In this document: in pieces, positions 1 to 64,000 of the stretch
How positions within the stretch are numbered: the first letter of the stretch is position 1
Layout: the number at the start of each line of letters is the position of its first letter
Virus record (IMG/VR): IMGVR_UViG_3300009550_000009
Source: a virus
Direction: 5' to 3' (one strand)
Length of the DNA: 64,000 nucleotides
The notes under the pieces: generated by a model
Told to the model about the DNA's origin: nothing
Databases searched by the model: none
The model's input: only the letters and a program-made list of their open reading frames with translations
Made by a program: the position numbers and the translations under genes

Positions 1-1
1 T

Positions 2-895
2 ATAGAAAAAGATGTTATTAAATTAAATAATCATCATGATTATAATACAACTAATATAACAGAGTTATATAAAATAGTTGAAGAATTAAAAGAAAAACAA
101 GAGATATTAAAAGAGGAAGTAAATACTAGACCTATTCAGCCAGATCCAAGTGAAGATAATGCAGATCCTCTTACACCAACCAATCAAAATTTTGCAACTC
201 ATGAAGATTTAGCAGAACATTATAAACTGTTCGTAAACAGAATCCAACAACAATTATATACGATTGGTGGTGGTGGTGCAGGATTTATAAAAGATTTAGA
301 TGATGTTACTTTTGATAGTGGAATAGGCACAAATAAATTATTAATTTATAATGGAAATAAATGGGTTGGTATTGCCAGCACAGCTTTAATAGGAAATATA
401 TCTGAAGTATCAGGTAATTTTAACGTTGCAGGAAACATAACTGGAACAGCAGCCACATTTACTGGAAACGTTACGGTTGGTGGAACTATCACATATGATG
501 ATGTAACATTTTTAGATTCGGTAGGAGTTGCAACTGCTAGAAGTGGTTTAGATGTTGGTGGTGGAAGTATCACTCCGATTATATCAATTCAAGCAGCAAC
601 TGATACAACTACAACCACATCAGTATCTACAATTGATAGTTTCAGCAAATCAACGTTTAGATCAGCTCAATATCAAATACAAATAACACAGGGATCTAAT
701 TATCATGTTACAACTTTGAATGTTTTACATGACGGGTCAACAGTGTTTTTAAATGAGTTTGGAACGATAAGGACAGGTGCATCTCTTGCATCTTTTGATG
801 CTGATATTAGTTCTGATAATGTAAGAGTTAGAGCAACTCCAACTACGGATTCATCCACTGTTTTTAAATTAACAAAAACCCTAACTAGAGTATGA
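2..895 (+). CDS. 5'-truncated virion structural protein (fibre/baseplate-associated type)
   Basis: Open frame 2 from the window edge to TGA 893-895, not in the ORF track. Coiled coil, then GGGGAGFIKDLDDV, Gly/Thr-rich beta repeats (GNVTVGGTITYDDV) and a C-terminal FRSAQYQIQITQG domain typical of cyanophage structural proteins. Confidence 0.65.
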   Translation: MEKDVIKLNNHHDYNTTNITELYKIVEELKEKQEILKEEVNTRPIQPDPSEDNADPLTPTNQNFATHEDLAEHYKLFVNRIQQQLYTIGGGGAGFIKDLDDVTFDSGIGTNKLLIYNGNKWVGIASTALIGNISEVSGNFNVAGNITGTAATFTGNVTVGGTITYDDVTFLDSVGVATARSGLDVGGGSITPIISIQAATDTTTTTSVSTIDSFSKSTFRSAQYQIQITQGSNYHVTTLNVLHDGSTVFLNEFGTIRTGASLASFDADISSDNVRVRATPTTDSSTVFKLTKTLTRV

Positions 896-1251
896 AGACT
901 TTTAAGGAATTCTTACAAGAGCAACCAACAATGTCGGGGGGAAATCCTCAAGCATATAGTCAGGATGCTGATGATAGTGGCCCTGTTGCCGGTCATGATA
1001 AAAGACTATTTCCTCAAGATATAGATCTTTTAGATCAAGGATTCCAAACTGCTGCAGAGACTGGAGAAAATCGTTATAACACATTTTCAAATGTGTATCC
1101 AGTTATGAGAGTATCGCTTTCAAATAATCAAGGTGATGGGCCTTCAATAGATAGTATGGTTGCAGCATCAAAGAAATTTGTTAATATAGAGGCAGCAAAA
1201 ACTGCAGAAAGAATTAAAAAAACCTATCAACAATTCATGGGATACAGATGA
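892..1251 (+). CDS. hypothetical protein with capsid-targeting-like leader MKTFKEFLQE
   Basis: Start overlaps the upstream stop; leader resembles the T4 internal-protein CTS MKTYQEFIAE. Confidence 0.7.
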   Translation: MKTFKEFLQEQPTMSGGNPQAYSQDADDSGPVAGHDKRLFPQDIDLLDQGFQTAAETGENRYNTFSNVYPVMRVSLSNNQGDGPSIDSMVAASKKFVNIEAAKTAERIKKTYQQFMGYR

Positions 1252-1892
1252 AAAGTTTAGATCGTTTTATAGAAGAGGCAGCAAAAAGTGTCTCTCCAAA
1301 AAAATGTCCACCCGGATCATATTATTGTTTTGATGAGAAAAAATGCAAAAAAATACCCGGAGGATACCACGTTGGTAGAGGTGGGTTTTTAGAACCTGAC
1401 TCTAAAAAGAAAAATGGAAATGGAGGTAACGGTAATGGAAACGGAAATGGCAATGGAAATGGCAACGGAAATGGATCTGGAAATGGTAATGGCTCTGGTA
1501 ATGGTGGGAACGGCGGCTCTGGTAATGGTGGGGGTGGCGGCGGTGGAATTGGCGAGGAGGTAGTAAACTTACCACTTCATGTTATAATTCCAAAATCTCA
1601 AGTTGAATTTAATCTAGGACTCATGTTTAAAGAGAGTTTAGATCAAGATACGGGAATGTTGTTCATATTTAAAGAGAATGGTGAAAAATATTTTCATATG
1701 AAAAATACAGTCATTCCTTTAGATGTTGCTTTTATTGACGAGCAAGGTTATGTTGCTAATATCAAAGAATTATATCCTTTAAAAACAACTGTAATTCCAT
1801 CAGAATGTAATGCCAGATATGCTCTTGAAGTTAATCGTGGTTGGTTTGAAAGAAATAATGTGAAAATAGGGGATAAAGTTTTAGATATATAA
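1248..1892 (+). CDS. DUF192-family domain protein with N-terminal Cys module and Gly-Asn linker
   Basis: C-terminal GLMFKESL..GMLFIF..FHMKNT.IPLDVAFID..YALEVNRGWF is the DUF192 pattern. Confidence 0.8.
   Translation: MKSLDRFIEEAAKSVSPKKCPPGSYYCFDEKKCKKIPGGYHVGRGGFLEPDSKKKNGNGGNGNGNGNGNGNGNGNGSGNGNGSGNGGNGGSGNGGGGGGGIGEEVVNLPLHVIIPKSQVEFNLGLMFKESLDQDTGMLFIFKENGEKYFHMKNTVIPLDVAFIDEQGYVANIKELYPLKTTVIPSECNARYALEVNRGWFERNNVKIGDKVLDI
1413..1547 (+). repeat. low-complexity (Asn-Gly)n / poly-Gly coding repeat
   Basis: aatggN/aacggN tandem units encoding NGNGGNGNGNGNG...GGGGGG. Confidence 0.9.
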
Positions 1893-1912
1893 TATATCGA
1901 TCATGTATTTGA

Positions 1913-2476
1913 ATGGAAAGTAAGAAAGGACTGCTAAAGTGGTTCGCTCTTGGTGTTGGCACTTTATTGGGCGTATCACATTTTAGTATGATTGGTTTAC
2001 TGGCAAATCGAAAAACTTTGCCGGAGATTAATTTACCTGTAGGCCCATATACTTCATATGAAGTAAGAGCAGGGCATGAAGGTTATGAAATAAAATATCG
2101 GGCAAATGATCCGAAAGTATTAACAGTAGAGAAAGATATAAACAGAAAAGGTGGTTTTCTTGGTTTAGGAAATAACAAAACAATTGTAAAAGAACAATTT
2201 GTTATGAGTTCTAGTGGAGGATATAAACAGGAAAAGAAGCTTAGTGCAGCGCAAGTCGAATGTATCAAAGCAGCAGGAGGAGGAGAGCAAACGGGAAGAC
2301 TTGTCGGGGGCAGTGTTGGCACTGTTGTTGCTAAGCCTCTTGCCTCTGTCCCCATTGTTGGTTGGGTTCTTGCTGGTGCTGCGACAATGATGGGAATGAA
2401 TGAAGGTGCTGAGATAGGTGGAAATATGGCACAAGATTTGTCAGATGCATGCCAAGAAGAAAACCTAACTAAATAA
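1913..2476 (+). CDS. hypothetical membrane-associated protein with glycine-zipper-like C-terminus
   Basis: N-terminal hydrophobic segment; GRLVGGSVG..GAEIGG. Confidence 0.7.
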   Translation: MESKKGLLKWFALGVGTLLGVSHFSMIGLLANRKTLPEINLPVGPYTSYEVRAGHEGYEIKYRANDPKVLTVEKDINRKGGFLGLGNNKTIVKEQFVMSSSGGYKQEKKLSAAQVECIKAAGGGEQTGRLVGGSVGTVVAKPLASVPIVGWVLAGAATMMGMNEGAEIGGNMAQDLSDACQEENLTK

Positions 2477-2496
2477 TAACACGATAACTCGTAAAC

Positions 2497-2883
2497 ATGA
2501 CACCATCTCAAATTTCAGCATTAGAACATTGTGGTATCAAAGTTGAAGATGCCACTGGAGACATTAAGTTTCGTGAATTCGAGTTCATTGATATAATTAA
2601 AACAGAACCACTTAAATCACCAAAATCTAATATTCAATACACAGAATATCAAGAAGCAACAAAGCTTCCAGATTATAATAAAGTAGGAAATATAATAGAC
2701 GTATACTTAGCATGGAGAGGATCAAGTTACATGATCAAAATGTTCTTCCCATCAGTCAAAAAACCATCCCGTAGAGAAGTCCAGATACAGATGCAGAAAG
2801 TGTATCCCGGTGCTAAACTCTATAATTATCAGATATCCAATCATGACCCCGGAGCACCAATCCTCCAGACAACAAGAGGATAA
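2497..2883 (+). CDS. hypothetical protein
   Basis: ORF preceded by late-promoter-like CTAAATA. Confidence 0.7.
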   Translation: MTPSQISALEHCGIKVEDATGDIKFREFEFIDIIKTEPLKSPKSNIQYTEYQEATKLPDYNKVGNIIDVYLAWRGSSYMIKMFFPSVKKPSRREVQIQMQKVYPGAKLYNYQISNHDPGAPILQTTRG

Positions 2884-2974
2884 CAAGAATTTAAAGAAGA
2901 AAATAGAAAATTTACAAAAAGTTTTAGAGTTACAACAAAAAACAATTGATCACGACAAAAAATTTATGATTTAA
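2843..2974 (+). CDS. small coiled-coil hypothetical protein (43 aa)
   Basis: MTPEHQSSRQQEDNKNLKKKIENLQKVLELQQKTIDHDKKFMI fills the gap up to the gp17 start. Confidence 0.4.
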   Translation: MTPEHQSSRQQEDNKNLKKKIENLQKVLELQQKTIDHDKKFMI

Positions 2975-2977
2975 AAA

Positions 2978-4633
2978 ATGCCTACAGTTGAAAATATTTA
3001 TCTTGGCAATCCTAATTTAAAGAAAGCCAATACACCAATTGAATTTACACAAGAACAGGTATTAGAGTTTGTGGCATGTCGTCATGATCCTGTCTATTTT
3101 GCACAAAAATATATAAAGATAGTCACATTGGATCATGGATTGCAACCATTTGCAATGTATGATTTTCAAAAAAAATTAATTGAGAATTTCCATGAAAACC
3201 GTTTTAACATCTGTAAGATGCCTCGGCAGACGGGTAAATCTACAACAGTTGTATCTTATCTCCTACATTATGCAGTATTTAATGATAATGTTAATATTGC
3301 AATACTCGCTAACAAAGCCTCCACTGCAAGGGATCTTTTAGGTAGATTGCAATTAGCATATGAAAATTTACCCAAGTGGATGCAGCAAGGTATTCTTGCT
3401 TGGAACAAAGGTTCATTAGAATTAGAAAACGGATCAAAAATATTAGCAGCATCCACATCAGCATCAGCAGTTCGTGGAGGATCTTATAACGTCATATTCT
3501 TAGACGAATTTGCTTTCATTCCAAATCATATTGCAGATCAGTTCTTTGCATCTGTATATCCTACAATATCATCTGGACAAAGCACAAAAGTTATAATAGT
3601 ATCCACGCCACATGGTATGAATCATTTCTACCGTATGTGGCATGATGCTGAACGTTCAAAAAATGAATATGTTCCTACAGATGTTCATTGGTCGGAAGTT
3701 CCGGGTCGAGATGAAAAATGGAGAGAACAAACAATTGCAAACACATCTGAAGCTCAATTTAAAGTTGAGTTTGAATGTGAATTTCTTGGATCAGTTGATA
3801 CTTTGATTGCCCCAAGTAAATTAAGAAGTTTGGTATATGAGAATCCAATAAAAAGAAATGCTGGATTGGACGTATATGAAGATCCTGCTGTAAAGCATGA
3901 TTATGTTTGCACAGTTGACGTTGCTCGTGGAGTTGGAAATGATTACTCTGCGTTTGTAGTAATTGATATTACAACTTTCCCTCATAAGGTTGTGGCAAAA
4001 TATCGAAACAACGAAATAAAACCAATGCTGTTTCCCTCAATAATATATGAAGTATGCAAAAGTTATAACAATGCCTTTATATTATGCGAGGTGAATGATA
4101 TTGGTGATCAAGTTGCATCAATTCTCAATTTCGATATGGAATATGAAAATCTCTTGATGTGTTCAATGAGAGGTCGCGCTGGTCAAATTGTTGGGCAAGG
4201 TTTTTCTGGAAAGAAAACTCAACTTGGTGTAAAAATGTCTAAGACCGTCAAGAAAGTTGGATCGTTAAACCTAAAAACAATTGTTGAAGCAGATAAACTG
4301 ATATTTTGTGATTATGAAATATTAAGCGAACTTACAACATTCATACAAAAAAGTAATTCATTTGAAGCAGAGGAAGGATGTAATGATGACCTTGCCATGT
4401 GTCTCGTCATATATGCATGGTTAGTTCAGTGTGATTATTTTAAAGAACTTACTGATCAAGATGTCAGAAAAAGATTATATGAGGAGCAAAAAAATCAAAT
4501 AGAACAAGACATGGCTCCCTTTGGTTTCATGGACGATGGACTTGGCGAAGATACGTTCATTGATTCTGACGGTGATCGTTGGAATAAAGCTGACGAATAT
4601 GGAGACCGATCTTTTATGTGGGAGTATCGATGA
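2978..4633 (+). CDS. gp17: terminase large subunit gp17
   Basis: PRQTGKST Walker A, IFLDEFAF Walker B, DVARG and DDLAM nuclease motifs. Confidence 0.98.
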   Translation: MPTVENIYLGNPNLKKANTPIEFTQEQVLEFVACRHDPVYFAQKYIKIVTLDHGLQPFAMYDFQKKLIENFHENRFNICKMPRQTGKSTTVVSYLLHYAVFNDNVNIAILANKASTARDLLGRLQLAYENLPKWMQQGILAWNKGSLELENGSKILAASTSASAVRGGSYNVIFLDEFAFIPNHIADQFFASVYPTISSGQSTKVIIVSTPHGMNHFYRMWHDAERSKNEYVPTDVHWSEVPGRDEKWREQTIANTSEAQFKVEFECEFLGSVDTLIAPSKLRSLVYENPIKRNAGLDVYEDPAVKHDYVCTVDVARGVGNDYSAFVVIDITTFPHKVVAKYRNNEIKPMLFPSIIYEVCKSYNNAFILCEVNDIGDQVASILNFDMEYENLLMCSMRGRAGQIVGQGFSGKKTQLGVKMSKTVKKVGSLNLKTIVEADKLIFCDYEILSELTTFIQKSNSFEAEEGCNDDLAMCLVIYAWLVQCDYFKELTDQDVRKRLYEEQKNQIEQDMAPFGFMDDGLGEDTFIDSDGDRWNKADEYGDRSFMWEYR

Positions 4634-4902
4634 TTTATTTTTTACTTACAAGCGCAAGCTTTTTTAACTTTTTATTTTACATTTTTGCGATAGGATTTGT
4701 CATTGCATTGATATTAGAGCAAATTGTAAGAAGAGGTGGTAACGATCTAGATATTTTAATTGTTACAACTAATAGAAAATTTTGTTGGCGACAAGCTTGG
4801 CTTGTAAATATTCTTTGGTTTTTATGCAATATTCTACTGTATCTTTCAACAAGAGCAGCAGCACCAGTTGGTTCAGATATTATCTGGAGAGGTGAATTGT
4901 AA
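4630..4902 (+). CDS. small membrane protein
   Basis: ATG overlaps gp17 stop; two hydrophobic helices. Confidence 0.65.
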   Translation: MIYFLLTSASFFNFLFYIFAIGFVIALILEQIVRRGGNDLDILIVTTNRKFCWRQAWLVNILWFLCNILLYLSTRAAAPVGSDIIWRGEL

Positions 4903-4962
4903 AGAAAAACATTATAAAGAGAATATTAAACTTGTAAATAATAAAGAACAAAGGTAGACTGA

Positions 4963-5145
4963 GTGGATTGGGATAAAGAAGTAAAATTATCTGAAATGGA
5001 GAGTATGATTACTGTTTACGAAAAACACATCGAACATTTAGAAAAAGAAAACGTTGAACTTAAGGACGAAGTTCTTTTTTTAAAAAAACAACTTGAATAC
5101 AAGACAATGGGAAAACCAACACATGAGGTGAATAATGAGTGGTGA
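4963..5145 (+). CDS. small coiled-coil hypothetical protein
   Basis: GTG start after AGGT; heptad pattern. Confidence 0.6.
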   Translation: MDWDKEVKLSEMESMITVYEKHIEHLEKENVELKDEVLFLKKQLEYKTMGKPTHEVNNEW

Positions 5146-5293
5146 TGTAGGTTTATCAGGAGATGACACGATCGTTTTCTATAGTAAAAAAATGACTGAA
5201 GCAAAAATGATTGTTTTAGCACACAAAGGAATTAAATTAAATTATGACTCTAAATATGATATTAATAATGTAAAGTCATTAAAGAATAAATAA
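5135..5293 (+). CDS. small hypothetical protein (52 aa)
   Basis: MSGDVGLSGDDTIVFYSKKMTEAKMIVLAHKGIK...; overlaps the previous stop; not in the ORF track. Confidence 0.55.
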   Translation: MSGDVGLSGDDTIVFYSKKMTEAKMIVLAHKGIKLNYDSKYDINNVKSLKNK

Positions 5294-5326
5294 TTTCTAG
5301 GTAAAACTGAGAACTCGGAGAAAAAC

Positions 5327-7633
5327 ATGGCGACTCCTCAATTATCTCCCGGCGTATTGGTCAGAGAGGTTGATTTAACAGTAGGAAGAGCAGATAATGT
5401 ATTAGACAATATCGGCGCAATAGCGGGCCCATTTCGTCTTGGCCCAATTGATGAACCCATTCAAGTATCAAATGAAGAGGAGTTAATCAAAAATTTTGGT
5501 AAACCACTTTCAACTGATAGGCAGTATGAATATTGGATGAGTGCAGCATCATTCTTATCATATGGTGGTGTATTAAAGGTAGTAAGAGCAGACGATGATG
5601 ACTTAGGTAATGCTAACGCTGGTGTTGGTATTGCATCTACAACTGTCATTGGTGGATCAGGTGGTTTAAAAATAGAAAACTATGATGATTATCAGCAAAA
5701 TCATGTTGCCGATACAAGTTTCTATTATGCTGCTAAAACTCCGGGTTCTTATGCTAACGGATTAAAGGTTTGTCAGATCGATGATCAAGCAGATCAAATA
5801 ATCGGAATCAATACAACAAGTTTAGAAGATTACGGTGCAACAATTGGTGTCGGTGTCACAGCAGCATTAACTAATGTTGTCATACCGGGTGCAGGATCAA
5901 CTGCAACATTCACTGGACATCTGAAAGGAATCATTACAGGTGTGGCAACAGATGCTACAAATGGTGATTCAAAAATTGATGTTAAGATTACTGCAAGAGT
6001 ATCAAGTGCCGGAACAGAATTTAAAATAGATTATGCACAAAATTCACTAACCAACTCATTTAAAACAGTAACTGAAGGTGGTGGAGCAGGAATTGCAGCA
6101 ACAACTGTATTCTTTGTGAATAGTTCAGGTATTAACACTGGTGCACCGAACGCACCAATCACAGCTGCATCTGCAGAAATTGTAACAGCAGTAGATTGGT
6201 ATGATCAACAAACTCTAGGATTAGAAAACTCAACTATTTTCTGGAAAACACTTGCACCTAGACCAGTATCTAATAAGTATACACTTGATAGAAATGGTAA
6301 GAACGATGGTATTCACGTTGCAGTCATTGATGATGCTGGAACAATAAGTGGTGTTCAAGGTAATGTTCTTGAGAAACATCTTAACTTATCTAAAGCACAT
6401 GATGCCATCTCGAATGTAAATTCTCCAGAAAAAATTTACTATAAGCAATATCTTGCAGATAGATCAGAAAATCTTTATGCTGGATTTAATCCATCACAAT
6501 CACAAGATGCTTTCCATAAAACTGCTGCTGGATCATTCCAAGAACCAAGAGCAACAGGATTCTCAACAGGATTTGTTGCAAATACAACTGCTCAAGGTTT
6601 GTGGAGTCAAAATGCTCAGAATAATACATTCGCAGCCATAGGTAATGTAACTTACAACCTTGGTGGTGGAACAGATTACACTAGCGTTTCTGGTGCAATT
6701 CCTGCTCCCGGAGCAAATGGTGGAATGACTGCTACGCTCTCTGATCTTAAAACAGCGTATGACACACTTTCAAATAAAGATGAACAGGCAGTTGATTTTA
6801 TAATCATGGGGCCTGGTCTTGGATCTAGAGATTTATCTCAAGCAAAAGCAAATCATGTAATCTCAATTGCAAATGCAAGAAAGGATTGTATTGCTACTGT
6901 TGGGCCACATAGAGATGATCTTGTTAACATATCCAACACAACAACACAAACAAATAATTTAATACAATATTTCAGTCCATTAACCTCATCATCATATTGT
7001 GTGTTTGATAGTGGTTACAAATATATGTTTGATAGATTCAATAATGAATTTAGATTCATTCCTGCTAATGGAGACACTGCCGGATTGATGGTTCGCACAG
7101 CGGTCACTTCATTCCCATGGTTCTCACCTGCTGGTGAACAAAGAGGTGTGTTGAATAATGCTATTAAATTAGCATATAACCCAACCAAAGCACAGAGAGA
7201 TATACTTTATCCTCAAAGGGTTAACTCTTACATAACCAAACCGGGAATCGGAACATTATTATTTGGTGATAAAACTGGATTGTCATTTGCATCTGCATTC
7301 GACAGAATCAATGTTCGTCGTTTATTCCTCACTGTGGAACAAGCACTTGAAAGTGCTGCTGAAGCACAACTCTTTGAGTTGAATGATGAACTAACAAGAG
7401 CAAACTTTAGAAATATTGTTGAACCGTTCTTGAGAGATGTTGAAGCAAAACGAGGAATATCAGGATTCCTAGTTATTTGTGATACATCAAACAACACTCC
7501 TGATGTTATTGATAATAATGAATTCAGGGCTGACATCTTCCTGAAACCAGCAAGATCAATCAACTTCATCACACTAACATTCGTTGCCACTAGAACTGGA
7601 GTTAGTTTTGAAGAAGTCGCAGGTCGAGTTTAA
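5327..7633 (+). CDS. gp18: tail sheath protein gp18
   Basis: LSPGVLVREVDLT N-terminus; PWFSPAG, FDRINVRRLF, IFLKPARSINFITLTF. Confidence 0.98.
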   Translation: MATPQLSPGVLVREVDLTVGRADNVLDNIGAIAGPFRLGPIDEPIQVSNEEELIKNFGKPLSTDRQYEYWMSAASFLSYGGVLKVVRADDDDLGNANAGVGIASTTVIGGSGGLKIENYDDYQQNHVADTSFYYAAKTPGSYANGLKVCQIDDQADQIIGINTTSLEDYGATIGVGVTAALTNVVIPGAGSTATFTGHLKGIITGVATDATNGDSKIDVKITARVSSAGTEFKIDYAQNSLTNSFKTVTEGGGAGIAATTVFFVNSSGINTGAPNAPITAASAEIVTAVDWYDQQTLGLENSTIFWKTLAPRPVSNKYTLDRNGKNDGIHVAVIDDAGTISGVQGNVLEKHLNLSKAHDAISNVNSPEKIYYKQYLADRSENLYAGFNPSQSQDAFHKTAAGSFQEPRATGFSTGFVANTTAQGLWSQNAQNNTFAAIGNVTYNLGGGTDYTSVSGAIPAPGANGGMTATLSDLKTAYDTLSNKDEQAVDFIIMGPGLGSRDLSQAKANHVISIANARKDCIATVGPHRDDLVNISNTTTQTNNLIQYFSPLTSSSYCVFDSGYKYMFDRFNNEFRFIPANGDTAGLMVRTAVTSFPWFSPAGEQRGVLNNAIKLAYNPTKAQRDILYPQRVNSYITKPGIGTLLFGDKTGLSFASAFDRINVRRLFLTVEQALESAAEAQLFELNDELTRANFRNIVEPFLRDVEAKRGISGFLVICDTSNNTPDVIDNNEFRADIFLKPARSINFITLTFVATRTGVSFEEVAGRV

Positions 7634-7664
7634 TTGAATAAATAACTAAAGGAGATTAACAACT

Positions 7665-8255
7665 ATGGCAACAACTAGAGAAAACAAAACCATTTCTCAA
7701 TTTAAATCTCAATTAATTGGTGGTGGAGCAAGACCGAATCTGTTTGAGGTAGAGATGGCAACTTTACCTCCGGGCATAGCATGGCCTGCAGATAACTTTA
7801 GGTATATGTGCAAAGCAGCACAGTTACCAGCATCAGTTATTGCAAACATTGATATACCATTTAGAGGTCGTATTTTTAAAGTCGCTGGAGATAGAACCAT
7901 TGAACCATGGAGTATCACAGTTATTAATGATGAAGACTTTAGAATTAGAAAAGCAATGGAAGAATGGGTTGATACAATTGCTAAATTAGAAAATAATTTA
8001 GGTGCAACCGATCCAAGTGCATATATGGTTAATGCAAAAGTATTCCAATTAGGTAGAGGATCTGTTCCAAGTTCACAAAATAACGCTGGTGACAGAAATA
8101 CAGTTTTAAGAGAATATGAGTTTATCGACATATTTCCAACAAGTGTATCATCAATTGACCTATCTTACGATTCTTCTGATACAATAGAAGAGTTCGTAGT
8201 TGATTTCGCAGTTCAGTCATTCCAGTTTATTGACGCAGGGGGCATTGACGGTTAA
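7665..8255 (+). CDS. gp19: tail tube protein gp19
   Basis: GGARPNLFEV, FRGR..KVAGDRT, follows gp18. Confidence 0.97.
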   Translation: MATTRENKTISQFKSQLIGGGARPNLFEVEMATLPPGIAWPADNFRYMCKAAQLPASVIANIDIPFRGRIFKVAGDRTIEPWSITVINDEDFRIRKAMEEWVDTIAKLENNLGATDPSAYMVNAKVFQLGRGSVPSSQNNAGDRNTVLREYEFIDIFPTSVSSIDLSYDSSDTIEEFVVDFAVQSFQFIDAGGIDG

Positions 8256-8280
8256 CTAAATAGATAAAAAGTAATAAATT

Positions 8281-9951
8281 ATGTCTAAATTATTTGGGTT
8301 CTCGATTGAGAACACAGAACCACTATCTCCAAATGTAGTATCTCCAGTCCCTGAAAATAGGGAAGACGAGTCAGACTACTTTATGAGTAGTGGTTTTTTT
8401 GGTTCTTATGTTGACATTGAAGGTGTATTTAAAACTGAATTTGATTTAATAAAAAGATATCGTGAAATGAGTCTGCATCCAGAAGTGGATAGTGCCATTG
8501 AAGATATTGTAAATGAAGCTATAGTTTCTGATACAAATGATCATCCAGTTGAAATTGATCTAGATCATTTAAATGCAAGTGATGGTATTAAAAAGAAAGT
8601 AAGAGAAGAATTTAAATATATTCTTGATTTATTGGATTTTGATAAAAAAGCACATGAGATATATCGTAATTGGTATATTGATGGTAGAATCTATTACCAC
8701 AAAGTAATTGATATTAAAAAACCAGAAGAGGGTATTCAAGAATTAAGATACATAGACGCAATCAAAATGCGTTATATAAGACAAGAACAAAAATCAAAAG
8801 AGGACAAATATAAAGTAAACAATCTTTTATCAGATAATCCTACTGATTATCCCTTTCCAAAGATAGAGGAGTATTTTGTTTATAATCCAAAAGCCGCATA
8901 TCCAACTGGTAACATTCAAGCAAGAGGTGCATCTCAAGGAATTAAAATGTCAAGAGATTCAGTCTCTTATTGCACATCTGGTTTAGTAGATAGAAATAAA
9001 GGAACTACATTATCATACTTACACAAGGCTATCAAATCACTTAATCAATTACGTATGATTGAGGATAGTTTGGTGATATATAGATTATCCCGCGCTCCAG
9101 AGCGTAGGATTTTCTACATTGATGTAGGAAACTTGCCGAAGATCAAAGCAGAACAATATCTCAGAGATGTGATGATGCGATATCGAAACAAATTAGTTTA
9201 CGACGCTAACACAGGAGAGATCCGCGATGACAAAAAGTATATGGCGATGCTTGAAGATTTCTGGTTGCCTAGAAGAGAAGGAGGGCGTGGAACTGAGATT
9301 TCTACTTTACCGGGAGGTCAAAATCTCGGAGAGATCACGGACATCGAATACTTCAAGAAAAAACTCTATAGATCGCTCAATGTCCCGCCGTCGAGAATGG
9401 ATGGCGAAGGAGGATTTAACTTGGGACGATCTTCAGAGATACTGAGAGATGAGTTAAAATTTACTAAATTTGTTGGACGTTTGAGAAAAAGATTCTCAAA
9501 TATGTTCCATGATATGTTACGCACTCAACTAATATTAAAGAACATTATTACCCCAGAAGACTGGGAAACAATGAGTGAGCACATACAATATGACTTTTTA
9601 TATGATAATCACTTCTCTGAACTCAAAGAATCTGAGTTATTAAATGAGAGATTAGGTAACGTTGCAACAGCAGAACCATATATTGGAAAGTATTTCTCAC
9701 AGGATTATGTAAGACGTAAGATACTTAGACAAACTGATGAGGATATCATAGAACAAGATAAATTAATTAAACAAGAAATTGCGAGTGGTGCAATTCCAGA
9801 TCCAAGTATTCCTGTTGATCCACAAACAGGTTTACCAATGGATCAAGCTGGATCTACAGGAGATCTTGGTGCACCAGTTCAAGAACCAGATCTAGAATCT
9901 GAAGGTGGTGCAACAGAAGCACCCACTATCCCTAGTGGTGGGGAAATATAA
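8281..9951 (+). CDS. gp20: portal vertex protein gp20
   Basis: YRLSRAPERRIFYIDVGNLP, EDFWLPRREGGRGTEI. Confidence 0.98.
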   Translation: MSKLFGFSIENTEPLSPNVVSPVPENREDESDYFMSSGFFGSYVDIEGVFKTEFDLIKRYREMSLHPEVDSAIEDIVNEAIVSDTNDHPVEIDLDHLNASDGIKKKVREEFKYILDLLDFDKKAHEIYRNWYIDGRIYYHKVIDIKKPEEGIQELRYIDAIKMRYIRQEQKSKEDKYKVNNLLSDNPTDYPFPKIEEYFVYNPKAAYPTGNIQARGASQGIKMSRDSVSYCTSGLVDRNKGTTLSYLHKAIKSLNQLRMIEDSLVIYRLSRAPERRIFYIDVGNLPKIKAEQYLRDVMMRYRNKLVYDANTGEIRDDKKYMAMLEDFWLPRREGGRGTEISTLPGGQNLGEITDIEYFKKKLYRSLNVPPSRMDGEGGFNLGRSSEILRDELKFTKFVGRLRKRFSNMFHDMLRTQLILKNIITPEDWETMSEHIQYDFLYDNHFSELKESELLNERLGNVATAEPYIGKYFSQDYVRRKILRQTDEDIIEQDKLIKQEIASGAIPDPSIPVDPQTGLPMDQAGSTGDLGAPVQEPDLESEGGATEAPTIPSGGEI

Positions 9952-9954
9952 ATA
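9947..9954 (+). promoter_or_regulatory. T4-type late promoter TATAAATA
   Basis: Exact gp55 consensus 30 nt before ORF 9984. Confidence 0.75.
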
Positions 9955-9983
9955 TAAAAGGTTAAAGTATTATTTTCTAAAAT

Positions 9984-10220
9984 ATGGACGATTTAATGGA
10001 TATGATCATCGCTGATGAATCGCCGTCACAAATTAGTGATACGATTAAAGATGCTTTGTTTTCAAAATCAGCTGAGCGTGTTGATGCCTTTCGACCTCAA
10101 GTGTCATCATCAATTTTTGATAATGGTGAAGTAGAGGATGAAATAGAGGATGAAGTAGAAGCAGAGACTGAAACAGACGTAGAAGCTGAAGCAGATACTG
10201 AAATAGGTGACGAAGAGTAA
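9984..10220 (+). CDS. acidic prohead-core-like small protein
   Basis: Lies between gp20 and gp21 (T4 gp67/68 slot); highly acidic tail. Confidence 0.7.
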   Translation: MDDLMDMIIADESPSQISDTIKDALFSKSAERVDAFRPQVSSSIFDNGEVEDEIEDEVEAETETDVEAEADTEIGDEE

Positions 10221-10222
10221 CC

Positions 10223-10230
10223 TATAAATA
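10223..10230 (+). promoter_or_regulatory. T4-type late promoter TATAAATA
   Basis: Exact consensus in intergenic gap. Confidence 0.8.
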
Positions 10231-10256
10231 AATAAAAAATGATCTAGAGTATATCA

Positions 10257-10859
10257 ATGGCTTTAAGAACTGTCGGGACAGGGGCATCACTACCAATAAA
10301 AGTGGGTGTAGCGCAGACATCTTCGTTTTTCACAGTGCAATCAGGTTACATGCGTGTAGTCGCAAAAGGATCTGGTGCACATGTCACTATTGGAACCGAT
10401 GCTAGTGCAGCAATAACTGATTTGTATATTCATGCAGGCCCCGAAGGTGAAACTTTATCAATGACTAAGGCATCGCAAAGAGTTGTTGGTATAAGCACTG
10501 GAACAACAACTGTTCTCACTGCACCTGAAGGAACACATATGCCATTTGTTCCCGGTGACATCGTAACAGTTGAATTTGGTAGTAATGCATCTGTTGATAC
10601 TAATTACAGTGCAAAACTAACTGGTGGAGTATCAGTTCTTTCAGTTGATAATAACATTCCAAATGTTATATCAGATAACTTTGCTCGCAGTAACATTACT
10701 GTTGCAGCAGATACATCGGGTATTATCACAGCATTTAATTCAGCAGCAGATTCCACTGTAAGAAAAGTTTTAAAACTATCTTGCATTGCTGCAAAGGGTG
10801 AAGGTGCTGCTAATAGTGTATTCCATTTTCAACAAGTTCAAACTACAGGTAGTGCGTAA
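10257..10859 (+). CDS. putative virion structural protein
   Basis: Late promoter; Thr/Ser/Gly/Ala-rich beta composition; head operon. Confidence 0.65.
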   Translation: MALRTVGTGASLPIKVGVAQTSSFFTVQSGYMRVVAKGSGAHVTIGTDASAAITDLYIHAGPEGETLSMTKASQRVVGISTGTTTVLTAPEGTHMPFVPGDIVTVEFGSNASVDTNYSAKLTGGVSVLSVDNNIPNVISDNFARSNITVAADTSGIITAFNSAADSTVRKVLKLSCIAAKGEGAANSVFHFQQVQTTGSA

Positions 10860-11509
10860 TGAAACTGATTAGAGAAGAAATCGAAACCGTTGAATTTCTT
10901 GTCGAACAAAAGAACGGCAAAAAATCAATGTATATCGAAGGTGTATTCTTACAAGGAAACATTAAAAACCGTAATGGTAGAATGTATCCTATGGAAACTC
11001 TTCGTAAAGAGGTTTCTCGTTATAATGAGAATCACATACAATCTGGAAGAGCACTTGGTGAATTAGGTCATCCCGAAGGCCCAACTGTTAATCTAGACCG
11101 TGTTTCCCATAAAATTGTATCACTCAGAGAGAACGGATCCAATTTTATTGGAAAGGCAAAATTATTATCCACACCAATGGGTAAAATTGCGTCTTCTCTC
11201 GTCGAAGAAGGAGTCAAACTCGGAGTCTCATCTCGTGGAGTTGGATCTCTTAAAATGACAAGAGAGGGTATAAATGTAGTAGGAAGCGACTTTATGTTGG
11301 CGACTGCTGCAGATATAGTTGCCGACCCTTCCGCACCAGATGCTTTCGTTGAAGGAATCATGGAAGGAAAGGAGTGGGTATGGGATGGAGGAATACTTCG
11401 AGAGAAGTATGCTGAAAAAACATACAAACAAATTAATACATTAACAGATCAGAAAAAATTAGATGAGCAGAAATTGAACCTGTTCAACGACTTTTTGTCT
11501 AATTTATAA
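10859..11509 (+). CDS. gp21: prohead protease gp21
   Basis: NRNGRMYP, ALGELGHP, GVSSRGVGS, DIVADPSAPDA. Confidence 0.98.
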   Translation: MKLIREEIETVEFLVEQKNGKKSMYIEGVFLQGNIKNRNGRMYPMETLRKEVSRYNENHIQSGRALGELGHPEGPTVNLDRVSHKIVSLRENGSNFIGKAKLLSTPMGKIASSLVEEGVKLGVSSRGVGSLKMTREGINVVGSDFMLATAADIVADPSAPDAFVEGIMEGKEWVWDGGILREKYAEKTYKQINTLTDQKKLDEQKLNLFNDFLSNL

Positions 11510-11559
11510 CTTTTCTAAATAAAAATAGTTTCAAATCAAGACTCATCGGAGTAGTTAAA

Positions 11560-12687
11560 ATGTCTCGTGGCACAAAATTACAAGAAATGGAAGTAAAGAC
11601 ACAGCAATCTAAATCCGCTGTCAATGCTAACGCCAAGCCAGGCGATCCAATGCCAAAACTTACAACAGGTGGAACACCACCAACATATGAAGATCTCGGA
11701 GGGCCAACTCCTGAGAATTATAGACCAGATGATGATTCGGCAAAAATCAAAGAGCCAGGCGGTTCCCTTAAACAAGTTAAGGATGTCGTTAACAAAGGTG
11801 CTAAAGGAGCAGACCCCATGAAGTCCGGTGGGAAAGGTTACAAGGAGGAAGAAGAGGTGGAACTCGAAGACCAGCAAGAAATTGTTTCTGAAGATGACGC
11901 TGCTACCGAAGAGGAAGTAGTTGCAGAAGAAGATCAAGTAACCGAAGAGCAAGTTGAAACTTATGACATCGATGATGATGTCAAAGCTTTACTTGGAGGA
12001 GAAGAACTCTCTGAAGAGTTTAAAAACAAAGCAAAAACAATCTTTGAGACTGCGCTCAAGTCTAAAGTTGCCGAAGTAAGGTCACTTTTAGAGCAGCAAT
12101 ACGAGGAAAAACTCGGACAAGAGATTGTTGAAGCAAAAGAGGAACTCTCAAGTAGAGTTGACTCATATCTTGAGTATGTCGCTGACGAATGGTTTACTGA
12201 AAACCAGTTAGCAGTAGAGACAGGACTCAAAGAAGAACTTACAGAATCATTCCTTGGTGGAATGAAAAGTCTTTTTGAAGAACATTATGTATCAATCCCT
12301 GAAGATAAATACGATGTGCTTGAGAGCATGGTAGAAAAACTTGATGACATGGAAACAAAACTCAATGAGCAAATTGAGAAGAATATTGGATTAAACAAAC
12401 GTCTCGCAGAGTCGGTTGCCGATGGTATTCTTGATGAAGTTTCTGAAGGGCTCGCGTCCACACAGAAAGAGAAGCTCGCTTCACTTGCCGAAAGTGTAGA
12501 GTTTGAAAGTGAATCCGAATATCGTGAGAAGCTAGAGGTTTTAAGAGAATCATATTTCTCTTCAAAATCAACACCTTCATCAGCTAAAACTGAAACTTTA
12601 TCTGAGGGAGTAGATAGTTCACCTGAATCAGTTCAGGGTTCTATGAGTGCATACCTGAAAACACTTTCAGCATTTAGCAAAAACTGA
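11560..12687 (+). CDS. gp22: prohead core scaffold protein gp22
   Basis: Acidic coiled coil with LSEEFKNKAKTIFE and VDSYLEYVADEW; between gp21 and gp23. Confidence 0.95.
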   Translation: MSRGTKLQEMEVKTQQSKSAVNANAKPGDPMPKLTTGGTPPTYEDLGGPTPENYRPDDDSAKIKEPGGSLKQVKDVVNKGAKGADPMKSGGKGYKEEEEVELEDQQEIVSEDDAATEEEVVAEEDQVTEEQVETYDIDDDVKALLGGEELSEEFKNKAKTIFETALKSKVAEVRSLLEQQYEEKLGQEIVEAKEELSSRVDSYLEYVADEWFTENQLAVETGLKEELTESFLGGMKSLFEEHYVSIPEDKYDVLESMVEKLDDMETKLNEQIEKNIGLNKRLAESVADGILDEVSEGLASTQKEKLASLAESVEFESESEYREKLEVLRESYFSSKSTPSSAKTETLSEGVDSSPESVQGSMSAYLKTLSAFSKN

Positions 12688-12732
12688 TTTTAAAATTAAA
12701 TCAAACGTAAACTTTAAAAGGTAAATCCGCAA

Positions 12733-14175
12733 ATGTTTCAATCAGAATCATTGCAGGAAAAGTGGAAGCCACTTCTTAACTATGAGGGCCTTGATGAAAT
12801 CAAAGATCCCCATCGTAAAGCAGTTACCGCTGTCCTGTTAGAAAATCAAGAAAAATTCCTCAGAGAGGAGCAAGCATTTACATCAGGAATCAACCTGATG
12901 GAACAACCAACTGTTAATACAAACACTGGTGCTAATGCTGGTTTCAGTGCTGGTGCAACTGCATCTGGCCCTGTCGCTGGTTTTGACCCTGTATTAATCA
13001 GTCTTATCCGTCGTTCTATGCCTAACTTGGTCGCATATGACCTAGCAGGTGTTCAACCAATGAGCGGCCCAACTGGACTTATCTTCGCGATGAGATCCAA
13101 GTATAACACCATGTCCGGTGGAAGTTCTACAGAAACATTCTACAACGAAGTAGATTCTGCATTCTCCGGTCGTGACAGAGGAACTAACGCCGAAACAGGT
13201 TTTGTTGACGGTGCAGCTGGTATGGGAACAACATCTGTTTCTTCTACTAACCCTGCAGTTCTTAACCCTGTATCATCTGCTGATTCCACATCCTACAGAG
13301 TAGGTCAAGGAATGAGAACAGACGAGGCAGAAGCGTTGAATACTGGTCAAGATCAGTTCAACCAGATGGCATTCTCAATCGAGAAGATCACTGTTACTGC
13401 TAAGTCCAGAGCACTAAAGGCAGAGTATAGTTTAGAACTTGCTCAAGACCTTAAGGCAATCCACGGATTAAACGCAGAGGCAGAACTTGCTAACATCTTA
13501 TCAACTGAGATACTTGCTGAGATAAACAGAGAAGTTATCAGAACAATCTATAAGACTGCAGAGCAAGGTGCTGTTCAAAACGTTGCAACCGCTGGTATAT
13601 TTGACTTAGACGTTGACTCCAACGGTAGATGGTCAGTTGAGAAGTTCAAAGGACTACTCTTCCAGATCGAAAGAGATGCGAACGCAATTGCACAAAGAAC
13701 TCGTAGAGGAAAGGGTAACATCATCCTTTGTTCTGCTGACGTTGCTTCTGCTCTAACAATGGCTGGCGTTCTTGACTACACTCCTGCACTTAATGCTAAC
13801 CTTAACGTTGATGACACCGGTAATACATTTGCTGGAACATTACAAGGTAAGTTCAGAGTATACATCGACCCATATGCTGCTAACCTAACAGGTTCTGCAT
13901 CTGGTGGTGCTGCTCCTACAGGTGGTAATCAATACTATGTTGTTGGTTACAAAGGAACATCTCCATACGATGCTGGATTGTTCTACTGCCCTTACGTTCC
14001 ACTTCAGATGGTTCGTGCAGTGGGAGAAAATAGTTTCCAACCAAAAATCGGGTTTAAGACTCGTTATGGTATGGTTGCTAACCCATTCGCAGAAGGCACA
14101 CAAGCAGGTCTTGGTTTCCTTAGTGTTAACTCAAACCGCTACTACAGACGTGTTGCTGTTAAAAACCTTATGTAA
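12733..14175 (+). CDS. gp23: major capsid protein gp23
   Basis: GVQPMSGPTGLIFAMR, KSRALKAEYSLELAQDLKAIHGL, FQPKIGFKTRYG. Confidence 0.99.
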   Translation: MFQSESLQEKWKPLLNYEGLDEIKDPHRKAVTAVLLENQEKFLREEQAFTSGINLMEQPTVNTNTGANAGFSAGATASGPVAGFDPVLISLIRRSMPNLVAYDLAGVQPMSGPTGLIFAMRSKYNTMSGGSSTETFYNEVDSAFSGRDRGTNAETGFVDGAAGMGTTSVSSTNPAVLNPVSSADSTSYRVGQGMRTDEAEALNTGQDQFNQMAFSIEKITVTAKSRALKAEYSLELAQDLKAIHGLNAEAELANILSTEILAEINREVIRTIYKTAEQGAVQNVATAGIFDLDVDSNGRWSVEKFKGLLFQIERDANAIAQRTRRGKGNIILCSADVASALTMAGVLDYTPALNANLNVDDTGNTFAGTLQGKFRVYIDPYAANLTGSASGGAAPTGGNQYYVVGYKGTSPYDAGLFYCPYVPLQMVRAVGENSFQPKIGFKTRYGMVANPFAEGTQAGLGFLSVNSNRYYRRVAVKNLM

Positions 14176-14197
14176 GCGAGATGCTTATATATTTTTC

Positions 14198-14226
14198 AAA
14201 GAGACCCTTGACGGGTCTCTTTTTTT
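14198..14226 (+). terminator. intrinsic terminator after gp23
   Basis: AAAGAGACCC-TTGAC-GGGTCTCTTT plus T run. Confidence 0.9.
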
Positions 14227-14236
14227 ATGCTATTCT
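14208..14236 (+). promoter_or_regulatory. sigma70-like promoter embedded in the terminator
   Basis: TTGACG-17 nt-TATTCT with extended TG. Confidence 0.65.
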
Positions 14237-14261
14237 ATAAAAGCATACACACATTTACACT

Positions 14262-14465
14262 ATGAAACCCGTAGCACGAGTAACCGACAAGTTTGATGTC
14301 GTCACTTTTTTAGCAGATCAATATCTATTAGAGTCTATTAATAGTATCGATAAAAGATTAGGGCAAGGATATGCCAAAAAGAATCCTCAATTAGTTTCTA
14401 CAATGGTTAAAATTATGCAAGATTGTTCTTTTGTTAATGAAGGACAAATTGCAGTATTAAATTAG
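14262..14465 (+). CDS. hypothetical protein in a promoter-gene-terminator cassette
   Basis: 67-aa ORF between two near-identical terminators. Confidence 0.65.
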   Translation: MKPVARVTDKFDVVTFLADQYLLESINSIDKRLGQGYAKKNPQLVSTMVKIMQDCSFVNEGQIAVLN

Positions 14466-14470
14466 CAAGA

Positions 14471-14495
14471 GGAGACCCGAAAGGGTCTCTTTTTT
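14471..14495 (+). terminator. intrinsic terminator
   Basis: GGAGACCC-GAAA-GGGTCTCT plus T run, followed by late-promoter-like CTAAATA 14498-14504. Confidence 0.9.
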
Positions 14496-14521
14496 ATCTA
14501 AATAAAGAAAAGAGTAATAAT

Positions 14522-15076
14522 ATGTCTCGACCATCACAAATTGAAAATAGAAATTTTCTCTCTCCAGTTGGGTTTAAATTTAATCTTAAACGAAGTCCGG
14601 GGGTTGCTTTCTTTTGCAATACTGCAAATATTCCAGACCTCAACTTAGGAGTTGCCAACCAACCAAACTACTTAAGAGATATACCAGTTCCCGGTGATAA
14701 AATTGATTTCGGTGATTTAAACATCCGATTTCTTGTTGATGAAGACTTAAAAAATTTCATGGAAATACAAAAATGGTTAAGAGGTTTAGGTTTTCCAGAA
14801 GAAGTTCAAGAGTTTCGTGATTGGGAAGCAAGTGGACTTCAACCAAAAAGAAACTATGGTAAAGCACCTCAAGATATTTTTTCTGATGGAACTTTACAGA
14901 TTTTAAGTAGTAACTTTATTCCTAAATTTAATGTTACATTTAAAGATTTATGGCCCTATAGTTTGACTACTTTATCATTCGATGCTACAGATACAGATAT
15001 TGAATACTTTACAGCTGATGCAAGTTTCAAATATACCATGTATAATATAACTGACTTATCCAATAATCCTTTATGA
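14522..15076 (+). CDS. gp3: tail completion / sheath stabiliser gp3
   Basis: NRNFLSPVGFKF, PGDKIDFGDL..RFLVDEDL.N..EI..W. Confidence 0.9.
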   Translation: MSRPSQIENRNFLSPVGFKFNLKRSPGVAFFCNTANIPDLNLGVANQPNYLRDIPVPGDKIDFGDLNIRFLVDEDLKNFMEIQKWLRGLGFPEEVQEFRDWEASGLQPKRNYGKAPQDIFSDGTLQILSSNFIPKFNVTFKDLWPYSLTTLSFDATDTDIEYFTADASFKYTMYNITDLSNNPL

Positions 15077-15507
15077 TTGATCTTGAAAAACTTCAAGAGA
15101 TGTGGGAAAAAGATGCAAAAATAGATCGTGATAATCTACATGATGAGTCACTTAATATCCCCTCTCTACATGCAAAGTATTTTGAATTATATAATACAAT
15201 CTTTCTATTAAGAAAAAAAGCAGAACAACAAAGAAAAAATATTCGTCATGAACGGTATGAGTATTTTAGTGGAAAAGCAGATCCAGATGTTTATATTGAG
15301 AATCCATTTCCAAAAAAGATAAGAGATAAAGATACCATGACTAAGTATCTTGATGCAGATGATAAATTATCAAATGCCACTTTGAAAATAGATTACTATG
15401 ATACGATGTTAGTATATCTCGAAAGTATTCTTAAAGTAATACAAAATAGGACATTTCAAATTAAAAATGCTATTGAGTTTATGAGATTTAATTCTGGACT
15501 GGGTTGA
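15073..15507 (+). CDS. uvsY: recombination mediator UvsY
   Basis: ESLNIPSLHAKY, RYEYFSGKA, NRTFQIKNAIEF. Confidence 0.93.
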   Translation: MIDLEKLQEMWEKDAKIDRDNLHDESLNIPSLHAKYFELYNTIFLLRKKAEQQRKNIRHERYEYFSGKADPDVYIENPFPKKIRDKDTMTKYLDADDKLSNATLKIDYYDTMLVYLESILKVIQNRTFQIKNAIEFMRFNSGLG

Positions 15508-15534
15508 TAAATACATATAGATTTATGGATCTAT

Positions 15535-17007
15535 GTGACAGCAAACGTTGTTATATCTAAAGCAAATGAAGTATTCTTGACAGTAAATGCTGAACCACAC
15601 ATTCAGTATGAACTTCGAGATCATTTCACATTTCAGGTTGAGGGTGCAAAGTTTATGCCCCAATATCGTAATCGTAACTGGAATGGTGAAATACATTTAT
15701 TTGATCTACGGTCAAAAAGAATTTACATTGGACTGTTAGATCGTATCATAGCATTTTGTAAGAAGCACGATTATAGTTATAGATTTGAAGATAATGAATA
15801 TTACGGATCTCCTTTTGAGTTGAATGAAAGGATTTCATATGAAGGTGTAAAAGATTATATACGTTCTATTTCAAGAATTTCCCCTCGTAATTATCAGATA
15901 GATGGAGTATATGATGCCTTACGGCACAATAGAAAATTATTGATATCACCGACTGCTTCAGGTAAATCTTTGATGATTTACGCTCTTGTAAGATATTATG
16001 TAGATAAATCTCAAAAAATCCTGCTAGTTGTTCCAACGACATCCCTTGTAGAACAGATGTATAAGGACTTTCAAGATTATGGTTGGGATTCTGATTCATA
16101 TTGCCATCGAATATATTCTGGAAAAGAAAAGACCAATGAATATCCAGTTACGATTACAACATGGCAATCTGTATATAAACTTGAAAGATCTTTCTTTGAA
16201 GATTATAGTGTAATCATTGGAGATGAAGCTCACCTGTTTAAGAGTAAGTCATTAATATCTATAATGACAAAACTACATCATGCAAAATATCGTTTTGGAT
16301 TTACTGGAACTTTGGATGGAACACAAACACATAAGTGGGTATTGGAGGGATTATTTGGCCCATCATATAAAGTAACTAAAACAGATGAATTGATGAAGCA
16401 GGGTCATCTATCTCAATTGGATATACAATGTTTGGTTCTCAAACACTCTCCACAAAAATTTGAAACATATGAAGATGAACTGCAATATTTAATCACACAT
16501 TCACAAAGAAATCGTTTCATAACTAACTTAGCACTTGATCTAAAAGGTAATACTCTTATCTTATACAGTCGAGTAGAAACTCATGGTGCAGTTTTATATG
16601 AACTAATAAATACTAACAAGAGTGGTAATCGAAAAGTTTTCTTTGTTCATGGTGGTGTGGATGCTGAAGAAAGAGAACAGATTCGTGAAATCACTGAGAG
16701 AGAAGTGAATGCTATTATTGTTGCATCCTATGGAACATTTTCAACAGGTATCAATATTAAAAACTTGCATAATATTGTTTTTGCCTCTCCGTCAAAGTCT
16801 CGAATTAGAAACCTCCAAAGCATTGGCAGAATACTCAGAAAAGGAACTAACAAAACCAAAGCTATTCTATACGATATCTCTGATGACTGCTCTAATAAAT
16901 CTAGAAAAAACTACACATTAAATCACCTAATAGAAAGGATAAAAATTTATAACGAAGAAAACTTTAACTATGAAATAATTACAATTCAATTAAAAGGAGA
17001 CAAATGA
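15535..17007 (+). CDS. uvsW: SF2 helicase UvsW
   Basis: SPTASGKS, GDEAH, GFTGT, LQSIGRILR. Confidence 0.96.
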   Translation: MTANVVISKANEVFLTVNAEPHIQYELRDHFTFQVEGAKFMPQYRNRNWNGEIHLFDLRSKRIYIGLLDRIIAFCKKHDYSYRFEDNEYYGSPFELNERISYEGVKDYIRSISRISPRNYQIDGVYDALRHNRKLLISPTASGKSLMIYALVRYYVDKSQKILLVVPTTSLVEQMYKDFQDYGWDSDSYCHRIYSGKEKTNEYPVTITTWQSVYKLERSFFEDYSVIIGDEAHLFKSKSLISIMTKLHHAKYRFGFTGTLDGTQTHKWVLEGLFGPSYKVTKTDELMKQGHLSQLDIQCLVLKHSPQKFETYEDELQYLITHSQRNRFITNLALDLKGNTLILYSRVETHGAVLYELINTNKSGNRKVFFVHGGVDAEEREQIREITEREVNAIIVASYGTFSTGINIKNLHNIVFASPSKSRIRNLQSIGRILRKGTNKTKAILYDISDDCSNKSRKNYTLNHLIERIKIYNEENFNYEIITIQLKGDK

Positions 17008-17399
17008 TAGAAGATGATTTTTATGCTACAATAAAATTTAAGAATGGTGAAGAAATATTTGCCAAGGTAGCAGCCTCTGAAGAAGAGGATAGAACTTTAC
17101 TTATTGTATCTAATCCTATCGTTATTAATGAAGTTAAAGCAAAGAATGGAATTTCTGGATATCGAATTGAACCATGGTTAAAAACAACTAAAGAAGATAT
17201 ATTCATGATTAATTTAACAGATATCCTAACCTTATCAGAATCATATGATGTTGAAGTAATTTCAATGTATCAAAAATGGGTAAAGGATACAACAAGAGTA
17301 AAAAACAAAGAACCAAAACTAAGTCGTGAAATGGGATATATTGCTAGTGTAAGTGATGCAAAAGATATATTAGAAAAACTATTTAAACTTAAAGGCTAA
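17004..17399 (+). CDS. conserved hypothetical protein (possible Sm-like fold)
   Basis: IKFKNGEEIFAKV..NP..EPW pattern; usual slot between uvsW and gp55. Confidence 0.75.
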   Translation: MIEDDFYATIKFKNGEEIFAKVAASEEEDRTLLIVSNPIVINEVKAKNGISGYRIEPWLKTTKEDIFMINLTDILTLSESYDVEVISMYQKWVKDTTRVKNKEPKLSREMGYIASVSDAKDILEKLFKLKG

Positions 17400-17424
17400 T
17401 TACCCTTGAACCTCTACAAAGGTT

Positions 17425-17453
17425 ATTCTACACATATTTTAATACCTTGTCAA
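17425..17453 (-). promoter_or_regulatory. leftward (antisense) sigma70-like promoter
   Basis: Minus strand TTGACA-17 nt-TAGAAT. Confidence 0.6.
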
Positions 17454-17458
17454 GTAGC

Positions 17459-17487
17459 TTGCTATTTTGATACAAAAATGTTATAAT
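17459..17487 (+). promoter_or_regulatory. sigma70-like promoter for gp55
   Basis: TTGCTA-17 nt-TATAAT with extended TG. Confidence 0.7.
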
Positions 17488-17512
17488 TTCTACATAATAA
17501 TGATTAATAGTT

Positions 17513-18007
17513 ATGGCAATAATTAAACCTATGCCGAAAAGAAAACGATCTGAACATTATGTGAATAACAAAGAGTTTCTTGCTGCTTTGATTCGATACC
17601 GTGAAGATGTAGAGATAGCAGAAATTAGAGGTAATCCAAAACCAGTTATTCCAAGATATATTGGTGATTGTTTTTTAAAGATTGCTAATCATCTATCATT
17701 TAAACCAAACTTTGTAAATTATATGTTCAAGGAGGACATGATCTCTGATGGAATCGAAAATTGCGTTCAATACATACATAATTTTAATCCTGAGAAATCC
17801 AAAAATCCTTTTGCTTACTTTACGCAGATTATTCATTTTGCGTTTCTCAGGAGAATACAAAGAGAAAAAAGACAATTAGATATTAAAAATAAAATACTAG
17901 AAAGATCCGGTTATGATGAAGTCTTTCATGGTGATAAGGTTGACGGAATGGCTACTTCCGACTATAATCAAATTAAGGATGCAGTGCACTCTAAACTACG
18001 TTATTAA
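17513..18007 (+). CDS. gp55: late-transcription sigma factor gp55
   Basis: HYVNNKEFL, DMISDGIENC, NPFAYFTQI. Confidence 0.97.
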   Translation: MAIIKPMPKRKRSEHYVNNKEFLAALIRYREDVEIAEIRGNPKPVIPRYIGDCFLKIANHLSFKPNFVNYMFKEDMISDGIENCVQYIHNFNPEKSKNPFAYFTQIIHFAFLRRIQREKRQLDIKNKILERSGYDEVFHGDKVDGMATSDYNQIKDAVHSKLRY

Positions 18008-19047
18008 TGAAAATTGCGATTATAACAGATCAACACTTCGGGTGTCGTAAGAACTCGCAAATTTTTCATGATTATTTTTTGAAATTTTATAATGATATAT
18101 TTTTTCCTAAACTAGAAGAAGAAGGTATCACTACCATAATTGATATGGGAGATACTTTCGATAGTCGAAAGGGGATTGATTTTTCTGCTTTAACTTGGGC
18201 AAAGAAAAATTACTTTGATAGACTTAAGCAGATGGGTATAACAGTTCATACTATTGTTGGAAATCATACTGCATATTATAAAAATACAAATGAAGTAAAT
18301 GCTATTGATTTATTATTGAAAGAATATGACAATGTAAGAGTATATTCTGAAACAACTAATATATGCATAGATGGATTAAATATTCTCCTTGTTCCTTGGA
18401 TCAATTCAGAAAATAAAGAAAAAAGTTTAGCATTAATTAAAGACTCACAATCTCCTGTTTGTATGGGACATCTGGAGTTAAAGGGTTATAAAGTAAATGA
18501 ATATGTTGTAATGGATCATGGGTTAGATGATAAACCTTTTGAAAAATTTGAAAGAGTTTTCTCTGGACATTTTCATACAAGATCAAATAATGGTAAAGTT
18601 TATTACTTTGGTAATCCTTATGAAATGTATTGGAATGATTATGATGATACAAGAGGATTTCATTTCTTTGATACAAACACCTTAGAGCATACTGCAGTTA
18701 ATAATCCATATCGTTTCTTCTATAAAATTTATTATGAGGATACACCTCATCAAACTTTTGATACAAGAGAATACGAAAATAAAATTGTAAAATTAATTGT
18801 TCGTAAAAAATCTGATCCTAAAAAGTTTGAAAAGTTTATTGATAAATTATATGCTTCAAATATTCATGAACTTAAAGTTATTGAAAATTTTCAATTGCAT
18901 GAGAATGAAGAGTTTGAGGCTTTTGAATCAGAAGACACTCTCTCTATTTTAAATAGGTATGTTGAAGAATCTGATGTTGATCTCAAAAAATCTACAATAC
19001 AAGATTTGATTAAAGAAGTTTATCAAGAGGCATGTGAATTAGTTTAA
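18007..19047 (+). CDS. gp47: recombination endonuclease gp47 (Mre11/SbcD-like)
   Basis: TDQHFG, GDTFD, GNH, SGHFH phosphoesterase motifs. Confidence 0.96.
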   Translation: MKIAIITDQHFGCRKNSQIFHDYFLKFYNDIFFPKLEEEGITTIIDMGDTFDSRKGIDFSALTWAKKNYFDRLKQMGITVHTIVGNHTAYYKNTNEVNAIDLLLKEYDNVRVYSETTNICIDGLNILLVPWINSENKEKSLALIKDSQSPVCMGHLELKGYKVNEYVVMDHGLDDKPFEKFERVFSGHFHTRSNNGKVYYFGNPYEMYWNDYDDTRGFHFFDTNTLEHTAVNNPYRFFYKIYYEDTPHQTFDTREYENKIVKLIVRKKSDPKKFEKFIDKLYASNIHELKVIENFQLHENEEFEAFESEDTLSILNRYVEESDVDLKKSTIQDLIKEVYQEACELV

Positions 19048-19319
19048 TGTTTGTTCTAACAATCGTAGGAAGAGAAGATGAAGGAGCATACTCTGTTCAA
19101 AATGAAGAAGGTGATAGTATCTTGTATCTTTTTGAAGAACAAGACGATGCTGTTAGATATGCTATGATGTTAGAGGATATGGATTATCCTGAAATGCATG
19201 TGATGGAAGTCGATCCAGCTGCTATGTTAAACTTATGTCAAAATTATGATTATGAATACACGGTTATTACTCCAAATGATATTGTTATCCCACCTGATAT
19301 AGAGCATGATTTTATTTGA
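19047..19319 (+). CDS. hypothetical protein (DUF3110-like)
   Basis: EGAYSV..LYLFEEQDDAVRYAMMLE pattern. Confidence 0.65.
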   Translation: MFVLTIVGREDEGAYSVQNEEGDSILYLFEEQDDAVRYAMMLEDMDYPEMHVMEVDPAAMLNLCQNYDYEYTVITPNDIVIPPDIEHDFI

Positions 19320-21018
19320 AAAAGTTCGTTGGAAAAATTTCCTTTCAACGGGTGATCAATATTCTGAGATAGATTTTCAAGGTTCATCTACAACTTTGAT
19401 AGTGGGATCTAATGGAAGTGGAAAGAGCACAGTTTTAGATGCTTTAACTTTTGGTTTGTTTTCAAAACCATTTCGTAAGATAAACAAAAGTCAATTAATT
19501 AATACTGTTAATGAGAAAGATTTACGAGTTGAAGTTGAATTTGTAATAGGAACAATAACATGGAAAGTAATACGTGGTATCAAACCAAATATATTTGAGA
19601 TATGGAGAAATGATAAACTACTTGATCAGTTTGCATCTGTAAATGATCAGCAAAAATGGTTAGAACAAAATGTAGTAAAGATGAATTATAAATCGTTTAC
19701 ACAGATTGTAATTTTAGGATCAAGTAACTTTGTCCCATTCATGCAATTAAGTGCAACGAATCGTAGAGAAGTAATTGAAGATTTACTTGACATAAAAATA
19801 TTCACATCGATGAATAATATTATCAAGGATAAGATTAGGCAGGTTAAAGAGAAAACAAAAACTTTAGATCTTAAAAAAGAATCTTTAATTGATAAAGTTT
19901 CTATGCAAGAAAGATTTATGAATGAAATAGAGACTCGTGGTAAAGAGGATATTGAAAAGAAGAAAAAAAAGATGGATAGTTTAGGTGATGATATTTGTGT
20001 TTGTATTATGCAGAATGAGGATGCAGAGGATAGTATCTATGGATTGCAGCAAAAACAAGAAAAATTAACAGCAGCATCAGACACTTTAGCTAAACTTAAT
20101 AATTTAAAAGGTCAGATATCTAATAAAGTATCAATGATATCTAAAGAGGATAAATTTTTTAAAGACAATACGGTTTGTCCTACATGCACTCAGGAAATCG
20201 ATGAAGATTTCAGAATAAATAAAATCAATGACGCTCAAAATAAAGCAAAGAAGTTGCAATCAGGTTATAAAGAACTTGAAGATACAATTAAAAAAGAACA
20301 AGAAAGAGAGCGTCAATTTACAAAAATATCAAAGGAGATTACTAAACTCACGCATGGCATTTCTCAAAACAACTCTCTCATCTCTAACTGTCAAAAACAA
20401 CAACGAGATCTTAAAGATGAAGTTCAAACACTTACCAATCAAATTGAAAACAGAAATACTGAGCATGAAAAGTTAGAAACATTTAAACAAAATCTCCAAG
20501 ATACATATGAAGAATTAGGGTCTCAGAAAGAGAAAATAAAATATTTTAATTATACCTATGAGTTATTGAAAGATGGTGGAGTTAAAGCAAAAATTATAAA
20601 GAAGTATTTACCATTAATAAATCAACAGATAAATCGTTATCTACAGATGATGGACTTCTATATTAATTTTACTCTTGATGAAGAGTTTAATGAAACCGTT
20701 CAATCACCAATTCATGAAGATTTTTCATATGCTTCGTTTAGTGAGGGAGAAAAACAAAGAATAGATTTAGCTTTGTTATTTACTTGGAGAGAAGTTGCTA
20801 AGTTTAAAAATTCAATATCTACTAATTTAATGGTATTGGATGAAGTGTTTGATAGTTCACTTGATGGTCAAGGAACAGAGGAATTTTTAAAGATAATTAA
20901 ATATGTTATTGAAGATGCTAACATATTTGTTATTTCTCACAAAACAGGTCTAGATGATAGATTTGAAAATGTGGTAAGATTTGAAAAAATTAAAGGATTC
21001 AGTAGGATGGTATCATGA
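19306..21018 (+). CDS. gp46: recombination ATPase gp46 (Rad50/SbcC-like)
   Basis: GSNGSGKS, CPTC hook, FSEGE signature, LDEVFD. Confidence 0.97.
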   Translation: MILFEKVRWKNFLSTGDQYSEIDFQGSSTTLIVGSNGSGKSTVLDALTFGLFSKPFRKINKSQLINTVNEKDLRVEVEFVIGTITWKVIRGIKPNIFEIWRNDKLLDQFASVNDQQKWLEQNVVKMNYKSFTQIVILGSSNFVPFMQLSATNRREVIEDLLDIKIFTSMNNIIKDKIRQVKEKTKTLDLKKESLIDKVSMQERFMNEIETRGKEDIEKKKKKMDSLGDDICVCIMQNEDAEDSIYGLQQKQEKLTAASDTLAKLNNLKGQISNKVSMISKEDKFFKDNTVCPTCTQEIDEDFRINKINDAQNKAKKLQSGYKELEDTIKKEQERERQFTKISKEITKLTHGISQNNSLISNCQKQQRDLKDEVQTLTNQIENRNTEHEKLETFKQNLQDTYEELGSQKEKIKYFNYTYELLKDGGVKAKIIKKYLPLINQQINRYLQMMDFYINFTLDEEFNETVQSPIHEDFSYASFSEGEKQRIDLALLFTWREVAKFKNSISTNLMVLDEVFDSSLDGQGTEEFLKIIKYVIEDANIFVISHKTGLDDRFENVVRFEKIKGFSRMVS

Positions 21019-21803
21019 TTGGAATTGTTGGTAATGGTTTTGTTGGCAACGCTGTCTATCAAAATTTTAGAGACAAAACACAATGCAAGGTCTATGACAC
21101 AGACAAAAATAGATCTTTAAATACTTTGGGAGAGGTAATAAATGAGAATTTTATTTTCGTTTGTTTACCAACCCCAATGAGATATGGGGGTGAGTGTGAT
21201 TTATCAATCTTAAATAAATTTTTTGAGGATTTGCCAGATCATATTACTGGAACATTTGTTATCAAATCAACTGTTCCAATAGGAACAACTAAAAAGTTTT
21301 TTGAGAGACATAATGTAATTCATAATCCAGAATTTTTAACTGCTAGAAATGCAATAAAAGACTTTGCAAATTCTGAGAGAAATATTGTTGGTGGTGATAT
21401 GGAATTATGTGTTGATTTTGTTCGTATGTTTGAAGGATATTTTCCCCACATTCCAAGTATCATTACAACTTCTGATGAGAGTGAAGCAATTAAGTATTTT
21501 TCAAATACATTTCTTGCATACAAAGTAGCATACTTCAATAAAATATATGATTTATGCCAAAAGGTTGGTATGGATTATGATGTAGTGGTTGAAGGTGTGA
21601 CTGCAGATAGTCGCATTGGTAAATCACATACTAAAGTTCCCGGAATTGATAATGATCGTGGATTTGGTGGAACTTGTTTTCCTAAAGATTTGAACTCATT
21701 GATTGTTCAGATGGAATCTCATGATGTAAATGCTGACATGTTCAAAGAAATATGGAAGTATAATCAAGAGATTAGAAATGTAATTGACTGGCCAGTAACA
21801 TGA
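21015..21803 (+). CDS. UDP-glucose/GDP-mannose dehydrogenase family protein (short form)
   Basis: GNGFVG Rossmann, CLPTP, IKSTVP, NPEFL, GFGGTCFPKD catalytic Cys. Confidence 0.9.
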   Translation: MIGIVGNGFVGNAVYQNFRDKTQCKVYDTDKNRSLNTLGEVINENFIFVCLPTPMRYGGECDLSILNKFFEDLPDHITGTFVIKSTVPIGTTKKFFERHNVIHNPEFLTARNAIKDFANSERNIVGGDMELCVDFVRMFEGYFPHIPSIITTSDESEAIKYFSNTFLAYKVAYFNKIYDLCQKVGMDYDVVVEGVTADSRIGKSHTKVPGIDNDRGFGGTCFPKDLNSLIVQMESHDVNADMFKEIWKYNQEIRNVIDWPVT

Positions 21804-22525
21804 AAGTATTAGTAACAGGACACCGTGGATTTATCGGTAGATATGTATTTGCTGATTGGAGAAAGGAATTGGGTTATGAGGTGCATGGTATCGATTTTCC
21901 TGATGATATGAAAAATTTTAAAGGTGGTGATTATGGATTAGTCATACATCTTGCTGCGTATGCTGATCTACGAGAAAGTGTAGAACAACCAGAAAAGTAT
22001 TATGAAAATAATGTTGTAAAATCAAAACCACTTTTCAATTGGTGTCGAGAAACAAATACAAGATTATTATACGCATCAACTGGTGCTGCAAATGAAAACT
22101 ACTGGGATAATCCTTATGCTTTGAGTAAGTGGGTAAATGAGCAAATGGCTCCACCTAATTCTGTTGGTATGAGATTTTCTACAGTGTATGGGCCTGATGT
22201 CAGACCAAACATGATGTATGGTTTGCTACGAGATAAAAAGGCAACCTATGTGACTAATCACAAAAGAGATTGGATTCATGTTAAGGATGTGTGTAGTGCA
22301 ATAAGATATCTTGCTCCTAGTTCAATAACAGGCCCAGTTCAAATAGGATATGGAGAATCTGTTCCAGTTAAAAAACTTGCAGAAAAATTTGGACAAGGTG
22401 ATTTACCTGTTAAAGATTACACTCCCGGTGAAGTGGATGATAATGTTGCTGATATATCTGTGATGGCAAGTATTGGATGGATGCCAACAATTAGTGTATT
22501 GGAGTCAGTAGATGCCGACCTATAA
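21800..22525 (+). CDS. NAD-dependent epimerase/dehydratase
   Basis: VTGHRGFIG, HLAA, YALSK, VYGP, RDWIHV. Confidence 0.9.
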   Translation: MKVLVTGHRGFIGRYVFADWRKELGYEVHGIDFPDDMKNFKGGDYGLVIHLAAYADLRESVEQPEKYYENNVVKSKPLFNWCRETNTRLLYASTGAANENYWDNPYALSKWVNEQMAPPNSVGMRFSTVYGPDVRPNMMYGLLRDKKATYVTNHKRDWIHVKDVCSAIRYLAPSSITGPVQIGYGESVPVKKLAEKFGQGDLPVKDYTPGEVDDNVADISVMASIGWMPTISVLESVDADL

Positions 22526-23159
22526 ACAATTAAGACCTGAATTTCCTAGTCCTGCAAAAAGATTATTTCATATCCACATACCTAGAACTGCAGGTAGATT
22601 TTTGATGAATAATATTTTATCAAATGGATTTGATCTTGAAGGAACAATTTTACCAACAGAAAATGGAATGGAACCACAACATTTTCATGCAGAATTATAT
22701 GAGAGATATTATGATATTGCAAATATTCCACATATTGCAATTGTTCGTAATCCTATAGATCGATTTATATCATGTTCAATATTTTTAAAAAAAATGTATG
22801 GTGACATACAAGATGCAATGGAAGATCCAATGATGTTTTCGTCTTTAATTGAAAACTATCCATTTGAAGGTATTAATTGGTTTAGACCACAGATGGATTT
22901 TATTACTGATGAAACTAATCTTTGGAAATTTGAAGATGGATTTGGTAGTGACTTTGATGAGTGGATGACAGATTTGATTGGTGCACCATATGTTACTAAA
23001 GATGTGCCATACCAAAAACTGGTAATAAATGAGGATGACAAATTAATAAAGACTGATAGAATTATAGATAATATCAAGTCGTTATATAGGAAGGACATTG
23101 AGCAACTCTATCCCGAATTGGCAACACCACTCCAAAAAACAACAGAAACGCAGACTTAA
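22512..23159 (+). CDS. sulfotransferase-family protein
   Basis: HIHIPRTAG (5'-PSB-like loop), VRNPIDRFIS (3'-PB motif), C-terminal LYRKDIE. Confidence 0.7.
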   Translation: MPTYKQLRPEFPSPAKRLFHIHIPRTAGRFLMNNILSNGFDLEGTILPTENGMEPQHFHAELYERYYDIANIPHIAIVRNPIDRFISCSIFLKKMYGDIQDAMEDPMMFSSLIENYPFEGINWFRPQMDFITDETNLWKFEDGFGSDFDEWMTDLIGAPYVTKDVPYQKLVINEDDKLIKTDRIIDNIKSLYRKDIEQLYPELATPLQKTTETQT

Positions 23160-23343
23160 ACCACAAGCTCTGCGACAAGCAAGAGCACGAAGAAACCACT
23201 TAATAAAGTGTCTACTTAAGACCTCTGGCAAGCGTCAGGGGTTTTATAATGGCCATATACACACACAGGAAACAGATGGCAGTTCAATACGAAATCAAAT
23301 CACAACTTGCAAAACTACTTGCAACAGAAGATCTTATTGTTGA
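23098..23343 (+). CDS. basic hypothetical protein
   Basis: PNWQHHSKK..KPQALRQARAR basic motif; TTG start; overlaps both neighbours. Confidence 0.45.
   Translation: MSNSIPNWQHHSKKQQKRRLKPQALRQARARRNHLIKCLLKTSGKRQGFYNGHIHTQETDGSSIRNQITTCKTTCNRRSYC
23196..23250 (+). promoter_or_regulatory. early-promoter-type element: palindrome, stem-loop and -10 box
   Basis: CCACTTAATAAAGTGTC 23196-23212, hairpin CCTCTGGC-AAGC-GTCAGGGG, TATAAT 23245-23250. Confidence 0.6.
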
Positions 23344-25474
23344 GCATAAGCATGTAGAGACAGCGCAGTTCAATGTCCAGACTCGCGTATTGATTCTGCC
23401 TCTTTGGGAGAAAGCAAGTAATTCTGTATATGATATGTTGGTAGCGCATGAAGTTGGGCATGCGTTATTTACACCTAATGAAGATTATAGAGACAAAGTA
23501 AAAATACCTTTTGATTTCATAAATGTTTGCGAAGATGCTCGTATAGAGAAGTTGATGAAGCGTAAGTATCAGGGTCTTCCAAAAACATTTTATTATGGAT
23601 ATAGTGATCTTCATGATGATGATTTCTTTAATGTAGTAGATGTTGATTTTGAAAAATTTAATCTTGCTGATAAAGCAAATCTTCATTTCAAGATTGGTAA
23701 TTTTATTGATATAACATTTACATCAAAAGAGAAGGAGATTATTGACGAGATTGCTAACACAGAAACTTTTGATGAAGTTCTTGTAGTATCAGAGAAGTTA
23801 TATAATTACTGCAAGGAGAATATGGAGGAGCAGAAGAAGCAAGTTCAAGATCTTGATCTTCATATGACTCCACAAACAGGACAACCAGAATCTCCAGAGT
23901 CATCTGATAGTAATGATGATGGTGAGTTAGAAGAAGTTGATCAGCAAGTCACTCAATCAGAAACTAAACCACAAAATGATTTTGGTTCAGATGAAGGTGG
24001 TGATATGGTTACACCAGAGGATGAGCAATCTGATTCTCCTTATGATCCTGATTCTTCAGAACCACAAGTTGCAACTGCAGAAGAGTTGGAGAAGAGTTTA
24101 AAAGATTTAATTGCAAGTCATGATGGTAGAGAGAATATCTATGTTGAATTACCTGATGTTAAACTTGACAAAATTATTGAATCTAATAGTGATGTTCATG
24201 ATGTTATCGAAAAACATTTTGCATGGGAGTGGAGTAGAATTAAAGCAGATAGAGAGAAGAATGGATATTCATGTGTTGCAAATCCATTTGAAGAAATTGA
24301 TTCTGAATTTAATAATTTTAAAAAGAATGCAAGAAAGGAAGTTAATTATCTTGTTAAAGAGTTTGAGTGTAAGAAAGCTGCATCTGCATATGCTCGTGCT
24401 GCAGTAGCTCGCACTGGTGTATTGAATACATCAAAACTTCATACTTATAAGTTCAATGAAGATCTTTTCAAAAAAGTTACCATATTACCTGATGGTAAAA
24501 ATCATGGATTAGTATTCATTCTTGATTGGTCAGGATCAATGCAATATATCTTACAGGATACTTTAAAGCAACTTTATAATTTAATTTGGTTCTGCAGAAA
24601 AGTAAATATTCCCTTTGATGTATATGCTTTTTCAAATGAATTCAAACGTGATGAGGGTTGGGGTTATTCTCATAATTATGATACTGTTGCCTATGAGAAG
24701 AGAGAGAACATAATGGCAATTGATAGTTGTTTTTCTCTTATGCATTTTTTCTCAAGTGATATCAAAGGAAAAGATCTTGAACAACAAATGCTTAACATAT
24801 GGAGAGTTGCATCTTTATTCAGAGTATGGGGTCATGTAACTTATCCACGTAGACTTGCATTATCAGGAACGCCATTGAACGAATCATTAATCACTCTACG
24901 TCAAATTCTTCCAGAGTTCCAAAAGAAACATAACCTTGAAAAAGTTCAGTGTATTGTTCTTACTGATGGTGAAGCTGGGCATCTCTCATATCATGTGGAG
25001 GTTAAACGTTCTTGGGAAGATGAACCATACATGGGAACACGCGGTATCGTTCCCGAAGCGACATTTATACGTGACCGTAAACTTGGTTGTAATTATAAAA
25101 TTGGTTATAGATATACAGATTTTACAGATACTATTCTTCAAAATCTTCAAGATCTATTTCCAACAGTAAACTTTATCGGTATTCGAGTTATCGTTCCTAG
25201 AGCTGCATTATCTTTTGCAAGACATTTTACAACTGATGAAACAAAGTTAAATGTGATTGAGAAAGATTGGAAAAAAACAAAAAGTTTCAATATTGTTGAC
25301 TCTGCTTATGATGCATATTTTGTAATGTCATCAGTAAATCTTAATGACAATTCAGATTTTCAAGTAAAGGAAGATGCTACCAAGTCGCAGATTAAATCAG
25401 CATTCGTTAGATCACTCAAGACAAAAAAACTAAATAAAAAAGTATTGGGCGAATTTATTTCTTTAGTGGTATGA
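23276..25474 (+). CDS. metallopeptidase-VWA (CobT-like) protein
   Basis: HEVGH zincin motif, EDARIE, acidic linker, LDWSGSM MIDAS, GTPL, LTDGE; ATG 23276 follows CAGGA. Confidence 0.88.
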   Translation: MAVQYEIKSQLAKLLATEDLIVEHKHVETAQFNVQTRVLILPLWEKASNSVYDMLVAHEVGHALFTPNEDYRDKVKIPFDFINVCEDARIEKLMKRKYQGLPKTFYYGYSDLHDDDFFNVVDVDFEKFNLADKANLHFKIGNFIDITFTSKEKEIIDEIANTETFDEVLVVSEKLYNYCKENMEEQKKQVQDLDLHMTPQTGQPESPESSDSNDDGELEEVDQQVTQSETKPQNDFGSDEGGDMVTPEDEQSDSPYDPDSSEPQVATAEELEKSLKDLIASHDGRENIYVELPDVKLDKIIESNSDVHDVIEKHFAWEWSRIKADREKNGYSCVANPFEEIDSEFNNFKKNARKEVNYLVKEFECKKAASAYARAAVARTGVLNTSKLHTYKFNEDLFKKVTILPDGKNHGLVFILDWSGSMQYILQDTLKQLYNLIWFCRKVNIPFDVYAFSNEFKRDEGWGYSHNYDTVAYEKRENIMAIDSCFSLMHFFSSDIKGKDLEQQMLNIWRVASLFRVWGHVTYPRRLALSGTPLNESLITLRQILPEFQKKHNLEKVQCIVLTDGEAGHLSYHVEVKRSWEDEPYMGTRGIVPEATFIRDRKLGCNYKIGYRYTDFTDTILQNLQDLFPTVNFIGIRVIVPRAALSFARHFTTDETKLNVIEKDWKKTKSFNIVDSAYDAYFVMSSVNLNDNSDFQVKEDATKSQIKSAFVRSLKTKKLNKKVLGEFISLVV

Positions 25475-25956
25475 TCACATTCAAAGAATTCATGCAAGAG
25501 AGCAGTCTCTCTCGTATAAAAAGTAAATCAGATAAGAGTGGTATAGCAACTCTTTCGGGTGATCGTGGTGACAAATCAAGGAAAGAAAATCAAGCAAGAT
25601 CAAAACAATTGCAAAAAGATATTCGTGGTAAGTTTGGTAGAGGGCCAACTAAATTAAAGGGATCATATTTAGAAAATCCCGGTTCAAAAGATGAGAGAAA
25701 AGTAAAAGAGAAAAGTTATGCAATAGATCGTGGTAAGATGGGTAAAAGAAAATTCAAGAAAGAAGTTAAGAAGTTGGGTAAGAAGTATGGGCAGGATTCC
25801 GTATTAACACAAACTAAAAAAACTGCTACACTACATAGAACAAGAAAAGGTGGATTAGATAAAAAAGGAGAAAATGTCGGTAGGTTTAAACCACAAGGTA
25901 AAAACCCATACGGTCAATCACAAGTTAAAGGTAAAACTTTCGCATATGGAGATTAA
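25471..25956 (+). CDS. basic hypothetical protein with CTS-like leader MITFKEFMQE
   Basis: ESSLSRI..GSYLE..E.SY..KKYGQDSVL pattern of T4-like phages. Confidence 0.75.
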   Translation: MITFKEFMQESSLSRIKSKSDKSGIATLSGDRGDKSRKENQARSKQLQKDIRGKFGRGPTKLKGSYLENPGSKDERKVKEKSYAIDRGKMGKRKFKKEVKKLGKKYGQDSVLTQTKKTATLHRTRKGGLDKKGENVGRFKPQGKNPYGQSQVKGKTFAYGD

Positions 25957-26193
25957 ATGACAAAACCTTATGATGACTCCAACTGGAGAGAAGAATACAA
26001 ACAGTATACAAGTGATAAACATTATCTTGAATTACTGGAAAATGGGCCTAAAAGTTTATCTCAGTCGTGGATACTAGGTGCATTATATAATAAATGGAAA
26101 AAGATAAAGGGGTATCATAAGTATGATCCTAAAGAGAATACAGGGCAGTGTCAATCCTCTTTTGCAGAGTGGGAATCAAAGATAAATAACTGA
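25957..26193 (+). CDS. hypothetical protein
   Basis: YDDSNWREEY..LLENGPKSLSQSW; abuts previous stop. Confidence 0.7.
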   Translation: MTKPYDDSNWREEYKQYTSDKHYLELLENGPKSLSQSWILGALYNKWKKIKGYHKYDPKENTGQCQSSFAEWESKINN

Positions 26194-26200
26194 CACTAAA

Positions 26201-26255
26201 GACAATAAATAAACTGTCCCTTTTAGTGGTATATGCGATCATAGTTTGATATAGT
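26201..26255 (+). promoter_or_regulatory. early-promoter-type element: palindrome and -10 box
   Basis: GACAATAAATAAACTGTC 26201-26218, TATAGT 26250-26255; spacing matches the 23196 element. Confidence 0.6.
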
Positions 26256-26281
26256 AAAGGTATACAAACACAAATCGCATC

Positions 26282-27412
26282 ATGACAAAAAAATTATTCA
26301 AACCCTTTGAAGTCAAAATGACTCGTGAAGAAATTATTGAGGGTCTTAGATCCAACTATGGCACAGAATTTACTGCTGCTGATGTAAAAGGTTTTTGTGC
26401 GATGAATGATATTGCATATTCGACTATTACCAAAAAGATTGATGAGTTTAAAGTTGGTCGTGGAAAGTGGAATTTTGAAGTTACTAAAAAATCAGTAGAA
26501 AAGATAGAGCGTTCATTTAGTGCTCCAAGCGTTACACCTTTTGTGGAAGAAAATCTAGTTCCTACAATAAATGACACATTCGTAAAGTTTGGTAGTTTTA
26601 CTGATCTTAGAAGTATTATTAAGTCAAAATTATTCTATCCTACATTTATCACAGGTTTGTCTGGTAACGGAAAAACTTTTAGTGTTGAGCAAGCATGTGC
26701 ACAACTCAACAGAGAACTTGTTCGTGTAAACATTACAATCGAAACAGATGAAGATGATCTTATTGGCGGTTTCCGTCTTGTTAATGGTGAAACCGTATGG
26801 CACAATGGCCCAGTCATCGAAGCACTTGAGCGAGGTGCAATCTTGCTCCTTGACGAAATCGACCTTGCATCCAACAAGATCCTCTGCCTTCAGAGCATCC
26901 TTGAAGGAACTGGAGTCTTTCTTAAAAAGATTGGGAGATTTGTCAGACCATCCGCAGGATTCAACGTCATTGCCACCGCAAATACTAAAGGTAAGGGTTC
27001 AGACGACGGAAGATTTATTGGAACTAACGTGCTCAATGAGGCCTTCCTTGAAAGATTCCCAGTAACGTTCGAGCAAGAATATCCTGCACCAAAGACAGAG
27101 CAAAAGATTCTTGCTAATGCATCTGCAGAAATTGGTATCAAAGATGCTGATTTTTGTAAGAGACTTGTTGATTGGGCAGACATCATTCGTAAGACATTCT
27201 ACGATGGTGGTGTAGAGGAGATCATTTCTACTCGTCGTTTAGTTCATATCATTCGTGCATATGGAATCTTCAAGAACAAAGCAAAAGCAATCGAAGTATG
27301 TGTCAATCGTTTTGATGATGAGACTAAGCAATCATTCATGGAGTTATATGACAAAGTGGATGCAGATGTAGATTTTAATCAAGAGAACAATGGATCTGTG
27401 GAACAAGTATAA
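26282..27412 (+). CDS. cobS: CobS-like / MoxR-type AAA+ ATPase
   Basis: GLSGNGKT, LLLDEID, ATANTKG, NEAFLERF, ISTRRL. Confidence 0.93.
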   Translation: MTKKLFKPFEVKMTREEIIEGLRSNYGTEFTAADVKGFCAMNDIAYSTITKKIDEFKVGRGKWNFEVTKKSVEKIERSFSAPSVTPFVEENLVPTINDTFVKFGSFTDLRSIIKSKLFYPTFITGLSGNGKTFSVEQACAQLNRELVRVNITIETDEDDLIGGFRLVNGETVWHNGPVIEALERGAILLLDEIDLASNKILCLQSILEGTGVFLKKIGRFVRPSAGFNVIATANTKGKGSDDGRFIGTNVLNEAFLERFPVTFEQEYPAPKTEQKILANASAEIGIKDADFCKRLVDWADIIRKTFYDGGVEEIISTRRLVHIIRAYGIFKNKAKAIEVCVNRFDDETKQSFMELYDKVDADVDFNQENNGSVEQV

Positions 27413-28007
27413 GTCTGTTCTCCATGAAACAATCTCATTAGATTATGATGAGACATGGGGAGCATGGGAATCAAAAGGTATGAGTCTTTTTGCGAAGACT
27501 TATACCAATCCTTTTTTAATTAAATCAAGAGAGGTAGATATTTGGAGTGATAAATGTTCCATTTATAACAACATCCTTTACCCAAAAACAGGTAGTAATC
27601 TTCCATGTTTTGGTATGGATTTGATGGGATTCAATGAAAAGAAAGTTATCATAGTATTTGACTTTCAACATCCAGTTGAAAACTATCGTTACTCTGTTGA
27701 TGGATTACCAAAAGGAAAAAATGATTATAGATTTTTTGAAGTTGGAAATCATTTTTCAGATAACATTTATGTTGCCAAATGTGAAATGAATCAAGTAAAT
27801 GAACATCTTGAAATGTTTGAAAATTACTTGACTAAATTTAAAAACATGTTAGAATTAGAAAAACCAGCTGGTGATGATACTAGCTTGTATAAAGACTTCG
27901 ATGCATATATGACTAAACTTGATCCAGTATCAGGTTTCCTGACTGGTAAATTTGGTAAAGATGCATCAGAGAGTCTCGTAAACGATTTTCTTTTTGCATA
28001 TGGTTAA
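27390..28007 (+). CDS. pebS: phycoerythrobilin synthase (ferredoxin-dependent bilin reductase)
   Basis: LYPKTGSNLPCFGMDLM..KKVIIVFDFQHP, YRFFE.GNHFS, DFDAYM..LDPV, VNDFLF match phage PebS as I recall it. Confidence 0.92.
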   Translation: MDLWNKYKSVLHETISLDYDETWGAWESKGMSLFAKTYTNPFLIKSREVDIWSDKCSIYNNILYPKTGSNLPCFGMDLMGFNEKKVIIVFDFQHPVENYRYSVDGLPKGKNDYRFFEVGNHFSDNIYVAKCEMNQVNEHLEMFENYLTKFKNMLELEKPAGDDTSLYKDFDAYMTKLDPVSGFLTGKFGKDASESLVNDFLFAYG

Positions 28008-28527
28008 TGCGTGGAGTTTAGCATGGGAGGTATTAAACGGATCTATGGATGAAACTTATCCAGTTAAAAATAATACCCCAGAAGATGATGGTCTTGATTA
28101 TGAAGTTAATTATTATGGTGACTACATGGCAGATGTAGATGACCAGAGAGCACATCATTTTTCAACACAATCAGTAGAGGAACAAATGGATTACGAACCA
28201 CAAAGAAATAATCAATACAAGTATCATGAGGAAGAAATTCTAAAAGATATTGAAGATTATGTTTCAATGACGTATAATGGGCATTATACAGGGACAAAAC
28301 ATGAGTTCCGTAAAGTTCAAACAATTGACCTGATGGCAGCAAGGGATATTGCATCAGGATTTTGTCAAGCTAACATATTGAAATATGGTAGTAGATATGG
28401 AAGTAAAAATGGGAGAAATAAAACAGACTTGCTAAAAGTCATTCATTATGCTATGCTACTATTACACTTTGATGGACATTATGGCGAACCATCAATGCCT
28501 ACTGATGAATTTGAACAAATGCCATAA
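28000..28527 (+). CDS. conserved hypothetical protein (DUF3310-like C-terminus)
   Basis: TYNGHY..QTID..FCQANILKYGSRYG.KNG..DLLKVIHYA. Confidence 0.75.
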   Translation: MVNAWSLAWEVLNGSMDETYPVKNNTPEDDGLDYEVNYYGDYMADVDDQRAHHFSTQSVEEQMDYEPQRNNQYKYHEEEILKDIEDYVSMTYNGHYTGTKHEFRKVQTIDLMAARDIASGFCQANILKYGSRYGSKNGRNKTDLLKVIHYAMLLLHFDGHYGEPSMPTDEFEQMP

Positions 28528-29213
28528 TGAAACTTAGACCTCTTACTATGAAAATCTCTGATAAAACTTTAACTCTTTTAAAAAACTTTTCTAACATCAA
28601 TCAATCAATCCTTTTTAAACAGGGTAGATCTTTAAAAACTATATCTGTCATGAAAAACATATTGGCAGAAGCAGAGATTGGTGAAGACTTACCAAAAGAT
28701 TTTGGTATCTATGATCTTAATCAGTTTCTTAATGGTCTTACATTGCATCGAACACCAGAACTTGATTTTGCAAATGAGGGATTCTTGGTAATTAAAGAAG
28801 GTCGTATGAGATCAAAATATTTCTTTGCAGATCCAAAAGTTATTGTTACACCTCCCGACAAAGAAATTACTTTACCAAGTGAAGATGTAGCATTTACAGT
28901 GAGCACAGAACAGTTGGATAAGTTACTTAAGGCTGCAGCGATATATCAATTACCTGATCTATCTGCTGTTGGTGAAAATGGTGTTGTTAAACTTCTTGTT
29001 CGTGATAAGAAGAATGATACATCTAATGATTTCTCAATTGTTGTAGGTGAAACTGATTCAACATTTTCTCTTAACTTTAAGGTTGAAAATATTAAGATTC
29101 TTCCCGGAACTTATGATGTTGTTATGTCAAAGAAACTTCTATCAAGATTTATAAGTAAAGATTATAATTTAAAGTATTACATTGCATTAGAACCAGACTC
29201 AACATTTGAATAA
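28527..29213 (+). CDS. gp45: sliding clamp gp45
   Basis: LLKNFSNINQSI, FGIYDLNQFL, YYIALE. Confidence 0.96.
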   Translation: MKLRPLTMKISDKTLTLLKNFSNINQSILFKQGRSLKTISVMKNILAEAEIGEDLPKDFGIYDLNQFLNGLTLHRTPELDFANEGFLVIKEGRMRSKYFFADPKVIVTPPDKEITLPSEDVAFTVSTEQLDKLLKAAAIYQLPDLSAVGENGVVKLLVRDKKNDTSNDFSIVVGETDSTFSLNFKVENIKILPGTYDVVMSKKLLSRFISKDYNLKYYIALEPDSTFE

Positions 29214-29470
29214 TGAAACTAACTCAAGAGATGATTGATGAGATTCAAAAACTCATGAATCACACAAAAAAAGATGGAAGTATGAACTGGGTTGATGGTG
29301 ACGATATTGAAATAAATTTAGCAGGAACATTTGCTGCTGATAGATTCATTGTCATAAAGAATGCATCCAAGAAACCTTGGAAAAAGGCAGAACCTCATCC
29401 TTACTTTGACTATGAGAAAAAAACCTTTATAAAAAGTAAAGGTATTCCCGCACCAGAAGATATAGGGTGA
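29213..29470 (+). CDS. hypothetical protein
   Basis: Translationally coupled ORF; LAGTFAADRFIVIKN. Confidence 0.7.
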   Translation: MKLTQEMIDEIQKLMNHTKKDGSMNWVDGDDIEINLAGTFAADRFIVIKNASKKPWKKAEPHPYFDYEKKTFIKSKGIPAPEDIG

Positions 29471-29494
29471 GATTTAAAAAAAGCACTGGTCAAA

Positions 29495-29707
29495 ATGAAA
29501 AAACGTGCTAACATATGGAATATATGGAAGTATGCCCTTGGTTCCTTCCAAGATGAGACGACTAAAAAGTATGATAATACGATTTGTATTATACGCACTT
29601 TTATTTTCTTACAATTAGTTGTCACCAATTGTTTTATCGTTGCCGGTAACATTCGACACTGGAACGATCATTATACACCACCACATTATGAACGTATTCG
29701 TGACTGA
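29495..29707 (+). CDS. small hypothetical membrane protein
   Basis: IWKYALGSF.D..T..YDN..VTNCFIVAGNIRHWN. Confidence 0.65.
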   Translation: MKKRANIWNIWKYALGSFQDETTKKYDNTICIIRTFIFLQLVVTNCFIVAGNIRHWNDHYTPPHYERIRD

Positions 29708-30224
29708 TCCCTGCCCTTACAAATCGGCAGAAGTATTACCAGACAAACACATAGTTAAGATGCCACTTGAGACTTGCCAGATGTTGGCAGTAGTCTATTC
29801 CAAGTGGTATTTTAATTGGGGAGATGAATTATTATCCAAGAAGGATGGAACACCCTACAACACCAAGAAAGGGGCATTCAGGGGGCATCCGTGCACCGTA
29901 TGGGCAGCAAAAGACATTAAGAACACTGCATGGTTAATTGCACATGGAACTGCCTTATGTTATGAATATTACAAGAGATATGAAAAAATACATTCATGCT
30001 CTAAAACAATGAATGAAGCGAGACATGTTTTTCTTAAATACTCTGGAGAGAAAGATTTTTCTATCTGCAGAAAAGTAAATACATTTGCCTTTGCAGGGCC
30101 TGATGAATTTAAATATGATAAAAGTATTGATATATTTACTGCATACAAAAGATATATTTCAAGTAAACCTTGGGCAGCATCTAATTACTTACGTAATCCA
30201 TCTCGAAAACCTGATTGGTTATGA
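29688..30224 (+). CDS. pyrimidine-dimer glycosylase/DenV-superfamily-like protein
   Basis: MNVFVTDPCP..SA..LPDKHIVKMPLETCQML..HPCTVW; likely start ATG 29688. Confidence 0.65.
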   Translation: MNVFVTDPCPYKSAEVLPDKHIVKMPLETCQMLAVVYSKWYFNWGDELLSKKDGTPYNTKKGAFRGHPCTVWAAKDIKNTAWLIAHGTALCYEYYKRYEKIHSCSKTMNEARHVFLKYSGEKDFSICRKVNTFAFAGPDEFKYDKSIDIFTAYKRYISSKPWAASNYLRNPSRKPDWL

Positions 30225-30340
30225 GTGATCACAAACCCAACAATGATGACAAAATACCTAGATGGTTTTATAATACAGTTATTAGTATGGGTATTATGGT
30301 CTTTATTGCTTTTGGTTTAATTTTATTTGGTATGATATGA
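30221..30340 (+). CDS. 39-aa single-helix membrane protein
   Basis: MSDHKPNNDDKIPRWFYNTVISMGIMVFIAFGLILFGMI; ATGA overlaps at both ends. Confidence 0.6.
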   Translation: MSDHKPNNDDKIPRWFYNTVISMGIMVFIAFGLILFGMI

Positions 30341-30678
30341 AACACGTTCTATTTGATTTAAAACAATGTCTGATCACTCCTCCTTTAGATGATGAGGAGT
30401 ATGTGAAAGAGACTCTAGTAGAGGCAGCAAAGATTGCAAACCTAGAATTACTAAAGGTTGATACACATAAATTTGAACCACATGGCGTGACTGGTTATGC
30501 ATTACTTGCAGAGAGTCACATAAGCATACACACATGGCCTGAAGATGATGTTGCTAGATGTGACTTATTTTCGTGCAATCCAAAGACAGATTACAAATCT
30601 GTGATACAATATATGCAAACCCGTTTTCACTCTATGGAAGTTAAAAGATGGGGATGTGATAGATCTAATTGGTTATGA
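30337..30678 (+). CDS. speD: S-adenosylmethionine decarboxylase proenzyme
   Basis: F.PHGVTG..LLAESHISIHTWPE..DLFSC. Confidence 0.92.
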   Translation: MKHVLFDLKQCLITPPLDDEEYVKETLVEAAKIANLELLKVDTHKFEPHGVTGYALLAESHISIHTWPEDDVARCDLFSCNPKTDYKSVIQYMQTRFHSMEVKRWGCDRSNWL

Positions 30679-31136
30679 AGGAATTTGATTATGAACTCGA
30701 TTACAAGAGACTTAGTTTTACAGACGAGGAAACTCGTAAATTTTATCGTATTGGAAGGGGAGAGCAAGGAGTTTTACTGGTTCGCCCTTATACTAACGAT
30801 ATATGTGCTCATTGGAGATTCAAAACTCCTGATGAAGCAGTAAAATCTTCTAACAAAATTTTTGCAATGTATCTTGATTATCGTGATGAAAAAGATTTCA
30901 TCGGTATGGATATGTGTCGTAAGTTTTTGGAGATGGGATTTACTCGTGCAAGACGATATGCAAATCACAACTCTGGACGTAAGTATGATGATGAGGGAAA
31001 TGTAAAACCACAAGAACCTGATCATGCTACGAGTAAATATGCACAATCTGCAACAATTTTTAAGAAAGTGCGAGATTTAGTGGCTAACAACGATACATAT
31101 AAACATATGAGAAAAACATGGAGGTCTAAAGAATGA
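30675..31136 (+). CDS. DUF4385-family protein
   Basis: YRIGRGEQGVLLVRPY..HWRFKTP..GMDMCRKFLEMGFTRARRYANH. Confidence 0.85.
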   Translation: MKEFDYELDYKRLSFTDEETRKFYRIGRGEQGVLLVRPYTNDICAHWRFKTPDEAVKSSNKIFAMYLDYRDEKDFIGMDMCRKFLEMGFTRARRYANHNSGRKYDDEGNVKPQEPDHATSKYAQSATIFKKVRDLVANNDTYKHMRKTWRSKE

Positions 31137-31297
31137 TTTTTTTATCTAAACCATCAGCGTATTTTTTACCGAATACTTGGGAAGCACCAAACGTGACTTA
31201 CGATTTATTCCCCGCAGAAGTGCAAATGTTAGCATTATGTGTTATGATAGCAGCAGTCGCATTACTATCAACTAGAAGGAAGAGAAAGTTAAACTAA
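31133..31297 (+). CDS. 54-aa membrane protein
   Basis: MIFLSKPSAYFLPNTWE...MLALCVMIAAVALLSTRRKRKLN; ATGA overlap. Confidence 0.6.
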   Translation: MIFLSKPSAYFLPNTWEAPNVTYDLFPAEVQMLALCVMIAAVALLSTRRKRKLN

Positions 31298-31312
31298 ACT
31301 TACTATTTTATT

Positions 31313-32254
31313 ATGAGTGATTTTATATGGGTTGAAAAATATAGACCCAAAACCATTGACGATTGTATTCTTCCAAAAAGTATTAAGAAAACATTTCAAG
31401 ACTTTTTGGAAAAAGGTGAAATACCAAATATGTTGTTATCAGGGCCACCCGGCATTGGTAAAACTACAGTTGCAAAAGCATTATGTCAACAACTTAATGC
31501 TGATTACTACGTTGTTAATGGATCAGATGAAGGTAGATTTCTTGATACTGTAAGAAATAAAGCAGCGAACTTTGCATCAACAGTTTCTTTAGTTGGTGGT
31601 GCAAATCATAAAGTAATTATCATCGATGAGGCAGATAATACTACTCACGATGTTCAACTTTTACTGAGAGCAAATATAGAAACATTCTATAATAACTGTC
31701 GATTTATATTTACTTGTAATTATAAGAATAAGATCATTGAACCTTTGCATTCAAGATGCACTGTTATTGACTTTGCGATCAATAAGAAAGACAAACCTGC
31801 AATCGCAGCATCTTTCTTTCAAAGAATAAATGATATCTTAGATAAAGAGAGAGTAAAGTCTGATAAGAAAGTTTTAGCAGAACTAATTAACAAACACTTT
31901 CCTGATTGGAGGAGAGTATTAAACGAGTGTCAAAGATACTCTGTAAGCGGAGAAATAGACTCCGGTATATTAGCAACCTTTTCTGACGTATCAATCAATG
32001 ATCTCATTAAAAACCTCAAAGAAAAAAACTTTCCGTCGGTTCGTAAATGGTGTGTCGATAACTTGGATAATGATACTACTTTACTTTATCGTCGCATTTA
32101 CGATAGTCTCTACGAATCCTTGGTCTCTAATTCTATTCCTGCTGCCGTTCTTATTCTGGCTAAATATCAATACCAAGTCGCATTCGTAGCAGATCAAGAA
32201 ATAAACATGTTGGCATGTTTAACTGAGATTATGGTAGAGTGTAAATTTAAATGA
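31313..32254 (+). CDS. gp44: clamp loader large subunit gp44
   Basis: WVEKYRP, GPPGIGKTT, IIDEAD, PLHSRC. Confidence 0.97.
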   Translation: MSDFIWVEKYRPKTIDDCILPKSIKKTFQDFLEKGEIPNMLLSGPPGIGKTTVAKALCQQLNADYYVVNGSDEGRFLDTVRNKAANFASTVSLVGGANHKVIIIDEADNTTHDVQLLLRANIETFYNNCRFIFTCNYKNKIIEPLHSRCTVIDFAINKKDKPAIAASFFQRINDILDKERVKSDKKVLAELINKHFPDWRRVLNECQRYSVSGEIDSGILATFSDVSINDLIKNLKEKNFPSVRKWCVDNLDNDTTLLYRRIYDSLYESLVSNSIPAAVLILAKYQYQVAFVADQEINMLACLTEIMVECKFK

Positions 32255-32373
32255 AGAAAGAAAGAGAACCATTCAGACTTAACTGTTTCGGTTTTCTCGG
32301 AATCTTGTTACTATTAAGTGGTATTGGTTCTGGTATTGTTGTCTACTACACTATTATGGAAAACTTAAAATGA
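32251..32373 (+). CDS. 40-aa membrane protein
   Basis: MKKEREPFRLNCFGFLGILLLLSGIGSGIVVYYTIMENLK; ATGA overlaps at both ends. Confidence 0.55.
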   Translation: MKKEREPFRLNCFGFLGILLLLSGIGSGIVVYYTIMENLK

Positions 32374-32615
32374 CCAAATTCACAAAACTAAAACATCAAG
32401 TAAAATCAAACAAATATTATCTGTTCTGGGGTGCTTGCACTATTGCAGTCATGGTAGGACAAATTTATGTTGGCAATGGATATCGTAAAATGTCAGAAAC
32501 TGGTGATGCAATATCCGCTGATATTAATTTATTAATAGAGGTTTTGACCATGCCTTCCGAAAGACAATTTTACTCCGAACCTGAACAACCATTTAAAATG
32601 CCTATCATACAATGA
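32370..32615 (+). CDS. hypothetical membrane protein
   Basis: Coupled ORF with one hydrophobic helix. Confidence 0.65.
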   Translation: MTKFTKLKHQVKSNKYYLFWGACTIAVMVGQIYVGNGYRKMSETGDAISADINLLIEVLTMPSERQFYSEPEQPFKMPIIQ

Positions 32616-33739
32616 TTATCAGTGAAGCAGATGCTACATGGGCTGCTAATGAATTTATTGATTACTTTGGTAGATTTGAAACTATTGAAGACTATATTCG
32701 TTTTACAAAAGAGGCAGCAGTTAAAGAAAGAGGTAAATCAATTGTTTCTCTAAAAGATGAATTCTTCAATGAAGATGTTCATCCAGAGGACATGGATTTT
32801 GAGGTTAAGTTTGTTGGAGATAGATTTCAACAATCTGTTCCTCAAGCATATTATCATGAACTTTTAACTGCAACATCATCTGCAATCATTGAGAAAAATA
32901 TTCCCGGTAGAGAGTTGCGTTGGATAGTATATGAAAAGAATAGTAAGAAGATAATTGGATTCATTCGCTTTGGATCTCCTACGATTAATTCTAAACCAAG
33001 AAATGAATGGTTAGGTCAACCAGCAAATCTTTCTATATTTAATCGCCATGCAGTGATGGGTTTTGCAATCGTTCCATCCCAACCATTTGGATATAATTAT
33101 CTTGGCGGTAAATTACTTGCCTTACTATGTGTATCTCATTTTGCAAGAGAGCATCTTAATGTGGTATTTGAAAAAGATATTGGATGGTTTGAAACAACCT
33201 CTTTATATGGATCTACAACTTCTGCATCACAGTATGATGGTCTAAAACCTTTTATTAGATTTAAAGGTTTAACTGATAGTAAATTTCTTCCTTTATTGCA
33301 TGATAGAGCATTTCATAAATTGCATGATAGATTCACTGTAATTAATGATAATAATCCTGTAACTCCTACTTATGTTTCATCTAAAAAGATGAAGAGACAA
33401 ACTAGAATGATTTCATGGACTAAGAATTCATTGAAAGAATATGGACAAGTAGAAAAACTAAAAAAGTTGGATGGAGTTCTTAAGAATGCATTTAAACTTA
33501 CACAAAGAAAGAGATCATATACTTCTGATTATGGTTATGGTAATGTTCGTGAAGTATTACTTGGTAAGCAAGATAAATTAGTTCGTGGTCAAAACTGGGA
33601 TAAGTTCTATCTTGATAATATTATTTCATGGTGGAAGAAGAAAGCTGGTAAAAGATATGAAAAGTTAAAGTCTGAGGGTAGGTTTAGAACTGAGGTCGAA
33701 CTCTGGACAGAAGATCAAGATATTCAAATTATAAGATAA
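32612..33739 (+). CDS. DUF4338/DruA-like protein
   Basis: PGRELRWIV..IGFIRFGSP..PRN..IVPSQPFGYNYLGGKLLALL..TTSLYG..SQY. Confidence 0.65.
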   Translation: MIISEADATWAANEFIDYFGRFETIEDYIRFTKEAAVKERGKSIVSLKDEFFNEDVHPEDMDFEVKFVGDRFQQSVPQAYYHELLTATSSAIIEKNIPGRELRWIVYEKNSKKIIGFIRFGSPTINSKPRNEWLGQPANLSIFNRHAVMGFAIVPSQPFGYNYLGGKLLALLCVSHFAREHLNVVFEKDIGWFETTSLYGSTTSASQYDGLKPFIRFKGLTDSKFLPLLHDRAFHKLHDRFTVINDNNPVTPTYVSSKKMKRQTRMISWTKNSLKEYGQVEKLKKLDGVLKNAFKLTQRKRSYTSDYGYGNVREVLLGKQDKLVRGQNWDKFYLDNIISWWKKKAGKRYEKLKSEGRFRTEVELWTEDQDIQIIR

Positions 33740-34119
33740 TGGAACTTAAAGATTGGTTGAACTCGATCAACTTCAATAAAGAAAATTTAACTGAAGATGA
33801 TCCAAGTGTAATAAAAGATTATCCTCCATACATTATTAATCGTTGTTTATCAGGACATCTTGATTGTGTAATGTTTGCAAATGAGATGAATAAATATCCT
33901 TTCTTAGATAAGGATCTTCAATATTCTTTTTATCTAAATACACTTAGGAAAAAGAAGAGATTCTCTCCTTGGCTCCGTAAGGATAAAGTCACAGACCTTG
34001 AAATTGTCAAACAATACTATGGTTATAGTAATGAAAAAGCATCACAAGCTCTGAAAATTTTAACCGCCGAACAGATTACTTTTATTAAACAACGACTTGA
34101 TACTGGAGGAATGAAATGA
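33739..34119 (+). CDS. gp62: clamp loader small subunit gp62
   Basis: YPPYIINRCLS..ANEMN..YYGYSNEKA; upstream of regA. Confidence 0.93.
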   Translation: MELKDWLNSINFNKENLTEDDPSVIKDYPPYIINRCLSGHLDCVMFANEMNKYPFLDKDLQYSFYLNTLRKKKRFSPWLRKDKVTDLEIVKQYYGYSNEKASQALKILTAEQITFIKQRLDTGGMK

Positions 34120-34553
34120 CGGTCACTGTTGAACCTACTGTGCAATGGTCTCAAGATCAAATGCTAGAGGTTGTATTAAATGAACCAGATGATTTTTTGA
34201 AAGTTCGTGAGACACTAACCCGTATTGGAGTTGCGTCTAGAAAAGAGAAAAAACTCTATCAATCCTGCCATATTTTACATAAGCAAGGAAAATATTATAT
34301 TGTTCACTTTAAAGAATTATTCGCTTTAGATGGTAAGCATGCTAATCTAACAATTAATGATGTGCAGAGACGTAATCGCATAACTCATTTATTGGCTGAC
34401 TGGGGACTTATTTCTATTGTTAAAGAGGATAGTTGTGTTGATATCGCACCACTAAATCAAATTAAAGTCTTATCATATAAGAATAAATCTGAATGGCAAC
34501 TTGAGCAGAAATACAATATTGGGAAGAAAGGAAAAACAACCGAATCTGAATAA
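34116..34553 (+). CDS. regA: translational repressor RegA
   Basis: DDFLKVRETLTRIG..LYQSCHILHKQG.YYIVHFKELF. Confidence 0.97.
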   Translation: MTVTVEPTVQWSQDQMLEVVLNEPDDFLKVRETLTRIGVASRKEKKLYQSCHILHKQGKYYIVHFKELFALDGKHANLTINDVQRRNRITHLLADWGLISIVKEDSCVDIAPLNQIKVLSYKNKSEWQLEQKYNIGKKGKTTESE

Positions 34554-35261
34554 TTGAAAAAATTTATTTTTGACATTGACGGCACTCTCACACCGAGTCG
34601 TCAACAAATGGATATGTCTTTTATGGCATGGTTTATTATCTTTGAATGTAATCATCCAGTTTATCTTGTAACCGGAAGTGATAGAGAGAAGACTATAGAC
34701 CAAGTTGGTTTAGATGTTTATAATAGAGCAAAGAGAGTTTACAATTGTGCAGGTAATGCGATCTATGAAAAAGATAAACTTGTCTATCAAAATCCTTGGG
34801 TTCTATCTAATGATGCCAAAAAATTTTTATTAGAAGAGTTGGAACAAAGTTCATTTCCAATCAGAACAGGAACTCATATAGAAGATAGGCCTGGATGTGT
34901 AAACTTTAGTATTTTAGGAAGAGGTGCAAACTGGGAAGAAAGGCAAACATATAAAGAATGGGATAAGGAAAAGAATGAAAGAGTTGGTATTGCAAGAAGA
35001 TTTAATAAAAAATTTCCTGATCTCTATGCGTTTGTCGGTGGAGAAACAGGAGTTGATATATCATCAAAAGGTAGTGATAAGGGACAAATCATAAGAGATT
35101 TTTCTTTTGAAGATGACATACATTTTTTTGGTGATAGAATGGACAAAGATGGTAATGATTATCCTTTAGCACAAGAGGTTGACAAAAGAGGAGGAATCAA
35201 TTATCATGTGAACAGTTGGCAAGATACTAACAAGAGATTGCTTGAAATACTTGACATCTAA
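34554..35261 (+). CDS. HAD-IIB phosphomannomutase (eukaryote-type PMM family)
   Basis: FDIDGTLTPSR, VTGSD, IE.R...NFSILGR, GGETGVDI, FFGD...GNDY. Confidence 0.8.
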   Translation: MKKFIFDIDGTLTPSRQQMDMSFMAWFIIFECNHPVYLVTGSDREKTIDQVGLDVYNRAKRVYNCAGNAIYEKDKLVYQNPWVLSNDAKKFLLEELEQSSFPIRTGTHIEDRPGCVNFSILGRGANWEERQTYKEWDKEKNERVGIARRFNKKFPDLYAFVGGETGVDISSKGSDKGQIIRDFSFEDDIHFFGDRMDKDGNDYPLAQEVDKRGGINYHVNSWQDTNKRLLEILDI

Positions 35262-35279
35262 ATAAACTCATACTATAAT
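35251..35279 (+). promoter_or_regulatory. consensus sigma70 promoter
   Basis: TTGACA-17 nt-TATAAT. Confidence 0.85.
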
Positions 35280-35363
35280 AAGTATATCGCAGATTTTTTC
35301 ACAGGTTGAAGGAGGACGCTCGTAACAATACGCAAATTGTAAATCCTATTACCAATTAATAAC

Positions 35364-36668
35364 ATGCCTAATCGTAAGCAAAGACGACAAATTAAAAGAC
35401 TTTTTAAGAGAGTCACAAATATATTACTTAGAAAAAAAGATCCATATAATAAAAATCTCTGGGATCTGTATAATACATTTCACAACCTCTTCGTAGCACC
35501 AGATGATTTTCAAAGACCCTTATCTTGGGGCCCTGAACAAAAAGTAAAATACTTTGATTCTATTTTAATGAATAGAGTTGAAGGAACAATAGTAGTTGTT
35601 AATGCGCCAAAAGCACTTGCAGCACTCAAAAGATATGGTAACAAAAATGCTGGATGTAGCAGCATATCAAAAGCGATAGAACTTTTTGAAAAAGAGATTG
35701 CTAAAGGTAAAAAGTGGATAGTTATTGATGCAAACAATCGTTTAGATTTTATTTGCAACTTATTAGCAGATAACTATGCTATACCAGAGGGTGAGTATGA
35801 ATTTATTCCTGATGCAGACGACAACTTCTCCGGTTCATTTGTTGTTGACAAAACAAACAACAGATTTTCATTACTATCAGATTTGGTGCAAGAGGCTATC
35901 AAAAGTAGAGTCACTGTAATTAGCGAATACGTGCAAACAGATTGGCAAGGAATGTCCATTGCCTTTATTAACACAAATAATATGGTTGCACCTAATGAGC
36001 AAGAAATCAGAAATGCTTTTTACTCTGAATGGCCTGAATACGTTCGTAACCTTCGTAAGCACAATATTGATCTTTTAAGTTTAGTATTTACAAAAGATCC
36101 TGTGAAAAGATATTGTGGTGATGAGTTTCTTCTAAACTGCATTGCTCTGGATAAATCTTGTATCGTTGAAACTGAAACTCTTAATGAGTTTTCAGCAAAA
36201 GTTAATGAAGGAAAAGAAGATAAAGAGGAAAAGTTAAAGATTAACGTGGCATGCAAAGCTTTAACTCAAAAAGTCAAAGATGACATATACATCTCTGAAT
36301 TTGATGAGGATGAAACAGAATATTATGAAAGAGTCTTTATGCATCTTTATGATAATATTCGTAAAATGCAAAAGAATAACGTGCCATTCAATGCAACACA
36401 ATCACTTATACAAAATTTGTTTTGGTTAATGTGTAATGGAATCGATACCTATCAAGAGTTTGAGTTAGCAGTTAAGTATCATCAGGATGCGTATAATGAT
36501 GCGAACATAACTTATTCTGAGGATGCAGCAACATTCAGAAATGCTTGTTCTGGTTCCACTAAAAAGAATATTGAGTTTCGTTACATAATACTATCTCGTA
36601 TAGTAGAGAGGGTAAAGTTAGAAACTCTTATTACTCCAATGAATGAGACCATGAACATAGAGGTTTAA
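35364..36668 (+). CDS. DUF262/ParB-like N-terminal domain protein
   Basis: PDDFQRPLSW..YFDSIL..VIDANNRL..FINTN..N.QEIRNA parallels DUF262 (QR..W / DGQQR / F..IN / E.RNA). Confidence 0.6.
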   Translation: MPNRKQRRQIKRLFKRVTNILLRKKDPYNKNLWDLYNTFHNLFVAPDDFQRPLSWGPEQKVKYFDSILMNRVEGTIVVVNAPKALAALKRYGNKNAGCSSISKAIELFEKEIAKGKKWIVIDANNRLDFICNLLADNYAIPEGEYEFIPDADDNFSGSFVVDKTNNRFSLLSDLVQEAIKSRVTVISEYVQTDWQGMSIAFINTNNMVAPNEQEIRNAFYSEWPEYVRNLRKHNIDLLSLVFTKDPVKRYCGDEFLLNCIALDKSCIVETETLNEFSAKVNEGKEDKEEKLKINVACKALTQKVKDDIYISEFDEDETEYYERVFMHLYDNIRKMQKNNVPFNATQSLIQNLFWLMCNGIDTYQEFELAVKYHQDAYNDANITYSEDAATFRNACSGSTKKNIEFRYIILSRIVERVKLETLITPMNETMNIEV

Positions 36669-36709
36669 TCGGTTAACCGTATATGGAGTGCCAACCGTAT
36701 ATCAAAATT

Positions 36710-36734
36710 GGGGGTATCACTACTCCCTTTTTTT
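36710..36734 (+). terminator. intrinsic terminator
   Basis: GGGGGTA-TCAC-TACTCCC plus T7. Confidence 0.75.
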
Positions 36735-36740
36735 GTGATC

Positions 36741-36800
36741 TGTTATAATTAGTATGTCGCCTTCGGGGACACAATTCACACTCGCTGTAACAGGAGAACT
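36741..36800 (+). promoter_or_regulatory. hsp20 extended -10 promoter and structured 5' UTR
   Basis: TGTTATAAT; cUUCGg hairpin 36755-36771; hairpin 36781-36796 containing the AGGAG SD. Confidence 0.6.
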
Positions 36801-37220
36801 ATGACTAACATTTATCGCGCAAAAGATCTAGGAGAACTATTTGAAAAGATAACAGCCAATTCAATAGGTATTGATAAAGCAATTGAAAGTTTTTGGCAAA
36901 ATCCAAACTCCACTTATCCGCCATTTAATATTCTGCAAGAAAATAATCACGAATCTATTTTAGAAATTGCATTAGCAGGATTTAAAAAAAGTGAAGTTAA
37001 AGTCTACACTGAACATGGAAAGATTATTGTAGAGGGAAAGAAAAACGAAAAAAAAGAAAATGAATATGTCCATCGTGGGATGGCTCAACGATCATTTAAA
37101 AGAGAATGGCAACTTACAGATGATGTGGTTGTAAAGGATGTAAAATTTGAAGATGGATTACTTGTAATTAATCTAGGTAAAGTAGTTCCAGAACATCATG
37201 CTCGAAAAGATTATCTCTAA
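36801..37220 (+). CDS. hsp20: small heat-shock protein Hsp20
   Basis: YPPFNI..LEIALAGF..HRGMAQRSF..FEDGLL. Confidence 0.95.
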   Translation: MTNIYRAKDLGELFEKITANSIGIDKAIESFWQNPNSTYPPFNILQENNHESILEIALAGFKKSEVKVYTEHGKIIVEGKKNEKKENEYVHRGMAQRSFKREWQLTDDVVVKDVKFEDGLLVINLGKVVPEHHARKDYL

Positions 37221-37246
37221 ATAAAAACGAGTTCGAGATGGAACTT

Positions 37247-37281
37247 GGGGATCTTGACGATCCCCTTTTTTATGTTATAAT
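37247..37281 (+). terminator. terminator with -35 box in the loop plus downstream -10
   Basis: GGGGATC-TTGAC-GATCCCC plus T6; TTGACG-16 nt-TATAAT with extended TG. Confidence 0.85.
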
Positions 37282-37302
37282 TATATGAGGACAAAAAACT
37301 AA

Positions 37303-37653
37303 ATGACGGTAAAAATATTATTACTTAAATCTGGTGAAGATGTCATCGCTGATGTCAAGGAGATGATTTCTCCCGAAGAAAAAGTTATTGGATATTTCCT
37401 TACAAAACCTGTTGTGGTTAAGTTAATACCAAAAAAATCTAATAACGACAAAAAAGAAACATCTATATCAATGTTTCCGTGGATGCCCCTTGCAAAAGAA
37501 AAGGCTATACCACTACCAACTGACTGGGTTGTAACTATGGTAACACCCATCGAAAAAATTGAACAAATGTATAAAGAGGAAGTTTTAAATGGAGAAACCA
37601 CCGATCAAACTGATAGTGCTGATGAATCAACAAAAACTAATATCTCAGATTGA
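37303..37653 (+). CDS. conserved hypothetical protein (possible Sm-like fold)
   Basis: LLKSGEDVIADVKE..PWMPL..DWVVT.V.P. Confidence 0.75.
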   Translation: MTVKILLLKSGEDVIADVKEMISPEEKVIGYFLTKPVVVKLIPKKSNNDKKETSISMFPWMPLAKEKAIPLPTDWVVTMVTPIEKIEQMYKEEVLNGETTDQTDSADESTKTNISD

Positions 37654-37849
37654 TGAGATTGGTGCTGACATTGGACAACCTGATTGTAAATTAACTGAAC
37701 CTTTTATAGTTGGAGATAATAATACTTTGTCTCCTTGGTTAGTTGAATCTACCAATCAGAATGTTTTTATGTTATCATCAGATAAGATCCTCACACTTGT
37801 TGATCCCAAACCTACTTTACTTGAAAAATATCAAGACCTTCTTAAATGA
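37589..37849 (+). CDS. conserved hypothetical protein
   Basis: DIGQPDCKL.EPF..L.PW..SDKILT.VDP; usual position upstream of gp43. Confidence 0.75.
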   Translation: MEKPPIKLIVLMNQQKLISQIDEIGADIGQPDCKLTEPFIVGDNNTLSPWLVESTNQNVFMLSSDKILTLVDPKPTLLEKYQDLLK

Positions 37850-40340
37850 AATTCTATACTAATGTCCAGTTGATTGGTAATCAATTTCTGGTTCGTGGTG
37901 TTGAGAATGGGAAAAGATATGAACACAGAGATGAGTTCTTTCCCACTCTTTTCGTTAGATCAAAAAAGAAAACAAAATACAAAACATTAATGGTGTTTCG
38001 GTTGATGCTATCAATCCGGGATCTGTAAGAGATTGTCGTGATTTTTTTAAGAAGTATGATGAAGTCGAGGGATTTGAAATATATGGAAATGATCGATATA
38101 TCTATCAATACATATCAGAAAAATATCCAGAGGATGAGATCAAGTTTGATATTAGTAAAATTAAATTAGTCACTCTTGATATTGAGGTGTCATCTGAACA
38201 AGGATTCCCCGATGTTGAATCTTGTGTAGAGGAAATACTTGCGATTACAATACAGGATTATACAACAAAAGAAATCATTACATGGGGTGTTAAACCATTT
38301 AATAATACACAAAAGAATGTAACATATCATTGTTGTAATACTGAAGAGAATTTACTTCGCACCTTTATTAATCATTGGATGCAAGATGTTCCTGATGTGA
38401 TTACTGGCTGGAACATTCAACTATACGATATACCATACATTTGCAAACGCATCAATCGTGTTCTTGGTGAGAAGACAATGAAACGTATGTCACCTTGGGG
38501 TCTTGTATCTGAGGGTGAGATTCATCTTATGGGAAGAAGTCATACCACCTTTGATGTTGGTGGTGTCACGCAACTTGATTACTTGGATCTATACAAGAAG
38601 TTTACATACAAGGCACAAGAATCATACCGATTAGATTACATTGCAAAGGTAGAACTTGGTCAACAAAAACTTGATCACTCAGAGTTTGATACATTCAAAG
38701 ACTTCTATACAAAAGGGTGGCAGAAGTTTATTGAATACAACATCATTGACGTTGAACTTGTTGATCGTTTGGAAGACAAGATGAAACTGATTGAACTTGC
38801 ATTGACGATGGCATATGATGCCAAGGTGAATTACAACGATGTGTTTTATCAGGTAAGAATGTGGGATACTATTATCTACAACTATCTCAAGAAACGTAAC
38901 ATTGTAATCCCCCCAAAGAATAGATCAGCAAAGAATGAAAAGTATGCAGGTGCTTATGTAAAAGAACCAATTCCCGGAAAGTATGATTGGGTTGTAAACT
39001 TTGACCTTAACTCTCTATATCCTCATCTGATCATGCAATATAATATCTCGCCGGAGACATTGATTGAGGAAAGACACCCAACAGTTACTGTTGATAAAAT
39101 ATTATCTGAAGAGATAACATTTGAAATGCATCAAAATAATGCAGTATGTGCAAACGGTGCGATGTATCGTAAGGATATTCGTGGGTTTCTACCAGAACTG
39201 ATGGATAAGATGTATGGAGATCGTGTGGTCTTCAAAAAGAAAATGATTGAAGCAAAGAAACAGTATGAAAAAACTCCTACTAAACAATTGGAAAAGGAGA
39301 TTGCTAGATGTAACAACATTCAGATGGCAAAAAAGATCTCCCTTAATAGTGCTTATGGTGCTATTGGTAATCAATATTTTCGCTATTACAAACTTGCCAA
39401 TGCAGAAGCTATTACACTATCTGGTCAGGTTTCTATCCGTTGGATAGAAAACAAAATGAACAACTATCTAAACAAAATACTTAAAACAGAGGAGGTTGAC
39501 TATGTTATTGCTTCAGATACTGATTCCATCTATCTTAATCTTGGGCCTTTGGTGGAGGTCATATACAAAGATCGAGAGAAGGATGGTGCGAGCATTGTCT
39601 CGTTCCTTAATAAGATCTGTGAAATGGAACTTGAGAAGTATATTGAGAGTTCTTACGAAGCGTTGGCGAAATACGTAAACGCATATGATCAAAAGATGTT
39701 CATGAAGCGAGAGAACATTGCAGATCGTGGTATATGGACAGCAAAGAAAAGATATATTTTAAATGTATGGGATAGTGAAGGTGTTCGATATGAAGAACCT
39801 AAACTAAAGATGATGGGTATTGAGGCAGTCAAGTCATCAACTCCTGCACCTTGTCGTAAGATGATTAAGGATGCACTTAAGATAATGATGAATGGCACAG
39901 AGGAAGATATAATTGATTATATTGATGCTTGTCGTAAGGAATTCAAAACATTACCGGCAGAGGAAATATCATTTCCTCGCACAGCATCAAATGTAGATAA
40001 GTATCGAGCACATTCTACGATATACTCAAAGGGAACTCCCATACATATACGTGGTGCGTTATTGTTTAACCACCATGTGAAAAAGAATAAGTTGGATAAT
40101 AAATATTCACTTATTCAAAACGGTGAAAAAATTAAATTCTGTTATTTGAAAAAACCTAACATTATTCACGAAAATATTATATCCTTTATCCAAGACTTTC
40201 CTCGTGAAATTGGACTTGATGCGTATATCGATTATGATCTACAATTTGATAAGTCATTCTTGGAACCACTCAAAATCATTCTTGATGCCATTGGGTGGAA
40301 TGTAGAAAAAACTGTAAACCTCGAACTATTCTTTTCCTAA
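37846..40340 (+). CDS. gp43: family B DNA polymerase gp43, interrupted by a one-base deletion near 37989
   Basis: MKFYTNV N-terminus joins in the -1 frame to NGVSVDAINPG..TLDIEV (ExoI), FDLNSLYPH, KISLNSAYG, SDTDS; about 831 aa when repaired. Confidence 0.95.
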
Positions 40341-40510
40341 TGGATTTACCTGTTGACGACAGAGAACTTGCCACTATAATAAAAGCATTGACTTTAGGTG
40401 GTGATACTGCATTGTATCAAAAACTTAAATTAGTCAAAGAAACACGGGATCAAAATCCCGGTGGCCCTTATAAAAAAATTCTACGTGAAACTCACGGATT
40501 AGTGATATGA
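40340..40510 (+). CDS. small hypothetical protein
   Basis: ATG overlaps gp43 stop; MDLPVDDREL..LGGDTALYQKL. Confidence 0.65.
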   Translation: MDLPVDDRELATIIKALTLGGDTALYQKLKLVKETRDQNPGGPYKKILRETHGLVI

Positions 40511-40776
40511 TTTTTTCTACTTTAATTGAACACGGAAACTATGATGGATTACCACCAACAGGTGTATTCATATTTTGGATCGTAGCATCCATAGTTATAA
40601 CAGTAGGGTATGGTTTATACAATACTTTTGGAGAAGGTGGTAAAAACCTTAAAGATGAAATTTTAGAGCATGCGAAAATGCATGAGTTAGGGATTGCACA
40701 TGGTCATGAAGGACGTAAACCAGTAATGACACAGAGAGCACAAGAAAAAGATTATCCACTACATCATCATAAGTAA
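40507..40776 (+). CDS. PsbN-like membrane protein with His-rich tail
   Basis: TM helix then GYGLYNTFG...LKD...EH, matching the PsbN GxxxYxxFGxxxxxLxDxxxxH pattern. Confidence 0.6.
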   Translation: MIFSTLIEHGNYDGLPPTGVFIFWIVASIVITVGYGLYNTFGEGGKNLKDEILEHAKMHELGIAHGHEGRKPVMTQRAQEKDYPLHHHK

Positions 40777-41237
40777 TGTTTTATAAAAAAGTGAGTCTGG
40801 TTACTGGTGGGTTTGATCCTTTACACAGTGGCCACATATCATATTTTGCAAGAGCAAAAGACTTCTCTGATTTTTTGGTTGTTGGTATTAATACTGAAGA
40901 GTGGTTAACTAAAAAGAAGGGACAATACTTTCAATCATGGACAGAGAGAGCAGAAATTATTCGTCATCTAAGAATGGTTGATGCTGTCATTACTGTCCCT
41001 GATGACGATCAAGGATCCGCGTGTGGTGCAATAGATAAATGTTTAGAGATTGCAGATGAAATTATTTTCTGTAACGGAGGTGACAGAGAAAAAGGTAACA
41101 CACCAGAACTTGACAGATTTAAAAAAAATGATAGAGTTAAGTTTGAATGGGGTATCGGTGGTAATGATAAAATGAATAGTAGTTCATGGATTCTACACGG
41201 ATATTTTGAAAGACAACGTAAATTACTAGGAATCTGA
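40776..41237 (+). CDS. cytidylyltransferase-family protein (TagD/RfaE-like)
   Basis: GGFDPLHSGH, ERAEII, NGGDR, NSSS. Confidence 0.88.
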   Translation: MFYKKVSLVTGGFDPLHSGHISYFARAKDFSDFLVVGINTEEWLTKKKGQYFQSWTERAEIIRHLRMVDAVITVPDDDQGSACGAIDKCLEIADEIIFCNGGDREKGNTPELDRFKKNDRVKFEWGIGGNDKMNSSSWILHGYFERQRKLLGI

Positions 41238-41776
41238 TGGAAACGCATAGAAATACATTGCGTATGTTACTCAAAGAGAGAGCGTATAAGCATGGTAAAT
41301 TTACCCTATCATCGGGTAAAGAATCAGAACATTACATCAATTGCAAACCTGTCACCTTATCATGTGAAGGGAATGCATTGTTATCTCACCTAATGATTGA
41401 ACATGTGGAGGATAACGCTGCAGCAGTAGGTGGTCTAACTTTAGGTGCTGATCCTTTAGTATGTGGCATTGCACAGAAGGCTTATTATTCTGGTAAACAT
41501 ATTGATGCTCTTATTGTAAGAAAAAATCCTAAAGGATATGGGACAAAGGAAGTTATTGAAGGTAATAAACCACCAAAAGGATCAGTTGTTACTGTTTTAG
41601 AAGATGTTACTACTACAGGTAGTAGTGCGATCAAGGCAGTGAATGTATTACGAGATGCAGGTTATATTGTAAATCGTGTTGTTGCGATTGTAGATCGTCA
41701 AGAGAATCATAAGGTGTGGGATAATAACGAACTAGAATTTATTTCATTATTTAAATTAGAGGATATTATTAAATGA
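41237..41776 (+). CDS. pyrE: orotate phosphoribosyltransferase
   Basis: FTLSSG.ES.HY, GGLTLGADP, VRK.PKGYG, LEDVTTTGSS. Confidence 0.95.
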   Translation: METHRNTLRMLLKERAYKHGKFTLSSGKESEHYINCKPVTLSCEGNALLSHLMIEHVEDNAAAVGGLTLGADPLVCGIAQKAYYSGKHIDALIVRKNPKGYGTKEVIEGNKPPKGSVVTVLEDVTTTGSSAIKAVNVLRDAGYIVNRVVAIVDRQENHKVWDNNELEFISLFKLEDIIK

Positions 41777-41922
41777 ATTGTTGGCATTGCAATACTGAAT
41801 TGATCTGGGGAGGAGATCATGACATTGACGAAGATGAGAGTATGGAGTATGATATGGTTACTAACTTATCATGCCCAACTTGTGAATCTTATGTTGAAGT
41901 GTATCACAAGTTTAAAAAATAA
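41773..41922 (+). CDS. 49-aa zinc-ribbon protein
   Basis: MNCWHCNTELIWGGDHD...LSCPTCESYVEVY (two CxxC). Confidence 0.75.
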   Translation: MNCWHCNTELIWGGDHDIDEDESMEYDMVTNLSCPTCESYVEVYHKFKK

Positions 41923-41924
41923 TT

Positions 41925-42932
41925 ATGGATTTTCTAAAAGAAATTGTAAAAGAGATTGGAGATGACTTTACTCAACTGGCATCAAATATCGACGAAACTG
42001 AAACATTTATTGACACAGGTTCGTTTATTTTTAATGGACTTATATCAGGGAGTATATTTGGTGGTGTATCTAATAACAAGATCACTGCAATTGCTGGTGA
42101 AAGCAGCACTGGAAAGACTTTTTTCTCCCTCGCAGTGGTTAAAAACTTCCTTGATTCTAATCCTGATGGTTATTGTTTATACTTTGACACAGAGGCCGCA
42201 GTTAATAAAGGATTACTTCAGTCTCGTGGTATAGATTTAGATCGTCTTGTTGTAGTAAATGTTGTTACAATAGAAGAGTTTCGTAGTAAAGCACTCAAGG
42301 CAGTAGATATATATCTTAAAAAACCAGAGGATGAACGTAAACCATGTATGTTTGTGTTAGATTCTCTTGGCATGTTATCGACAGAGAAAGAAATAAATGA
42401 TACACTAAATGAAAAACAAGTTAGAGATATGACCAAATCTCAACTTGTCAAAGGTGCATTTAGAATGCTCACTTTGAAACTTGGTCAAGCAAAGATTCCA
42501 CTTATTGTTACTAACCACACTTATGATGTCATTGGTTCTTATGTCCCTACAAAAGAAATGGGAGGAGGCAGCGGTCTCAAGTATGCTTCAAGCACAATCA
42601 TTTATCTCAGTAAGAAAAAGGAGAAGGATGGAAAGGAAGTTATTGGAAACATTATCAAAGCAAAGACTCATAAATCACGCTTGAGTAAAGAAAACAAAAC
42701 AGTTGAGATTCGTTTGTATTATGATGAACGTGGTCTTGACAAATATTATGGTCTCCTTGAGTTAGGTGAGATTGGTGGACTATGGAAAAACGTTGCTGGT
42801 AGATATGAAATCAATGGTAAAAAAATCTATGCAAAACAAATCTATGCAGAACCAGAAACATACTTTGATGATTATGTAATGCAAGCTCTAGATGAAATAG
42901 CACAAAAGGAGTTTAGTTATGGAGAAAGTTGA
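41925..42932 (+). CDS. uvsX: RecA-like recombinase UvsX
   Basis: AGESSTGKT, YFDTE, LDSLG, MGGGSG. Confidence 0.96.
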   Translation: MDFLKEIVKEIGDDFTQLASNIDETETFIDTGSFIFNGLISGSIFGGVSNNKITAIAGESSTGKTFFSLAVVKNFLDSNPDGYCLYFDTEAAVNKGLLQSRGIDLDRLVVVNVVTIEEFRSKALKAVDIYLKKPEDERKPCMFVLDSLGMLSTEKEINDTLNEKQVRDMTKSQLVKGAFRMLTLKLGQAKIPLIVTNHTYDVIGSYVPTKEMGGGSGLKYASSTIIYLSKKKEKDGKEVIGNIIKAKTHKSRLSKENKTVEIRLYYDERGLDKYYGLLELGEIGGLWKNVAGRYEINGKKIYAKQIYAEPETYFDDYVMQALDEIAQKEFSYGES

Positions 42933-44295
42933 GTTTCTTATCCTAAGAAACCTTTTATATAATGAAGAATATCTCCGTAAAGTTGTCCCTTTTATTAAAC
43001 CAGAATACTTTGAAGATGAAAAACAAAAGATAGTTTTTCAAGAGATTACTGCGTTTGCTGAACAGTATAATGAACTTACTACCAAAGAAGTTCTTTGTAT
43101 TGAGATTGAAAAACGAAATGATATTAATGACTCTATGTTCAAGGATATCACGTTGTTCATCGGTGAATTAGACGACAATCCTGCAGATCTTACATGGTTA
43201 CTCGATACAACTGAAAAGTGGTGTCGAGATCGTGCTATATACTTAGCATTAATAGAATCAATACAACTAGCAGATGGAAAAGATGACACTAAAGGAAGGG
43301 ATGCTATTCCTTCTATTTTGTCTGATGCTCTGGCTGTGTCTTTCGATAATCATGTAGGTCATGATTATTTAATTGATTATGAGGATAGATATGAGTCTTA
43401 TCACAGAAAAGAAGATAAGATACCATTCGACTTGGAGTTCTTCGATAAAGTCACAAAAGGAGGTCTCCCGAATAAAACGCTTAACATCGCTCTTGCTGGC
43501 ACTGGTGTTGGTAAGTCTTTGTTTATGTGCCATTTTGCCTCTTCTGTTTTACTCCAAGGTAAAAATGTTCTCTATATTACTATGGAGATGGCTGAAGAAA
43601 AGATTGCGGAAAGGATTGATGCGAATCTTTTGAATATTAATATTCAAGATATTACAGACTTACCTAAACCAATGTTTGAAAGTAAGGTGACTGACATATC
43701 AAAGAAGACACAAGGCACACTTATAATTAAAGAGTATCCAACTGCTGCTGCACATTCAGGTCATTTTAAATCATTGTTAAATGAACTTGCATTAAAAAAA
43801 TCTTTTAGACCTGATATTATATTCATTGATTATCTAAACATATGTGCGTCCTCTCGTTATCGTGGTAATTCTAATGTCAATTCTTACTCGTATATCAAAG
43901 CAATTGCGGAAGAACTCCGTGGTCTTGCGGTTGAAGCAAACCTTCCAATCGTTTCAGCTACCCAAACCACTCGTAGTGGGTTTGCTAGTAGTGATGTGGA
44001 TCTTACAGATACGTCCGAATCCTTTGGTCTCCCTGCAACTGCTGACCTTATGTTCGCTCTTATATCTACAGAGGAGTTGGAGAGCATCAACCAAATATTG
44101 GTTAAGCAATTAAAGAATAGATATAATGATCCCACCATACATAAACGTTTTGTTGTTGGTATTGATCGTGCAAAGATGAGATTATATGATTGTGAACAGA
44201 AAGCACAAGATGATATTATTGACAACGGACAAGAAACAGAGTATGATGATGATAAATCAAAATTCAAAAAAACATTCGGTGATTTTAAATTCTAA
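42919..44295 (+). CDS. gp41: replicative helicase gp41
   Basis: AGTGVGKS, IDYL, SATQTTR, SESFGLPATAD, QLKNRY. Confidence 0.97.
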   Translation: MEKVEFLILRNLLYNEEYLRKVVPFIKPEYFEDEKQKIVFQEITAFAEQYNELTTKEVLCIEIEKRNDINDSMFKDITLFIGELDDNPADLTWLLDTTEKWCRDRAIYLALIESIQLADGKDDTKGRDAIPSILSDALAVSFDNHVGHDYLIDYEDRYESYHRKEDKIPFDLEFFDKVTKGGLPNKTLNIALAGTGVGKSLFMCHFASSVLLQGKNVLYITMEMAEEKIAERIDANLLNINIQDITDLPKPMFESKVTDISKKTQGTLIIKEYPTAAAHSGHFKSLLNELALKKSFRPDIIFIDYLNICASSRYRGNSNVNSYSYIKAIAEELRGLAVEANLPIVSATQTTRSGFASSDVDLTDTSESFGLPATADLMFALISTEELESINQILVKQLKNRYNDPTIHKRFVVGIDRAKMRLYDCEQKAQDDIIDNGQETEYDDDKSKFKKTFGDFKF

Positions 44296-44591
44296 TGACA
44301 TTACCTGATTATTTTTATCCCTACTGGTCTGTATATGATGGTTTAGGTCAACATTATAATGATTGCAGTCATGAAAAATATGCTATAGATACTTTGAGAT
44401 TGCATCCTAATGAGGGGTTTACATACAAACAAATAAATGCACCAAAACCATTACCACCACATATTGTTGATGTAACTGCCGAAACAGAAGGCGCATTACC
44501 GGGTCAAAAAGGATTGCCTAAAGCAACCGAAAGATTGCCCTTTGAACCCATACTAGAAGAACTACCAGAAAGTAATTTACAAGAAATTTAA
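44295..44591 (+). CDS. hypothetical protein
   Basis: Coupled ORF between gp41 and mazG. Confidence 0.65.
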   Translation: MTLPDYFYPYWSVYDGLGQHYNDCSHEKYAIDTLRLHPNEGFTYKQINAPKPLPPHIVDVTAETEGALPGQKGLPKATERLPFEPILEELPESNLQEI

Positions 44592-44593
44592 TT

Positions 44594-45001
44594 ATGACAG
44601 TTGACACAGAAAAATACTTAGACTTTGTGCATGATGTAACAAGCGCAGAAAGTTTAGACTATGCTGCTCTCTTAACTCGTATGAATAAACTAGAGTTAGA
44701 AGATGACTGTAATCTATCACAGTTATTAACCGCTGCACTTGGTCTCACAGCAGAGTCTGGTGAATTTACTGAAGTAGTAAAGAAAATTATTCTTCAAGGA
44801 AAACCATATAATGAAAATAATGTCTTTCATATGAAGAGAGAACTAGGTGATATTTGTTGGTATATTGCTCAAGCATGTATGGCACTCGACACAACATTTG
44901 ATGAAATAATTGAGATGAATGTTGATAAATTAAAGAAAAGATATCCCGGTGGTGAGTTTAACGTGCATCAATCCGAAAATCGTAAGGCAGGAGATCTATA
45001 A
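44594..45001 (+). CDS. mazG: MazG-like nucleotide pyrophosphohydrolase
   Basis: GLTAESGEFTEVVKK..ELGDICWY..KLKKRYP. Confidence 0.93.
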   Translation: MTVDTEKYLDFVHDVTSAESLDYAALLTRMNKLELEDDCNLSQLLTAALGLTAESGEFTEVVKKIILQGKPYNENNVFHMKRELGDICWYIAQACMALDTTFDEIIEMNVDKLKKRYPGGEFNVHQSENRKAGDL

Positions 45002-45004
45002 ATA
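44997..45004 (+). promoter_or_regulatory. late promoter TATAAATA
   Basis: Exact consensus upstream of ORF 45030; further copies at 45739-45746 and 52109-52116, variants at 47482 and 48755. Confidence 0.75.
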
Positions 45005-45029
45005 CTTTTGTTAAATTCTAATAATTCCC

Positions 45030-45716
45030 ATGGGCTTAATGAATGATCTTGCAGGTTTATCTGCAGCATACGCCTCTATGAATAAGAGTGATCAAGGATA
45101 TCTTTTGACAAGAGCAGATAAAGATGGTAATACTCCTGCGTGGCAAAATCGTTATAAGATAAATGAGGCAACAGGTAAACCATTGTATATAATGGCAGAT
45201 CATCTTGTTGAGTCATTCGAGAATGAACTATTTCATAAAATTGATGAGGCTCTTGAGGAGTTAGATAAGTTAAACGAAGGAAAGATACCTGCAGGACTTA
45301 GAGCATACCTTGATAAGAAAAAAGGTAAAAAAGGTAATGGAAAAGATAATGGTAATGGGAAAGATCATGATGATGATAATGGAAATGGAAATGGTAAAGG
45401 GAAACCAGATTTCATAGATCTTGATAAAGATGGTGATAAAAAGGAGTCAATGAAAAAGGCTGCTAAAGATAAGAAAATGAAAGAGGAAAATTCTCTTTTA
45501 GATTCTGGTATTTTTTCTGAAGAAGAAATAACTGGTATTCTTTGGGGTGAGTTTGAGGAGAACAGACAAGTTGCTATGAATCCTGAGAAGTATAAAGATC
45601 CAGATGAATCTGATAAACCATATCGTCAGAGATCAAAAGCAGCAAGAATGAGAGATCCTGAGAGAGGAATCAACTCTCCTGCGTTCAAGAAGTTTATGGC
45701 AGACCGAGGAATGTGA
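45030..45716 (+). CDS. late modular protein (putative internal head protein)
   Basis: Charged modules separated by LVE/LNE/MKEE; DLDKDGD motif; late promoter. Confidence 0.7.
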   Translation: MGLMNDLAGLSAAYASMNKSDQGYLLTRADKDGNTPAWQNRYKINEATGKPLYIMADHLVESFENELFHKIDEALEELDKLNEGKIPAGLRAYLDKKKGKKGNGKDNGNGKDHDDDNGNGNGKGKPDFIDLDKDGDKKESMKKAAKDKKMKEENSLLDSGIFSEEEITGILWGEFEENRQVAMNPEKYKDPDESDKPYRQRSKAARMRDPERGINSPAFKKFMADRGM

Positions 45717-45766
45717 TATTCAATATTGTATGCTACAATATAAATATCTCAGATATTTAAATTACT

Positions 45767-46021
45767 ATGGCATTACATATGCGTGAGCAAATCCTAAGAG
45801 CATTGATTGCACATGCTCAAGGAGACATTGCAAAACATAGAGCAAATGTTGAAGTTTATCTTGAACATCCTGCAGGTGTTGGTGAGCACACTGACATACT
45901 AGAATCTATTGAAAAGGAATTAGATACTATTGCAAAGTATCAAGATCAGATAGATGTAATCAAGAAGTATTTCATGTCGTCTCAAACTATGTCTAATATT
46001 GACAAAAGATCGAGTGAGTAG
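45767..46021 (+). CDS. conserved hypothetical protein
   Basis: HAQGDI.KH.ANVEVYL..PAGVGEH.D. Confidence 0.75.
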   Translation: MALHMREQILRALIAHAQGDIAKHRANVEVYLEHPAGVGEHTDILESIEKELDTIAKYQDQIDVIKKYFMSSQTMSNIDKRSSE

Positions 46022-46025
46022 ATAG

Positions 46026-47477
46026 ATGGCTGATTCACCCAAATTATCAGAATCATCACAAGCATTATTTTGTGCTGTTGTTGATTATTTGGGTAAACCA
46101 ATTAATGGTAGAAATAGACCGGCAAATTATCCTGCTTTTAAAAGAGAATATGGATCAATAATTAATAGAGTAAAAAACAAAGTTAAAACTGGATCTGTTT
46201 CAGTGTCAAGTATTGAAAGATATTTAACGGAGAATAAAGACTGGTATGACTCATCAATTAATATAGCGAATGAACTTTTTAATGCAACAGCAAAAATATC
46301 TAGAAAAACTTACAATAGAATAAAACCAAAAGGAATAAGTTTGTTTTATATTAGAGGTGATAAAGGCACGAGAGATATCATGAGTGACATTGCACTTATT
46401 TGGAAATATACAAATACTGCTGTAAAAAAAAGAAACAGATTAGAAGGGATAAACGATTTAACATTTAACGATATAAACAAGTGGAGTCCAGCAGATATCT
46501 ATCTTGCCTCTCAAAAAGGTAGGATGGTTATAAGACAATTAGCCTCTGGAAAAGTAATGGGTAGTGGAATTAAAATTGGTAAAACAAATATTGATTCACT
46601 TACTGCTATGACAAGTTTTTCAGTATTGAACGCTTTATTAAAACAAATGATGGAGAATGGTGACATACTGCCACTGTCTTTAAAGAAAGCACCTAACAAG
46701 GATAGCGTTGTTATAAAAACAATAAATTTTATGGACAATGATGTTGCGAATGCTTTGAAAAAAAATGATATTAGATATCACGGTTATATATTTTCACAAA
46801 CACAGGACGTATTCAACTCAAAAGATGTTTATATTAAGATAACTACAGGCCCTTTTAAGTTGCAATTCAGAGATAAGGGTGGAACTGGTGGTGGACAAAA
46901 ACCCACTTTTTCTTATCAGTGTATAATATCTGGAGGAAAACAAGCTCTTGATGGTAGTCTTGCAGGTGATTCGATAGGTAATGTTATATTTCAAACAAAC
47001 CAATCTTTAGGAAGACAATTCTCTTCAGCAAGTCAGAGTAGAATAATAGACTCAGCTTTTAAGATTGCAAAAAATATGCAAAAAGAGATAGATGTTGATG
47101 GGGTTCTATCTAAATCAATAGAAAATACTATTTGTAGAAAAGTATATGAATATGCGGTGAAATACTCTAATACCGCGATAGGATCAATAAAATCCTTTTA
47201 CGAAGAATTAGTTAATCATCCTCAGTTTTCGAGGGGTGGCACATCTATCATGGTCAAGGAAGATGGTGGTAAGGTGAGACTTGAGAGTGAACTTTTAGTT
47301 GAAAGAGCAAGAACACAATTTTTATTTGGAAAGTTTATGGGTGGTAGATTGATAGAGGGCATGGAGAGATCAAAAAAAGACGCTGATGAAATAGCGATAA
47401 ATTTATTATTATATGCAGGATCAAGAACGGCTAAATCATCACCCCATGTTAAAGCATCTGATATCTCATCATTGTAA
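46026..47477 (+). CDS. hypothetical protein, possible PD-(D/E)xK-like nuclease
   Basis: 483-aa ORF; N-terminal E helix, KWSPADIY and PLSLKK motifs. Confidence 0.5.
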   Translation: MADSPKLSESSQALFCAVVDYLGKPINGRNRPANYPAFKREYGSIINRVKNKVKTGSVSVSSIERYLTENKDWYDSSINIANELFNATAKISRKTYNRIKPKGISLFYIRGDKGTRDIMSDIALIWKYTNTAVKKRNRLEGINDLTFNDINKWSPADIYLASQKGRMVIRQLASGKVMGSGIKIGKTNIDSLTAMTSFSVLNALLKQMMENGDILPLSLKKAPNKDSVVIKTINFMDNDVANALKKNDIRYHGYIFSQTQDVFNSKDVYIKITTGPFKLQFRDKGGTGGGQKPTFSYQCIISGGKQALDGSLAGDSIGNVIFQTNQSLGRQFSSASQSRIIDSAFKIAKNMQKEIDVDGVLSKSIENTICRKVYEYAVKYSNTAIGSIKSFYEELVNHPQFSRGGTSIMVKEDGGKVRLESELLVERARTQFLFGKFMGGRLIEGMERSKKDADEIAINLLLYAGSRTAKSSPHVKASDISSL

Positions 47478-47507
47478 ATCGCTAAATAAAGTATATAATA
47501 CCATCTT

Positions 47508-48782
47508 ATGAAAGGTTTTTCACGATTTTTAGTTGAAGCAGAAGAATCCAAAGTAGCCGCTCAAGCAAAAAGACTCAATCTAAAGAGTGATGGGCATGGC
47601 GGTTGGTTAGATGCTGGTGGAAAGTATGTTGCAAAAACAGAAAAAGGAAAACTAAAATTCTTTGGTAAGAGAGGTGGAGCAAAAGAAGATCCACAGACAC
47701 AAACTCGTAGACCAACACCAGAACCAATCAAAACTAAAGTTGCTGCAAGACCCGGACAAGTTGCAGCACCAGCAAAACCAGCACAACCAGAAACTGCAGC
47801 ACCTGTAAAGACAAAAAAACCTGATGAGGCAGAGACTGCAGAGGGAGATACAATTACAGTTGCGTTTGGTAGATTTAATCCACCAACTATAGGTCATGAA
47901 AAATTATTAAAAGCAGCACAAAAAGTTGCTGTGGGTGGTGAATTAAAAATATACCCATCAAGATCACAAGATCCAAAGAAAAATCCTCTTGATCCTGATA
48001 TGAAAGTTTCATTCATGAGAAAGATGTTTCCAGAGTTTGAAGAAAATATTATAAATGATTCAGAAATGAGATCAATATTTAATGTATTGGTTACAGCAGC
48101 AGAGGAAGGATATAAAAATGTTAATATTGTTGTTGGAGCAGATCGTCAAGCAGAGTTTGAAAATCTTGCAAACAAATATAATGGAGAACTATATGATTTT
48201 GATGAGATTAGAGTTATTTCTGCTGGCGTGAGAGATGCTGATGCTGAAGGAGTTGAAGGGATGTCGGCATCTAAAATGAGAAAAGCTGTAGTAGATGATG
48301 ATTTTAATTCATTTAAAACAGGAACACCAAGTTCTATAAAAGATGCAGATGCACAAGCTTTATATGATGCAGTTCGTTCTGGTATGAAGATTGCAAAGAA
48401 GAAAGCAGTTGCAGAATTATGGCAAATTGCACCTAAATGTGATCCAAGAGGTTTGAGAGAACAATATGTATCTGGTAATTTATATAAATTAGGTGATTAT
48501 GTTGAAAGTTTGAATACGGGACTGATAGGAAAAATAATTCGTCGTGGAACTAATCATTTAATATGTGTAACCGAAGAAAATTATATGTTTAAAACATGGA
48601 TAAAGGATGTCATGGAATATTCTGAAGTCAGAATGAGTCGTCGTATGAGAGATAAAACACACCCAAATTACTTAATTGGCACTTCAGGATATAGAAAAAA
48701 CGTTATGGATAAGATGGGTATGAAGAAAATACAGAACTTTGATATTAAGGAGTTCATAAATAAATACAGACTAAAAAAGTGA
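47508..48782 (+). CDS. HxGH nucleotidyltransferase ('cytidyltransferase') with CTS-like leader
   Basis: FGRFNPPTIGHEKL, KKNPL, VVGADR, SAGVRD, MSASKMR; N-terminus MKGFSRFLVE. Confidence 0.85.
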   Translation: MKGFSRFLVEAEESKVAAQAKRLNLKSDGHGGWLDAGGKYVAKTEKGKLKFFGKRGGAKEDPQTQTRRPTPEPIKTKVAARPGQVAAPAKPAQPETAAPVKTKKPDEAETAEGDTITVAFGRFNPPTIGHEKLLKAAQKVAVGGELKIYPSRSQDPKKNPLDPDMKVSFMRKMFPEFEENIINDSEMRSIFNVLVTAAEEGYKNVNIVVGADRQAEFENLANKYNGELYDFDEIRVISAGVRDADAEGVEGMSASKMRKAVVDDDFNSFKTGTPSSIKDADAQALYDAVRSGMKIAKKKAVAELWQIAPKCDPRGLREQYVSGNLYKLGDYVESLNTGLIGKIIRRGTNHLICVTEENYMFKTWIKDVMEYSEVRMSRRMRDKTHPNYLIGTSGYRKNVMDKMGMKKIQNFDIKEFINKYRLKK

Positions 48783-48783
48783 C

Positions 48784-50121
48784 ATGCCACAAGGAATATC
48801 GCCAAACCCATTAAACAAACTATCACAAATCTACTTAAATCAGATTGTTGAATCTGATTGTGATTGTGAAGGATGTGGTCAAGACCCATGCATTAAGTGT
48901 GGAAGAAGTCATCATATTGTGAATGAGCATCATAAGAAAGACGCAGATGGTAATACGATTCCTCATGAGGGTGAAGATGTTGATGAAGCAATGTATACAG
49001 GCCCTAACAAAGAAGATAGAAAGCAAATTAAAAAAATGGATGACCCTAGTTATGCTAAGAAGTTAGCAGACTATGAAAAGAATATGGATCCTAAGAAACG
49101 TCAGGCTCTTAAGGATAAAGCAACTAAGGGTATGAAGTTTACTCATGAAGCATTTTCTGACACAGGTATGGCAAAAGGATCTGGAAAACCATCTGGTGCT
49201 ATGAAAGATTTTCTTGATAAGAAAGCAAAGAAACTAGAAAAACAAAGAGCGTCACAATCTCAAGCTGCTAGAAATAATCCTCACTTTGATAGCACACAAC
49301 CATCACCATCAGGTAGAAATAAGTATATGGAATCTATTTCTAATTGGAGAGAAGATTTTATATGGGAAGAAGAAGTTGAAGGCCCCGATAATAAAGATAA
49401 TAAAAAAGTAACAGAGAAAAATATAAAAAATAAAATTGTTATTAATCCTAAATTAGGTGAGGCAGTTGAAAGTATGGGTGGACAACTGATTGATGTTGTT
49501 GAAATGGATATGGATAAAAAGGGTCAAGAGGATCCACAAATGAAATCAAAGATGCTTCGTCAAAGGCAACTTAAAAAACAAGTATTACTTCGTAAATTAC
49601 AGGCAGTAAGACAAACTGGTGGTGAAGACATTGTTGCATCATATGAACCAGACGGTGAACAACTTGATGAATATGGTAATCCAAGAGTAGGAATGAGGTT
49701 GAAAGTTGCTCGTGCGATTGATAAAGTAAATCCAAAACCAAAAGTAGGTAGTAAGAGAACTGCTATTTCAAACAAGTTGAAGATGTCTTCAATACGAGCA
49801 GAAACTAGAAGACAAAAACAAAAAGATAATCCATATTCAGTTGGTAAAAAAGTAAAGACTGCACTTGGAATGAGCACTGAAGACTACATTCCAGAAGAGG
49901 GATATGATCATTATAAAGATCGCATGGCTGAAAGGGGTATTGATATAAGTTCTCCTGATAAGAAAGATGCAACAACTATGCCAAGAAAACCAGAGAAACA
50001 ATCAAAAGGCATGACTGCTGCACAAAAAGCAGCAAAAGGTAAATCTGCGCTTGATATTGTGAAAGCAGACATTAGGAAAAAATATGGTAAAGGTGCCATC
50101 ATGGATATGAGTAAAAAATAA
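48784..50121 (+). CDS. late modular basic protein (putative polyprotein)
   Basis: Basic modules separated by acidic linkers ending IVE, VNE, VDE, SYEPDGEQLDE, IPEE. Confidence 0.75.
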   Translation: MPQGISPNPLNKLSQIYLNQIVESDCDCEGCGQDPCIKCGRSHHIVNEHHKKDADGNTIPHEGEDVDEAMYTGPNKEDRKQIKKMDDPSYAKKLADYEKNMDPKKRQALKDKATKGMKFTHEAFSDTGMAKGSGKPSGAMKDFLDKKAKKLEKQRASQSQAARNNPHFDSTQPSPSGRNKYMESISNWREDFIWEEEVEGPDNKDNKKVTEKNIKNKIVINPKLGEAVESMGGQLIDVVEMDMDKKGQEDPQMKSKMLRQRQLKKQVLLRKLQAVRQTGGEDIVASYEPDGEQLDEYGNPRVGMRLKVARAIDKVNPKPKVGSKRTAISNKLKMSSIRAETRRQKQKDNPYSVGKKVKTALGMSTEDYIPEEGYDHYKDRMAERGIDISSPDKKDATTMPRKPEKQSKGMTAAQKAAKGKSALDIVKADIRKKYGKGAIMDMSKK

Positions 50122-51866
50122 TGCCAGCACTTTCCAAAAAACAACAAAGATTTATGGGAATGGTTTATGCAACCAAAAAAGGTGAAATGGATAATCCGTC
50201 ACCTGAAGTTCAAAAGGCTGCAGACTCTATGAAAAAAAGTGATGCAAAAGATTTTGCATCTACAAAACATAAAGGTTTACCAAATAAAGTAGTGCAAAAG
50301 GAAGAATCAAATCCTCGTATTCCTCGCAAGAAGGGGCAACCAGCAGGTTCAAAAAAACATTCTGATTTATATACTGATGAAAATCCTAAAGGAACTATTC
50401 ATGGACTTGGTTTTAAGGATGTGGCTACTGCTAAAGCATCTGTCTCAAAAATACGTAATTCTTCAAGATCACATGCTCATAAAATTCAAGCAGCAGTTGC
50501 TATGGAACAAAGGGCAAGAGAAATGGGTAAAACCTCTGAAGCAGCAGTCTATAGAAAATTCATCAACACGATGAAGGAAAAGACAAAGAAGATGAATGAA
50601 GCGATAAATCCTGCACAACAGGCTGCTATTGCTATCTCTAAAAAGAATAGATTGCAAGATTTAAAAATTGTTAAGAAAAAAAAGAAATCTATGAGTGAGA
50701 AAAAAGATCATGAACACTCAATGATAAGATCTCAACTCTCCACTATCATGAGAGCATCACAGAGATTGAAGAAAAAAATGAAAGGTGAAGGTGATGTAGA
50801 AGCATGGGTTCAATCAAAGATTACTAAAGCAGCAGATTATATAGATACTGCAGCAGATTATGTAGATAGTGGTGAAGTAAACGAAGAAGGTTTACGGAAC
50901 TGGTTTGGTAAATCAAGCGGAACTACTAAGTCTGGACGCAAAGTAAAAGGTTGGGTTCAAGTTGGTGGTAAGTATGATGGTAAACCTTGTGCTCGCCAAC
51001 CCGGTCAGAAAACAACTCCTAAGTGCACCTCTTCATCAAAGAGAGCATCTATGAGTGATAAAGAAAGAGATAGTGCTCGTCGTCGTAAGGTCGCTGCTGA
51101 TCCCGGTCAACCACAAAAGTCTGGTGCAGCAAAACCTACCATGGTATCAACTGACCCCAAGAAAAAAATGAAAGAAGCAAAAGAGCTCCCTAAAAATGTA
51201 AAAGGGATTGCAAAAGAGCTTGATAAAGCAGTTGAATTGCATTCTAGTCAAGCAAAAAGGTTAAGAAAAGCTGGTATAAGTGAAGCAAAGGACAAAAAAG
51301 GTAAGGGTAGTGGCACAAAAGATGCTTGCTATCATAAAGTTAAGTCACGTTATTCAGTTTGGCCTAGTGCATATGCTTCAGGTGCTTTAGTTAAGTGTCG
51401 TAAAGTAGGTGCTGCTAACTGGGGTAACAGCACGAAAGAAGAGTTCGTGAAGGACGGAATCTCATTTCAACAGTTTCAGGAAAAGTGTTGGAAAGGTTAT
51501 GAAAAGAAAGGTATGAAGACGATGTTTGGTAAGAGATATCCAAACTGTGTCAAGAAAGAGGAGACTGAGGTAGTAAGAGAGGATGATATGAAGGGGATGA
51601 GCGTCAAGTCTGGTCATAAAAGACCCACAAAAAGTGGGGCTGGAATGACAAAAAAGGGTGTTGAGGCGTATCGCCGTAGAAATCCGGGGTCTAAATTAAA
51701 GACAGCGGTGACTACTCCTCCATCAAAACTAAAAGCCGGAAGTAAGTCTGCCAACAGAAGAAAGAGTTACTGTGCAAGAAGTGCAGGGCAAATGAAGAAG
51801 TTTCCTAAAGCAGCGAAAGATCCAGATAGCAGATTAAGGCAAGCACGAAGACGCTGGAACTGCTGA
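50121..51866 (+). CDS. late modular basic protein (putative polyprotein)
   Basis: About 9 Lys/Arg-rich modules delimited by xxE(E/A) linkers. Confidence 0.8.
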   Translation: MPALSKKQQRFMGMVYATKKGEMDNPSPEVQKAADSMKKSDAKDFASTKHKGLPNKVVQKEESNPRIPRKKGQPAGSKKHSDLYTDENPKGTIHGLGFKDVATAKASVSKIRNSSRSHAHKIQAAVAMEQRAREMGKTSEAAVYRKFINTMKEKTKKMNEAINPAQQAAIAISKKNRLQDLKIVKKKKKSMSEKKDHEHSMIRSQLSTIMRASQRLKKKMKGEGDVEAWVQSKITKAADYIDTAADYVDSGEVNEEGLRNWFGKSSGTTKSGRKVKGWVQVGGKYDGKPCARQPGQKTTPKCTSSSKRASMSDKERDSARRRKVAADPGQPQKSGAAKPTMVSTDPKKKMKEAKELPKNVKGIAKELDKAVELHSSQAKRLRKAGISEAKDKKGKGSGTKDACYHKVKSRYSVWPSAYASGALVKCRKVGAANWGNSTKEEFVKDGISFQQFQEKCWKGYEKKGMKTMFGKRYPNCVKKEETEVVREDDMKGMSVKSGHKRPTKSGAGMTKKGVEAYRRRNPGSKLKTAVTTPPSKLKAGSKSANRRKSYCARSAGQMKKFPKAAKDPDSRLRQARRRWNC

Positions 51867-51895
51867 CCTATATAATATACGTTTAGGAAATTATT

Positions 51896-52090
51896 ATGCT
51901 TTCATTTTTACTACCATTCGCATCAAAAATTGTATCTGATGCGGTGAATAAAATCCCTGAAAATGAGGAATTAGGGGATAAACTTATTGAAGTTTGTATA
52001 GTCATCCTTAAAAAAGCAGTTAAGTTAACAAAAACTGACATGGATGATAAACTTTTAGCGGAAGTCGAGAAGGCAATTCAGACCCGTTAA
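51896..52090 (+). CDS. small hypothetical protein
   Basis: MLSFLLPFA..LTKTDMDDKLL. Confidence 0.7.
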   Translation: MLSFLLPFASKIVSDAVNKIPENEELGDKLIEVCIVILKKAVKLTKTDMDDKLLAEVEKAIQTR

Positions 52091-52149
52091 TTTTGAAGAT
52101 CACATATCTATAAATATTAATTAGCAAGAAAATCTAAAGAGAGAAAAAC

Positions 52150-53439
52150 ATGGCACTTTGGGGAAACAAGGATGCTGGTATTGGAACTGCCCCTGCAGCA
52201 CATGCAGCGCAGGCCACGTTAACCTTGAATTATGCAACAAAAGAAATTGTTGGAGCAGCAACCACGTTTGGTCGTGTCGGTGCAGCAAAAACAGGTGATG
52301 TAATAGAAATCGGATCAAGAGCACCGGGTGCCACTTATTTCGGTAGTGCTACCATTGTTGGTATCGCAAGCACGACTTCCATTTCTATTGGATCAACAGC
52401 CGGTTTAAGCGGTGCAGCAATATCTGGAGTTACATTTTTCAAAGTTCGTGAGTGTCCTACCTCATCAGAAGGCGATCAATCATTCAGCACAAGAAATGAT
52501 TCCGCATCAAGTTTGAATAAAATTGGAGAAGTAATTTTAGGAGCAGCAGTTGCCACTTCTGATGCAGCGGGTGTTGGTGTTAGTGTTTTCTCTGTAAGTA
52601 AGGCACAACAAAGTAGTGAGAGAGGACTAGGATTAATAGTTGGAGATAGCATAGATACAAATACTGGTAATCTTGTCATATCAAAAGTAAATGATGCTGT
52701 TGTGACCACATTATCTGCTGTTGGAGCAGGAGAAACAGTCTTTAGATTCGCTCCTCCACCGGGTATAAAACATGGTCAATTTATTCAAGACCAGAGTGGA
52801 TCAATCGTTGGTTTTGGATCTACTACAGTAAAAGCGTTAGTTGGACAGGGTGCAACAACTAATTACATAACAATTAGTAATCTTGCTGGACATAATCTCT
52901 TGGCGGGAGATACAATTTTAACTCCTAATATTGCATCTGCTGTTGCAATCGGAACAGTGAATGTAGGTGTTAATACTATTTCATTAGTTGCTGGTGCCTC
53001 TGGAGGAACAATTACTGCTGGTATGGCGATCACAGTCTTTAGTGATACTATAGTTACATTAACTAAGGGTGCTGACATTGCTGTTAACGCTGGTTTAGGA
53101 TTGACTATTGTTGGTGATGAGACTGCAGCGTTCATATCATTCTCATCGAAAACAGGATCAGCTATTGCTTCTGGAGCAGGTGTAACTGTTAATAGATTCC
53201 AAGGTGGTTATGATAGATTCATATATGGAACTGCAGGTGCTGGTCTAACAGCAACAGGTGACTCTACTGCCGGTGATAAATTTATTCTTGACCATTCCGG
53301 ATGGGTTGGTGTTCAAACATACGTTGATTCAGCGGGTAACTTAAGAGTTAAGAAAGAAGTATTAGTTGCAATGTCAGGTATTACAACTGCTGATACTCCG
53401 ATCTATCCAGCATATCCACCAAATCCACCAGCTGCATAA
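52150..53439 (+). CDS. virion structural/fibre-like protein
   Basis: MALWG N-terminus, G/A/T/S-rich body, HSGWVG..GNLRVKKEVLVAMS C-terminus; late promoter. Confidence 0.75.
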   Translation: MALWGNKDAGIGTAPAAHAAQATLTLNYATKEIVGAATTFGRVGAAKTGDVIEIGSRAPGATYFGSATIVGIASTTSISIGSTAGLSGAAISGVTFFKVRECPTSSEGDQSFSTRNDSASSLNKIGEVILGAAVATSDAAGVGVSVFSVSKAQQSSERGLGLIVGDSIDTNTGNLVISKVNDAVVTTLSAVGAGETVFRFAPPPGIKHGQFIQDQSGSIVGFGSTTVKALVGQGATTNYITISNLAGHNLLAGDTILTPNIASAVAIGTVNVGVNTISLVAGASGGTITAGMAITVFSDTIVTLTKGADIAVNAGLGLTIVGDETAAFISFSSKTGSAIASGAGVTVNRFQGGYDRFIYGTAGAGLTATGDSTAGDKFILDHSGWVGVQTYVDSAGNLRVKKEVLVAMSGITTADTPIYPAYPPNPPAA

Positions 53440-53456
53440 ATTATTAAAAGTATGAT

Positions 53457-53861
53457 ATGAGATTTACTGAATTGAATGAGGGCAACTTCCTCTTGTTTGC
53501 GATTAAAAATTATGAAAATCCACAAGCCGTTACAAAGGACGACTTTGATAAGGATTTAAATCACTTCAAATATATCAAAAGATTATTGAAGAGATACAAA
53601 AACACTGGTGTCCTTAAATCTCATTTACTACTTAATCATTTTATAGTTCTCTATAATATTTTCGGTGAAGCGACAACTCCGATGTTATTTTACAAAATAG
53701 ACGAAGATCTGTGGGATACGATGAAGAGTTTTGTAATCTTTTTAAACAGATTACCTGAGTATCCTAAGACAAGCATGCATGATGTCAAAGTTGACGTGGT
53801 ATGTTTGAAAGAACTTTATAGGGATTACAATGAAAAAAACTCCGCTAGAAAAGGTAATTGA
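53457..53861 (+). CDS. conserved T4-like hypothetical protein
   Basis: F.ELNE.NFLLFAIKNY.NP..DL..FKYIKRL..LNH.I..YN.FG. Confidence 0.8.
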   Translation: MRFTELNEGNFLLFAIKNYENPQAVTKDDFDKDLNHFKYIKRLLKRYKNTGVLKSHLLLNHFIVLYNIFGEATTPMLFYKIDEDLWDTMKSFVIFLNRLPEYPKTSMHDVKVDVVCLKELYRDYNEKNSARKGN

Positions 53862-54018
53862 ATTAATTCGTGAGCAAGCGATTGGTGGTGCTCCAACGAA
53901 TAATGTTGGTAGTGGAAATATAGCAGGAACAAGTCAAGCGGGTGATGATCCCCCTATTAGAAAGAAGAAAAGATATATCTATACTAGGGGGGCACGAAAG
54001 CAATGGATGAAGAAGTAA
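53830..54018 (+). CDS. small hypothetical protein
   Basis: LIRE..PTNNVGSGNIAG..DPP.RKKK. Confidence 0.65.
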   Translation: MKKTPLEKVIELIREQAIGGAPTNNVGSGNIAGTSQAGDDPPIRKKKRYIYTRGARKQWMKK

Positions 54019-54404
54019 GAGTCGCTATTCTAGAACAAAAACAAGAAGTTCTCGAACATTTTGTAGAGAAGTTAGATTCTGCTATTGAAAAAATTGCAGA
54101 GGTAAATACTAATGTTAGTAGGATGCTTGCCGTCCATGAAGAAAAATTATCGAAACAAGACGAAATCGACGGAATACTCTTTGCTAAAATTGACGAACTC
54201 CGTGATAAAATGGACAGCGATCATGTCGTCCTGCGTCAAAGACTATCATTATTGGAACGGAGACTTTGGACTACTGTTGGAGCATTGGGAGCAGTGGTAT
54301 TACTAAGTAATCCCCAAGCTATCAAATTAATTAGACCATTGTTTTCTTCTGCAAATAGTGCTATAATAGCACCAGTAGTTGCTATTGTGGATGGATCAAG
54401 TTGA
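54003..54404 (+). CDS. coiled-coil protein with C-terminal TM helix
   Basis: MLAVHEEK heptads then hydrophobic segment. Confidence 0.7.
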   Translation: MDEEVRVAILEQKQEVLEHFVEKLDSAIEKIAEVNTNVSRMLAVHEEKLSKQDEIDGILFAKIDELRDKMDSDHVVLRQRLSLLERRLWTTVGALGAVVLLSNPQAIKLIRPLFSSANSAIIAPVVAIVDGSS

Positions 54405-55359
54405 TTCTAAGTATATTGGATTAGTATCATCAAGACTACAAAAATTCAAAAGAGTTAAATCTGATCTGTATAATTTCAGATGCCCGATTTGTGGTGACTC
54501 AAAAAGAACTAAAAGTAAAACGAGAGGATATCTCTATGCAATTAAGGCAAATGTAAATTTCAAATGTCATAATTGTGGTGCTTCAATGTCTTTGAGTAAT
54601 TTTTTGAAGAAGATAGACCCTGTTGTTCATAAACAATATGCTTTTGAAAAATTTAAGGACGGTCATACTGGTCGTAACTTTGTTGTTGAAGAACCAAAGT
54701 TTGAATTTAAAGCACCAGTTTTTAAACCCAAACTAAATTTACCAAAGGCAATTGATAATCCAATTGCAAAAAAATATCTAGAAAAAAGAAAGTTAAACCC
54801 ATCTGAATTTTATTATACAGATACATTTAAGAAGTGGGTAAATACTTTAGTCTCTAAATTTGATGATGTAACTTATGATGAACCACGAATAGTAATTCCT
54901 TTAATATATGAAAACAATCTTATAGGAATACAAGGAAGGTCTCTAGGCCCTAATTCTGTTAAATATATTACTATCATGTTAGAGGAGGATGCTCCCAAAA
55001 TTTATGGACTCGACAAAGTTAACAAAGAAAAATCAATTTATATCATTGAAGGCCCTTTCGATTCCTCCTTCGTGGAGAACTCGGTTGCTATGTGCGGTTC
55101 CGATCTTGATGTTCGGTCGTTTGGTTGGAGCGATTATATTTGGGTTTTTGATAATGAACCACGTAACAGAGAAATCGTCAATCGAATCTCCAAAACCATC
55201 GATAGAGGAGATAAAGTGGTAATTTGGCCTAGTAATATTGTTGAAAAAGACATAAATGATATGGTGATGAGTGGACAAGATGTAATGAGCGTGTTAGAAT
55301 CTAATACATATTTTGGTTTAGAAGCAAAACTTAAATTTAATACTTGGAAAAGAATATGA
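54391..55359 (+). CDS. gp61: DNA primase gp61
   Basis: CPICGDS..CHNC Zn finger, IEGPFDS, FDNEPRN, KDINDM. Confidence 0.96.
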   Translation: MDQVDSKYIGLVSSRLQKFKRVKSDLYNFRCPICGDSKRTKSKTRGYLYAIKANVNFKCHNCGASMSLSNFLKKIDPVVHKQYAFEKFKDGHTGRNFVVEEPKFEFKAPVFKPKLNLPKAIDNPIAKKYLEKRKLNPSEFYYTDTFKKWVNTLVSKFDDVTYDEPRIVIPLIYENNLIGIQGRSLGPNSVKYITIMLEEDAPKIYGLDKVNKEKSIYIIEGPFDSSFVENSVAMCGSDLDVRSFGWSDYIWVFDNEPRNREIVNRISKTIDRGDKVVIWPSNIVEKDINDMVMSGQDVMSVLESNTYFGLEAKLKFNTWKRI

Positions 55360-57650
55360 GCAACGGAACTAAAGTTGTTAAAAGAGATGGTTCAATTGAA
55401 CTACTCGATCTAGAAAAGATGCATGTCATGGTCGAAGAGGCATGTAAAGGTCTTGGAGGGGTCTCTGCGAGTCAAGTTGAGATACAATCTGGCATACAGT
55501 TCTATGATGGTATTACCACTGCTGAAATTCAGGAAATACTGATCAAATCTGCTAGTGATTTAATATCTACTGATAATCCTAACTACCAATTTGTTGCTGC
55601 TAGACTATTATTGTTCTCTGTAAGAAAAAATTTGTATGGTGGTGTTCGTGATTTACCTCATTTAGAAAATCACATTTACAGTTGCACAAATATTGATGTA
55701 TATGATAAAGACATTTTTAACAAATATTCTAAGGAGGAGATTGACAAGGCTAATGGTTTCCTTGACCATAGCCGCGATTTTCTATTCACATATGCAGGAC
55801 TTCGGCAAGTGGTCGATAAATATCTTGTGCAGGACAGGAGTGGTGGAGGTGTTTTTGAAACACCACAATTCATGTATATCATGATTGCCCTGACAATATT
55901 TGCAGAATATCCAAAAGAAACCAGACTTAACTACGTAAAAAGATACTATGACGCAATCAGTAAACACAAAATCAACATCCCAACACCAATTATGGGAGGT
56001 GTCAGAACACCTCTTCGTCAATTTGCATCTTGCGTTTTGGTTGATATTGATGACACCCTCGATAGTATCTTTAGCAGTGATATGGCTATTGGCAAGTATG
56101 TCGCACAAAGGGCTGGTATCGGTATTAACGCAGGGAGAGTCCGTGGTATCAACAGTAAAATCAGAGGCGGAGAGGTTCAACACACAGGTGTCATCCCCTT
56201 CCTTAAAAAATTTGAATCAACTGTCAGATGCTGCACTCAAAACGGGATCAGAGGCGGTTCAGCTACTGTCCACTTTCCAATCTGGCATCAAGAAATTCAA
56301 GACATCATTGTTCTCAAAAACAACAAAGGCACGGAAGACAACCGAGTAAGAAAGTTAGATTATAGTATTCAATTAAGTGCTTTATTTTATCAAAGATTTA
56401 TTGATGATGGAGAAATAACTTTATTCTCTCCTCATGATGCACCCGGACTTTATGATGCTTTCGGAACTGATTCTTTTGATGAACTTTATGAAAACTATGA
56501 GAAGAGTGATATACCAAAAACCACTGTAGGTGCACAGAAATTAATTCTTGATCTTTTAAAAGAGAGAGCAGAGACTGGTCGTATCTATATTATGAATATT
56601 GATCATTGCAATAGTCATAGTTCTTTCAAAGATAGAGTGACTATGAGTAATCTTTGTCAGGAGATTACTTTACCCACATATCCACTACAACATATCGATG
56701 ATCATTTGGGTGAGATTGCACTTTGTATCCTATCTGCAATTAATGTTGGTAAGGTTCAATCTGATAAAGAATTAGAAGATTTATGTGATTTATCTGTCCG
56801 TGCACTAGAGGAGTTGATTGATTATCAAGATTACCCTGTAAAGGCAGCAGAGATCGCTACAAAGGCAAGAAGATCACTTGGTGTAGGATTTATAGGTCTA
56901 GCACATTATTTGGCAAAACTTGGGTTCAAATATGACTCTCAAGAGGCATGGGATGCTGTTCATAGTTTATCAGAATCTTTTCAATATTACCTTTTAAAAT
57001 CATCTAATCAGTTAGCAATTGAAAAAGGCCATTGTGAAAACTTCGGAAGAACAAAATATTCAGATGGAATACTTCCAATTGATACATATAAGAAGGATGT
57101 AGATGAAATTAGTAATTTAGAGTGTCAGCATGATTGGGAATCTCTTAGGTCATCTATCTTGGAGCACGGTCTCAGGCACTCAACATTGTCCGCACAAATG
57201 CCTTCGGAGAGTAGTTCCGTTGTGTCAAACGCAACAAATGGAATTGAACCTCCTAGAGCATACTTGTCCATTAAAAAATCAAAGAAGGGGCCTCTTAAGC
57301 AGGTTGTTCCATCTTATGGAAGTCTAAAAAACAATTACACTCTTCTTTGGGATATGCCTGATAATACCGGATATATTAACATAGTTGCAGTAATGCAAAA
57401 GTTTTTCGATCAAGCAATCTCTGGAAATTGGTCATACAATCCAGAGCATTTTGACGACTCTGAAGTTCCGGTTAGTGTGATGGCACAAGATTTATTAACA
57501 ACATACAAATATGGTTGGAAGACATCCTATTATCAAAATACTAATGATATGAAAACTGATGATGTAGAATCAGATAAACCTGATATACTAGACTTGATTA
57601 ACGAAATAGACGACGCAAACGAAGAGGAGTGCGAATCCTGTGCAATTTAA
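55356..57650 (+). CDS. nrdA: class Ia ribonucleotide reductase alpha
   Basis: ATP cone VVKRDG, PTP, ASCVL, SNLCQEI, MPSESSS, C-terminal CESCAI. Confidence 0.98.
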   Translation: MSNGTKVVKRDGSIELLDLEKMHVMVEEACKGLGGVSASQVEIQSGIQFYDGITTAEIQEILIKSASDLISTDNPNYQFVAARLLLFSVRKNLYGGVRDLPHLENHIYSCTNIDVYDKDIFNKYSKEEIDKANGFLDHSRDFLFTYAGLRQVVDKYLVQDRSGGGVFETPQFMYIMIALTIFAEYPKETRLNYVKRYYDAISKHKINIPTPIMGGVRTPLRQFASCVLVDIDDTLDSIFSSDMAIGKYVAQRAGIGINAGRVRGINSKIRGGEVQHTGVIPFLKKFESTVRCCTQNGIRGGSATVHFPIWHQEIQDIIVLKNNKGTEDNRVRKLDYSIQLSALFYQRFIDDGEITLFSPHDAPGLYDAFGTDSFDELYENYEKSDIPKTTVGAQKLILDLLKERAETGRIYIMNIDHCNSHSSFKDRVTMSNLCQEITLPTYPLQHIDDHLGEIALCILSAINVGKVQSDKELEDLCDLSVRALEELIDYQDYPVKAAEIATKARRSLGVGFIGLAHYLAKLGFKYDSQEAWDAVHSLSESFQYYLLKSSNQLAIEKGHCENFGRTKYSDGILPIDTYKKDVDEISNLECQHDWESLRSSILEHGLRHSTLSAQMPSESSSVVSNATNGIEPPRAYLSIKKSKKGPLKQVVPSYGSLKNNYTLLWDMPDNTGYINIVAVMQKFFDQAISGNWSYNPEHFDDSEVPVSVMAQDLLTTYKYGWKTSYYQNTNDMKTDDVESDKPDILDLINEIDDANEEECESCAI

Positions 57651-58824
57651 AATTTCATCAACAGAATCAAAACCAATGGCAGAAGTTAAGGGTATGACTG
57701 TGTTCAACACAAAAGATGTTGACACTAAGAAACAACCCATGTTTTTTGGACAACCATTAGGTGTTCAAAGATATGATAACTTCAAATATCCACAGTTTGA
57801 AAATTTAACTAAACAACAACTTGGATATTTTTGGAGACCAGAAGAGGTGTCTCTACAAAAAGACCGTGGTGATTACCAAACATTACGTCCAGAACAGAAG
57901 CATATCTATACTTCTAACCTAAAGTATCAGATCATGCTTGACTCAGTTCAAGGTCGTGCACCCGGAATGGCATTTTTGCCATACTGTTCATTACCAGAAC
58001 TTGAAGCATGTATGGAATGTTGGTCATTTATGGAAATGATACACTCACGTTCTTACACTTATGTAATTAAGAATGTCTATTCTGATCCATCTGAAGTATT
58101 TGATACAATCATTAATGATCCAAGAATACTAGAACGTGCTGCAAGTGTTACAGGTTCTTATGATGACTTTATCAACGAGGCACATGAGTATGATACTGGA
58201 AATCAATGGAAATCAGAGAACAAAGGTTCTTATCTGAGAGATTATACAAGAAAAGAATTAAAAAGAAAACTTTATAGGGCAGTCGCTAATGTCAATATTT
58301 TGGAAGGTATCCGCTTTTATGTATCTTTCGCTTGTAGTTTTGCTTTTGGTGAGCTTAAACTCATGGAAGGATCTGCGAAAATCATATCTCTTATTGCAAG
58401 AGATGAGAATCAGCATCTGGCAATAACACAAAACATTTTAAATAATTGGAGAAAGGGTGATGATCCAGAGATGCAACAGATTATGAAAGAGGAAGAAGAG
58501 TGGACTATATCAATGTTTGACAAGTGTGTTAATGAAGAGAAAGCATGGGCAAAGTATTTGTTCAAAGATGGTAGTATGATTGGTTTAAATGACAAACTAC
58601 TTCATCAGTATGTTGAGTGGGTATGTAATCGTAGATTAAGATCGATTCATCTTAAACCACAGTATGATATTCCTGCAAGAAACAATCCATTACCTTGGAC
58701 TGAGCACTGGATATCTTCAAAAGGATTGCAGGTTGCACCGCAGGAGACAGAGGTTGAATCTTATGTTGTGGGCGGAATAAAACAAGATGTCAAGAAAGAC
58801 ACATTTAGTGGGTTTAAACTGTAG
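57640..58824 (+). CDS. nrdB: class Ia ribonucleotide reductase beta
   Basis: FWRPEEV, EMIHSRSY, EGIRFY, RDENQH, APQETE. Confidence 0.98.
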   Translation: MQFKISSTESKPMAEVKGMTVFNTKDVDTKKQPMFFGQPLGVQRYDNFKYPQFENLTKQQLGYFWRPEEVSLQKDRGDYQTLRPEQKHIYTSNLKYQIMLDSVQGRAPGMAFLPYCSLPELEACMECWSFMEMIHSRSYTYVIKNVYSDPSEVFDTIINDPRILERAASVTGSYDDFINEAHEYDTGNQWKSENKGSYLRDYTRKELKRKLYRAVANVNILEGIRFYVSFACSFAFGELKLMEGSAKIISLIARDENQHLAITQNILNNWRKGDDPEMQQIMKEEEEWTISMFDKCVNEEKAWAKYLFKDGSMIGLNDKLLHQYVEWVCNRRLRSIHLKPQYDIPARNNPLPWTEHWISSKGLQVAPQETEVESYVVGGIKQDVKKDTFSGFKL

Positions 58825-58857
58825 GAAGTAGACTAGATAGTAATAATCTATCTAATC

Positions 58858-59070
58858 ATGGATGCACTCTCATGCCCTTGGCCTGATCCTTTTTACAGAA
58901 CTTATATGAACGGAAGACTTAAAAAAATTGACATGGAATCAAGACTTCTTAAAATTAAAAGAGGTCTTGACGAACACTCTTGGTATCCAGAGTGGAATGA
59001 TACTCAAAGAGGTGCTGCACAACGCATACTAAATAATGCGTTAGAAGTGCTTCATGAGTATGACTATTGA
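58858..59070 (+). CDS. hypothetical protein
   Basis: ORF coupled to the next gene. Confidence 0.6.
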   Translation: MDALSCPWPDPFYRTYMNGRLKKIDMESRLLKIKRGLDEHSWYPEWNDTQRGAAQRILNNALEVLHEYDY

Positions 59071-59500
59071 TTATGAAAATCCCTGGCTATATAAAGGTTC
59101 AAATTTCTCTTCTAATGATATTGGCGATTTCTTCGGTTACGTCTACATCATTACAAATAATAAGAACGGTAGGGAATATATCGGACGTAAATATTTTTGG
59201 CAGTTCAGAACTCCTAAAGGTAAAAAACGAAAAGTAAAATCAGAATCTGATTGGAAGAAGTATTATGGGTCTTGTCCGGAACTTAAAGAAGAAATTGGAC
59301 GATTGGGTAAACAAAATTTTAGTCGAACTATCTTATCATTACATTATACAAAGGGCAAAACAAACTACGAAGAAACCAGACAACTCTTTACGAACAGGGT
59401 TCTTACGGAGCAGCTTGACGATGGAACCCCAAAATACTACAATAGCAACATACTCTCAAGATATTTTAGAAAAGATTACTATGAAGGGAACATCGACTGA
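59054..59500 (+). CDS. short GIY-YIG-like nuclease
   Basis: GYVY.ITN...REYIGRK..YYGS..E..YYN. Confidence 0.75.
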   Translation: MSMTIDYENPWLYKGSNFSSNDIGDFFGYVYIITNNKNGREYIGRKYFWQFRTPKGKKRKVKSESDWKKYYGSCPELKEEIGRLGKQNFSRTILSLHYTKGKTNYEETRQLFTNRVLTEQLDDGTPKYYNSNILSRYFRKDYYEGNID

Positions 59501-59684
59501 GGAGACCGTATACTCAACACGTAAGTGGTCTATTGCTCGTATAGATGAAGCAAAACCAGTCGCCGATAAAAATGCTATATACAAAGAGTTTGCAGAATGG
59601 ATAGAACTTGAGATCGGTGACGATGATATAGAAGTTTTATCACTAGAACCACTAGACGATTACTACCGAGAATCAGAGGGTTGA
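59481..59684 (+). CDS. hypothetical protein
   Basis: MKGTSTEE..R.WS..RI..AIYKEFAEWIE; start taken at ATG 59481. Confidence 0.6.
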   Translation: MKGTSTEETVYSTRKWSIARIDEAKPVADKNAIYKEFAEWIELEIGDDDIEVLSLEPLDDYYRESEG

Positions 59685-59709
59685 CAACTCTCAGATAGTA
59701 TGTCATAAT
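59681..59709 (+). promoter_or_regulatory. sigma70 promoter for the manA RNA
   Basis: TTGACA-17 nt-CATAAT with extended TG. Confidence 0.8.
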
Positions 59710-59714
59710 AAGTT

Positions 59715-59902
59715 TGTCGGACGCGACATAGGGAGTGACTGAATAAACTTACTGGCATATTGCTGGTTAAGGTGATGAGACAGAGGTGGTGCTCGCTGTC
59801 AGGAATGGCAGAACTATCTTACCAGATAGGTCTTAGGCAAAGATGTATTTACTCTGTAGTAATGCCCATCTTTTGTTGGTATACAGGAATCCAACCTCCC
59901 CC
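59715..59902 (+). ncRNA. manA RNA motif (structured cis-regulatory RNA candidate)
   Basis: About 190-nt GC-richer non-coding stretch closed by GGGAG(59731)/CTCCC(59900), with several internal helices, upstream of a mannose-6-phosphate isomerase gene; this is the defining context of the manA motif in cyanophages. Confidence 0.8.
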
Positions 59903-59910
59903 TTTCTTTT

Positions 59911-59960
59911 AAGACCTAAGATGCAACTTTACAAGTGGGGCAGAGGGTCTTATTTTTTTT
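59911..59960 (+). terminator. terminator-like hairpin between manA RNA and the PMI gene
   Basis: AAGACC...GGTCTT closing stem followed by A-T8. Confidence 0.55.
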
Positions 59961-59967
59961 AATTGAT

Positions 59968-60303
59968 ATGAAAGTAGATAAACCATGGGGATCATATGAG
60001 GTATTGTTGGACGAACCAACATACAAAGTAAAAAGAATTATAATCTTACCTCAACAACAACTCTCTCTACAGTATCATAATCTTAGAGAGGAGCATTGGA
60101 CAATTGTAGAAGGTAGTGGAACTATACATGTTAATGGTGTGGATTTCCAAGGTATTGTTGGTGATAGAATTATGATTAACAAAAAAGAGGTTCACCGAGC
60201 AAAGGCTAATCAAGAACGTTTAGTTTTTATTGAGGTTCAATTAGGTGAATGTAAAGAAGATGATATTATTAGATTAGAGGATCAGTATGGTAGAGTCAAA
60301 TGA
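59968..60303 (+). CDS. type II mannose-6-phosphate isomerase cupin domain
   Basis: KPWGSY..VKRI...LSLQYH..R.EHW..HR..IEVQ.G..EDDIIRLED.YGR. Confidence 0.88.
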   Translation: MKVDKPWGSYEVLLDEPTYKVKRIIILPQQQLSLQYHNLREEHWTIVEGSGTIHVNGVDFQGIVGDRIMINKKEVHRAKANQERLVFIEVQLGECKEDDIIRLEDQYGRVK

Positions 60304-60548
60304 TTATTGTAAGATGCAAAGATTGTAATAAAGAGATAACCAGTAGTAAGAAACCAGAGTCATGTGGATGTCCTAACATGTTGGTTGTAACAGGCGATTC
60401 TTTTACGGCAAAAAATCTAAAGAAAGTTATAATGTTAAATAATAATACACAAAAAACAGATGCGAAAGCATTAACACCAGAAGAACTTGCTTGGCAAGAA
60501 CAAAGAAGAAAAAGAAAAGTCAGAAAACTTGACTTTGAAATACGTTAA
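60300..60548 (+). CDS. small Zn-binding hypothetical protein
   Basis: CKDC...CGC.N; C-terminal RKVRKLDFEIR. Confidence 0.7.
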   Translation: MIIVRCKDCNKEITSSKKPESCGCPNMLVVTGDSFTAKNLKKVIMLNNNTQKTDAKALTPEELAWQEQRRKRKVRKLDFEIR

Positions 60549-60556
60549 GTCTTAAC

Positions 60557-60916
60557 ATGATCGATACACTAATCAGAGAGTTCCCAGTAACTACTGTTAC
60601 TAAACTCAAAAGAAAAAACGATTCTTACACTAAAGAAGAAGTTAATTTACTCATTGAAGCAGCTGTTAAAGAGGCAGTGAATCAAGCAAGAGAGATTGAT
60701 GAGATATCAATGGCAAAGCATAATCGCGATGCCACTGTTATCAGTATGATTCTTGGATTCACCACTCTTGCATTATTTGTTGATGGTCTATTAAGAATGT
60801 TAGGAATCATTCCACCATTTATGCATATTGATGTTAATATTTTAGATAAGATAGAGACTGATATAATTGATAAAATAAAACAAGTTCCTATTCAAAAGTT
60901 ATTTCAACGACAATGA
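60557..60916 (+). CDS. hypothetical membrane protein
   Basis: HNR.A..ISMILGF..LALFVDGLLR.LGIIPPF. Confidence 0.7.
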   Translation: MIDTLIREFPVTTVTKLKRKNDSYTKEEVNLLIEAAVKEAVNQAREIDEISMAKHNRDATVISMILGFTTLALFVDGLLRMLGIIPPFMHIDVNILDKIETDIIDKIKQVPIQKLFQRQ

Positions 60917-61140
60917 ATGATTTTACTGTTTTTATCTTCCTTATATTTTTTGTAGGTGTATTTGGCGCAACATTTGCTTTCATGTGGAAGATGATGACTA
61001 CCACTATTGATTCTCTAAACAAACCAATCAAAAGACAAAATATTCACCCAGAAATGACAGACGTTAAATCAGGTGAAGAACTTTTAGTATTTAATGTTGA
61101 AGATGATGACGATGATGATGTCATAATAATTCGTAGATAA
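60913..61140 (+). CDS. DUF2973-like membrane protein
   Basis: TM helix then HPEM.DV..GEELLVF. Confidence 0.65.
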   Translation: MNDFTVFIFLIFFVGVFGATFAFMWKMMTTTIDSLNKPIKRQNIHPEMTDVKSGEELLVFNVEDDDDDDVIIIRR

Positions 61141-61166
61141 TATATAATATACGTCGCCATACTACA

Positions 61167-61298
61167 ATGCCTGATAAAAAGGTTGCTTTAGAAAGATTAC
61201 ATGAAGATTACCGAGCAATTGAGAGGAAAAAGAAGGTAAGTAAAGAAGATGAGGCTATAATAGAATTATATACAACTGGTCGGGGATCCGATGCTTGA
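61167..61298 (+). CDS. 43-aa hypothetical protein
   Basis: MPDKKVALERLHEDYRAIERKK...; fills an intergenic gap. Confidence 0.45.
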   Translation: MPDKKVALERLHEDYRAIERKKKVSKEDEAIIELYTTGRGSDA

Positions 61299-61332
61299 CA
61301 TTATCACAGATTAAATTTAAAATAAACTGTAA

Positions 61333-61548
61333 ATGTATAAAGCAATGACGCTTAAAAACAAATTTAAAAGGGATATTCACACCCTACTTGGTGCTGTCAA
61401 CAAAGAATTTTTTCTTGATGTATCTCATCCAAAACTTTTTAAAAAAGTTAAAAGATATTACAATAATAAAGAAAATATAGAATTTACTGGCAATCACTAT
61501 GAGGATTATGATATAATGATGGAAGTTATACTAGAGGATCTCTCATGA
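61333..61548 (+). CDS. hypothetical protein
   Basis: Preceded by TTGACA-17 nt-TAAAAT (61295-61323). Confidence 0.65.
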   Translation: MYKAMTLKNKFKRDIHTLLGAVNKEFFLDVSHPKLFKKVKRYYNNKENIEFTGNHYEDYDIMMEVILEDLS

Positions 61549-61772
61549 ATGTAATTCTAGAACGTTTCCCATACCGATACATTGAAATGGATGACTTACT
61601 TCCAAACGGTTTTAAAGATTATCGTATCCAAAAGTTTAATGAATCAACTCAAAGATGGAGAGACATGTATCTTTGCGATAATTTTATGCAAATAGATACA
61701 GCGATGGAGGATTTTGAATATACTAAATGGTTAGATCCAGAAGATGTCCCCTGCTATACCAATACTAAATAA
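61545..61772 (+). CDS. conserved hypothetical protein
   Basis: ERFPYRY..DYRIQK..DMYLCDN..AMEDFEYTKWLDP. Confidence 0.75.
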   Translation: MNVILERFPYRYIEMDDLLPNGFKDYRIQKFNESTQRWRDMYLCDNFMQIDTAMEDFEYTKWLDPEDVPCYTNTK

Positions 61773-61789
61773 AGAAAATTAATAAAACC

Positions 61790-61996
61790 ATGGCAGCAAA
61801 AGGAAAAGCAGCAAAGTCTGCAACAGGTGCTTCTATGTCAAAATATGATGTAGAGGTAGAGGCAAGACTCAAAGCATTGGAAGAAGCAGTCGCTGAATTG
61901 AAATCACATACACATGATAGTGATGTCAGTAGCGATCATGATACACTTGTAAGTATGATTGAAACACTTCACGATGCCTTCCCCGGAAGATTCTAA
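61790..61996 (+). CDS. small hypothetical protein
   Basis: KSATGASMSKYDVEVEARLKALE; CTAAATA upstream. Confidence 0.7.
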   Translation: MAAKGKAAKSATGASMSKYDVEVEARLKALEEAVAELKSHTHDSDVSSDHDTLVSMIETLHDAFPGRF

Positions 61997-61998
61997 GA

Positions 61999-62027
61999 TT
62001 GACATTTAATTCTTAATTTCTTATAAT
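61999..62027 (+). promoter_or_regulatory. consensus sigma70 promoter
   Basis: TTGACA-17 nt-TATAAT. Confidence 0.85.
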
Positions 62028-62047
62028 AATTATAATACGATAATCGC

Positions 62048-63181
62048 ATGAGTAAATTTAAAAAAACTGCACTTGTTCTCGGTGCTGGTGGCTTTATTGG
62101 AAGTCACATGGTTAAGCGACTTAAATCCGAAGGATACTGGGTGCGTGGAGTTGATTTAAAATATCCTGAATTTTCAGACAGTGAAGCACATGAATTTATT
62201 CAAGGTGATTTACGTGATGTTCATTTTGTAAAACGTGTCCTTGAATTTAAAGGTTATCAAGGTAATTTTTATAATTCAGTTCCTTATCAACACATTGAAC
62301 CATTTGATGAGATATATCAATTTGCTGCTGATATGGGTGGTGCAGGGTTTGTATTCACAGGAGAGAATGATGCAGACATCATGCACAACTCAGTATCAAT
62401 TAATTTAAATGTTTTAGAAGAACAAAGAAAGTTGAATGAAACATTCAATGGTGAAAAGAAAGATTGGACAGAAGCAAATAGATCTAAGTTACTCTGGAAA
62501 ACAAAGATATTTTATTCTGGGTCTGCATGTATGTATCCAGAACACAATCAACTAGACCCTAATAACCCAGACTGTCGTGAAGAATCCGCTTACCCTGCTA
62601 ACCCTGATTCCGAATACGGATGGGAAAAACTCTTTTCTGAGAGGTTATATCTCTCTTATAATCGTAATCATGGTATCCCTGTTAGGATTGCTCGTTACCA
62701 TAACATCTTCGGGCCAGAAGGAACATGGAAAGGAGGAAGAGAAAAGGCTCCCGCTGCCATCTGCAGAAAGGTTGCCTACGCTACCAGCGGAGATGAGATT
62801 GAAGTATGGGGAGACGGAGAACAAACAAGATCCTTCCTCTACATCGACGAATGTATTGAAGCAACCCGTAGGCTTATGGATTCCGATTTTCTAGGGCCTG
62901 TAAACATAGGGTCTGAGGAGATGGTTACTATTAATCAATTGGTAGAGACTGCTGCTAAAGTTGCAAATAAAACAATTAAGAAAAATCATATTGATGGCCC
63001 TCTAGGAGTGCGTGGTCGTAATTCTAACAATGATCTTATTCGTGAGAAACTTGGGTGGGATTATGAGCAAACTTTAGAGGAAGGTATCAAGAAAACATAT
63101 GGTTGGATAAGTTGGCAAATATCTAAAGAACTTTATCAGGAAGCAGATCCAATTTTAAACGAGGCAATGATTGCAGGTTAA
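62048..63181 (+). CDS. GDP-mannose 3,5-epimerase-like SDR
   Basis: GAGGFIG, FAADMGGAGF, SACMYPE, YGWEK, GGREKAPAAICRK, GVRGRNS match the GME subfamily. Confidence 0.88.
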   Translation: MSKFKKTALVLGAGGFIGSHMVKRLKSEGYWVRGVDLKYPEFSDSEAHEFIQGDLRDVHFVKRVLEFKGYQGNFYNSVPYQHIEPFDEIYQFAADMGGAGFVFTGENDADIMHNSVSINLNVLEEQRKLNETFNGEKKDWTEANRSKLLWKTKIFYSGSACMYPEHNQLDPNNPDCREESAYPANPDSEYGWEKLFSERLYLSYNRNHGIPVRIARYHNIFGPEGTWKGGREKAPAAICRKVAYATSGDEIEVWGDGEQTRSFLYIDECIEATRRLMDSDFLGPVNIGSEEMVTINQLVETAAKVANKTIKKNHIDGPLGVRGRNSNNDLIREKLGWDYEQTLEEGIKKTYGWISWQISKELYQEADPILNEAMIAG

Positions 63182-63183
63182 TT

Positions 63184-64000
63184 ATGAGAGTTAGTATATT
63201 GGGCTCCGGTGGACAGATAGGAGCATATCTTGCAGAATATTTTCGCAAGAAAAATTATGAAGTCTTAGAGTTTGATATTACAAACGGTCAACATGAAGAT
63301 ATGACTGTGATTCCTAATCCAGAATTGCATCGTAAAATAATGTTGTCAGATTTTGTTTTCTTTTTAGCATTTGATGTTGGTGGATCGCATTATCTTAAAA
63401 AATATCAACACACATTTCAGTTCATAGATAACAACACTAGACTGATGGCAAACACATTTGGGTTATTGCAAAAATATAATAAACCTTTTGTATTTGCATC
63501 ATCACAAATGAGTAACATGTCATACTCACCTTATGGTGTGTTAAAAAGAGTTGGCGAACTTTATACCAAGTCTCTTGGTGGATTAATTGTCAAATTTTGG
63601 AATGTTTATGGCATTGAAAAGAATATGGAAAAGGCACATGTCATCACAGATTTCATTCGTAAAGGATTTGAAACTGGTGTCATAGATATGATGACAGATG
63701 GAACTGAAGCAAGGGAGTTTCTTTATGCAGAAGACTGTTGCGAAGCGTTGGAAGCTGTCATGGCAAATTATGATAGACTTACTTCTGACGACGAACTTCA
63801 TATTACTACTGGTAATTGCACAACTATACTGGAAATTGCACAGAGTATACAAAAATTATTTTCCAACATTGGAAAAGAAGTTGTGATCAGACGATCAGAA
63901 TCTGTAGATGAAGTGCAGAAAGATGCCCGAAACATATCAGATCCTTACATACAAAAATTTTGGAAATCTAAAACCTCTGTTAAAGAGGGTGTTTCAAAAG
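63184..64000 (+). CDS. NAD-dependent epimerase/dehydratase, 3'-truncated
   Basis: MRVSILGSGGQIG..AFDVGG..YGVLK..NVYG..REFLY; frame open to the window end; not in the ORF track. Confidence 0.85.
   Translation, partial: MRVSILGSGGQIGAYLAEYFRKKNYEVLEFDITNGQHEDMTVIPNPELHRKIMLSDFVFFLAFDVGGSHYLKKYQHTFQFIDNNTRLMANTFGLLQKYNKPFVFASSQMSNMSYSPYGVLKRVGELYTKSLGGLIVKFWNVYGIEKNMEKAHVITDFIRKGFETGVIDMMTDGTEAREFLYAEDCCEALEAVMANYDRLTSDDELHITTGNCTTILEIAQSIQKLFSNIGKEVVIRRSESVDEVQKDARNISDPYIQKFWKSKTSVKEGVSK

Follow-up and report, generated by a model that had tools for sequence, protein, structure and literature searches.

What has removed three short palindromes, GTAC, GGWCC and CCWGG, from the genome of a cyanophage? 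The window studied here, a 64,000-nt stretch of DNA with 34.9% GC, comes from a T4-like cyanomyovirus (Kyanoviridae), whose structural and replication module it contains, and the original prediction held that synonymous changes had purged it of these words, under either strong host restriction or site-specific nucleases encoded by the phage itself. We compared counts mainly with those in within-gene synonymous-codon shuffles (n=300), which keep protein sequence and codon usage, and, for the window, also with those expected under first-order and maximal-order Markov models.

Three purged palindromes

GTAC is absent from the window (1..64000), against 126.6 ± 8.4 occurrences expected from the 300 codon shuffles (minimum 107) and 125 or 145 expected under the first-order and maximal-order Markov models, respectively. 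GGWCC is absent as well, both as GGACC and as GGTCC (35.0 ± 3.5 expected by codon shuffle), and CCWGG occurs only 5 times instead of 40.1 ± 4.0. These are the lowest-ranked of all 4-6-mers in the window, with observed-to-expected ratios far below 1, so that the claimed total loss of the first two words and near-total loss of the third are confirmed. Codon shuffling also revealed the absence of TTCGAA (15.9 expected) and a weaker depletion of AGCT (55 vs 183, 0.30 of expectation). GATC, CCGG, GGCC and TGCA are common, as had been noted, with raw counts of 285, 59, 48 and 391.

The depletion targets the DNA word and not the codon context, since all frames are empty and the protein is unchanged. 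GTAC is missing from each of the three reading frames (44, 60 and 22 expected), and site loss extends over all frames and non-coding DNA, with codon switches falling exactly at site-forming junctions: none of 148 Val codons preceding a codon that starts with C is GTA, none of 110 Tyr codons following a codon that ends with G is TAC and, in agreement with the original observation, none of 123 Gly-, Ser-, Cys- or Arg-Thr pairs uses an xGT codon. The W-containing words have been replaced by their S-containing counterparts, as shown by the excess of CCSGG (35 vs 13.9, 2.5x) and GGSCC (36 vs 11.9, 3.0x) that a W-to-S substitution predicts. Gly is encoded by GGC or GGG in 31 of 31 Gly-Pro pairs, although these two codons account for just 14% of Gly codons genome-wide, the other 86% having A or T in third position; likewise, the Pro of 33 of 37 Pro-Gly pairs is encoded by CCC or CCG. 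The claim that every CCSGG lies in the Pro-Gly frame holds for 33 of the 35 sites, the other two being in DNA taken as non-coding.

The purge is a property of the lineage. GTAC and GGWCC are absent from each of five IMG/VR contigs that come from at least three metagenomes and are mostly 98–99% identical to the window, and also from a composite of 117 kb, built from near-identical metagenome contigs with a sixth one added, that represents part of a genome of probably near 200 kb (0/248 and 0/68, observed/expected). Among 739 population SNPs, none created GTAC or GGWCC in any contig, against 10.3 and 3.5 expected from matched-class relocation. Three SNPs could by themselves have made GTAC, and each is coupled to a second change. 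A coupled synonymous pair of this kind is found at 30346..30351 (+ strand), where the window reads GTT-CTA and contigs G001, G003 and G004 read GTA-TTA, so that either change alone would produce the site. Purifying selection against new sites is therefore acting today.

Comparison with 21 other cyanomyoviruses, as the original prediction had suggested, showed that the pattern is lineage-specific. All 21 present total or near-total purges, yet the palindromes concerned are different ones: most commonly CCGG (15 of 21), and also VGGCCB, GCGC/CGCG, many 6-mers and, in S-SM2, CTAG (0/520). None of them combines the purges of GTAC, GGWCC and CCWGG, and relatives of similar composition and codon bias have normal GTAC counts. 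The purge sets of S-SSM7 and Bellamy differ even though WH8109 was the isolation host of both, indicating that the laboratory host does not predict the purge pattern. P-SSM2 and P-TIM68 code for two N4/N6-family methyltransferases each, and 7 of 12 further isolates for at least one.

Surviving CCWGG sites

The five CCWGG sites left in the window, all given on the + strand, share a peculiar context. Those at 6812..6816 (GGCCTGG) and at 11638..11642 and 11755..11759 (both AGCCAGGC) overlap the RGCY words GGCC, AGCC and AGCC, respectively; the one at 34890..34894 (GGCCTGG), which is CCGGG in contigs G001, G003 and G004, also overlaps RGCY; and the one at 59082..59086 (CCTGGCT) overlaps the RGCY word GGCT on its 3' side. 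Across the lineage, all 10 distinct survivors overlap RGCY (8.4% of sites in the shuffle null) and all 10 have G at position -1 or C at position +1 (null 0.18). What has been purged is therefore a more restricted word than CCWGG in any context, and the initial description of the third word as EcoRII/Dcm-type CCWGG was too broad: it is purged only where it does not overlap RGCY or lacks the G/C flank. A comparable flank rule, TGGCCA, was observed for GGCC in relatives.

The remaining sites would be uncuttable, either because overlapping RGCY methylation lies on their outer C or because the enzyme needs a non-G flank (HCCWGGD). The first of these possibilities, plausible enough to be held tentatively, is that RGCY methylation of the phage DNA marks the outer C of overlapping CCWGG sites and blocks their cutting, the methyltransferase being the host's or coded in the rest of the phage genome. 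In agreement with this idea, the overlap with RGCY is seen in 10 of 10 survivors, against 46.5% expected even among G/C-flanked sites, and RGCY, carrying m4C, is methylated more often than any other motif in marine viral genomes, accompanied in myovirus-like ones by CCWGG and GGWCC (PMC8919816). Against it, a cytosine methyltransferase was not found in the 117 kb, and RGCY is itself depleted (168 vs 362, codon shuffle), which is odd for a protected word. Furthermore, in S-SSM7, which has no PF00145 or PF01555 gene, a G/C flank marks 196 of the 206 CCWGG sites, whereas an RGCY overlap is found in only 65.

The second possibility, which we regard as slightly less plausible, is an enzyme recognising the 7-bp word HCCWGGD, with recognition abolished when a G precedes the site or a C follows it, one such flank being enough. 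HCCWGGD is absent from the window (32.4 expected) and from the composite (0/56), and the same rule appears in the much larger sample offered by the distant relative S-SSM7, where HCCWGGD stands at 10/193 and 95% of CCWGG sites are G/C-flanked, compared with 11–27% in other relatives. Nevertheless, such an enzyme would leave unexplained why the base at position -2 is always a purine in the lineage (0.465^10, about 5e-4), and a characterised enzyme of this kind is not known to us.

Host restriction or phage nucleases

Most likely, the purge reflects avoidance of orthodox Type II restriction enzymes met in natural picocyanobacterial host populations. Of the two causes originally proposed, host restriction is the better supported, because the purge affects particular palindromes, spares no reading frame, is particular to this lineage and is maintained by purifying selection today, and also because relatives purge other palindromes and a SinI-type gene pair exists in the host family; the alternative that the phage's own nucleases are responsible found no support in the part of the genome covered. 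The enzymes in question would have RsaI-like (GTAC), AvaII/SinI-like (GGWCC) and CCWGG-type specificities, together with one for TTCGAA and, more weakly, one for AGCT. As the phage apparently lacks matching methyltransferases, a genome bearing such sites would be cut upon entry, and site-free variants would therefore be favoured. Synonymous codon choice would suffice to remove all three words in every frame. At Gly-Pro (GGN-CCN) and Pro-Gly (CCN-GGN) junctions the central base must be W or S, and this lineage, for which CCGG and GGCC would not be restricted, would settle on S, whereas most relatives, needing to be free of CCGG, GGCC and GGSCC, would take W.

The search for restriction enzymes and methyltransferases of these specificities succeeded only in part, with a SinI-type GGWCC pair on the host side and none in the 117 kb of the phage. 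Among the 401 genomes of the cyanobacterial family searched, a single one contains RE_SinI. In this 1.4-Mb genome (G071) the gene adjoins a C5 methyltransferase, and GGWCC is the only clearly depleted palindrome (O/E 0.36). Of the 401 genomes, 44 have C5 methyltransferases, but none has EcoRII-C and none RE_HpaII, although CCGG is the word most often purged by relatives. No enzyme specific for CCWGG turned up among them, nor one for GTAC, a specificity for which no family model is known to us. Since Prochlorococcus is reported to carry 0–1 restriction-modification systems per genome (PMC8262939), what is known of the host repertoire does not easily account for the number and strength of the purges. 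In the phage contigs (~117 kb), methyltransferases of the PF00145, PF01555 and PF02086 families were not found, two downstream Methyltransf_24 genes lie within a glycan operon, and lineage-specific ORFs yielded no restriction-enzyme family matches. As this length covers only part of the genome, the remainder may still code for a phage methyltransferase or nuclease.

An unlikely alternative to host restriction is that the purge answers to nucleases lacking a partner methyltransferase and encoded by the phage itself, by a rival phage or by a mobile element in the same cells. Such nucleases would cleave the DNA of the host or of competitors at GTAC, GGWCC and CCWGG, and the absence of sites would make the phage immune. 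This idea would agree with the contrast between picocyanobacterial hosts poor in restriction-modification, as seen in the literature and in our searches for EcoRII-C and RE_HpaII, and the many total purges per cyanomyovirus. It also has a candidate restriction-enzyme-like gene, a 483-aa ORF (46026..47477, + strand) of a large cyanomyovirus family that is syntenic after mazG and has invariant PAD and SLKK motifs. Its nearest named language-model neighbour is an HpaII-family cluster (0.86), followed by a viral cluster with RE_HaeIII in 24% of members (0.85), both below the 0.9 level from which such values are taken as meaningful. Against such a function, its structural model (pLDDT 76) had no Foldseek match at E <= 0.001 and resembles no solved nuclease, the top VIA Z of 5.5 falling on N-terminal helices, and an atlas search retrieved only viral hypothetical proteins. 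Homologues with 49–58% identity are found, in conserved synteny, in phages whose GTAC and CCWGG counts are normal (contigs L207, L209, L210, L211 and L212), and contig G006, a 98%-identical variant, keeps the purge while missing the homologue. The expected co-occurrence of avoidance with a nuclease gene thus fails for this ORF, whose role in the purge is unsupported. Another ORF, of 434 aa at 35364..36668 (+ strand), is an insertion missing from contigs G001 and G004; its weak match to GmrSD_N/DUF262, below the cut-off (29.8 vs 33.2 bits), is the sole nuclease-related match recorded and does not by itself connect it with the purge.

A broader version, quite improbable in our opinion, is that nucleases of cyanomyoviruses, rival phages or mobile elements, instead of host restriction-modification, are the selective agents throughout, each lineage deleting its own word set, here with RGCY methylation masking the last CCWGG sites; if true, it would explain a dozen or more total purges in phages of nearly restriction-free picocyanobacteria. 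Finally, an origin without selection on sites, through mutational decay (e.g., deamination of methylated C), codon-pair bias or assembly and base-calling artefacts, is extremely improbable: the moderately low counts of AGCT and several CG-containing words in many phages do point to some compositional background, but the exact zeros against 127–248 expected, the loss in every frame and in non-coding DNA, the coupled changes that dodge GTAC, the lack of new GTAC among SNPs, the agreement of independent metagenomes and the normal GTAC counts of similarly composed relatives all contradict it, and the original prediction had already argued against base-calling error.

Known systems and significance

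The mechanism is not new, restriction-site avoidance being textbook knowledge, and its occurrence in virulent dsDNA phages was reportedly treated in earlier work by Sharp in 1986 and by Rocha et al. in 2001. The enzymes of AvaII type (GGWCC) are classically cyanobacterial. Anabaena cyanophages reportedly lack AvaI and AvaII sites, and the DNA of phages T3 and T7 is refractory to EcoRII because CCWGG sites are sparse in it. The lineage studied here resembles them in that a GGWCC- or CCWGG-type enzyme would be evaded through few or no sites. Unlike the Anabaena cyanophages, its hosts are marine picocyanobacteria and, unlike in T3 and T7, two of its surviving CCWGG sites, at 11638 and 11755, are only 117 bp apart, which means that the rule here is not sparseness alone but the overlap with RGCY. 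Chloroviruses degrade host DNA with virus-encoded restriction-modification and protect themselves by methylation, using recognisable enzyme pairs. They would be comparable only under the own-nuclease idea, with host DNA being cut by a viral nuclease at such 4-bp words as RGCY or GTAC; by contrast, neither nuclease nor methyltransferase was found in the 117 kb available here.

Non-temperate dsDNA phages are known to escape orthodox Type II systems by eliminating all their sites, a strategy typical of those devoid of a matching methyltransferase (Rusinov et al. 2018, PMC6286503, a study that makes no mention of cyanophages). As in those virulent phages, short palindromes are here fully or nearly gone, in a lineage-specific manner and with the protein unchanged. 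Unlike in the usual cases, three 4–5-bp words and TTCGAA have disappeared at once from a genome of probably near 200 kb, the hosts reportedly have 0–1 restriction-modification systems per genome, and the sites of one word that survive all follow a strict rule on their flanks. In marine myovirus-like genomes, m4C occurs at RGCY, CCWGG and GGWCC (Hiraoka et al. 2022, PMC8919816), implying that other marine myoviruses shield the very same words by methylation. These words are under pressure in both cases, but this lineage has deleted its sites, and no methyltransferase was found in the 117 kb covered.

The lineage provides an unusually clean example of site avoidance, with one 4-mer and one 5-mer wholly absent from 117 kb, selection that is still visible and codon changes that sidestep GTAC. 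The flank rules, for the CCWGG survivors and for TGGCCA in relatives, make testable predictions about enzyme specificities or phage DNA methylation. The pattern is also family-wide, as every cyanomyovirus checked has its own long list of purged palindromes, with Gly-Pro and Pro-Gly junctions acting as a forced W/S switch. The hosts are nevertheless thought to be nearly devoid of restriction-modification. A purge list could therefore record the restriction enzymes present in wild Prochlorococcus and Synechococcus populations, and could also serve as a host-linking signal for uncultured phages.

Loss of three words from the window

Our counts show that GTAC and GGWCC (W = A or T, S = G or C) are absent from the window and that CCWGG occurs five times, against Markov expectations of 125–145, 21–37 and about 45, respectively, GTAC being by this measure the most under-represented of all 4-mers. 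In 300 within-gene synonymous shuffles, which keep every protein and the codon usage of each gene, 126.6 ± 8.4 GTAC (minimum 107), 35.0 ± 3.5 GGWCC and 40.1 ± 4.0 CCWGG sites were expected. The depletion postulated in the original prediction is upheld by both types of count, with ratios far below 1. Sites are lost in all three reading frames and codon choice changes exactly at the junctions. Among all glycine codons 86% end in A or T, yet all 31 that precede proline are GGC or GGG; proline codons before glycine are CCC or CCG in 33 of 37. Likewise, xGT never precedes threonine (0/123), GTA never stands ahead of a codon starting with C (0/148) and TAC never follows a codon ending in G (0/110). 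The codon choices claimed for Gly-Pro, Pro-Gly and xGT-Thr pairs, and their running against the A/T-ending bias, were therefore read correctly, as was the commonness of GATC, CCGG, GGCC and TGCA, all at or above shuffle expectation. By the same null, CCSGG (35 vs 13.9) and GGSCC (36 vs 11.9) are in excess, this being the displaced CCWGG and GGWCC sites reappearing.

Synteny with S-SSM7 and tblastn searches place the window in a T4-like cyanomyovirus (Kyanoviridae). It has 34.9% GC and 84 called ORFs, 82 on the + strand, with 95% of the sequence coding. The gene order runs from terminase and tail sheath through gp20-gp23, uvsW, gp46/47, cobS, gp45/44, gp43, uvsX, gp41 and nrdAB to a glycan-gene cluster. 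No isolate has a major capsid protein more than 82% identical to that of the window, the closest being Bellamy, S-B43 and SynMITS9220M01. Sugar-metabolism genes are many (window 21015-23159, 34554-35261 and 62048-64000; 12397-19056 of contig locus L092; and contig L213), including a truncated UDP-glucose dehydrogenase, a sulfotransferase, phosphomannomutase, epimerases, GT17 and GT2 glycosyltransferases, two Methyltransf_24 and NAD synthase, and they make up a long glycan cluster extending past the 3′ end of the window. A 375-aa ORF (32612-33739), with homologues in S-SSM7 and AG-345-O18, matches the Pfam family DruA (Druantia protein) at 32.9 bits for a cut-off of 27.

Genome-wide extent and present-day selection

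IMG/VR contigs from at least three metagenomes (G001, G003-G006), mostly 98–99% identical to the window, extend it on both sides, and every one of them has zero GTAC and zero GGWCC. Walking outward through them and L213, we built a composite of ~117 kb for this lineage, in which observed/expected counts are 0/248 for GTAC, 0/68 for GGWCC, 8/79 for CCWGG, 0/56 for HCCWGGD and 0/30 for TTCGAA. The purge, that is, the near-total loss of these words, is genome-wide and not an artefact. Contig G001 (locus L006, about 8400-20000) also holds ~12 kb upstream of baseplate and tail-fibre genes with small ORFs and none of 120 aa or more.

Compared with the window, the lineage contigs carry differences at 739 distinct positions. 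Random relocation of each SNP, matched for base change, codon position and synonymous class, predicts that 10.3 of the changes create GTAC and 3.5 create GGWCC; no such change was observed in the contigs. Three SNPs alone would create GTAC, and every one comes with a neighbouring change, as at 30346-30351, where GTT-CTA of the window is GTA-TTA in three contigs. New copies of the control words GATC, TGCA and GTNAC arise at least as often as expected. Selection against new sites is acting now, and the missing site-creating SNPs, the coupled changes and the normal behaviour of control words exclude an explanation by mutation or history alone.

Surviving CCWGG sites and purges in related phages

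Each of the 10 distinct CCWGG sites that survive in the lineage is preceded by G or followed by C (positions −1 and +1), against 18–19% in the shuffle null, and HCCWGGD is lacking from the window (0 vs 32.4 expected). The sole SNP-created CCWGG (51686) is CCAGGC, again flanked. All 10 also overlap RGCY, the C of RGCY being the outer C of CCWGG; by the null, such overlap is expected for 8.4% of all sites and 46.5% of flanked ones. Methylation of RGCY masking the surviving CCWGG sites is the best fit to the lineage, and for marine myovirus-like genomes m4C has been reported at RGCY, CCWGG and GGWCC (PMC8919816). It fails as a general rule: in the distant relative S-SSM7, which has no C5 or N4/N6 methyltransferase gene, a G at −1 or a C at +1 flanks 196 of the 206 CCWGG sites (HCCWGGD 10/193), but the −2 base is mostly a pyrimidine and RGCY overlaps only 65 of the 196. 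An enzyme with the 7-bp specificity HCCWGGD fits S-SSM7. Both readings therefore stand. CCGG is forbidden in S-SSM7, and Pro-Gly is rescued there by the flank and not by CCS codons.

Several total or near-total palindrome purges were found in all 21 other cyanomyoviruses compared (100–250 kb each for most, one record having only 74 kb), each with its own list. CCGG is purged in 15 of the 21, TTCGAA is near zero in 17, and GCGC and CGCG, as well as many further 6-mers, are also among the purged words. Examples are S-SM2 (CTAG 0/520), S-SSM7 (CCGG 0/165, ATGCAT 0/80, CAATTG 0/102), P-SSM2 (CCGG 0/116, GCGC 0/72, CGCG 0/35) and P-TIM68 (TCGA 11/77). In P-TIM68, C precedes GATC in only 17 of 1600 half-sites, CGATCG-type words being avoided. 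Where GGCC is purged, as in Bellamy, P-TIM68, S-SCSM1, P-SSM2, P-SSM4, Syn19, P-HM1 and others, survivors are nearly all TGGCC(A), with 0–3 VGGCCB for 30–116 expected, a flank rule analogous to that of CCWGG; in marine metagenomes, TGGCCA has been reported to carry m5C (PMC8919816). GTAC is partly low (O/E 0.17–0.34) in P-TIM40, Syn9, P-HM1, P-RSM4 and S-TIM4. AGTACT is near zero in P-RSM4, S-TIM4, P-TIM40 and P-HM1, and TGTACA in the first three of these, which suggests a WGTACW-type target in all four.

None of the 21 relatives shows the joint purge of GTAC, GGWCC and CCWGG, and the lineage is among the few phages that keep both CCGG and GGCC. P-SSM2 is its mirror image (GGWCC 347/186, GGSCC 7/92); Gly-Pro and Pro-Gly pairs are thus forced to W or S by which words are dangerous.

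AGCT is also depleted in the window (55 vs 183 expected), as is RGCY overall (168 vs 362), with AGCC and GGCT low too; the most depleted contexts of this type are GAGCT (4 vs 36) and GAGCC (1 vs 16). TTCGAA (0 vs 15.9) and ACTAGT (0 vs 7) are lacking. Since AGCT stands at 0.14–0.5 of expectation in 18 of the 21 relatives and at 0.99 in G071, the single cyanobacterial genome examined, its depletion is a family-wide phage trait, apart from the lineage-specific purge. Nine relatives carry N4/N6-family methyltransferases, to which AGCT depletion has no apparent link.

Candidate agents and meaning of the purge

Of the two agents originally envisaged, host restriction and a nuclease of the phage itself, the first holds up better: host Type II restriction is probably responsible. 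In a sample of 401 species-representative genomes of one cyanobacterial family, searched with models that cover part of restriction-enzyme diversity, RE_SinI was found in one (G071), EcoRII-C and RE_HpaII in none, and C5 methyltransferases in 44. The SinI-type pair of G071 is complete, with a 211-aa RE_SinI and an adjoining 390-aa C5 methyltransferase (1372-2007 and 2021-3193 of locus L190, G071:C1:112309-115800). This genome (1.4 Mb, 40.7% GC) has a GGWCC O/E of 0.36, and in the 160 kb examined GGWCC is the sole clearly depleted palindrome (51 vs 111–142). Prochlorococcus genomes are reported to have 0–1 restriction-modification systems each (PMC8262939).

On the phage side, no methyltransferase of PF00145, PF01555 or PF02086 turned up in the ~117 kb of lineage contigs. 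A nuclease borne by the phage or a competitor is an improbable agent. The ORFs specific to the lineage encode sugar enzymes or unknown proteins, apart from a 434-aa ORF (35364-36668; PHROG 1583) with a weak GmrSD_N/DUF262 match. The latter lies in a 1.46-kb insertion (35250-36709) relative to G001 and G004, whose flanks join within ~40 bp. For ORF 46026-47477 the sole nuclease lead, a score of 0.86 to an HpaII-family cluster, is below threshold. The ORF belongs to a PHROG of unknown function and to a marine viral protein family of more than 600 members, conserved in position after mazG. As a restriction enzyme it has no Pfam, PADLOC or PDB sequence match. Its AlphaFold model (pLDDT 76), made of the full-length protein with the central domain (about residues 140-330) in place, matched no solved nuclease: it gave no PDB hit at E ≤ 0.001 with Foldseek, a top Z of 5.5 confined to N-terminal helices in a wide VIA search, and only viral hypothetical proteins in an atlas search. 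Nor, in a co-occurrence check of the kind first proposed, does gene presence follow the purge: phages with homologues lack the lineage's purge, and a purge-bearing variant lacks the gene. In G006, window 45488-47476, a variable slot after mazG that comprises the end of ORF 45030-45716, ORF 45767-46021 and ORF 46026-47477, is swapped for ~1.9 kb of unrelated sequence.

The purge is a genuine, strong and ongoing case of restriction-site avoidance, an already known kind of adaptation (PMC6286503, with no mention of cyanophages); we found no paper in the literature on such avoidance in marine cyanophages. The case of this lineage is unusually complete and its word set unique. The most interesting point is the richness of purges across cyanomyoviruses set against the apparent scarcity of restriction-modification in their hosts.

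Follow-up and report, generated by a model that had tools for sequence, protein, structure and literature searches.

The window analysed here, the whole 64,000-nt stretch of record IMGVR_UViG_3300009550_000009, comes from a marine T4-like cyanophage (cyanomyovirus). CCWGG occurs in it only at positions 6812, 11638, 11755, 34890 and 59082, and our recount returned exactly the five sites given in an earlier sequence-only reading. Four of them are found at Pro-Gly codons of the tail sheath, scaffold and phosphomannomutase-like genes, unlike the site at 59082, where the frame is CCC/TGG/CTA (Pro-Trp-Leu). The surviving sites and three control Pro-Gly sites are as follows.

6810..6816, + strand: surviving GGCCTGG, tail sheath gene, ATG GGG CCT GGT (MGPG)
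11636..11642, + strand: surviving AGCCAGG, scaffold gene, AAG CCA GGC (KPG)
11753..11759, + strand: surviving AGCCAGG, scaffold gene, GAG CCA GGC (EPG); coupled synonymous change in relatives
34888..34894, + strand: surviving GGCCTGG, phosphomannomutase-like gene, AGG CCT GGA (RPG); coupled synonymous change in the sister strain
59082..59088, + strand: surviving CCTGGCT (AGCCAGG on the other strand), small ORF, AAT CCC TGG CTA
5348..5354, + strand: control Pro-Gly site CCCGGCG, 3' C followed by a purine, rare codon CCC
7770..7776, + strand: control Pro-Gly site CCGGGCA, 3' C followed by a purine, rare codon CCG
31448..31454, + strand: control Pro-Gly site CCCGGCA, 3' C followed by a purine, rare codon CCC

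The five observed sites compare with 43.8 +/- 6.8 expected from dinucleotide shuffles and 40.3 +/- 4.1 from synonymous-codon shuffles, the motif being under-represented against composition- and codon-preserving nulls alike, as is characteristic of restriction-site avoidance. The loss of CCWGG is achieved through synonymous codon choice. In particular, 87% of Pro codons not preceding Gly are CCA or CCT, while before Gly there are 33 CCS codons and only 4 CCW. Gly codons before Pro are GGS in 31 of 31 cases, compared to only 12% elsewhere.

The analysis was extended with a near-identical strain record (G001, 72.7 kb), which adds 36 kb upstream of the window and yields a pan-sequence of about 100 kb with 68 CCNGG sites. 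The full genome is presumably 170-250 kb, the size typical of such phages, so the sequence searched is only a part of it. A metagenome scan with the capsid protein identified one sister contig (L082), and genome walking from the terminase and the last epimerase gene found no contigs of the same lineage, the best matches being 86-87% identical and carrying other signatures. The nearest isolate, SynMITS9220M01, is not purged of CCWGG (56 sites observed, 45 expected), and therefore could not enlarge the sample, which consists of seven independent surviving sites.

The sequence-only reading had noted that all five sites in the window overlap RGCY. Indeed, their flanks are gggCCTGG, aagCCAGG, gagCCAGG, aggCCTGG and CCTGGct, so each overlaps RGCC/GGCY, and the four Pro-Gly cases follow, in frame, the G-ending codons GGG, AAG, GAG and AGG, as had been stated. 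Flanks were also listed beyond the window, as that reading had suggested: the upstream extension contains two further CCWGG sites, both GGCCAGG, and in 100 kb no CCWGG without an RG/CY flank was found. Over the same 100 kb, CCNGG sites flanked by RG or CY have W in the centre in seven cases and S in none; those flanked only by C and a purine have W in none and S in four; and unflanked sites have W in none and S in 57. In terms of overlap with the RGCY motif, 7/7 flanked sites are W, while 61/61 sites lacking an RG/CY flank are S.

Given the frequencies of RG before CC (0.047) and CY after GG (0.037), the probability of five flanked sites out of five is about 4e-6. The 35 control CCSGG sites in the window include no site with a G upstream and no RG/CY-flanked one (Fisher's exact test, 1/658,008); for the 100 kb, with 7 W sites flanked and 61 S sites not, the test yields about 1e-9. 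The purine/pyrimidine requirement was assessed separately: seven RG/CY-flanked sites are all W, and four sites with only a C-purine flank are all S (1/330). Since Pro codons not preceding Gly are mainly CCW, as given above, the probability of S at all four such sites is about 3e-4 if they evolve neutrally. The control site at 5348..5354 uses the rare codon CCC despite its 3' C, so a C next to the site is not by itself enough to permit CCW. A rule requiring only a flanking G (a GpC-type mask) is ruled out for this phage by the four CCSGGC-purine Pro-Gly sites, all of which use rare codons. Hence survival is conditional on the flank, and the specified flank is RGCC, one strand of RGCY, and not merely an adjoining G. 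The motif that can be derived from these sites is RGCC only, not RGCT, because within CCWGG the modified outer C is invariably followed by the second C.

The flanked sites behave neutrally. RGCCWGG and CCWGGCY together are not depleted (5 observed, 3.7 expected from codon shuffles), while all other CCWGG sites are absent (0 observed, about 36 expected). The conserved survivors switch between A and T at the central position (CCA and CCT) among relatives: the homologue of the tail sheath site at 6810..6816 is GGG CCA GG in L001 and GGG CCT GG in G001, and the scaffold site at 11636..11642 is AAG CCA GGC in L002 and L003 and AAG CCT GGC in the sister contig L082. Moreover, the W base co-varies with the flank in two independent coupled synonymous changes, GAG-CCA versus GAA-CCC and AGG-CCT versus AGA-CCG, both obeying the rule. 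The first is at 11753..11759, where L002 and L003 have GAA CCC GGT and L082 has the intermediate GAG CCC GGT; GAA-CCA was never seen in the relatives compared. The second is at 34888..34894, with AGA CCG GGA at the same codons in G001. Amino-acid constraint as the reason for survival was ruled out, as CCS synonyms are available, and so was a recent origin of the survivors, by their conservation in relatives 85-99% identical. The purge, its exact RG/CY conditionality, the neutrality of the flanked sites and their covariation are seen directly in these comparisons.

With just seven independent sites, one may ask whether the pattern arose by small-sample chance, or by kinetic protection, i.e. a host CCWGG methyltransferase acting faster on RG-flanked sites upon phage entry. 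It is generally known that flanking bases can affect the rates of methyltransferases. However, chance is excluded at about 1e-9 and also by the two covariation events, and a kinetic preference would produce graded rather than all-or-none protection and has nothing directly in its favour, so that we hold this pair of explanations to be highly improbable.

Other motifs are purged from the same genome. GTAC is absent (127 expected), as is GGWCC (35 expected). No survivors were found for GTAC, GGWCC, TTCGAA, ACTAGT, CACGTG, RGCGCY and GACGTC, none of which can place a C in RGCY; survivors occur only for motifs able to overlap RGCY. This limit, the neutrality of survivors and the flank covariation are what overlapping methylation predicts.

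The whole explanation that we favour, recoding against a host CCWGG enzyme combined with an RGCC modification that masks the flanked sites, is one for which we see even chances. Hosts of this lineage would carry a restriction enzyme cutting CCWGG, along with enzymes for GTAC, GGWCC, TTCGAA, CYCGRG and others, and the phage would escape by synonymous recoding, writing Pro-Gly as CCS-GGN instead of the preferred CCW-GGN. Its DNA would also bear a sequence-specific cytosine modification at the C of RGCC; the simplest candidate is RGCY, a known m4C motif of marine myovirus-like genomes. When RG precedes CCWGG, or CY follows it (on the other strand), the outer C would be the modified base. The hemi-modified site would not be cut on both strands and, being selectively neutral, would keep CCA or CCT and drift freely. 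In the case of MvaI, an N4-methyl group on one of the two outer cytosines of CCWGG blocks cutting of only the strand that carries it (PMC1874612), so a single outer N4-methyl-C prevents double-strand cleavage.

We infer that the mask is a base modification, and the same holds for its chemistry and its maker, which may be a phage gene outside the 100 kb or a host enzyme. The masking by RG(m)CY methylation proposed in the sequence-only reading is partly supported, by the flank-conditional survival; the avoidance of RGCY, however, is not relaxed, and no methyltransferase was found in the sequence available. The search for the gene recovered no C5 or N4/N6 DNA methyltransferase in the window or in the 72.7-kb G001. 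In particular, there is none among the 41 window ORFs of at least 150 aa (Pfam), and none among ten ORFs rescanned with PHROGs, including all nine without a Pfam match. G001 has no PF00145 or PF01555 gene, and PF00145 is absent from the window ORFs, G001 and the records of five relatives. Neither family is present in two complete relatives, so there is no ground for taking a phage methyltransferase for granted. The M.CviJI-like (m5C) enzyme that had been suggested is not indicated, the available sequence having no C5 domain, and m4C is at least as likely. A link between cyanophage PF01555 methyltransferases and RGCY tolerance was also ruled out: Syn9 and P-TIM40 carry the gene, yet their RGCY observed/expected ratio (O/E) is 0.19, so this family gives no support. 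The ORF at 46026-47477, considered as restriction-enzyme-like, was rejected, having no Pfam match and matching only PHROGs families of unknown function.

One further ORF in the window bears on the likelihood of SAM-dependent methylation of phage DNA, and we count it against methylation.

25471..25956, + strand: S-adenosylmethionine lyase family ORF (PF23780, E 2.5e-18, 66.7 bits, cut-off 28)

The cyanomyovirus record G007 carries a PF01555 methyltransferase and a SAM-lyase-family gene together, so a SAM lyase does not exclude methylation.

The mask could instead be conferred by the host, with progeny DNA modified by an RGCC/RGCY (or relaxed GGCC) methyltransferase that is either solitary or linked to a restriction system. 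Solitary enzymes that methylate GGCC are widespread in cyanobacteria, and the avoidance of RGCY across cyanomyoviruses suggests that many hosts possess RGCY/GGCC-type systems; a host enzyme would also fit the lack of a phage methyltransferase in the 100 kb. Against this, the SAM-lyase-family gene of the phage is expected to depress host methylation, and viral motifs, RGCY among them, were seldom found in prokaryotic MAGs as well (PMC8919816). We consider a host-conferred mask quite unlikely.

RGCY itself is depleted two- to fourfold in this phage: AGCT is observed 55 times (182 expected), AGCC 18 times (69 expected) and GGCT 47 times (77 expected). The corresponding O/E values, 0.28-0.30 for AGCT and about 0.26-0.45 for AGCC and GGCT together, are similar to those of relatives, and avoidance of RGCY is found across cyanomyoviruses. 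GGCC is common only within GGSCC, because the GGWCC purge forces GGSCC; outside GGSCC it is observed 14 times, compared to 56 expected (85 from composition minus 29 in GGSCC), with O/E about 0.25. The predicted relaxation of RGCY-site avoidance relative to unmethylated relatives was not seen. This depletion is unexpected if RGCY is fully protected; it could be a relic.

A different flank rule was observed in other cyanophage lineages. In L235 (25/25), L137 (15/15) and L158 (11/11) every CCWGG is GCCWGG or CCWGGC, with any R/Y. None of the three has CCGG at all, so that there are no G-flanked CCGG survivors (GCCGG), and L158 also avoids GGCC. P-TIM40 follows the rule in part: of its 177 CCWGG sites, 96 are flanked. 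This G-only rule is hard to explain by methylation, and enzyme-intrinsic flank specificity is possible in this virus group. Accordingly, the purging enzyme could have an extended specificity for which RG- or CY-flanked CCWGG sites are not substrates, no modification being involved. The G/C-only flank rule of these lineages, partly also of P-TIM40, the lack of a methyltransferase gene in 100 kb of phage sequence and the unrelaxed RGCY all fit such an enzyme. On the other hand, its rule would have to exclude a dinucleotide two bases outside the core on either side, and we know of no restriction enzyme that reads a site by such flank exclusion. Because tolerance requires RG in this lineage but any G in the others, one would have to postulate no fewer than two unusual enzymes. 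Moreover, methylation at RGCY has been documented in marine myoviruses (PMC8919816). We regard extended specificity as rather unlikely.

Given the lack of a methyltransferase in the 100 kb searched, the restriction of the motif to RGCC, the depletion of RGCY, the SAM lyase and the G-only lineages, reading the methylome from the surviving sites is plausible as the best hypothesis rather than a demonstrated fact. More tentatively, flank-conditional survival may be a footprint that reveals the modification specificity of a phage without methylation data. Here it would point to a cytosine modification at RGCC(Y). The enzyme responsible, which could not be recognised within the 100 kb, would be a novel methyltransferase, the product of a gene located elsewhere in the genome or a host enzyme. 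The second rule, followed by L235, L137, L158 and in part P-TIM40, would point to a GCC-type modification or to an undescribed 7-bp restriction specificity, HCCWGGD, in marine picocyanobacteria.

The purge resembles restriction-site (palindrome) avoidance in phages, where short palindromes are lost or nearly lost by synonymous recoding and relatives purge different motifs; in this phage the lost or nearly lost motifs are GTAC, GGWCC, CCWGG, TTCGAA, CYCGRG and others. Unlike usual palindrome avoidance, it depends on a two-base flank, and the residual sites form a defined neutral class instead of random leftovers; our literature search found no published description of flank-dependent avoidance with a neutral residual class. 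In marine viral MAGs, no methylated motif was found more often than RGCY (Seong et al. 2022, PMC8919816). The m4C motifs RGCY, CCWGG and GGWCC recur among myovirus-like genomes in varying combinations and are seldom shared with prokaryotic MAGs (PMC8919816). The kind of virus and the habitat are the same as here, and the RGCC derived above is one strand of RGCY. The other viral motifs of that study, CCWGG and GGWCC, are the motifs purged here: those viruses methylate them, while this lineage avoids them. There, methylation was measured and not tied to site avoidance, whereas here it is inferred, with no methyltransferase gene found.

M.CviJI (RGCY, m5C; chloroviruses) and relaxed variants of M.HaeIII (GGCC to AGCC; PMC3526282) both modify the C after G in RGCY/RGCC, a base that would coincide with the outer C wherever a CCWGG site overlaps. 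In contrast to these systems, the 100 kb searched here yielded no C5-methyltransferase domain. The effect is also similar to blocking by overlapping methylation (dcm overlaps; MvaI, PMC1874612), where a methyl group of another specificity protects only the sites that overlap its motif. Such blocking is familiar from the bench, both as a practical nuisance and as established biochemistry; in this phage genome it would appear as a footprint of evolution.

The finding also exposes a coding constraint: Gly-Pro always gives GGWCC or GGCC, and Pro-Gly always gives CCWGG or CCGG, and therefore each cyanophage lineage must choose the motif to purge. The related G-flank bias occurs in P-TIM40, a phage that is in culture on Prochlorococcus NATL2A and so offers an experimental entry point. 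With masking as the explanation, the finding shows a phage that would combine two escape routes, recoding and masking. If this is true, residual restriction sites are not noise but a readable record of the bases modified in the phage. Methylome specificities and the opposing restriction enzymes would then be inferable for uncultured marine phages known only from sequence, and such inferences could guide the choice of enzymes and motifs to test.

All long ORFs of the window lie on the + strand, and its structural block (tail sheath, tail tube, portal, protease, scaffold and major capsid) matches T4-like cyanomyoviruses, the closest isolate being Synechococcus phage SynMITS9220M01 (about 75% nucleotide identity). 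Other genes recognized by Pfam are terminase, UvsW, gp44/gp45, DNA polymerase B, UvsX and gp41, together with ribonucleotide reductase, cobS-like and sugar-nucleotide genes; G+C content is 35%. The near-identical strain record G001 (72,674 bp) aligns with window positions 1-37,953 (98-99.5% identity), and a further 36.2 kb of it lies upstream of the window. This upstream part was joined to the window, yielding a pan-sequence of about 100 kb.

The window contains exactly five CCWGG sites (W, A or T), at the positions listed by the sequence-only reading, while 43.8 +/- 6.8 are expected from dinucleotide shuffles and 40.3 +/- 4.1 from shuffling synonymous codons within 84 genes.

CCWGG sites of the window
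6812: gggCCTGG, in-frame Pro-Gly preceded by GGG
11638: aagCCAGG, in-frame Pro-Gly preceded by AAG
11755: gagCCAGG, in-frame Pro-Gly preceded by GAG
34890: aggCCTGG, in-frame Pro-Gly preceded by AGG
59082: CCTGGct, read as CCC-TGG-CTA

As had been claimed, all five overlap RGCY, each being RGCCWGG on one strand, and the four Pro-Gly cases follow G-ending codons. Given the window tetranucleotide frequencies, the probability of such a flank (RGCCWGG or CCWGGCY, hereafter RG/CY) is 0.082 per site; that all five sites should have one by chance has a probability of about 4e-6. The 35 CCSGG sites of the window (S, C or G) serve as an internal control, and none of them has an upstream G or an RG/CY flank. 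Under the codon-shuffle null, RG/CY-flanked CCWGG is observed five times with 3.7 expected, and all other CCWGG zero times with about 36 expected; hence the depletion does not touch the RG/CY-flanked class at all. Listing the flanks in the additional 36.2 kb of G001 yielded two more sites, both GGG-CCA-GGT (G001 has five CCWGG in total, and neither GTAC nor GGWCC).

CCNGG sites of the pan-sequence by flank (n=68)
RG/CY-flanked: W 7, S 0
Only 3' C followed by purine: W 0, S 4
Unflanked: W 0, S 57

The difference between flanked and not flanked sites is highly significant (Fisher's exact test, about 1e-9), and the R/Y effect within G/C-flanked sites has a probability of 1/330. CCA and CCT constitute 87% of Pro codons not preceding Gly, and yet all four sites with 3' C and purine (three in the window, all in-frame Pro-Gly, and one upstream) have the rare CCC or CCG, so a neighbouring C alone gives no protection, and the second flank base matters. 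The observation is confirmed, with far stronger support than the sequence-only reading could give it.

The purge is common only to a small clade comprising L001-L003 (85-93% identical in the portal) and L082 (90% identical in the capsid). The sole CCWGG sites of these loci correspond to 6812 and 11638 but carry the other W base (GGG-CCA in L001, AAG-CCT in L082), a change that represents drift while the state stays a tolerated one. At position 11755, GAG-CCA of the window and G001 corresponds to GAA-CCC in L002 and L003 and to GAG-CCC in L082, and at 34890, AGG-CCT of the window corresponds to AGA-CCG in G001. In total there are two independent coupled synonymous changes and one intermediate, and the forbidden combination, CCW-GG after an A-ending codon, did not occur at any compared site.

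Other motifs are purged from the window completely: GTAC (127 expected) and GGWCC (35; both by codon shuffles), TTCGAA (16), CYCGRG (8.8), RGCGCY (7.8), ACTAGT (7), CACGTG (6.3) and GACGTC (3.8). Several of them correspond to classic cyanobacterial enzymes (AvaI, AvaII, AsuII). Gly-Pro is written GGS-CCN in 31/31 window cases. With the exception of CYCGRG, where less than one masked site is expected, cytosines of these motifs cannot fall in the RGCY context; CCWGG is the sole abundant purged motif able to overlap RGCY, and the sole one with survivors. The sister clade (L001-L003, L082) retains GTAC (observed/expected about 0.45-0.73), so its purge in the window and G001 is recent and lineage-specific. 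Total purges differ between cyanomyoviruses (G005, CTAG 0 vs 686 and TTCGAA 0 vs 61; P-TIM40, CCGG and GCGC both 0 vs 321; Syn9, CCGG 1 vs 299), and nearly all of these viruses are depleted in GGCC and AGCT. Coding makes some motifs unavoidable, as Gly-Pro yields GGWCC or GGCC, and Pro-Gly yields CCWGG or CCGG. Among loci L001-L322, the lack of GGWCC is accompanied by normal GGCC, while GGCC avoiders retain GGWCC.

Related loci (318, 3.4 Mb in all) were surveyed for the flank rule. In the first 243 sequences, 22% of 3,090 CCWGG sites are G/C-flanked, and 5.9% are RG/CY-flanked. Every CCWGG is GCCWGG or CCWGGC in L235 (25/25), L137 (15/15) and L158 (11/11), chiefly as CCW-GGC with the R/Y state of the next base immaterial; P-TIM40 (NC_028663.1) follows this rule in part, 96/177 of its sites (54%) being G/C-flanked. 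The three loci contain no CCGG, which closes the CCS escape to them, and L158 also avoids GGCC. No G-flanked CCGG survives in the three loci; this speaks against GpC methylation of a general kind, and the rival explanation, that flank specificity is intrinsic to the restriction enzyme, stays in play. The G/C-flank rule of these loci and P-TIM40 is distinct from that of the window.

For the window, the proposed explanation is that cytosine modification at RGCC or RGCY masks surviving CCWGG from a host enzyme cutting this motif. RGCY is the commonest methylated motif in marine viral MAGs; m4C motifs RGCY, CCWGG and GGWCC are common to myovirus-like genomes in differing combinations, with a mean of 2.2 methyltransferase genes per genome, and are seldom shared with prokaryotic MAGs (PMC8919816). 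When an outer C of CCWGG is N4-methylated, MvaI no longer cuts the strand that carries it but still cuts the other, leaving a nick instead of a break (PMC1874612).

Several observations count against modification. The search for a C5/N4-cytosine methyltransferase, suggested by the sequence-only reading, yielded no methyltransferase by Pfam among the 41 window ORFs of at least 150 aa, nor by PHROGs in ten rescanned ORFs, including all nine without a Pfam match; PF01555 and PF00145 were not found in G001 (72.7 kb) or in two complete relatives. RGCY itself is depleted in the window (AGCT 55 vs 182, AGCC 18 vs 69, GGCT 47 vs 77 expected). The GGCC sites lie mostly within GGSCC (36/48), a context forced by the GGWCC purge; outside it, the pan-sequence has 14 GGCC with about 56 expected by composition (ratio about 0.25). 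The Syn9-type PF01555 methyltransferase is not associated with RGCY tolerance. The ORF at 25471-25956 (161 aa) encodes an S-adenosylmethionine lyase family member (PF23780, E 2.5e-18), which may have an anti-restriction function; however, cyanomyovirus record G007 encodes both this family and a PF01555 methyltransferase.

Some other genes deserve mention. The ORF at 35364-36668, with a weak GmrSD_N/DUF262 match, is missing from G001, where window positions 35250-36709 are replaced by 42 bp amid 98-99% identity. The adjoining phosphomannomutase-like gene (91% mean column identity overall) is a locally divergent allele with a markedly less conserved middle part, and the arrangement has the appearance of a cassette that is mobile or was exchanged recently. 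A 375-aa ORF adjoining the clamp-loader genes (32612-33739) weakly matches Druantia DruA (PF14236, E 4.9e-8), and a 483-aa ORF (46026-47477) has no Pfam match, with all its PHROGs matches being to families of unknown function.

The initial claim of masking by RG(m)CY methylation is best narrowed to RGCC, consistent with RGCY, leaving out the M.CviJI-like chemistry and the enzyme source. In this form modification is the best available reading, unproven and with about even chances of being correct. As lineages differ in the rule, and the rule of the window matches a documented viral methylation motif, modification ranks first for this phage.

Follow-up and report, generated by a model that had tools for sequence, protein, structure and literature searches.

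Two overlapping, apparently late genes of a T4-like cyanomyovirus probably encode modular precursors of internal head cargo

The T4 internal proteins IPI, IPII and IPIII are single small proteins that carry a 10-residue leader and are cut once behind it; together with Alt, they are among the described systems closest to the one analysed here, and in T4 it is established that they are both cut and injected. Highly basic DNA-associated peptides are freed inside the adenovirus capsid by the viral maturation protease, which acts on the core precursors pVII and pX/mu; adenovirus differs in its unrelated lineage and protease, its single precursors and the lack of module shuffling. The T4 head protease has the specificity L/I-x-E, cuts a Glu-Ala bond in gp22 and converts core proteins into many fragments, which exit the head (PMC9026906). 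The giant phages phiKZ, 201phi2-1 and SPN3US hold many head-internal proteins (inner-body or ejection proteins) with several cut sites after Glu each, and their protease is a distant gp21 homologue that relies on minimal sequence determinants (PMC9026906). There, the motif is S/A/G-x-E, the cuts strip propeptides off large proteins instead of dividing strings of mini-modules, and no combinatorial reshuffling of 30-100-residue modules is described. Polyvalent proteins combine many unrelated domains in shuffled architectures and are expected to accompany the DNA into a new host; proteolysis was proposed to release their domains (Iyer et al. 2017, PMC5512222). They are large, with recognisable enzymatic domains and often an embedded peptidase.

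We analysed a 64,000-nucleotide stretch of viral DNA (the window; IMG/VR record IMGVR_UViG_3300009550_000009), in which a first-pass annotation had pointed to two adjacent late ORFs built as chains of modules. Both are confirmed as genuine ORFs that overlap and are apparently late, and the virus is a T4-like cyanomyovirus. The stop of ORF1 and the start of ORF2 overlap in TAATG, and 2 nt separate the stop of the upstream gene from the start of ORF1. The locus and the other genes relevant to it are as follows.

48784-50121, + strand: ORF1, 445 aa; a 23-residue N-terminal leader, then variable modules
50121-51866, + strand: ORF2, 581 aa; T4-GC119 / PHROG 727; seven modules and two spacers
47508-48782, + strand: cytidylyltransferase/NMNAT-like gene (T4-GC190), adjoining ORF1 upstream
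47508-47537, + strand: T4-type capsid targeting sequence of the cytidylyltransferase, residues 1-10
48755-48766, + strand: overlapping pair of N-ATAAATA motifs resembling late promoters, about 20 nt upstream of the ORF1 start
45739-45746, + strand: T4-type late promoter motif TATAAATA, at the head of the gene run 45767-51866
45030-45716, + strand: apparently late module-type protein, 228 aa, downstream of TATAAATA at 44997
10859-11509, + strand: gp21 prohead protease, the candidate processing enzyme (Peptidase_S77, E 4e-34)
25471-25956, + strand: S-adenosylmethionine (SAM) lyase headed by a T4-type targeting leader; may be another cargo of this system
892-1251, + strand: 119-aa protein, leader matching T4 IPI; homologue of SSM2_108
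9984-10220: acidic 78-aa protein

The late-promoter motifs at 45739 and 48755-48766 lie on the coding strand, and 19 of 20 copies of ATAAATA are on the + strand. TATAAATA occurs 5 times in total where chance predicts 7.7 copies, and only its strand and its position at gene starts are suggestive. Lysine makes up 15% of ORF1 (net charge +20) and 18% of ORF2, which also has 6.5% arginine (net charge +81).

Our preferred reading (probability about 0.62) is that both ORFs encode precursors of cargo carried inside the head. Such cargo would be a new variant of the T4 internal proteins. The likeness to T4 comprises a homologous S77 protease, the hydrophobic-x-Glu motif and the 10-residue leader on neighbouring cargo genes, as well as apparently late expression, basic virion proteins and a hyperplastic locus. 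The differences are that several modules follow one another in a chain, each preceded by its own site, that the leader of ORF1 is longer and of another kind while ORF2 has none that is recognisable, that the cargo parts share no sequence similarity, and that cutting and injection, proven in T4, are here proposed. Like polyvalent proteins, these ORFs contain several unrelated domains in shuffled architectures, but their modules are tiny, basic and mostly non-enzymatic, and the proposed protease acts in trans. Pfam detects two DUFs in ORF2 and no domain in ORF1, and thus neither a peptidase nor any of the domains typical of polyvalent proteins, such as the zincin-like metallopeptidase, ART, helicase or primase; Iyer et al. 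2017 (PMC5512222) mention neither cyanophages nor these proteins. In the literature we found no paper describing such module-chain head-cargo proteins, none dealing with cyanophage internal proteins or a targeting sequence for them, and no experimental cleavage data for these proteins.

ORF2 matches PHROG 727 over residues 63-581 (E 5e-97), and its blocks are 47-73% identical to S-SM2 SSM2_109, S-SCSM1 gene 29 and P-SSM4 gene 160. It is composed of the following units.

50121-50306, + strand: M1, a DUF3008-like three-helix unit, residues 1-62
50307-50600, + strand: M2, residues 63-160
50601-50699, + strand: basic spacer, residues 161-193, C-terminal M-S-E
50700-50888, + strand: M3, helical, residues 194-256
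50889-51176, + strand: M4, residues 257-352, with Cys290 and Cys302
51177-51284, + strand: helical spacer, residues 353-388, C-terminal I-S-E
51285-51482, + strand: M5, residues 389-454, with Cys403 and Cys426
51483-51581, + strand: M6, a beta-hairpin closed by Cys456-Cys476, residues 455-487
51582-51863, + strand: M7, DUF6321, residues 488-581, with Cys551 and Cys581

The cysteine pairs of M4 to M7, and five cysteines at residues 26-39 of ORF1, had been noted before and are present. The assignment of DUF6321 to M7 is clear (Pfam 43.4 bits, cut-off 28.5), and that of DUF3008 to M1 is borderline (23.5 bits, just below the cut-off of 24.0). The Atlas cluster that contains DUF6321 also includes DUF5872, and M5 is presumably the DUF5872 part of this cluster. 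AlphaFold yields no global fold for ORF1 (pTM 0.18, mostly isolated helices) or ORF2 (pTM 0.26), which speaks against a single predicted fold, and confident modelling is restricted to separate modules. A Foldseek search of the ORF2 model, a set of unconnected small modules, against the PDB gave no match below E 0.7.

Relatives were compared with composition-adjusted BLAST; uncorrected BLAST aligned meaninglessly through the Lys-rich spacers. Among 45 non-redundant relatives of ORF2, the order M1-M2-M3-M4 occurs beside M1-M3-M2-M4, and M5-M6 beside M6-M5, together with duplicates and subsets; M3 thus precedes M2 in many relatives instead of following it, and M5 and M6 are swapped in some. Near-identical blocks are fused to differing partners. 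M5 with M6 recurs in 3666 representative clusters; the proteins are 157-892 aa long, and the position within them ranges from 1 to 655. M1 is N-terminal in all 166 proteins with the M1 start motif, one homologue (P0165) has a second, internal copy, and M7 is C-terminal in all copies read. Modules of ORF1 are present within ORF2-type proteins, and P-SSM4 gene 156 combines modules from both. The description of the ORFs in the first-pass annotation as chains of unrelated modules holds for the separable chain, but not all modules are 'unrelated', as ORF1 and ORF2 share one module pool.

Module order is not invariant, an outcome that would have spoken against the reading of the first-pass annotation, and modules also exist as stand-alone genes in relatives. 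Several genes of one metagenomic contig (P0152, L009) have frameshift-like breaks, and short metagenomic matches alone were therefore not taken as stand-alone genes; the evidence comes from isolate genomes and full-length proteins. DUF6321 forms a small stand-alone gene, probably a non-virion one, that encodes 92 aa in a pelagiphage and 83 aa in a Methylophilales phage. The C-terminal module of the 228-aa protein (45030-45716) is a separate gene in P-SSM4, starting M-L-S-F-K-S-F.

Units of ORF2 end in Glu at residues 62, 160, 193, 255/256, 352, 388, 454 and 487. All Glu sites proposed from the first reading of the sequence are present as positioned, but T-K-E-E (residues 445-448) lacks a hydrophobic P3 and lies off a module boundary. 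The conserved junction, hydrophobic-x-Glu, agrees with the published L/I-x-E specificity of T4 gp21 (PMC9026906), as had been suggested. Before each module start there is a hydrophobic-x-E(E), regardless of the upstream module. The motif lies no more than 14 residues away from 134 of 145 internal module starts, and in a far more diverse sample it stands at a fixed offset in 112/117 (M5) and 126/126 (M6) distinct contexts. P3 is M, V, I, L, F or Y, P2 almost any residue and P1 constantly Glu. In the single sequences of the window, the motif count exceeds chance weakly (10 against 6.0 +/- 2.1 and 8 against 5.3 +/- 2.1, or 1.3-1.9 sd), and significance rests on the family comparison. There, module cores contain 2 sites against 55 +/- 7 expected and the remaining sequence 321 against 185 +/- 12, and after merging of identical contexts the motif is carried by 1 of 112 distinct Glu contexts inside modules and 255 of 815 outside (p 1e-6 and 2e-19), statistics that are not fully independent because the cores were delimited on this ORF2 and its relatives are homologous to it. 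The adjacent folded enzyme shows no such avoidance (9 sites against 7.9 expected).

The junctions could instead belong to virion proteins that stay uncut as beads on a string, for example DNA-condensing, histone-like proteins, with the motif as an N-terminal cap or the end of a linker helix; we regard this as possible but rather doubtful. Since the motif has only two determinants and a fixed offset to the module, it could be an N-terminal module cap. AlphaFold helices terminate exactly at three ORF2 junctions (residues 160, 385 and 454), a protein so positively charged could bind DNA unprocessed, and detection of homologues in virions is uninformative about their size. The starts of genes argue against this view. 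First-position or stand-alone copies of M2 begin M-S-N-P-R, at the residue directly after the junction Glu-Glu (as seen in S-SM2 SSM2_109), and proteins with M5 first start exactly at the predicted P1' residue, so that for both modules the gene start coincides with the predicted scissile bond. These copies lack the element, and the module thus does not need it. Freedom at P3 and P2 with a fixed Glu at P1 also argues against a structural cap, as does motif avoidance within modules that far exceeds what composition predicts; in addition, the same phage has a T4-type protease and T4-type leaders ending in the same motif.

ORF1 starts with a leader of a second type, followed in this phage by a small cysteine-rich insertion.

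48784-48852, + strand: ORF1 leader, second leader type, residues 1-23
48853-48927, + strand: Cys-rich knuckle, 25 residues with 5 Cys, between leader Glu23 and the next conserved block

The core of the leader reads N-P-L-N-[KD]-[IL]-S-x-[VI]-Y-L-x-Q-[IV]-x-E. It is near-invariant between phages, whereas the downstream sequence varies, and its final seven residues have Y(-6), I/V(-2) and E(0) in common with the T4 leader. The knuckle terminates in an I-V-N-E site of its own and is absent from most homologues in the alignment. Modules inserted in relatives of ORF1 are flanked by duplicated junctions, and the knuckle likewise lies between two such sites. Conserved hydrophobic-x-Glu sites occur after residues 23, 48, 68, 122, 226, 240, 296 and 371/372, all but 240 having been listed at first reading; several lie inside wholly conserved blocks, so that conservation there is not specific to the motif.

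The proposed enzyme is indeed a Peptidase_S77 member, 40% identical to T4 gp21. The alignment shares G-E-L-x-H-P and G-V-S-S-R-G, which we take to hold the catalytic His and Ser. L-M-E57 in gp23 of this phage aligns with the T4 gp23 maturation site, where the cut falls after Glu65. Using the T4 IPIII and IPI leaders from NC_000866, we scanned the 64-kb window for the T4 pattern, an N-terminal leader of 10-19 residues in which positions 4 and 7 are aromatic, position 8 is L/I and position 10 is Glu. It heads three genes, at 892, 25471 and 47508. A leader-like start at 4025-4633 was set aside as probably lying at a Met within a longer gene. The 892-1251 protein begins with the same seven residues as T4 IPI and has Leu8 and Glu10, and its homologue SSM2_108 abuts T4-GC119 in S-SM2. 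The cytidylyltransferase leader is retained in 77/77 loci. ORF1 and ORF2 themselves carry no recognisable T4-type leader; one is present on some ORF2-type proteins (P0058) and on the split P-SSM4 gene 158, which has ORF1 modules. P-SSM4 gene 157, the separate form of the C-terminal module of 45030-45716, has the two aromatic positions and lacks the L/I-x-E end.

Packaging of ORF1/ORF2-type proteins is well supported. In virions purified from S-SM1, the homologue T4-GC119 is represented by 13 peptides (PMC3037559, Table S8), and it is a 'virion protein' of S-SCSM1, a label based by that phage's paper on mass spectrometry. Homologues of the cytidylyltransferase are virion proteins in S-SM1, S-SCSM1 and S-CREM2, and the genes flanking it in S-SM1 (T4-GC 1453, 1454 and 1455) were all detected in virions. 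The SAM hydrolase of S-CREM2, a homologue of 25471-25956 that bears the targeting sequence, is represented by 19 unique virion peptides. These published virion proteomes are tryptic searches reported without peptide positions.

It is unlikely that the ORFs encode scaffold or core components that gp21 cuts like T4 gp22, gp67 and gp68, with most pieces expelled before DNA packaging. Fragments of T4 core proteins do leave the head, much of ORF1 is predicted to be disordered or helical, its numerous conserved sites and acidic segments recall a scaffold, and a strongly basic chain might find partners in the very acidic gp22 and in the 78-aa protein at 9984-10220, which is also acidic. However, the slot is optional, 14 loci running straight from the cytidylyltransferase to the 52150-type gene, and T4-GC119 varies from 276 to 2985 nt and is absent from 1 of 16 genomes, which is odd for an assembly component. 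Stand-alone module genes occur in phages of unrelated head architecture, the fusion pool also includes enzymes (the cytidylyltransferase, DUF192 and the SAM lyase), and mature virions still contain the homologues. Less likely still, the shared junction element would matter only in the DNA, as a microhomology joint at which recombination shuffles modules, and would be without function in the protein. Shuffling is rampant and many junctions read M-K-E-E or M-N-E-E, which would give short A/G-rich repeats, but the amino-acid pattern persists between relatives that are less than 50% identical, motif avoidance within modules is left unexplained, and with P3 and P2 variable a constant Glu codon is too little for homology-guided exchange.

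Because the modules are joined at a T4-type head-protease motif, loading of the head-cargo precursors into the capsid and chopping into small peptides are probable, and cutting by gp21 at the junctions is a strong inference from the sequence comparisons. ORF1 and ORF2 would be synthesized late, alongside the leader-tagged cytidylyltransferase. ORF1 would enter the prohead core via its conserved leader of about 20 residues; for ORF2 we can only guess at the DUF3008 module, or at attraction of the +81 protein to a very acidic scaffold. Once inside the head, gp21 (S77) would cut after the Glu of the hydrophobic-x-Glu preceding every module, giving about nine predicted pieces from ORF1 and about nine from ORF2, the latter of 3.6-11 kDa and eight of them basic (pI 9.5-11.4). 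The basic pieces would remain on the packaged DNA and reach the next host along with it, although retention of pieces of this size is uncertain, since most small T4 cleavage products exit the head. The peptides may neutralise DNA charge or act on host defences.

More tentatively, the locus may represent a programmable head-cargo system, in which two interchangeable leaders and one protease grammar allow any small protein or enzyme to be loaded, released as a piece of its own and delivered along with the DNA, with ORF1 and ORF2 as combinatorial mini-protein libraries. The enzymes carried may then include the NMNAT-like transferase, the SAM lyase and DUF192, disulfide- or metal-stabilised basic mini-proteins may protect DNA or block defence in the first seconds of infection, and a host arms race may drive the reshuffling.

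T4-like cyanophages are among the most abundant viruses of the ocean, and cyanomyoviruses kill a large share of its main primary producers. The genes described here are very common (thousands of clusters at 50% identity) and are annotated as 'hypothetical' or 'virion protein'. If our reading is true, it would account for the non-structural enzymes that recur in cyanophage virion proteomes, including the NMNAT-like transferase and the SAM hydrolase, whose entry into the virion was left open by the authors of those proteomes. It would extend the T4 targeting-and-processing rule over a deep branch of the T4 superfamily, add a polyprotein strategy that is unusual among tailed phages, and supply a natural set of targeting tags and cleavage sites.

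Nucleotide and protein searches identify the window as part of a T4-like marine cyanomyovirus of the Kyanoviridae, and the closest isolates across it are Synechococcus and Prochlorococcus phages including Bellamy, S-SM2, P-SSM4 and P-TIM68. Its head module contains gp20, a 78-aa acidic protein, a DUF7243 protein, gp21, an acidic gp22 and gp23. The gp21 is a Peptidase_S77 (E 4e-34) with 40% identity to T4 gp21; in the alignment both have the blocks G-E-L-x-H-P and G-V-S-S-R-G, which we take to be the catalytic His and Ser motifs. L-M-E57 of the window gp23 aligns with Glu65 of T4 gp23, the residue after which T4 gp23 is cut on maturation; an Asp in place of the Glu at P1 blocks T4 processing. 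T4 gp21 cleaves after the Glu of L/I-x-E, and gp22 is cleaved at a Glu-Ala bond (PMC9026906). The putative substrates and their companions in the window are as follows.

892-1251, + strand, candidate small internal head protein of 119 aa; residues 1-7 identical to T4 IPI, Leu at position 8, Glu at 10
25471-25956, + strand, S-adenosylmethionine (SAM) lyase of 161 aa (PF23780, 2.5e-18)
45030-45716, + strand, late protein of 228 aa with Gly/Asn/Asp-rich spacers and joints of the K-M-K-E-E type
47508-48782, + strand, cytidylyltransferase/NMNAT-like protein (gene cluster T4-GC190) with a T4-type leader, directly upstream of ORF1
48784-50121, ORF1, 445 aa
50121-51866, ORF2, 581 aa

ORF1 and ORF2 are the only long ORFs in their region. 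ORF1 starts 2 nt past the stop codon of the preceding gene, and its own stop overlaps the start of ORF2. Both products are Lys-rich, with a net charge of +81 for ORF2, and all Glu sites and Cys pairs given for them in the first-pass annotation were found in place. The presence of one conserved Cys pair per module suggests disulfide- or metal-stabilised mini-proteins. ORF2 matches PHROG 727 (5e-97), while other stretches match a dozen further PHROG families; its C-terminus is DUF6321 and its N-terminus, at borderline significance, DUF3008. Homologues in S-SM2 and P-SSM4 are labelled T4-GC119, a gene cluster that spans 276 to 2985 nt among 16 genomes and is represented by 13 peptides in purified S-SM1 virions (Sullivan et al. 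2010, PMC3037559). For the S-SCSM1 homologue the GenBank annotation is virion protein, a label based on mass spectrometry in the S-SCSM1 paper. The ORF1 family, with at least 1860 proteins, shows the same modular behaviour as that of ORF2, for which block boundaries were obtained from composition-adjusted BLAST of 240 relatives.

ORF2 residues 1-62, module M1
ORF2 residues 63-160, module M2
ORF2 residues 194-256, module M3
ORF2 residues 257-352, module M4
ORF2 residues 389-454, module M5
ORF2 residues 455-487, module M6
ORF2 residues 488-581, module M7
In between ORF2 modules, two basic spacers

Module order is far from invariant. Among 45 non-redundant ORF2 relatives there are 27 distinct architectures, including M1-M3-M2, M6-M5, duplications and many subsets, and some relatives are 98-99% identical across ~60% of their length and unrelated elsewhere. 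M5 and M6 alone match 3666 representative clusters, in proteins of 157-892 aa and at positions from residue 1 to residue 655. M7 occurs as a stand-alone gene in pelagiphage HTVC027P (92 aa) and in a Methylophilales phage (83 aa), and in Atlas clusters, all of them viral, DUF6321 is fused to DUF5872, DUF192, DUF5661 or cytidylyltransferase. ORF1 modules are found within ORF2-type proteins (at 90% identity in the relative P0083), and in P-SSM4 gene 156 both M5 and M6 are joined to a block from ORF1; the module pool is therefore common to the two ORFs. Nor is a single fold predicted: AlphaFold gives a pTM of 0.26 for ORF2 and 0.18 for ORF1, with confidence limited to separate small units, and no PDB match was found for the ORF2 model.

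Taken alone, the single ORF1 and ORF2 sequences do not prove motif enrichment, their hydrophobic-x-Glu triplets lying 1.3 to 1.9 sd over shuffles. We anchored a survey of the junctions, i.e. the module boundaries, on conserved motifs just within each module and tabulated the residues upstream. Hydrophobic-x-Glu, often with Glu-Glu, precedes module starts regardless of the upstream module or spacer, and lies no more than 14 residues from the start in 134 of 145 internal cases. In a far more diverse representative library the motif stands upstream at a sharply fixed offset, for M5 in 112 of 117 distinct contexts and for M6 in 126/126. Between module cores the motif is enriched (321 observed, 185 +/- 12 expected from shuffles) and inside them it is avoided (2 against 55 +/- 7), and with identical contexts collapsed a hydrophobic residue stands at P3, two residues before the Glu, in 1/112 core Glu (background 14.4%, p 1e-6) and 255/815 non-core Glu (background 18.2%, p 2e-19); with cores delimited on this ORF2 and homology among the relatives, these counts overstate independence. 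The adjoining folded enzyme shows no such avoidance. As the pattern extends over clusters below 50% identity, it is hard to attribute to chance.

Genes that open with M2 or M5 begin exactly one residue past the junction Glu position, and the motif is therefore part of the joint and not of the module. A longer junction, Y-E-P-E-G-E-Q-L/V-D-E, is duplicated on either side of inserted modules in ORF1 relatives. Many junctions continue after hydrophobic-x-Glu with Ala, Ser, Gly or Lys.

T4 internal proteins carry a leader with aromatic residues at 4 and 7, Leu or Ile at 8 and Glu at 10, the first two positions being used for targeting and the last two for processing (review, PMC9026906). With the T4 IPIII and IPI leaders from NC_000866 as reference, the pattern was found to head three window genes (892-1251, 25471-25956 and 47508-48782). 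In the cytidylyltransferase the leader M-K-x-F-x-x-F-[L/I/F]-x-E is kept in 77/77 viral-contig loci, followed by Ala or Ser with one exception (Leu), while over the same loci the enzyme part falls to 43% identity. The 892-1251 protein shares 50% identity with S-SM2 gene 108, which in that phage lies directly beside the T4-GC119 gene and has a leader-type start, as does S-SCSM1 gene 30, likewise next to T4-GC119. Similar starts head P0058, a full ORF2-type protein, and two split genes of P-SSM4: gene 158, with ORF1 modules, and, more weakly, gene 157, with the C-terminal module of the 45030-45716 protein.

The SAM lyase has Phe at 4 and 7, Met at 8 and Glu at 10, and may be an anti-restriction enzyme that is packaged and injected. 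Purified S-CREM2 virions yielded 19 unique peptides of its homologue, a SAM hydrolase headed by a leader of this kind. A further match of the window lyase is to the C-terminal portion of PHROG 26015, a family that ORF1 and ORF2 match in other places. The S-CREM2 hydrolase (ORF6, 1459-2703 of S-CREM2 DNA L091) has a ~240-residue Lys-rich C-terminal extension with several hydrophobic-x-Glu sites, and looks like an enzyme-plus-modules polyprotein.

In most loci the gene after the cytidylyltransferase begins with ~20 conserved residues, ..N-P-L-N-D-I-S-x-V-Y-L-E-Q-V-x-E, and then diverges completely; residues 1-23 of ORF1 represent this second leader. Its last seven residues have Tyr(-6), Glu(-4), Ile/Val(-2) and Glu(0) in common with the T4 leader. 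We infer from the invariant start ahead of hypervariable cargo that it is a targeting peptide. In the window a 25-residue Cys knuckle with its own I-V-N-E is inserted exactly past Glu23.

The recurrent gene order is mazG, variable genes, cytidylyltransferase, ORF1 type, ORF2 type, a 64-aa gene and a 52150-type gene, and the slot after the cytidylyltransferase may be empty or hold one gene or both types. The conserved 64-aa gene (51896-52090, + strand; PHROG 402, T4-GC424) follows ORF2 in many relatives. In S-SM1 the genes flanking the cytidylyltransferase (T4-GC 1453, 1454 and 1455), and in S-CREM2 both genes after it, were detected in virions. Upstream of the enzyme, a 483-aa protein (46026-47477, + strand) shows weak similarity to P-SSM4 gene 153 (23% identity, E 3e-5); at the equivalent position, S-SM1 gene 188 (T4-GC1453; 447-1280 of S-SM1 DNA L090) is virion-detected. 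The last 58 residues of the 45030-45716 protein share 67% identity with P-SSM4 gene 157 (70 aa, starting M-L-S-F-K-S-F), and the protein is probably part of one cargo set with ORF1 and ORF2. Late-promoter motifs lie on the coding strand at 44997, 45739, 48755-48766 and 52109. Across the window ATAAATA is under-represented (20 copies, 33 +/- 5 in shuffles), with 19/20 on the + (coding) strand and several ~20-40 nt ahead of late gene starts (7638, 9948, 10224, 44998, 45740, 48756, 52110).

ORF1 and ORF2 had been proposed to be head-packaged polyproteins cut by gp21 after Glu into effector peptides. Our data support this in part: the shuffled modular build, the lack of a single fold and the conserved hydrophobic-x-Glu junction stand, and the cuts are predicted. 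We put the probability that the two proteins are processed head cargo at roughly 0.6. Judging by the promoter-like motifs, they would be made late. The cytidylyltransferase would enter the prohead core by its T4-type leader, in line with virion detection of its homologues, and ORF1 by its own conserved leader. Position-specific conservation, avoidance within modules, natural gene starts and a homologous protease argue that gp21 would cut each junction, in ORF2 after residues 62, 160, 193, 255/256, 352, 388, 454 and 487, predicting about nine ORF2 pieces of 3.6-11 kDa, eight with pI 9.5-11.4, and about nine from ORF1, several of them acidic. That the chains instead stay uncut, as beads on a string, is a real but distinctly less probable alternative. 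Charge and virion detection of homologues suggest that the pieces of a processed cargo would stay with the DNA and be delivered into the host; that ORF1 and ORF2 have a scaffold-like role is improbable. A junction element acting purely as a DNA joint is the least credible reading.

Compared with the T4 internal-protein system, processed cargo of this kind would be built as polyproteins, in which mini-modules are shuffled and a second leader is used. Such a form appears to be undescribed in the searchable literature, in which we also found no mention of the T4 leader in cyanophages. The ORF1/ORF2-type architecture is very widespread, and the proposal can be tested with existing data. The T4-GC190 enzyme has been detected in virions of S-SM1 (25 peptides), S-SCSM1 and S-CREM2, and the authors of the virion studies left open the route by which such enzymes reach the particle; the leader on the cytidylyltransferase would account for its recurrent detection in cyanophage virion proteomes.
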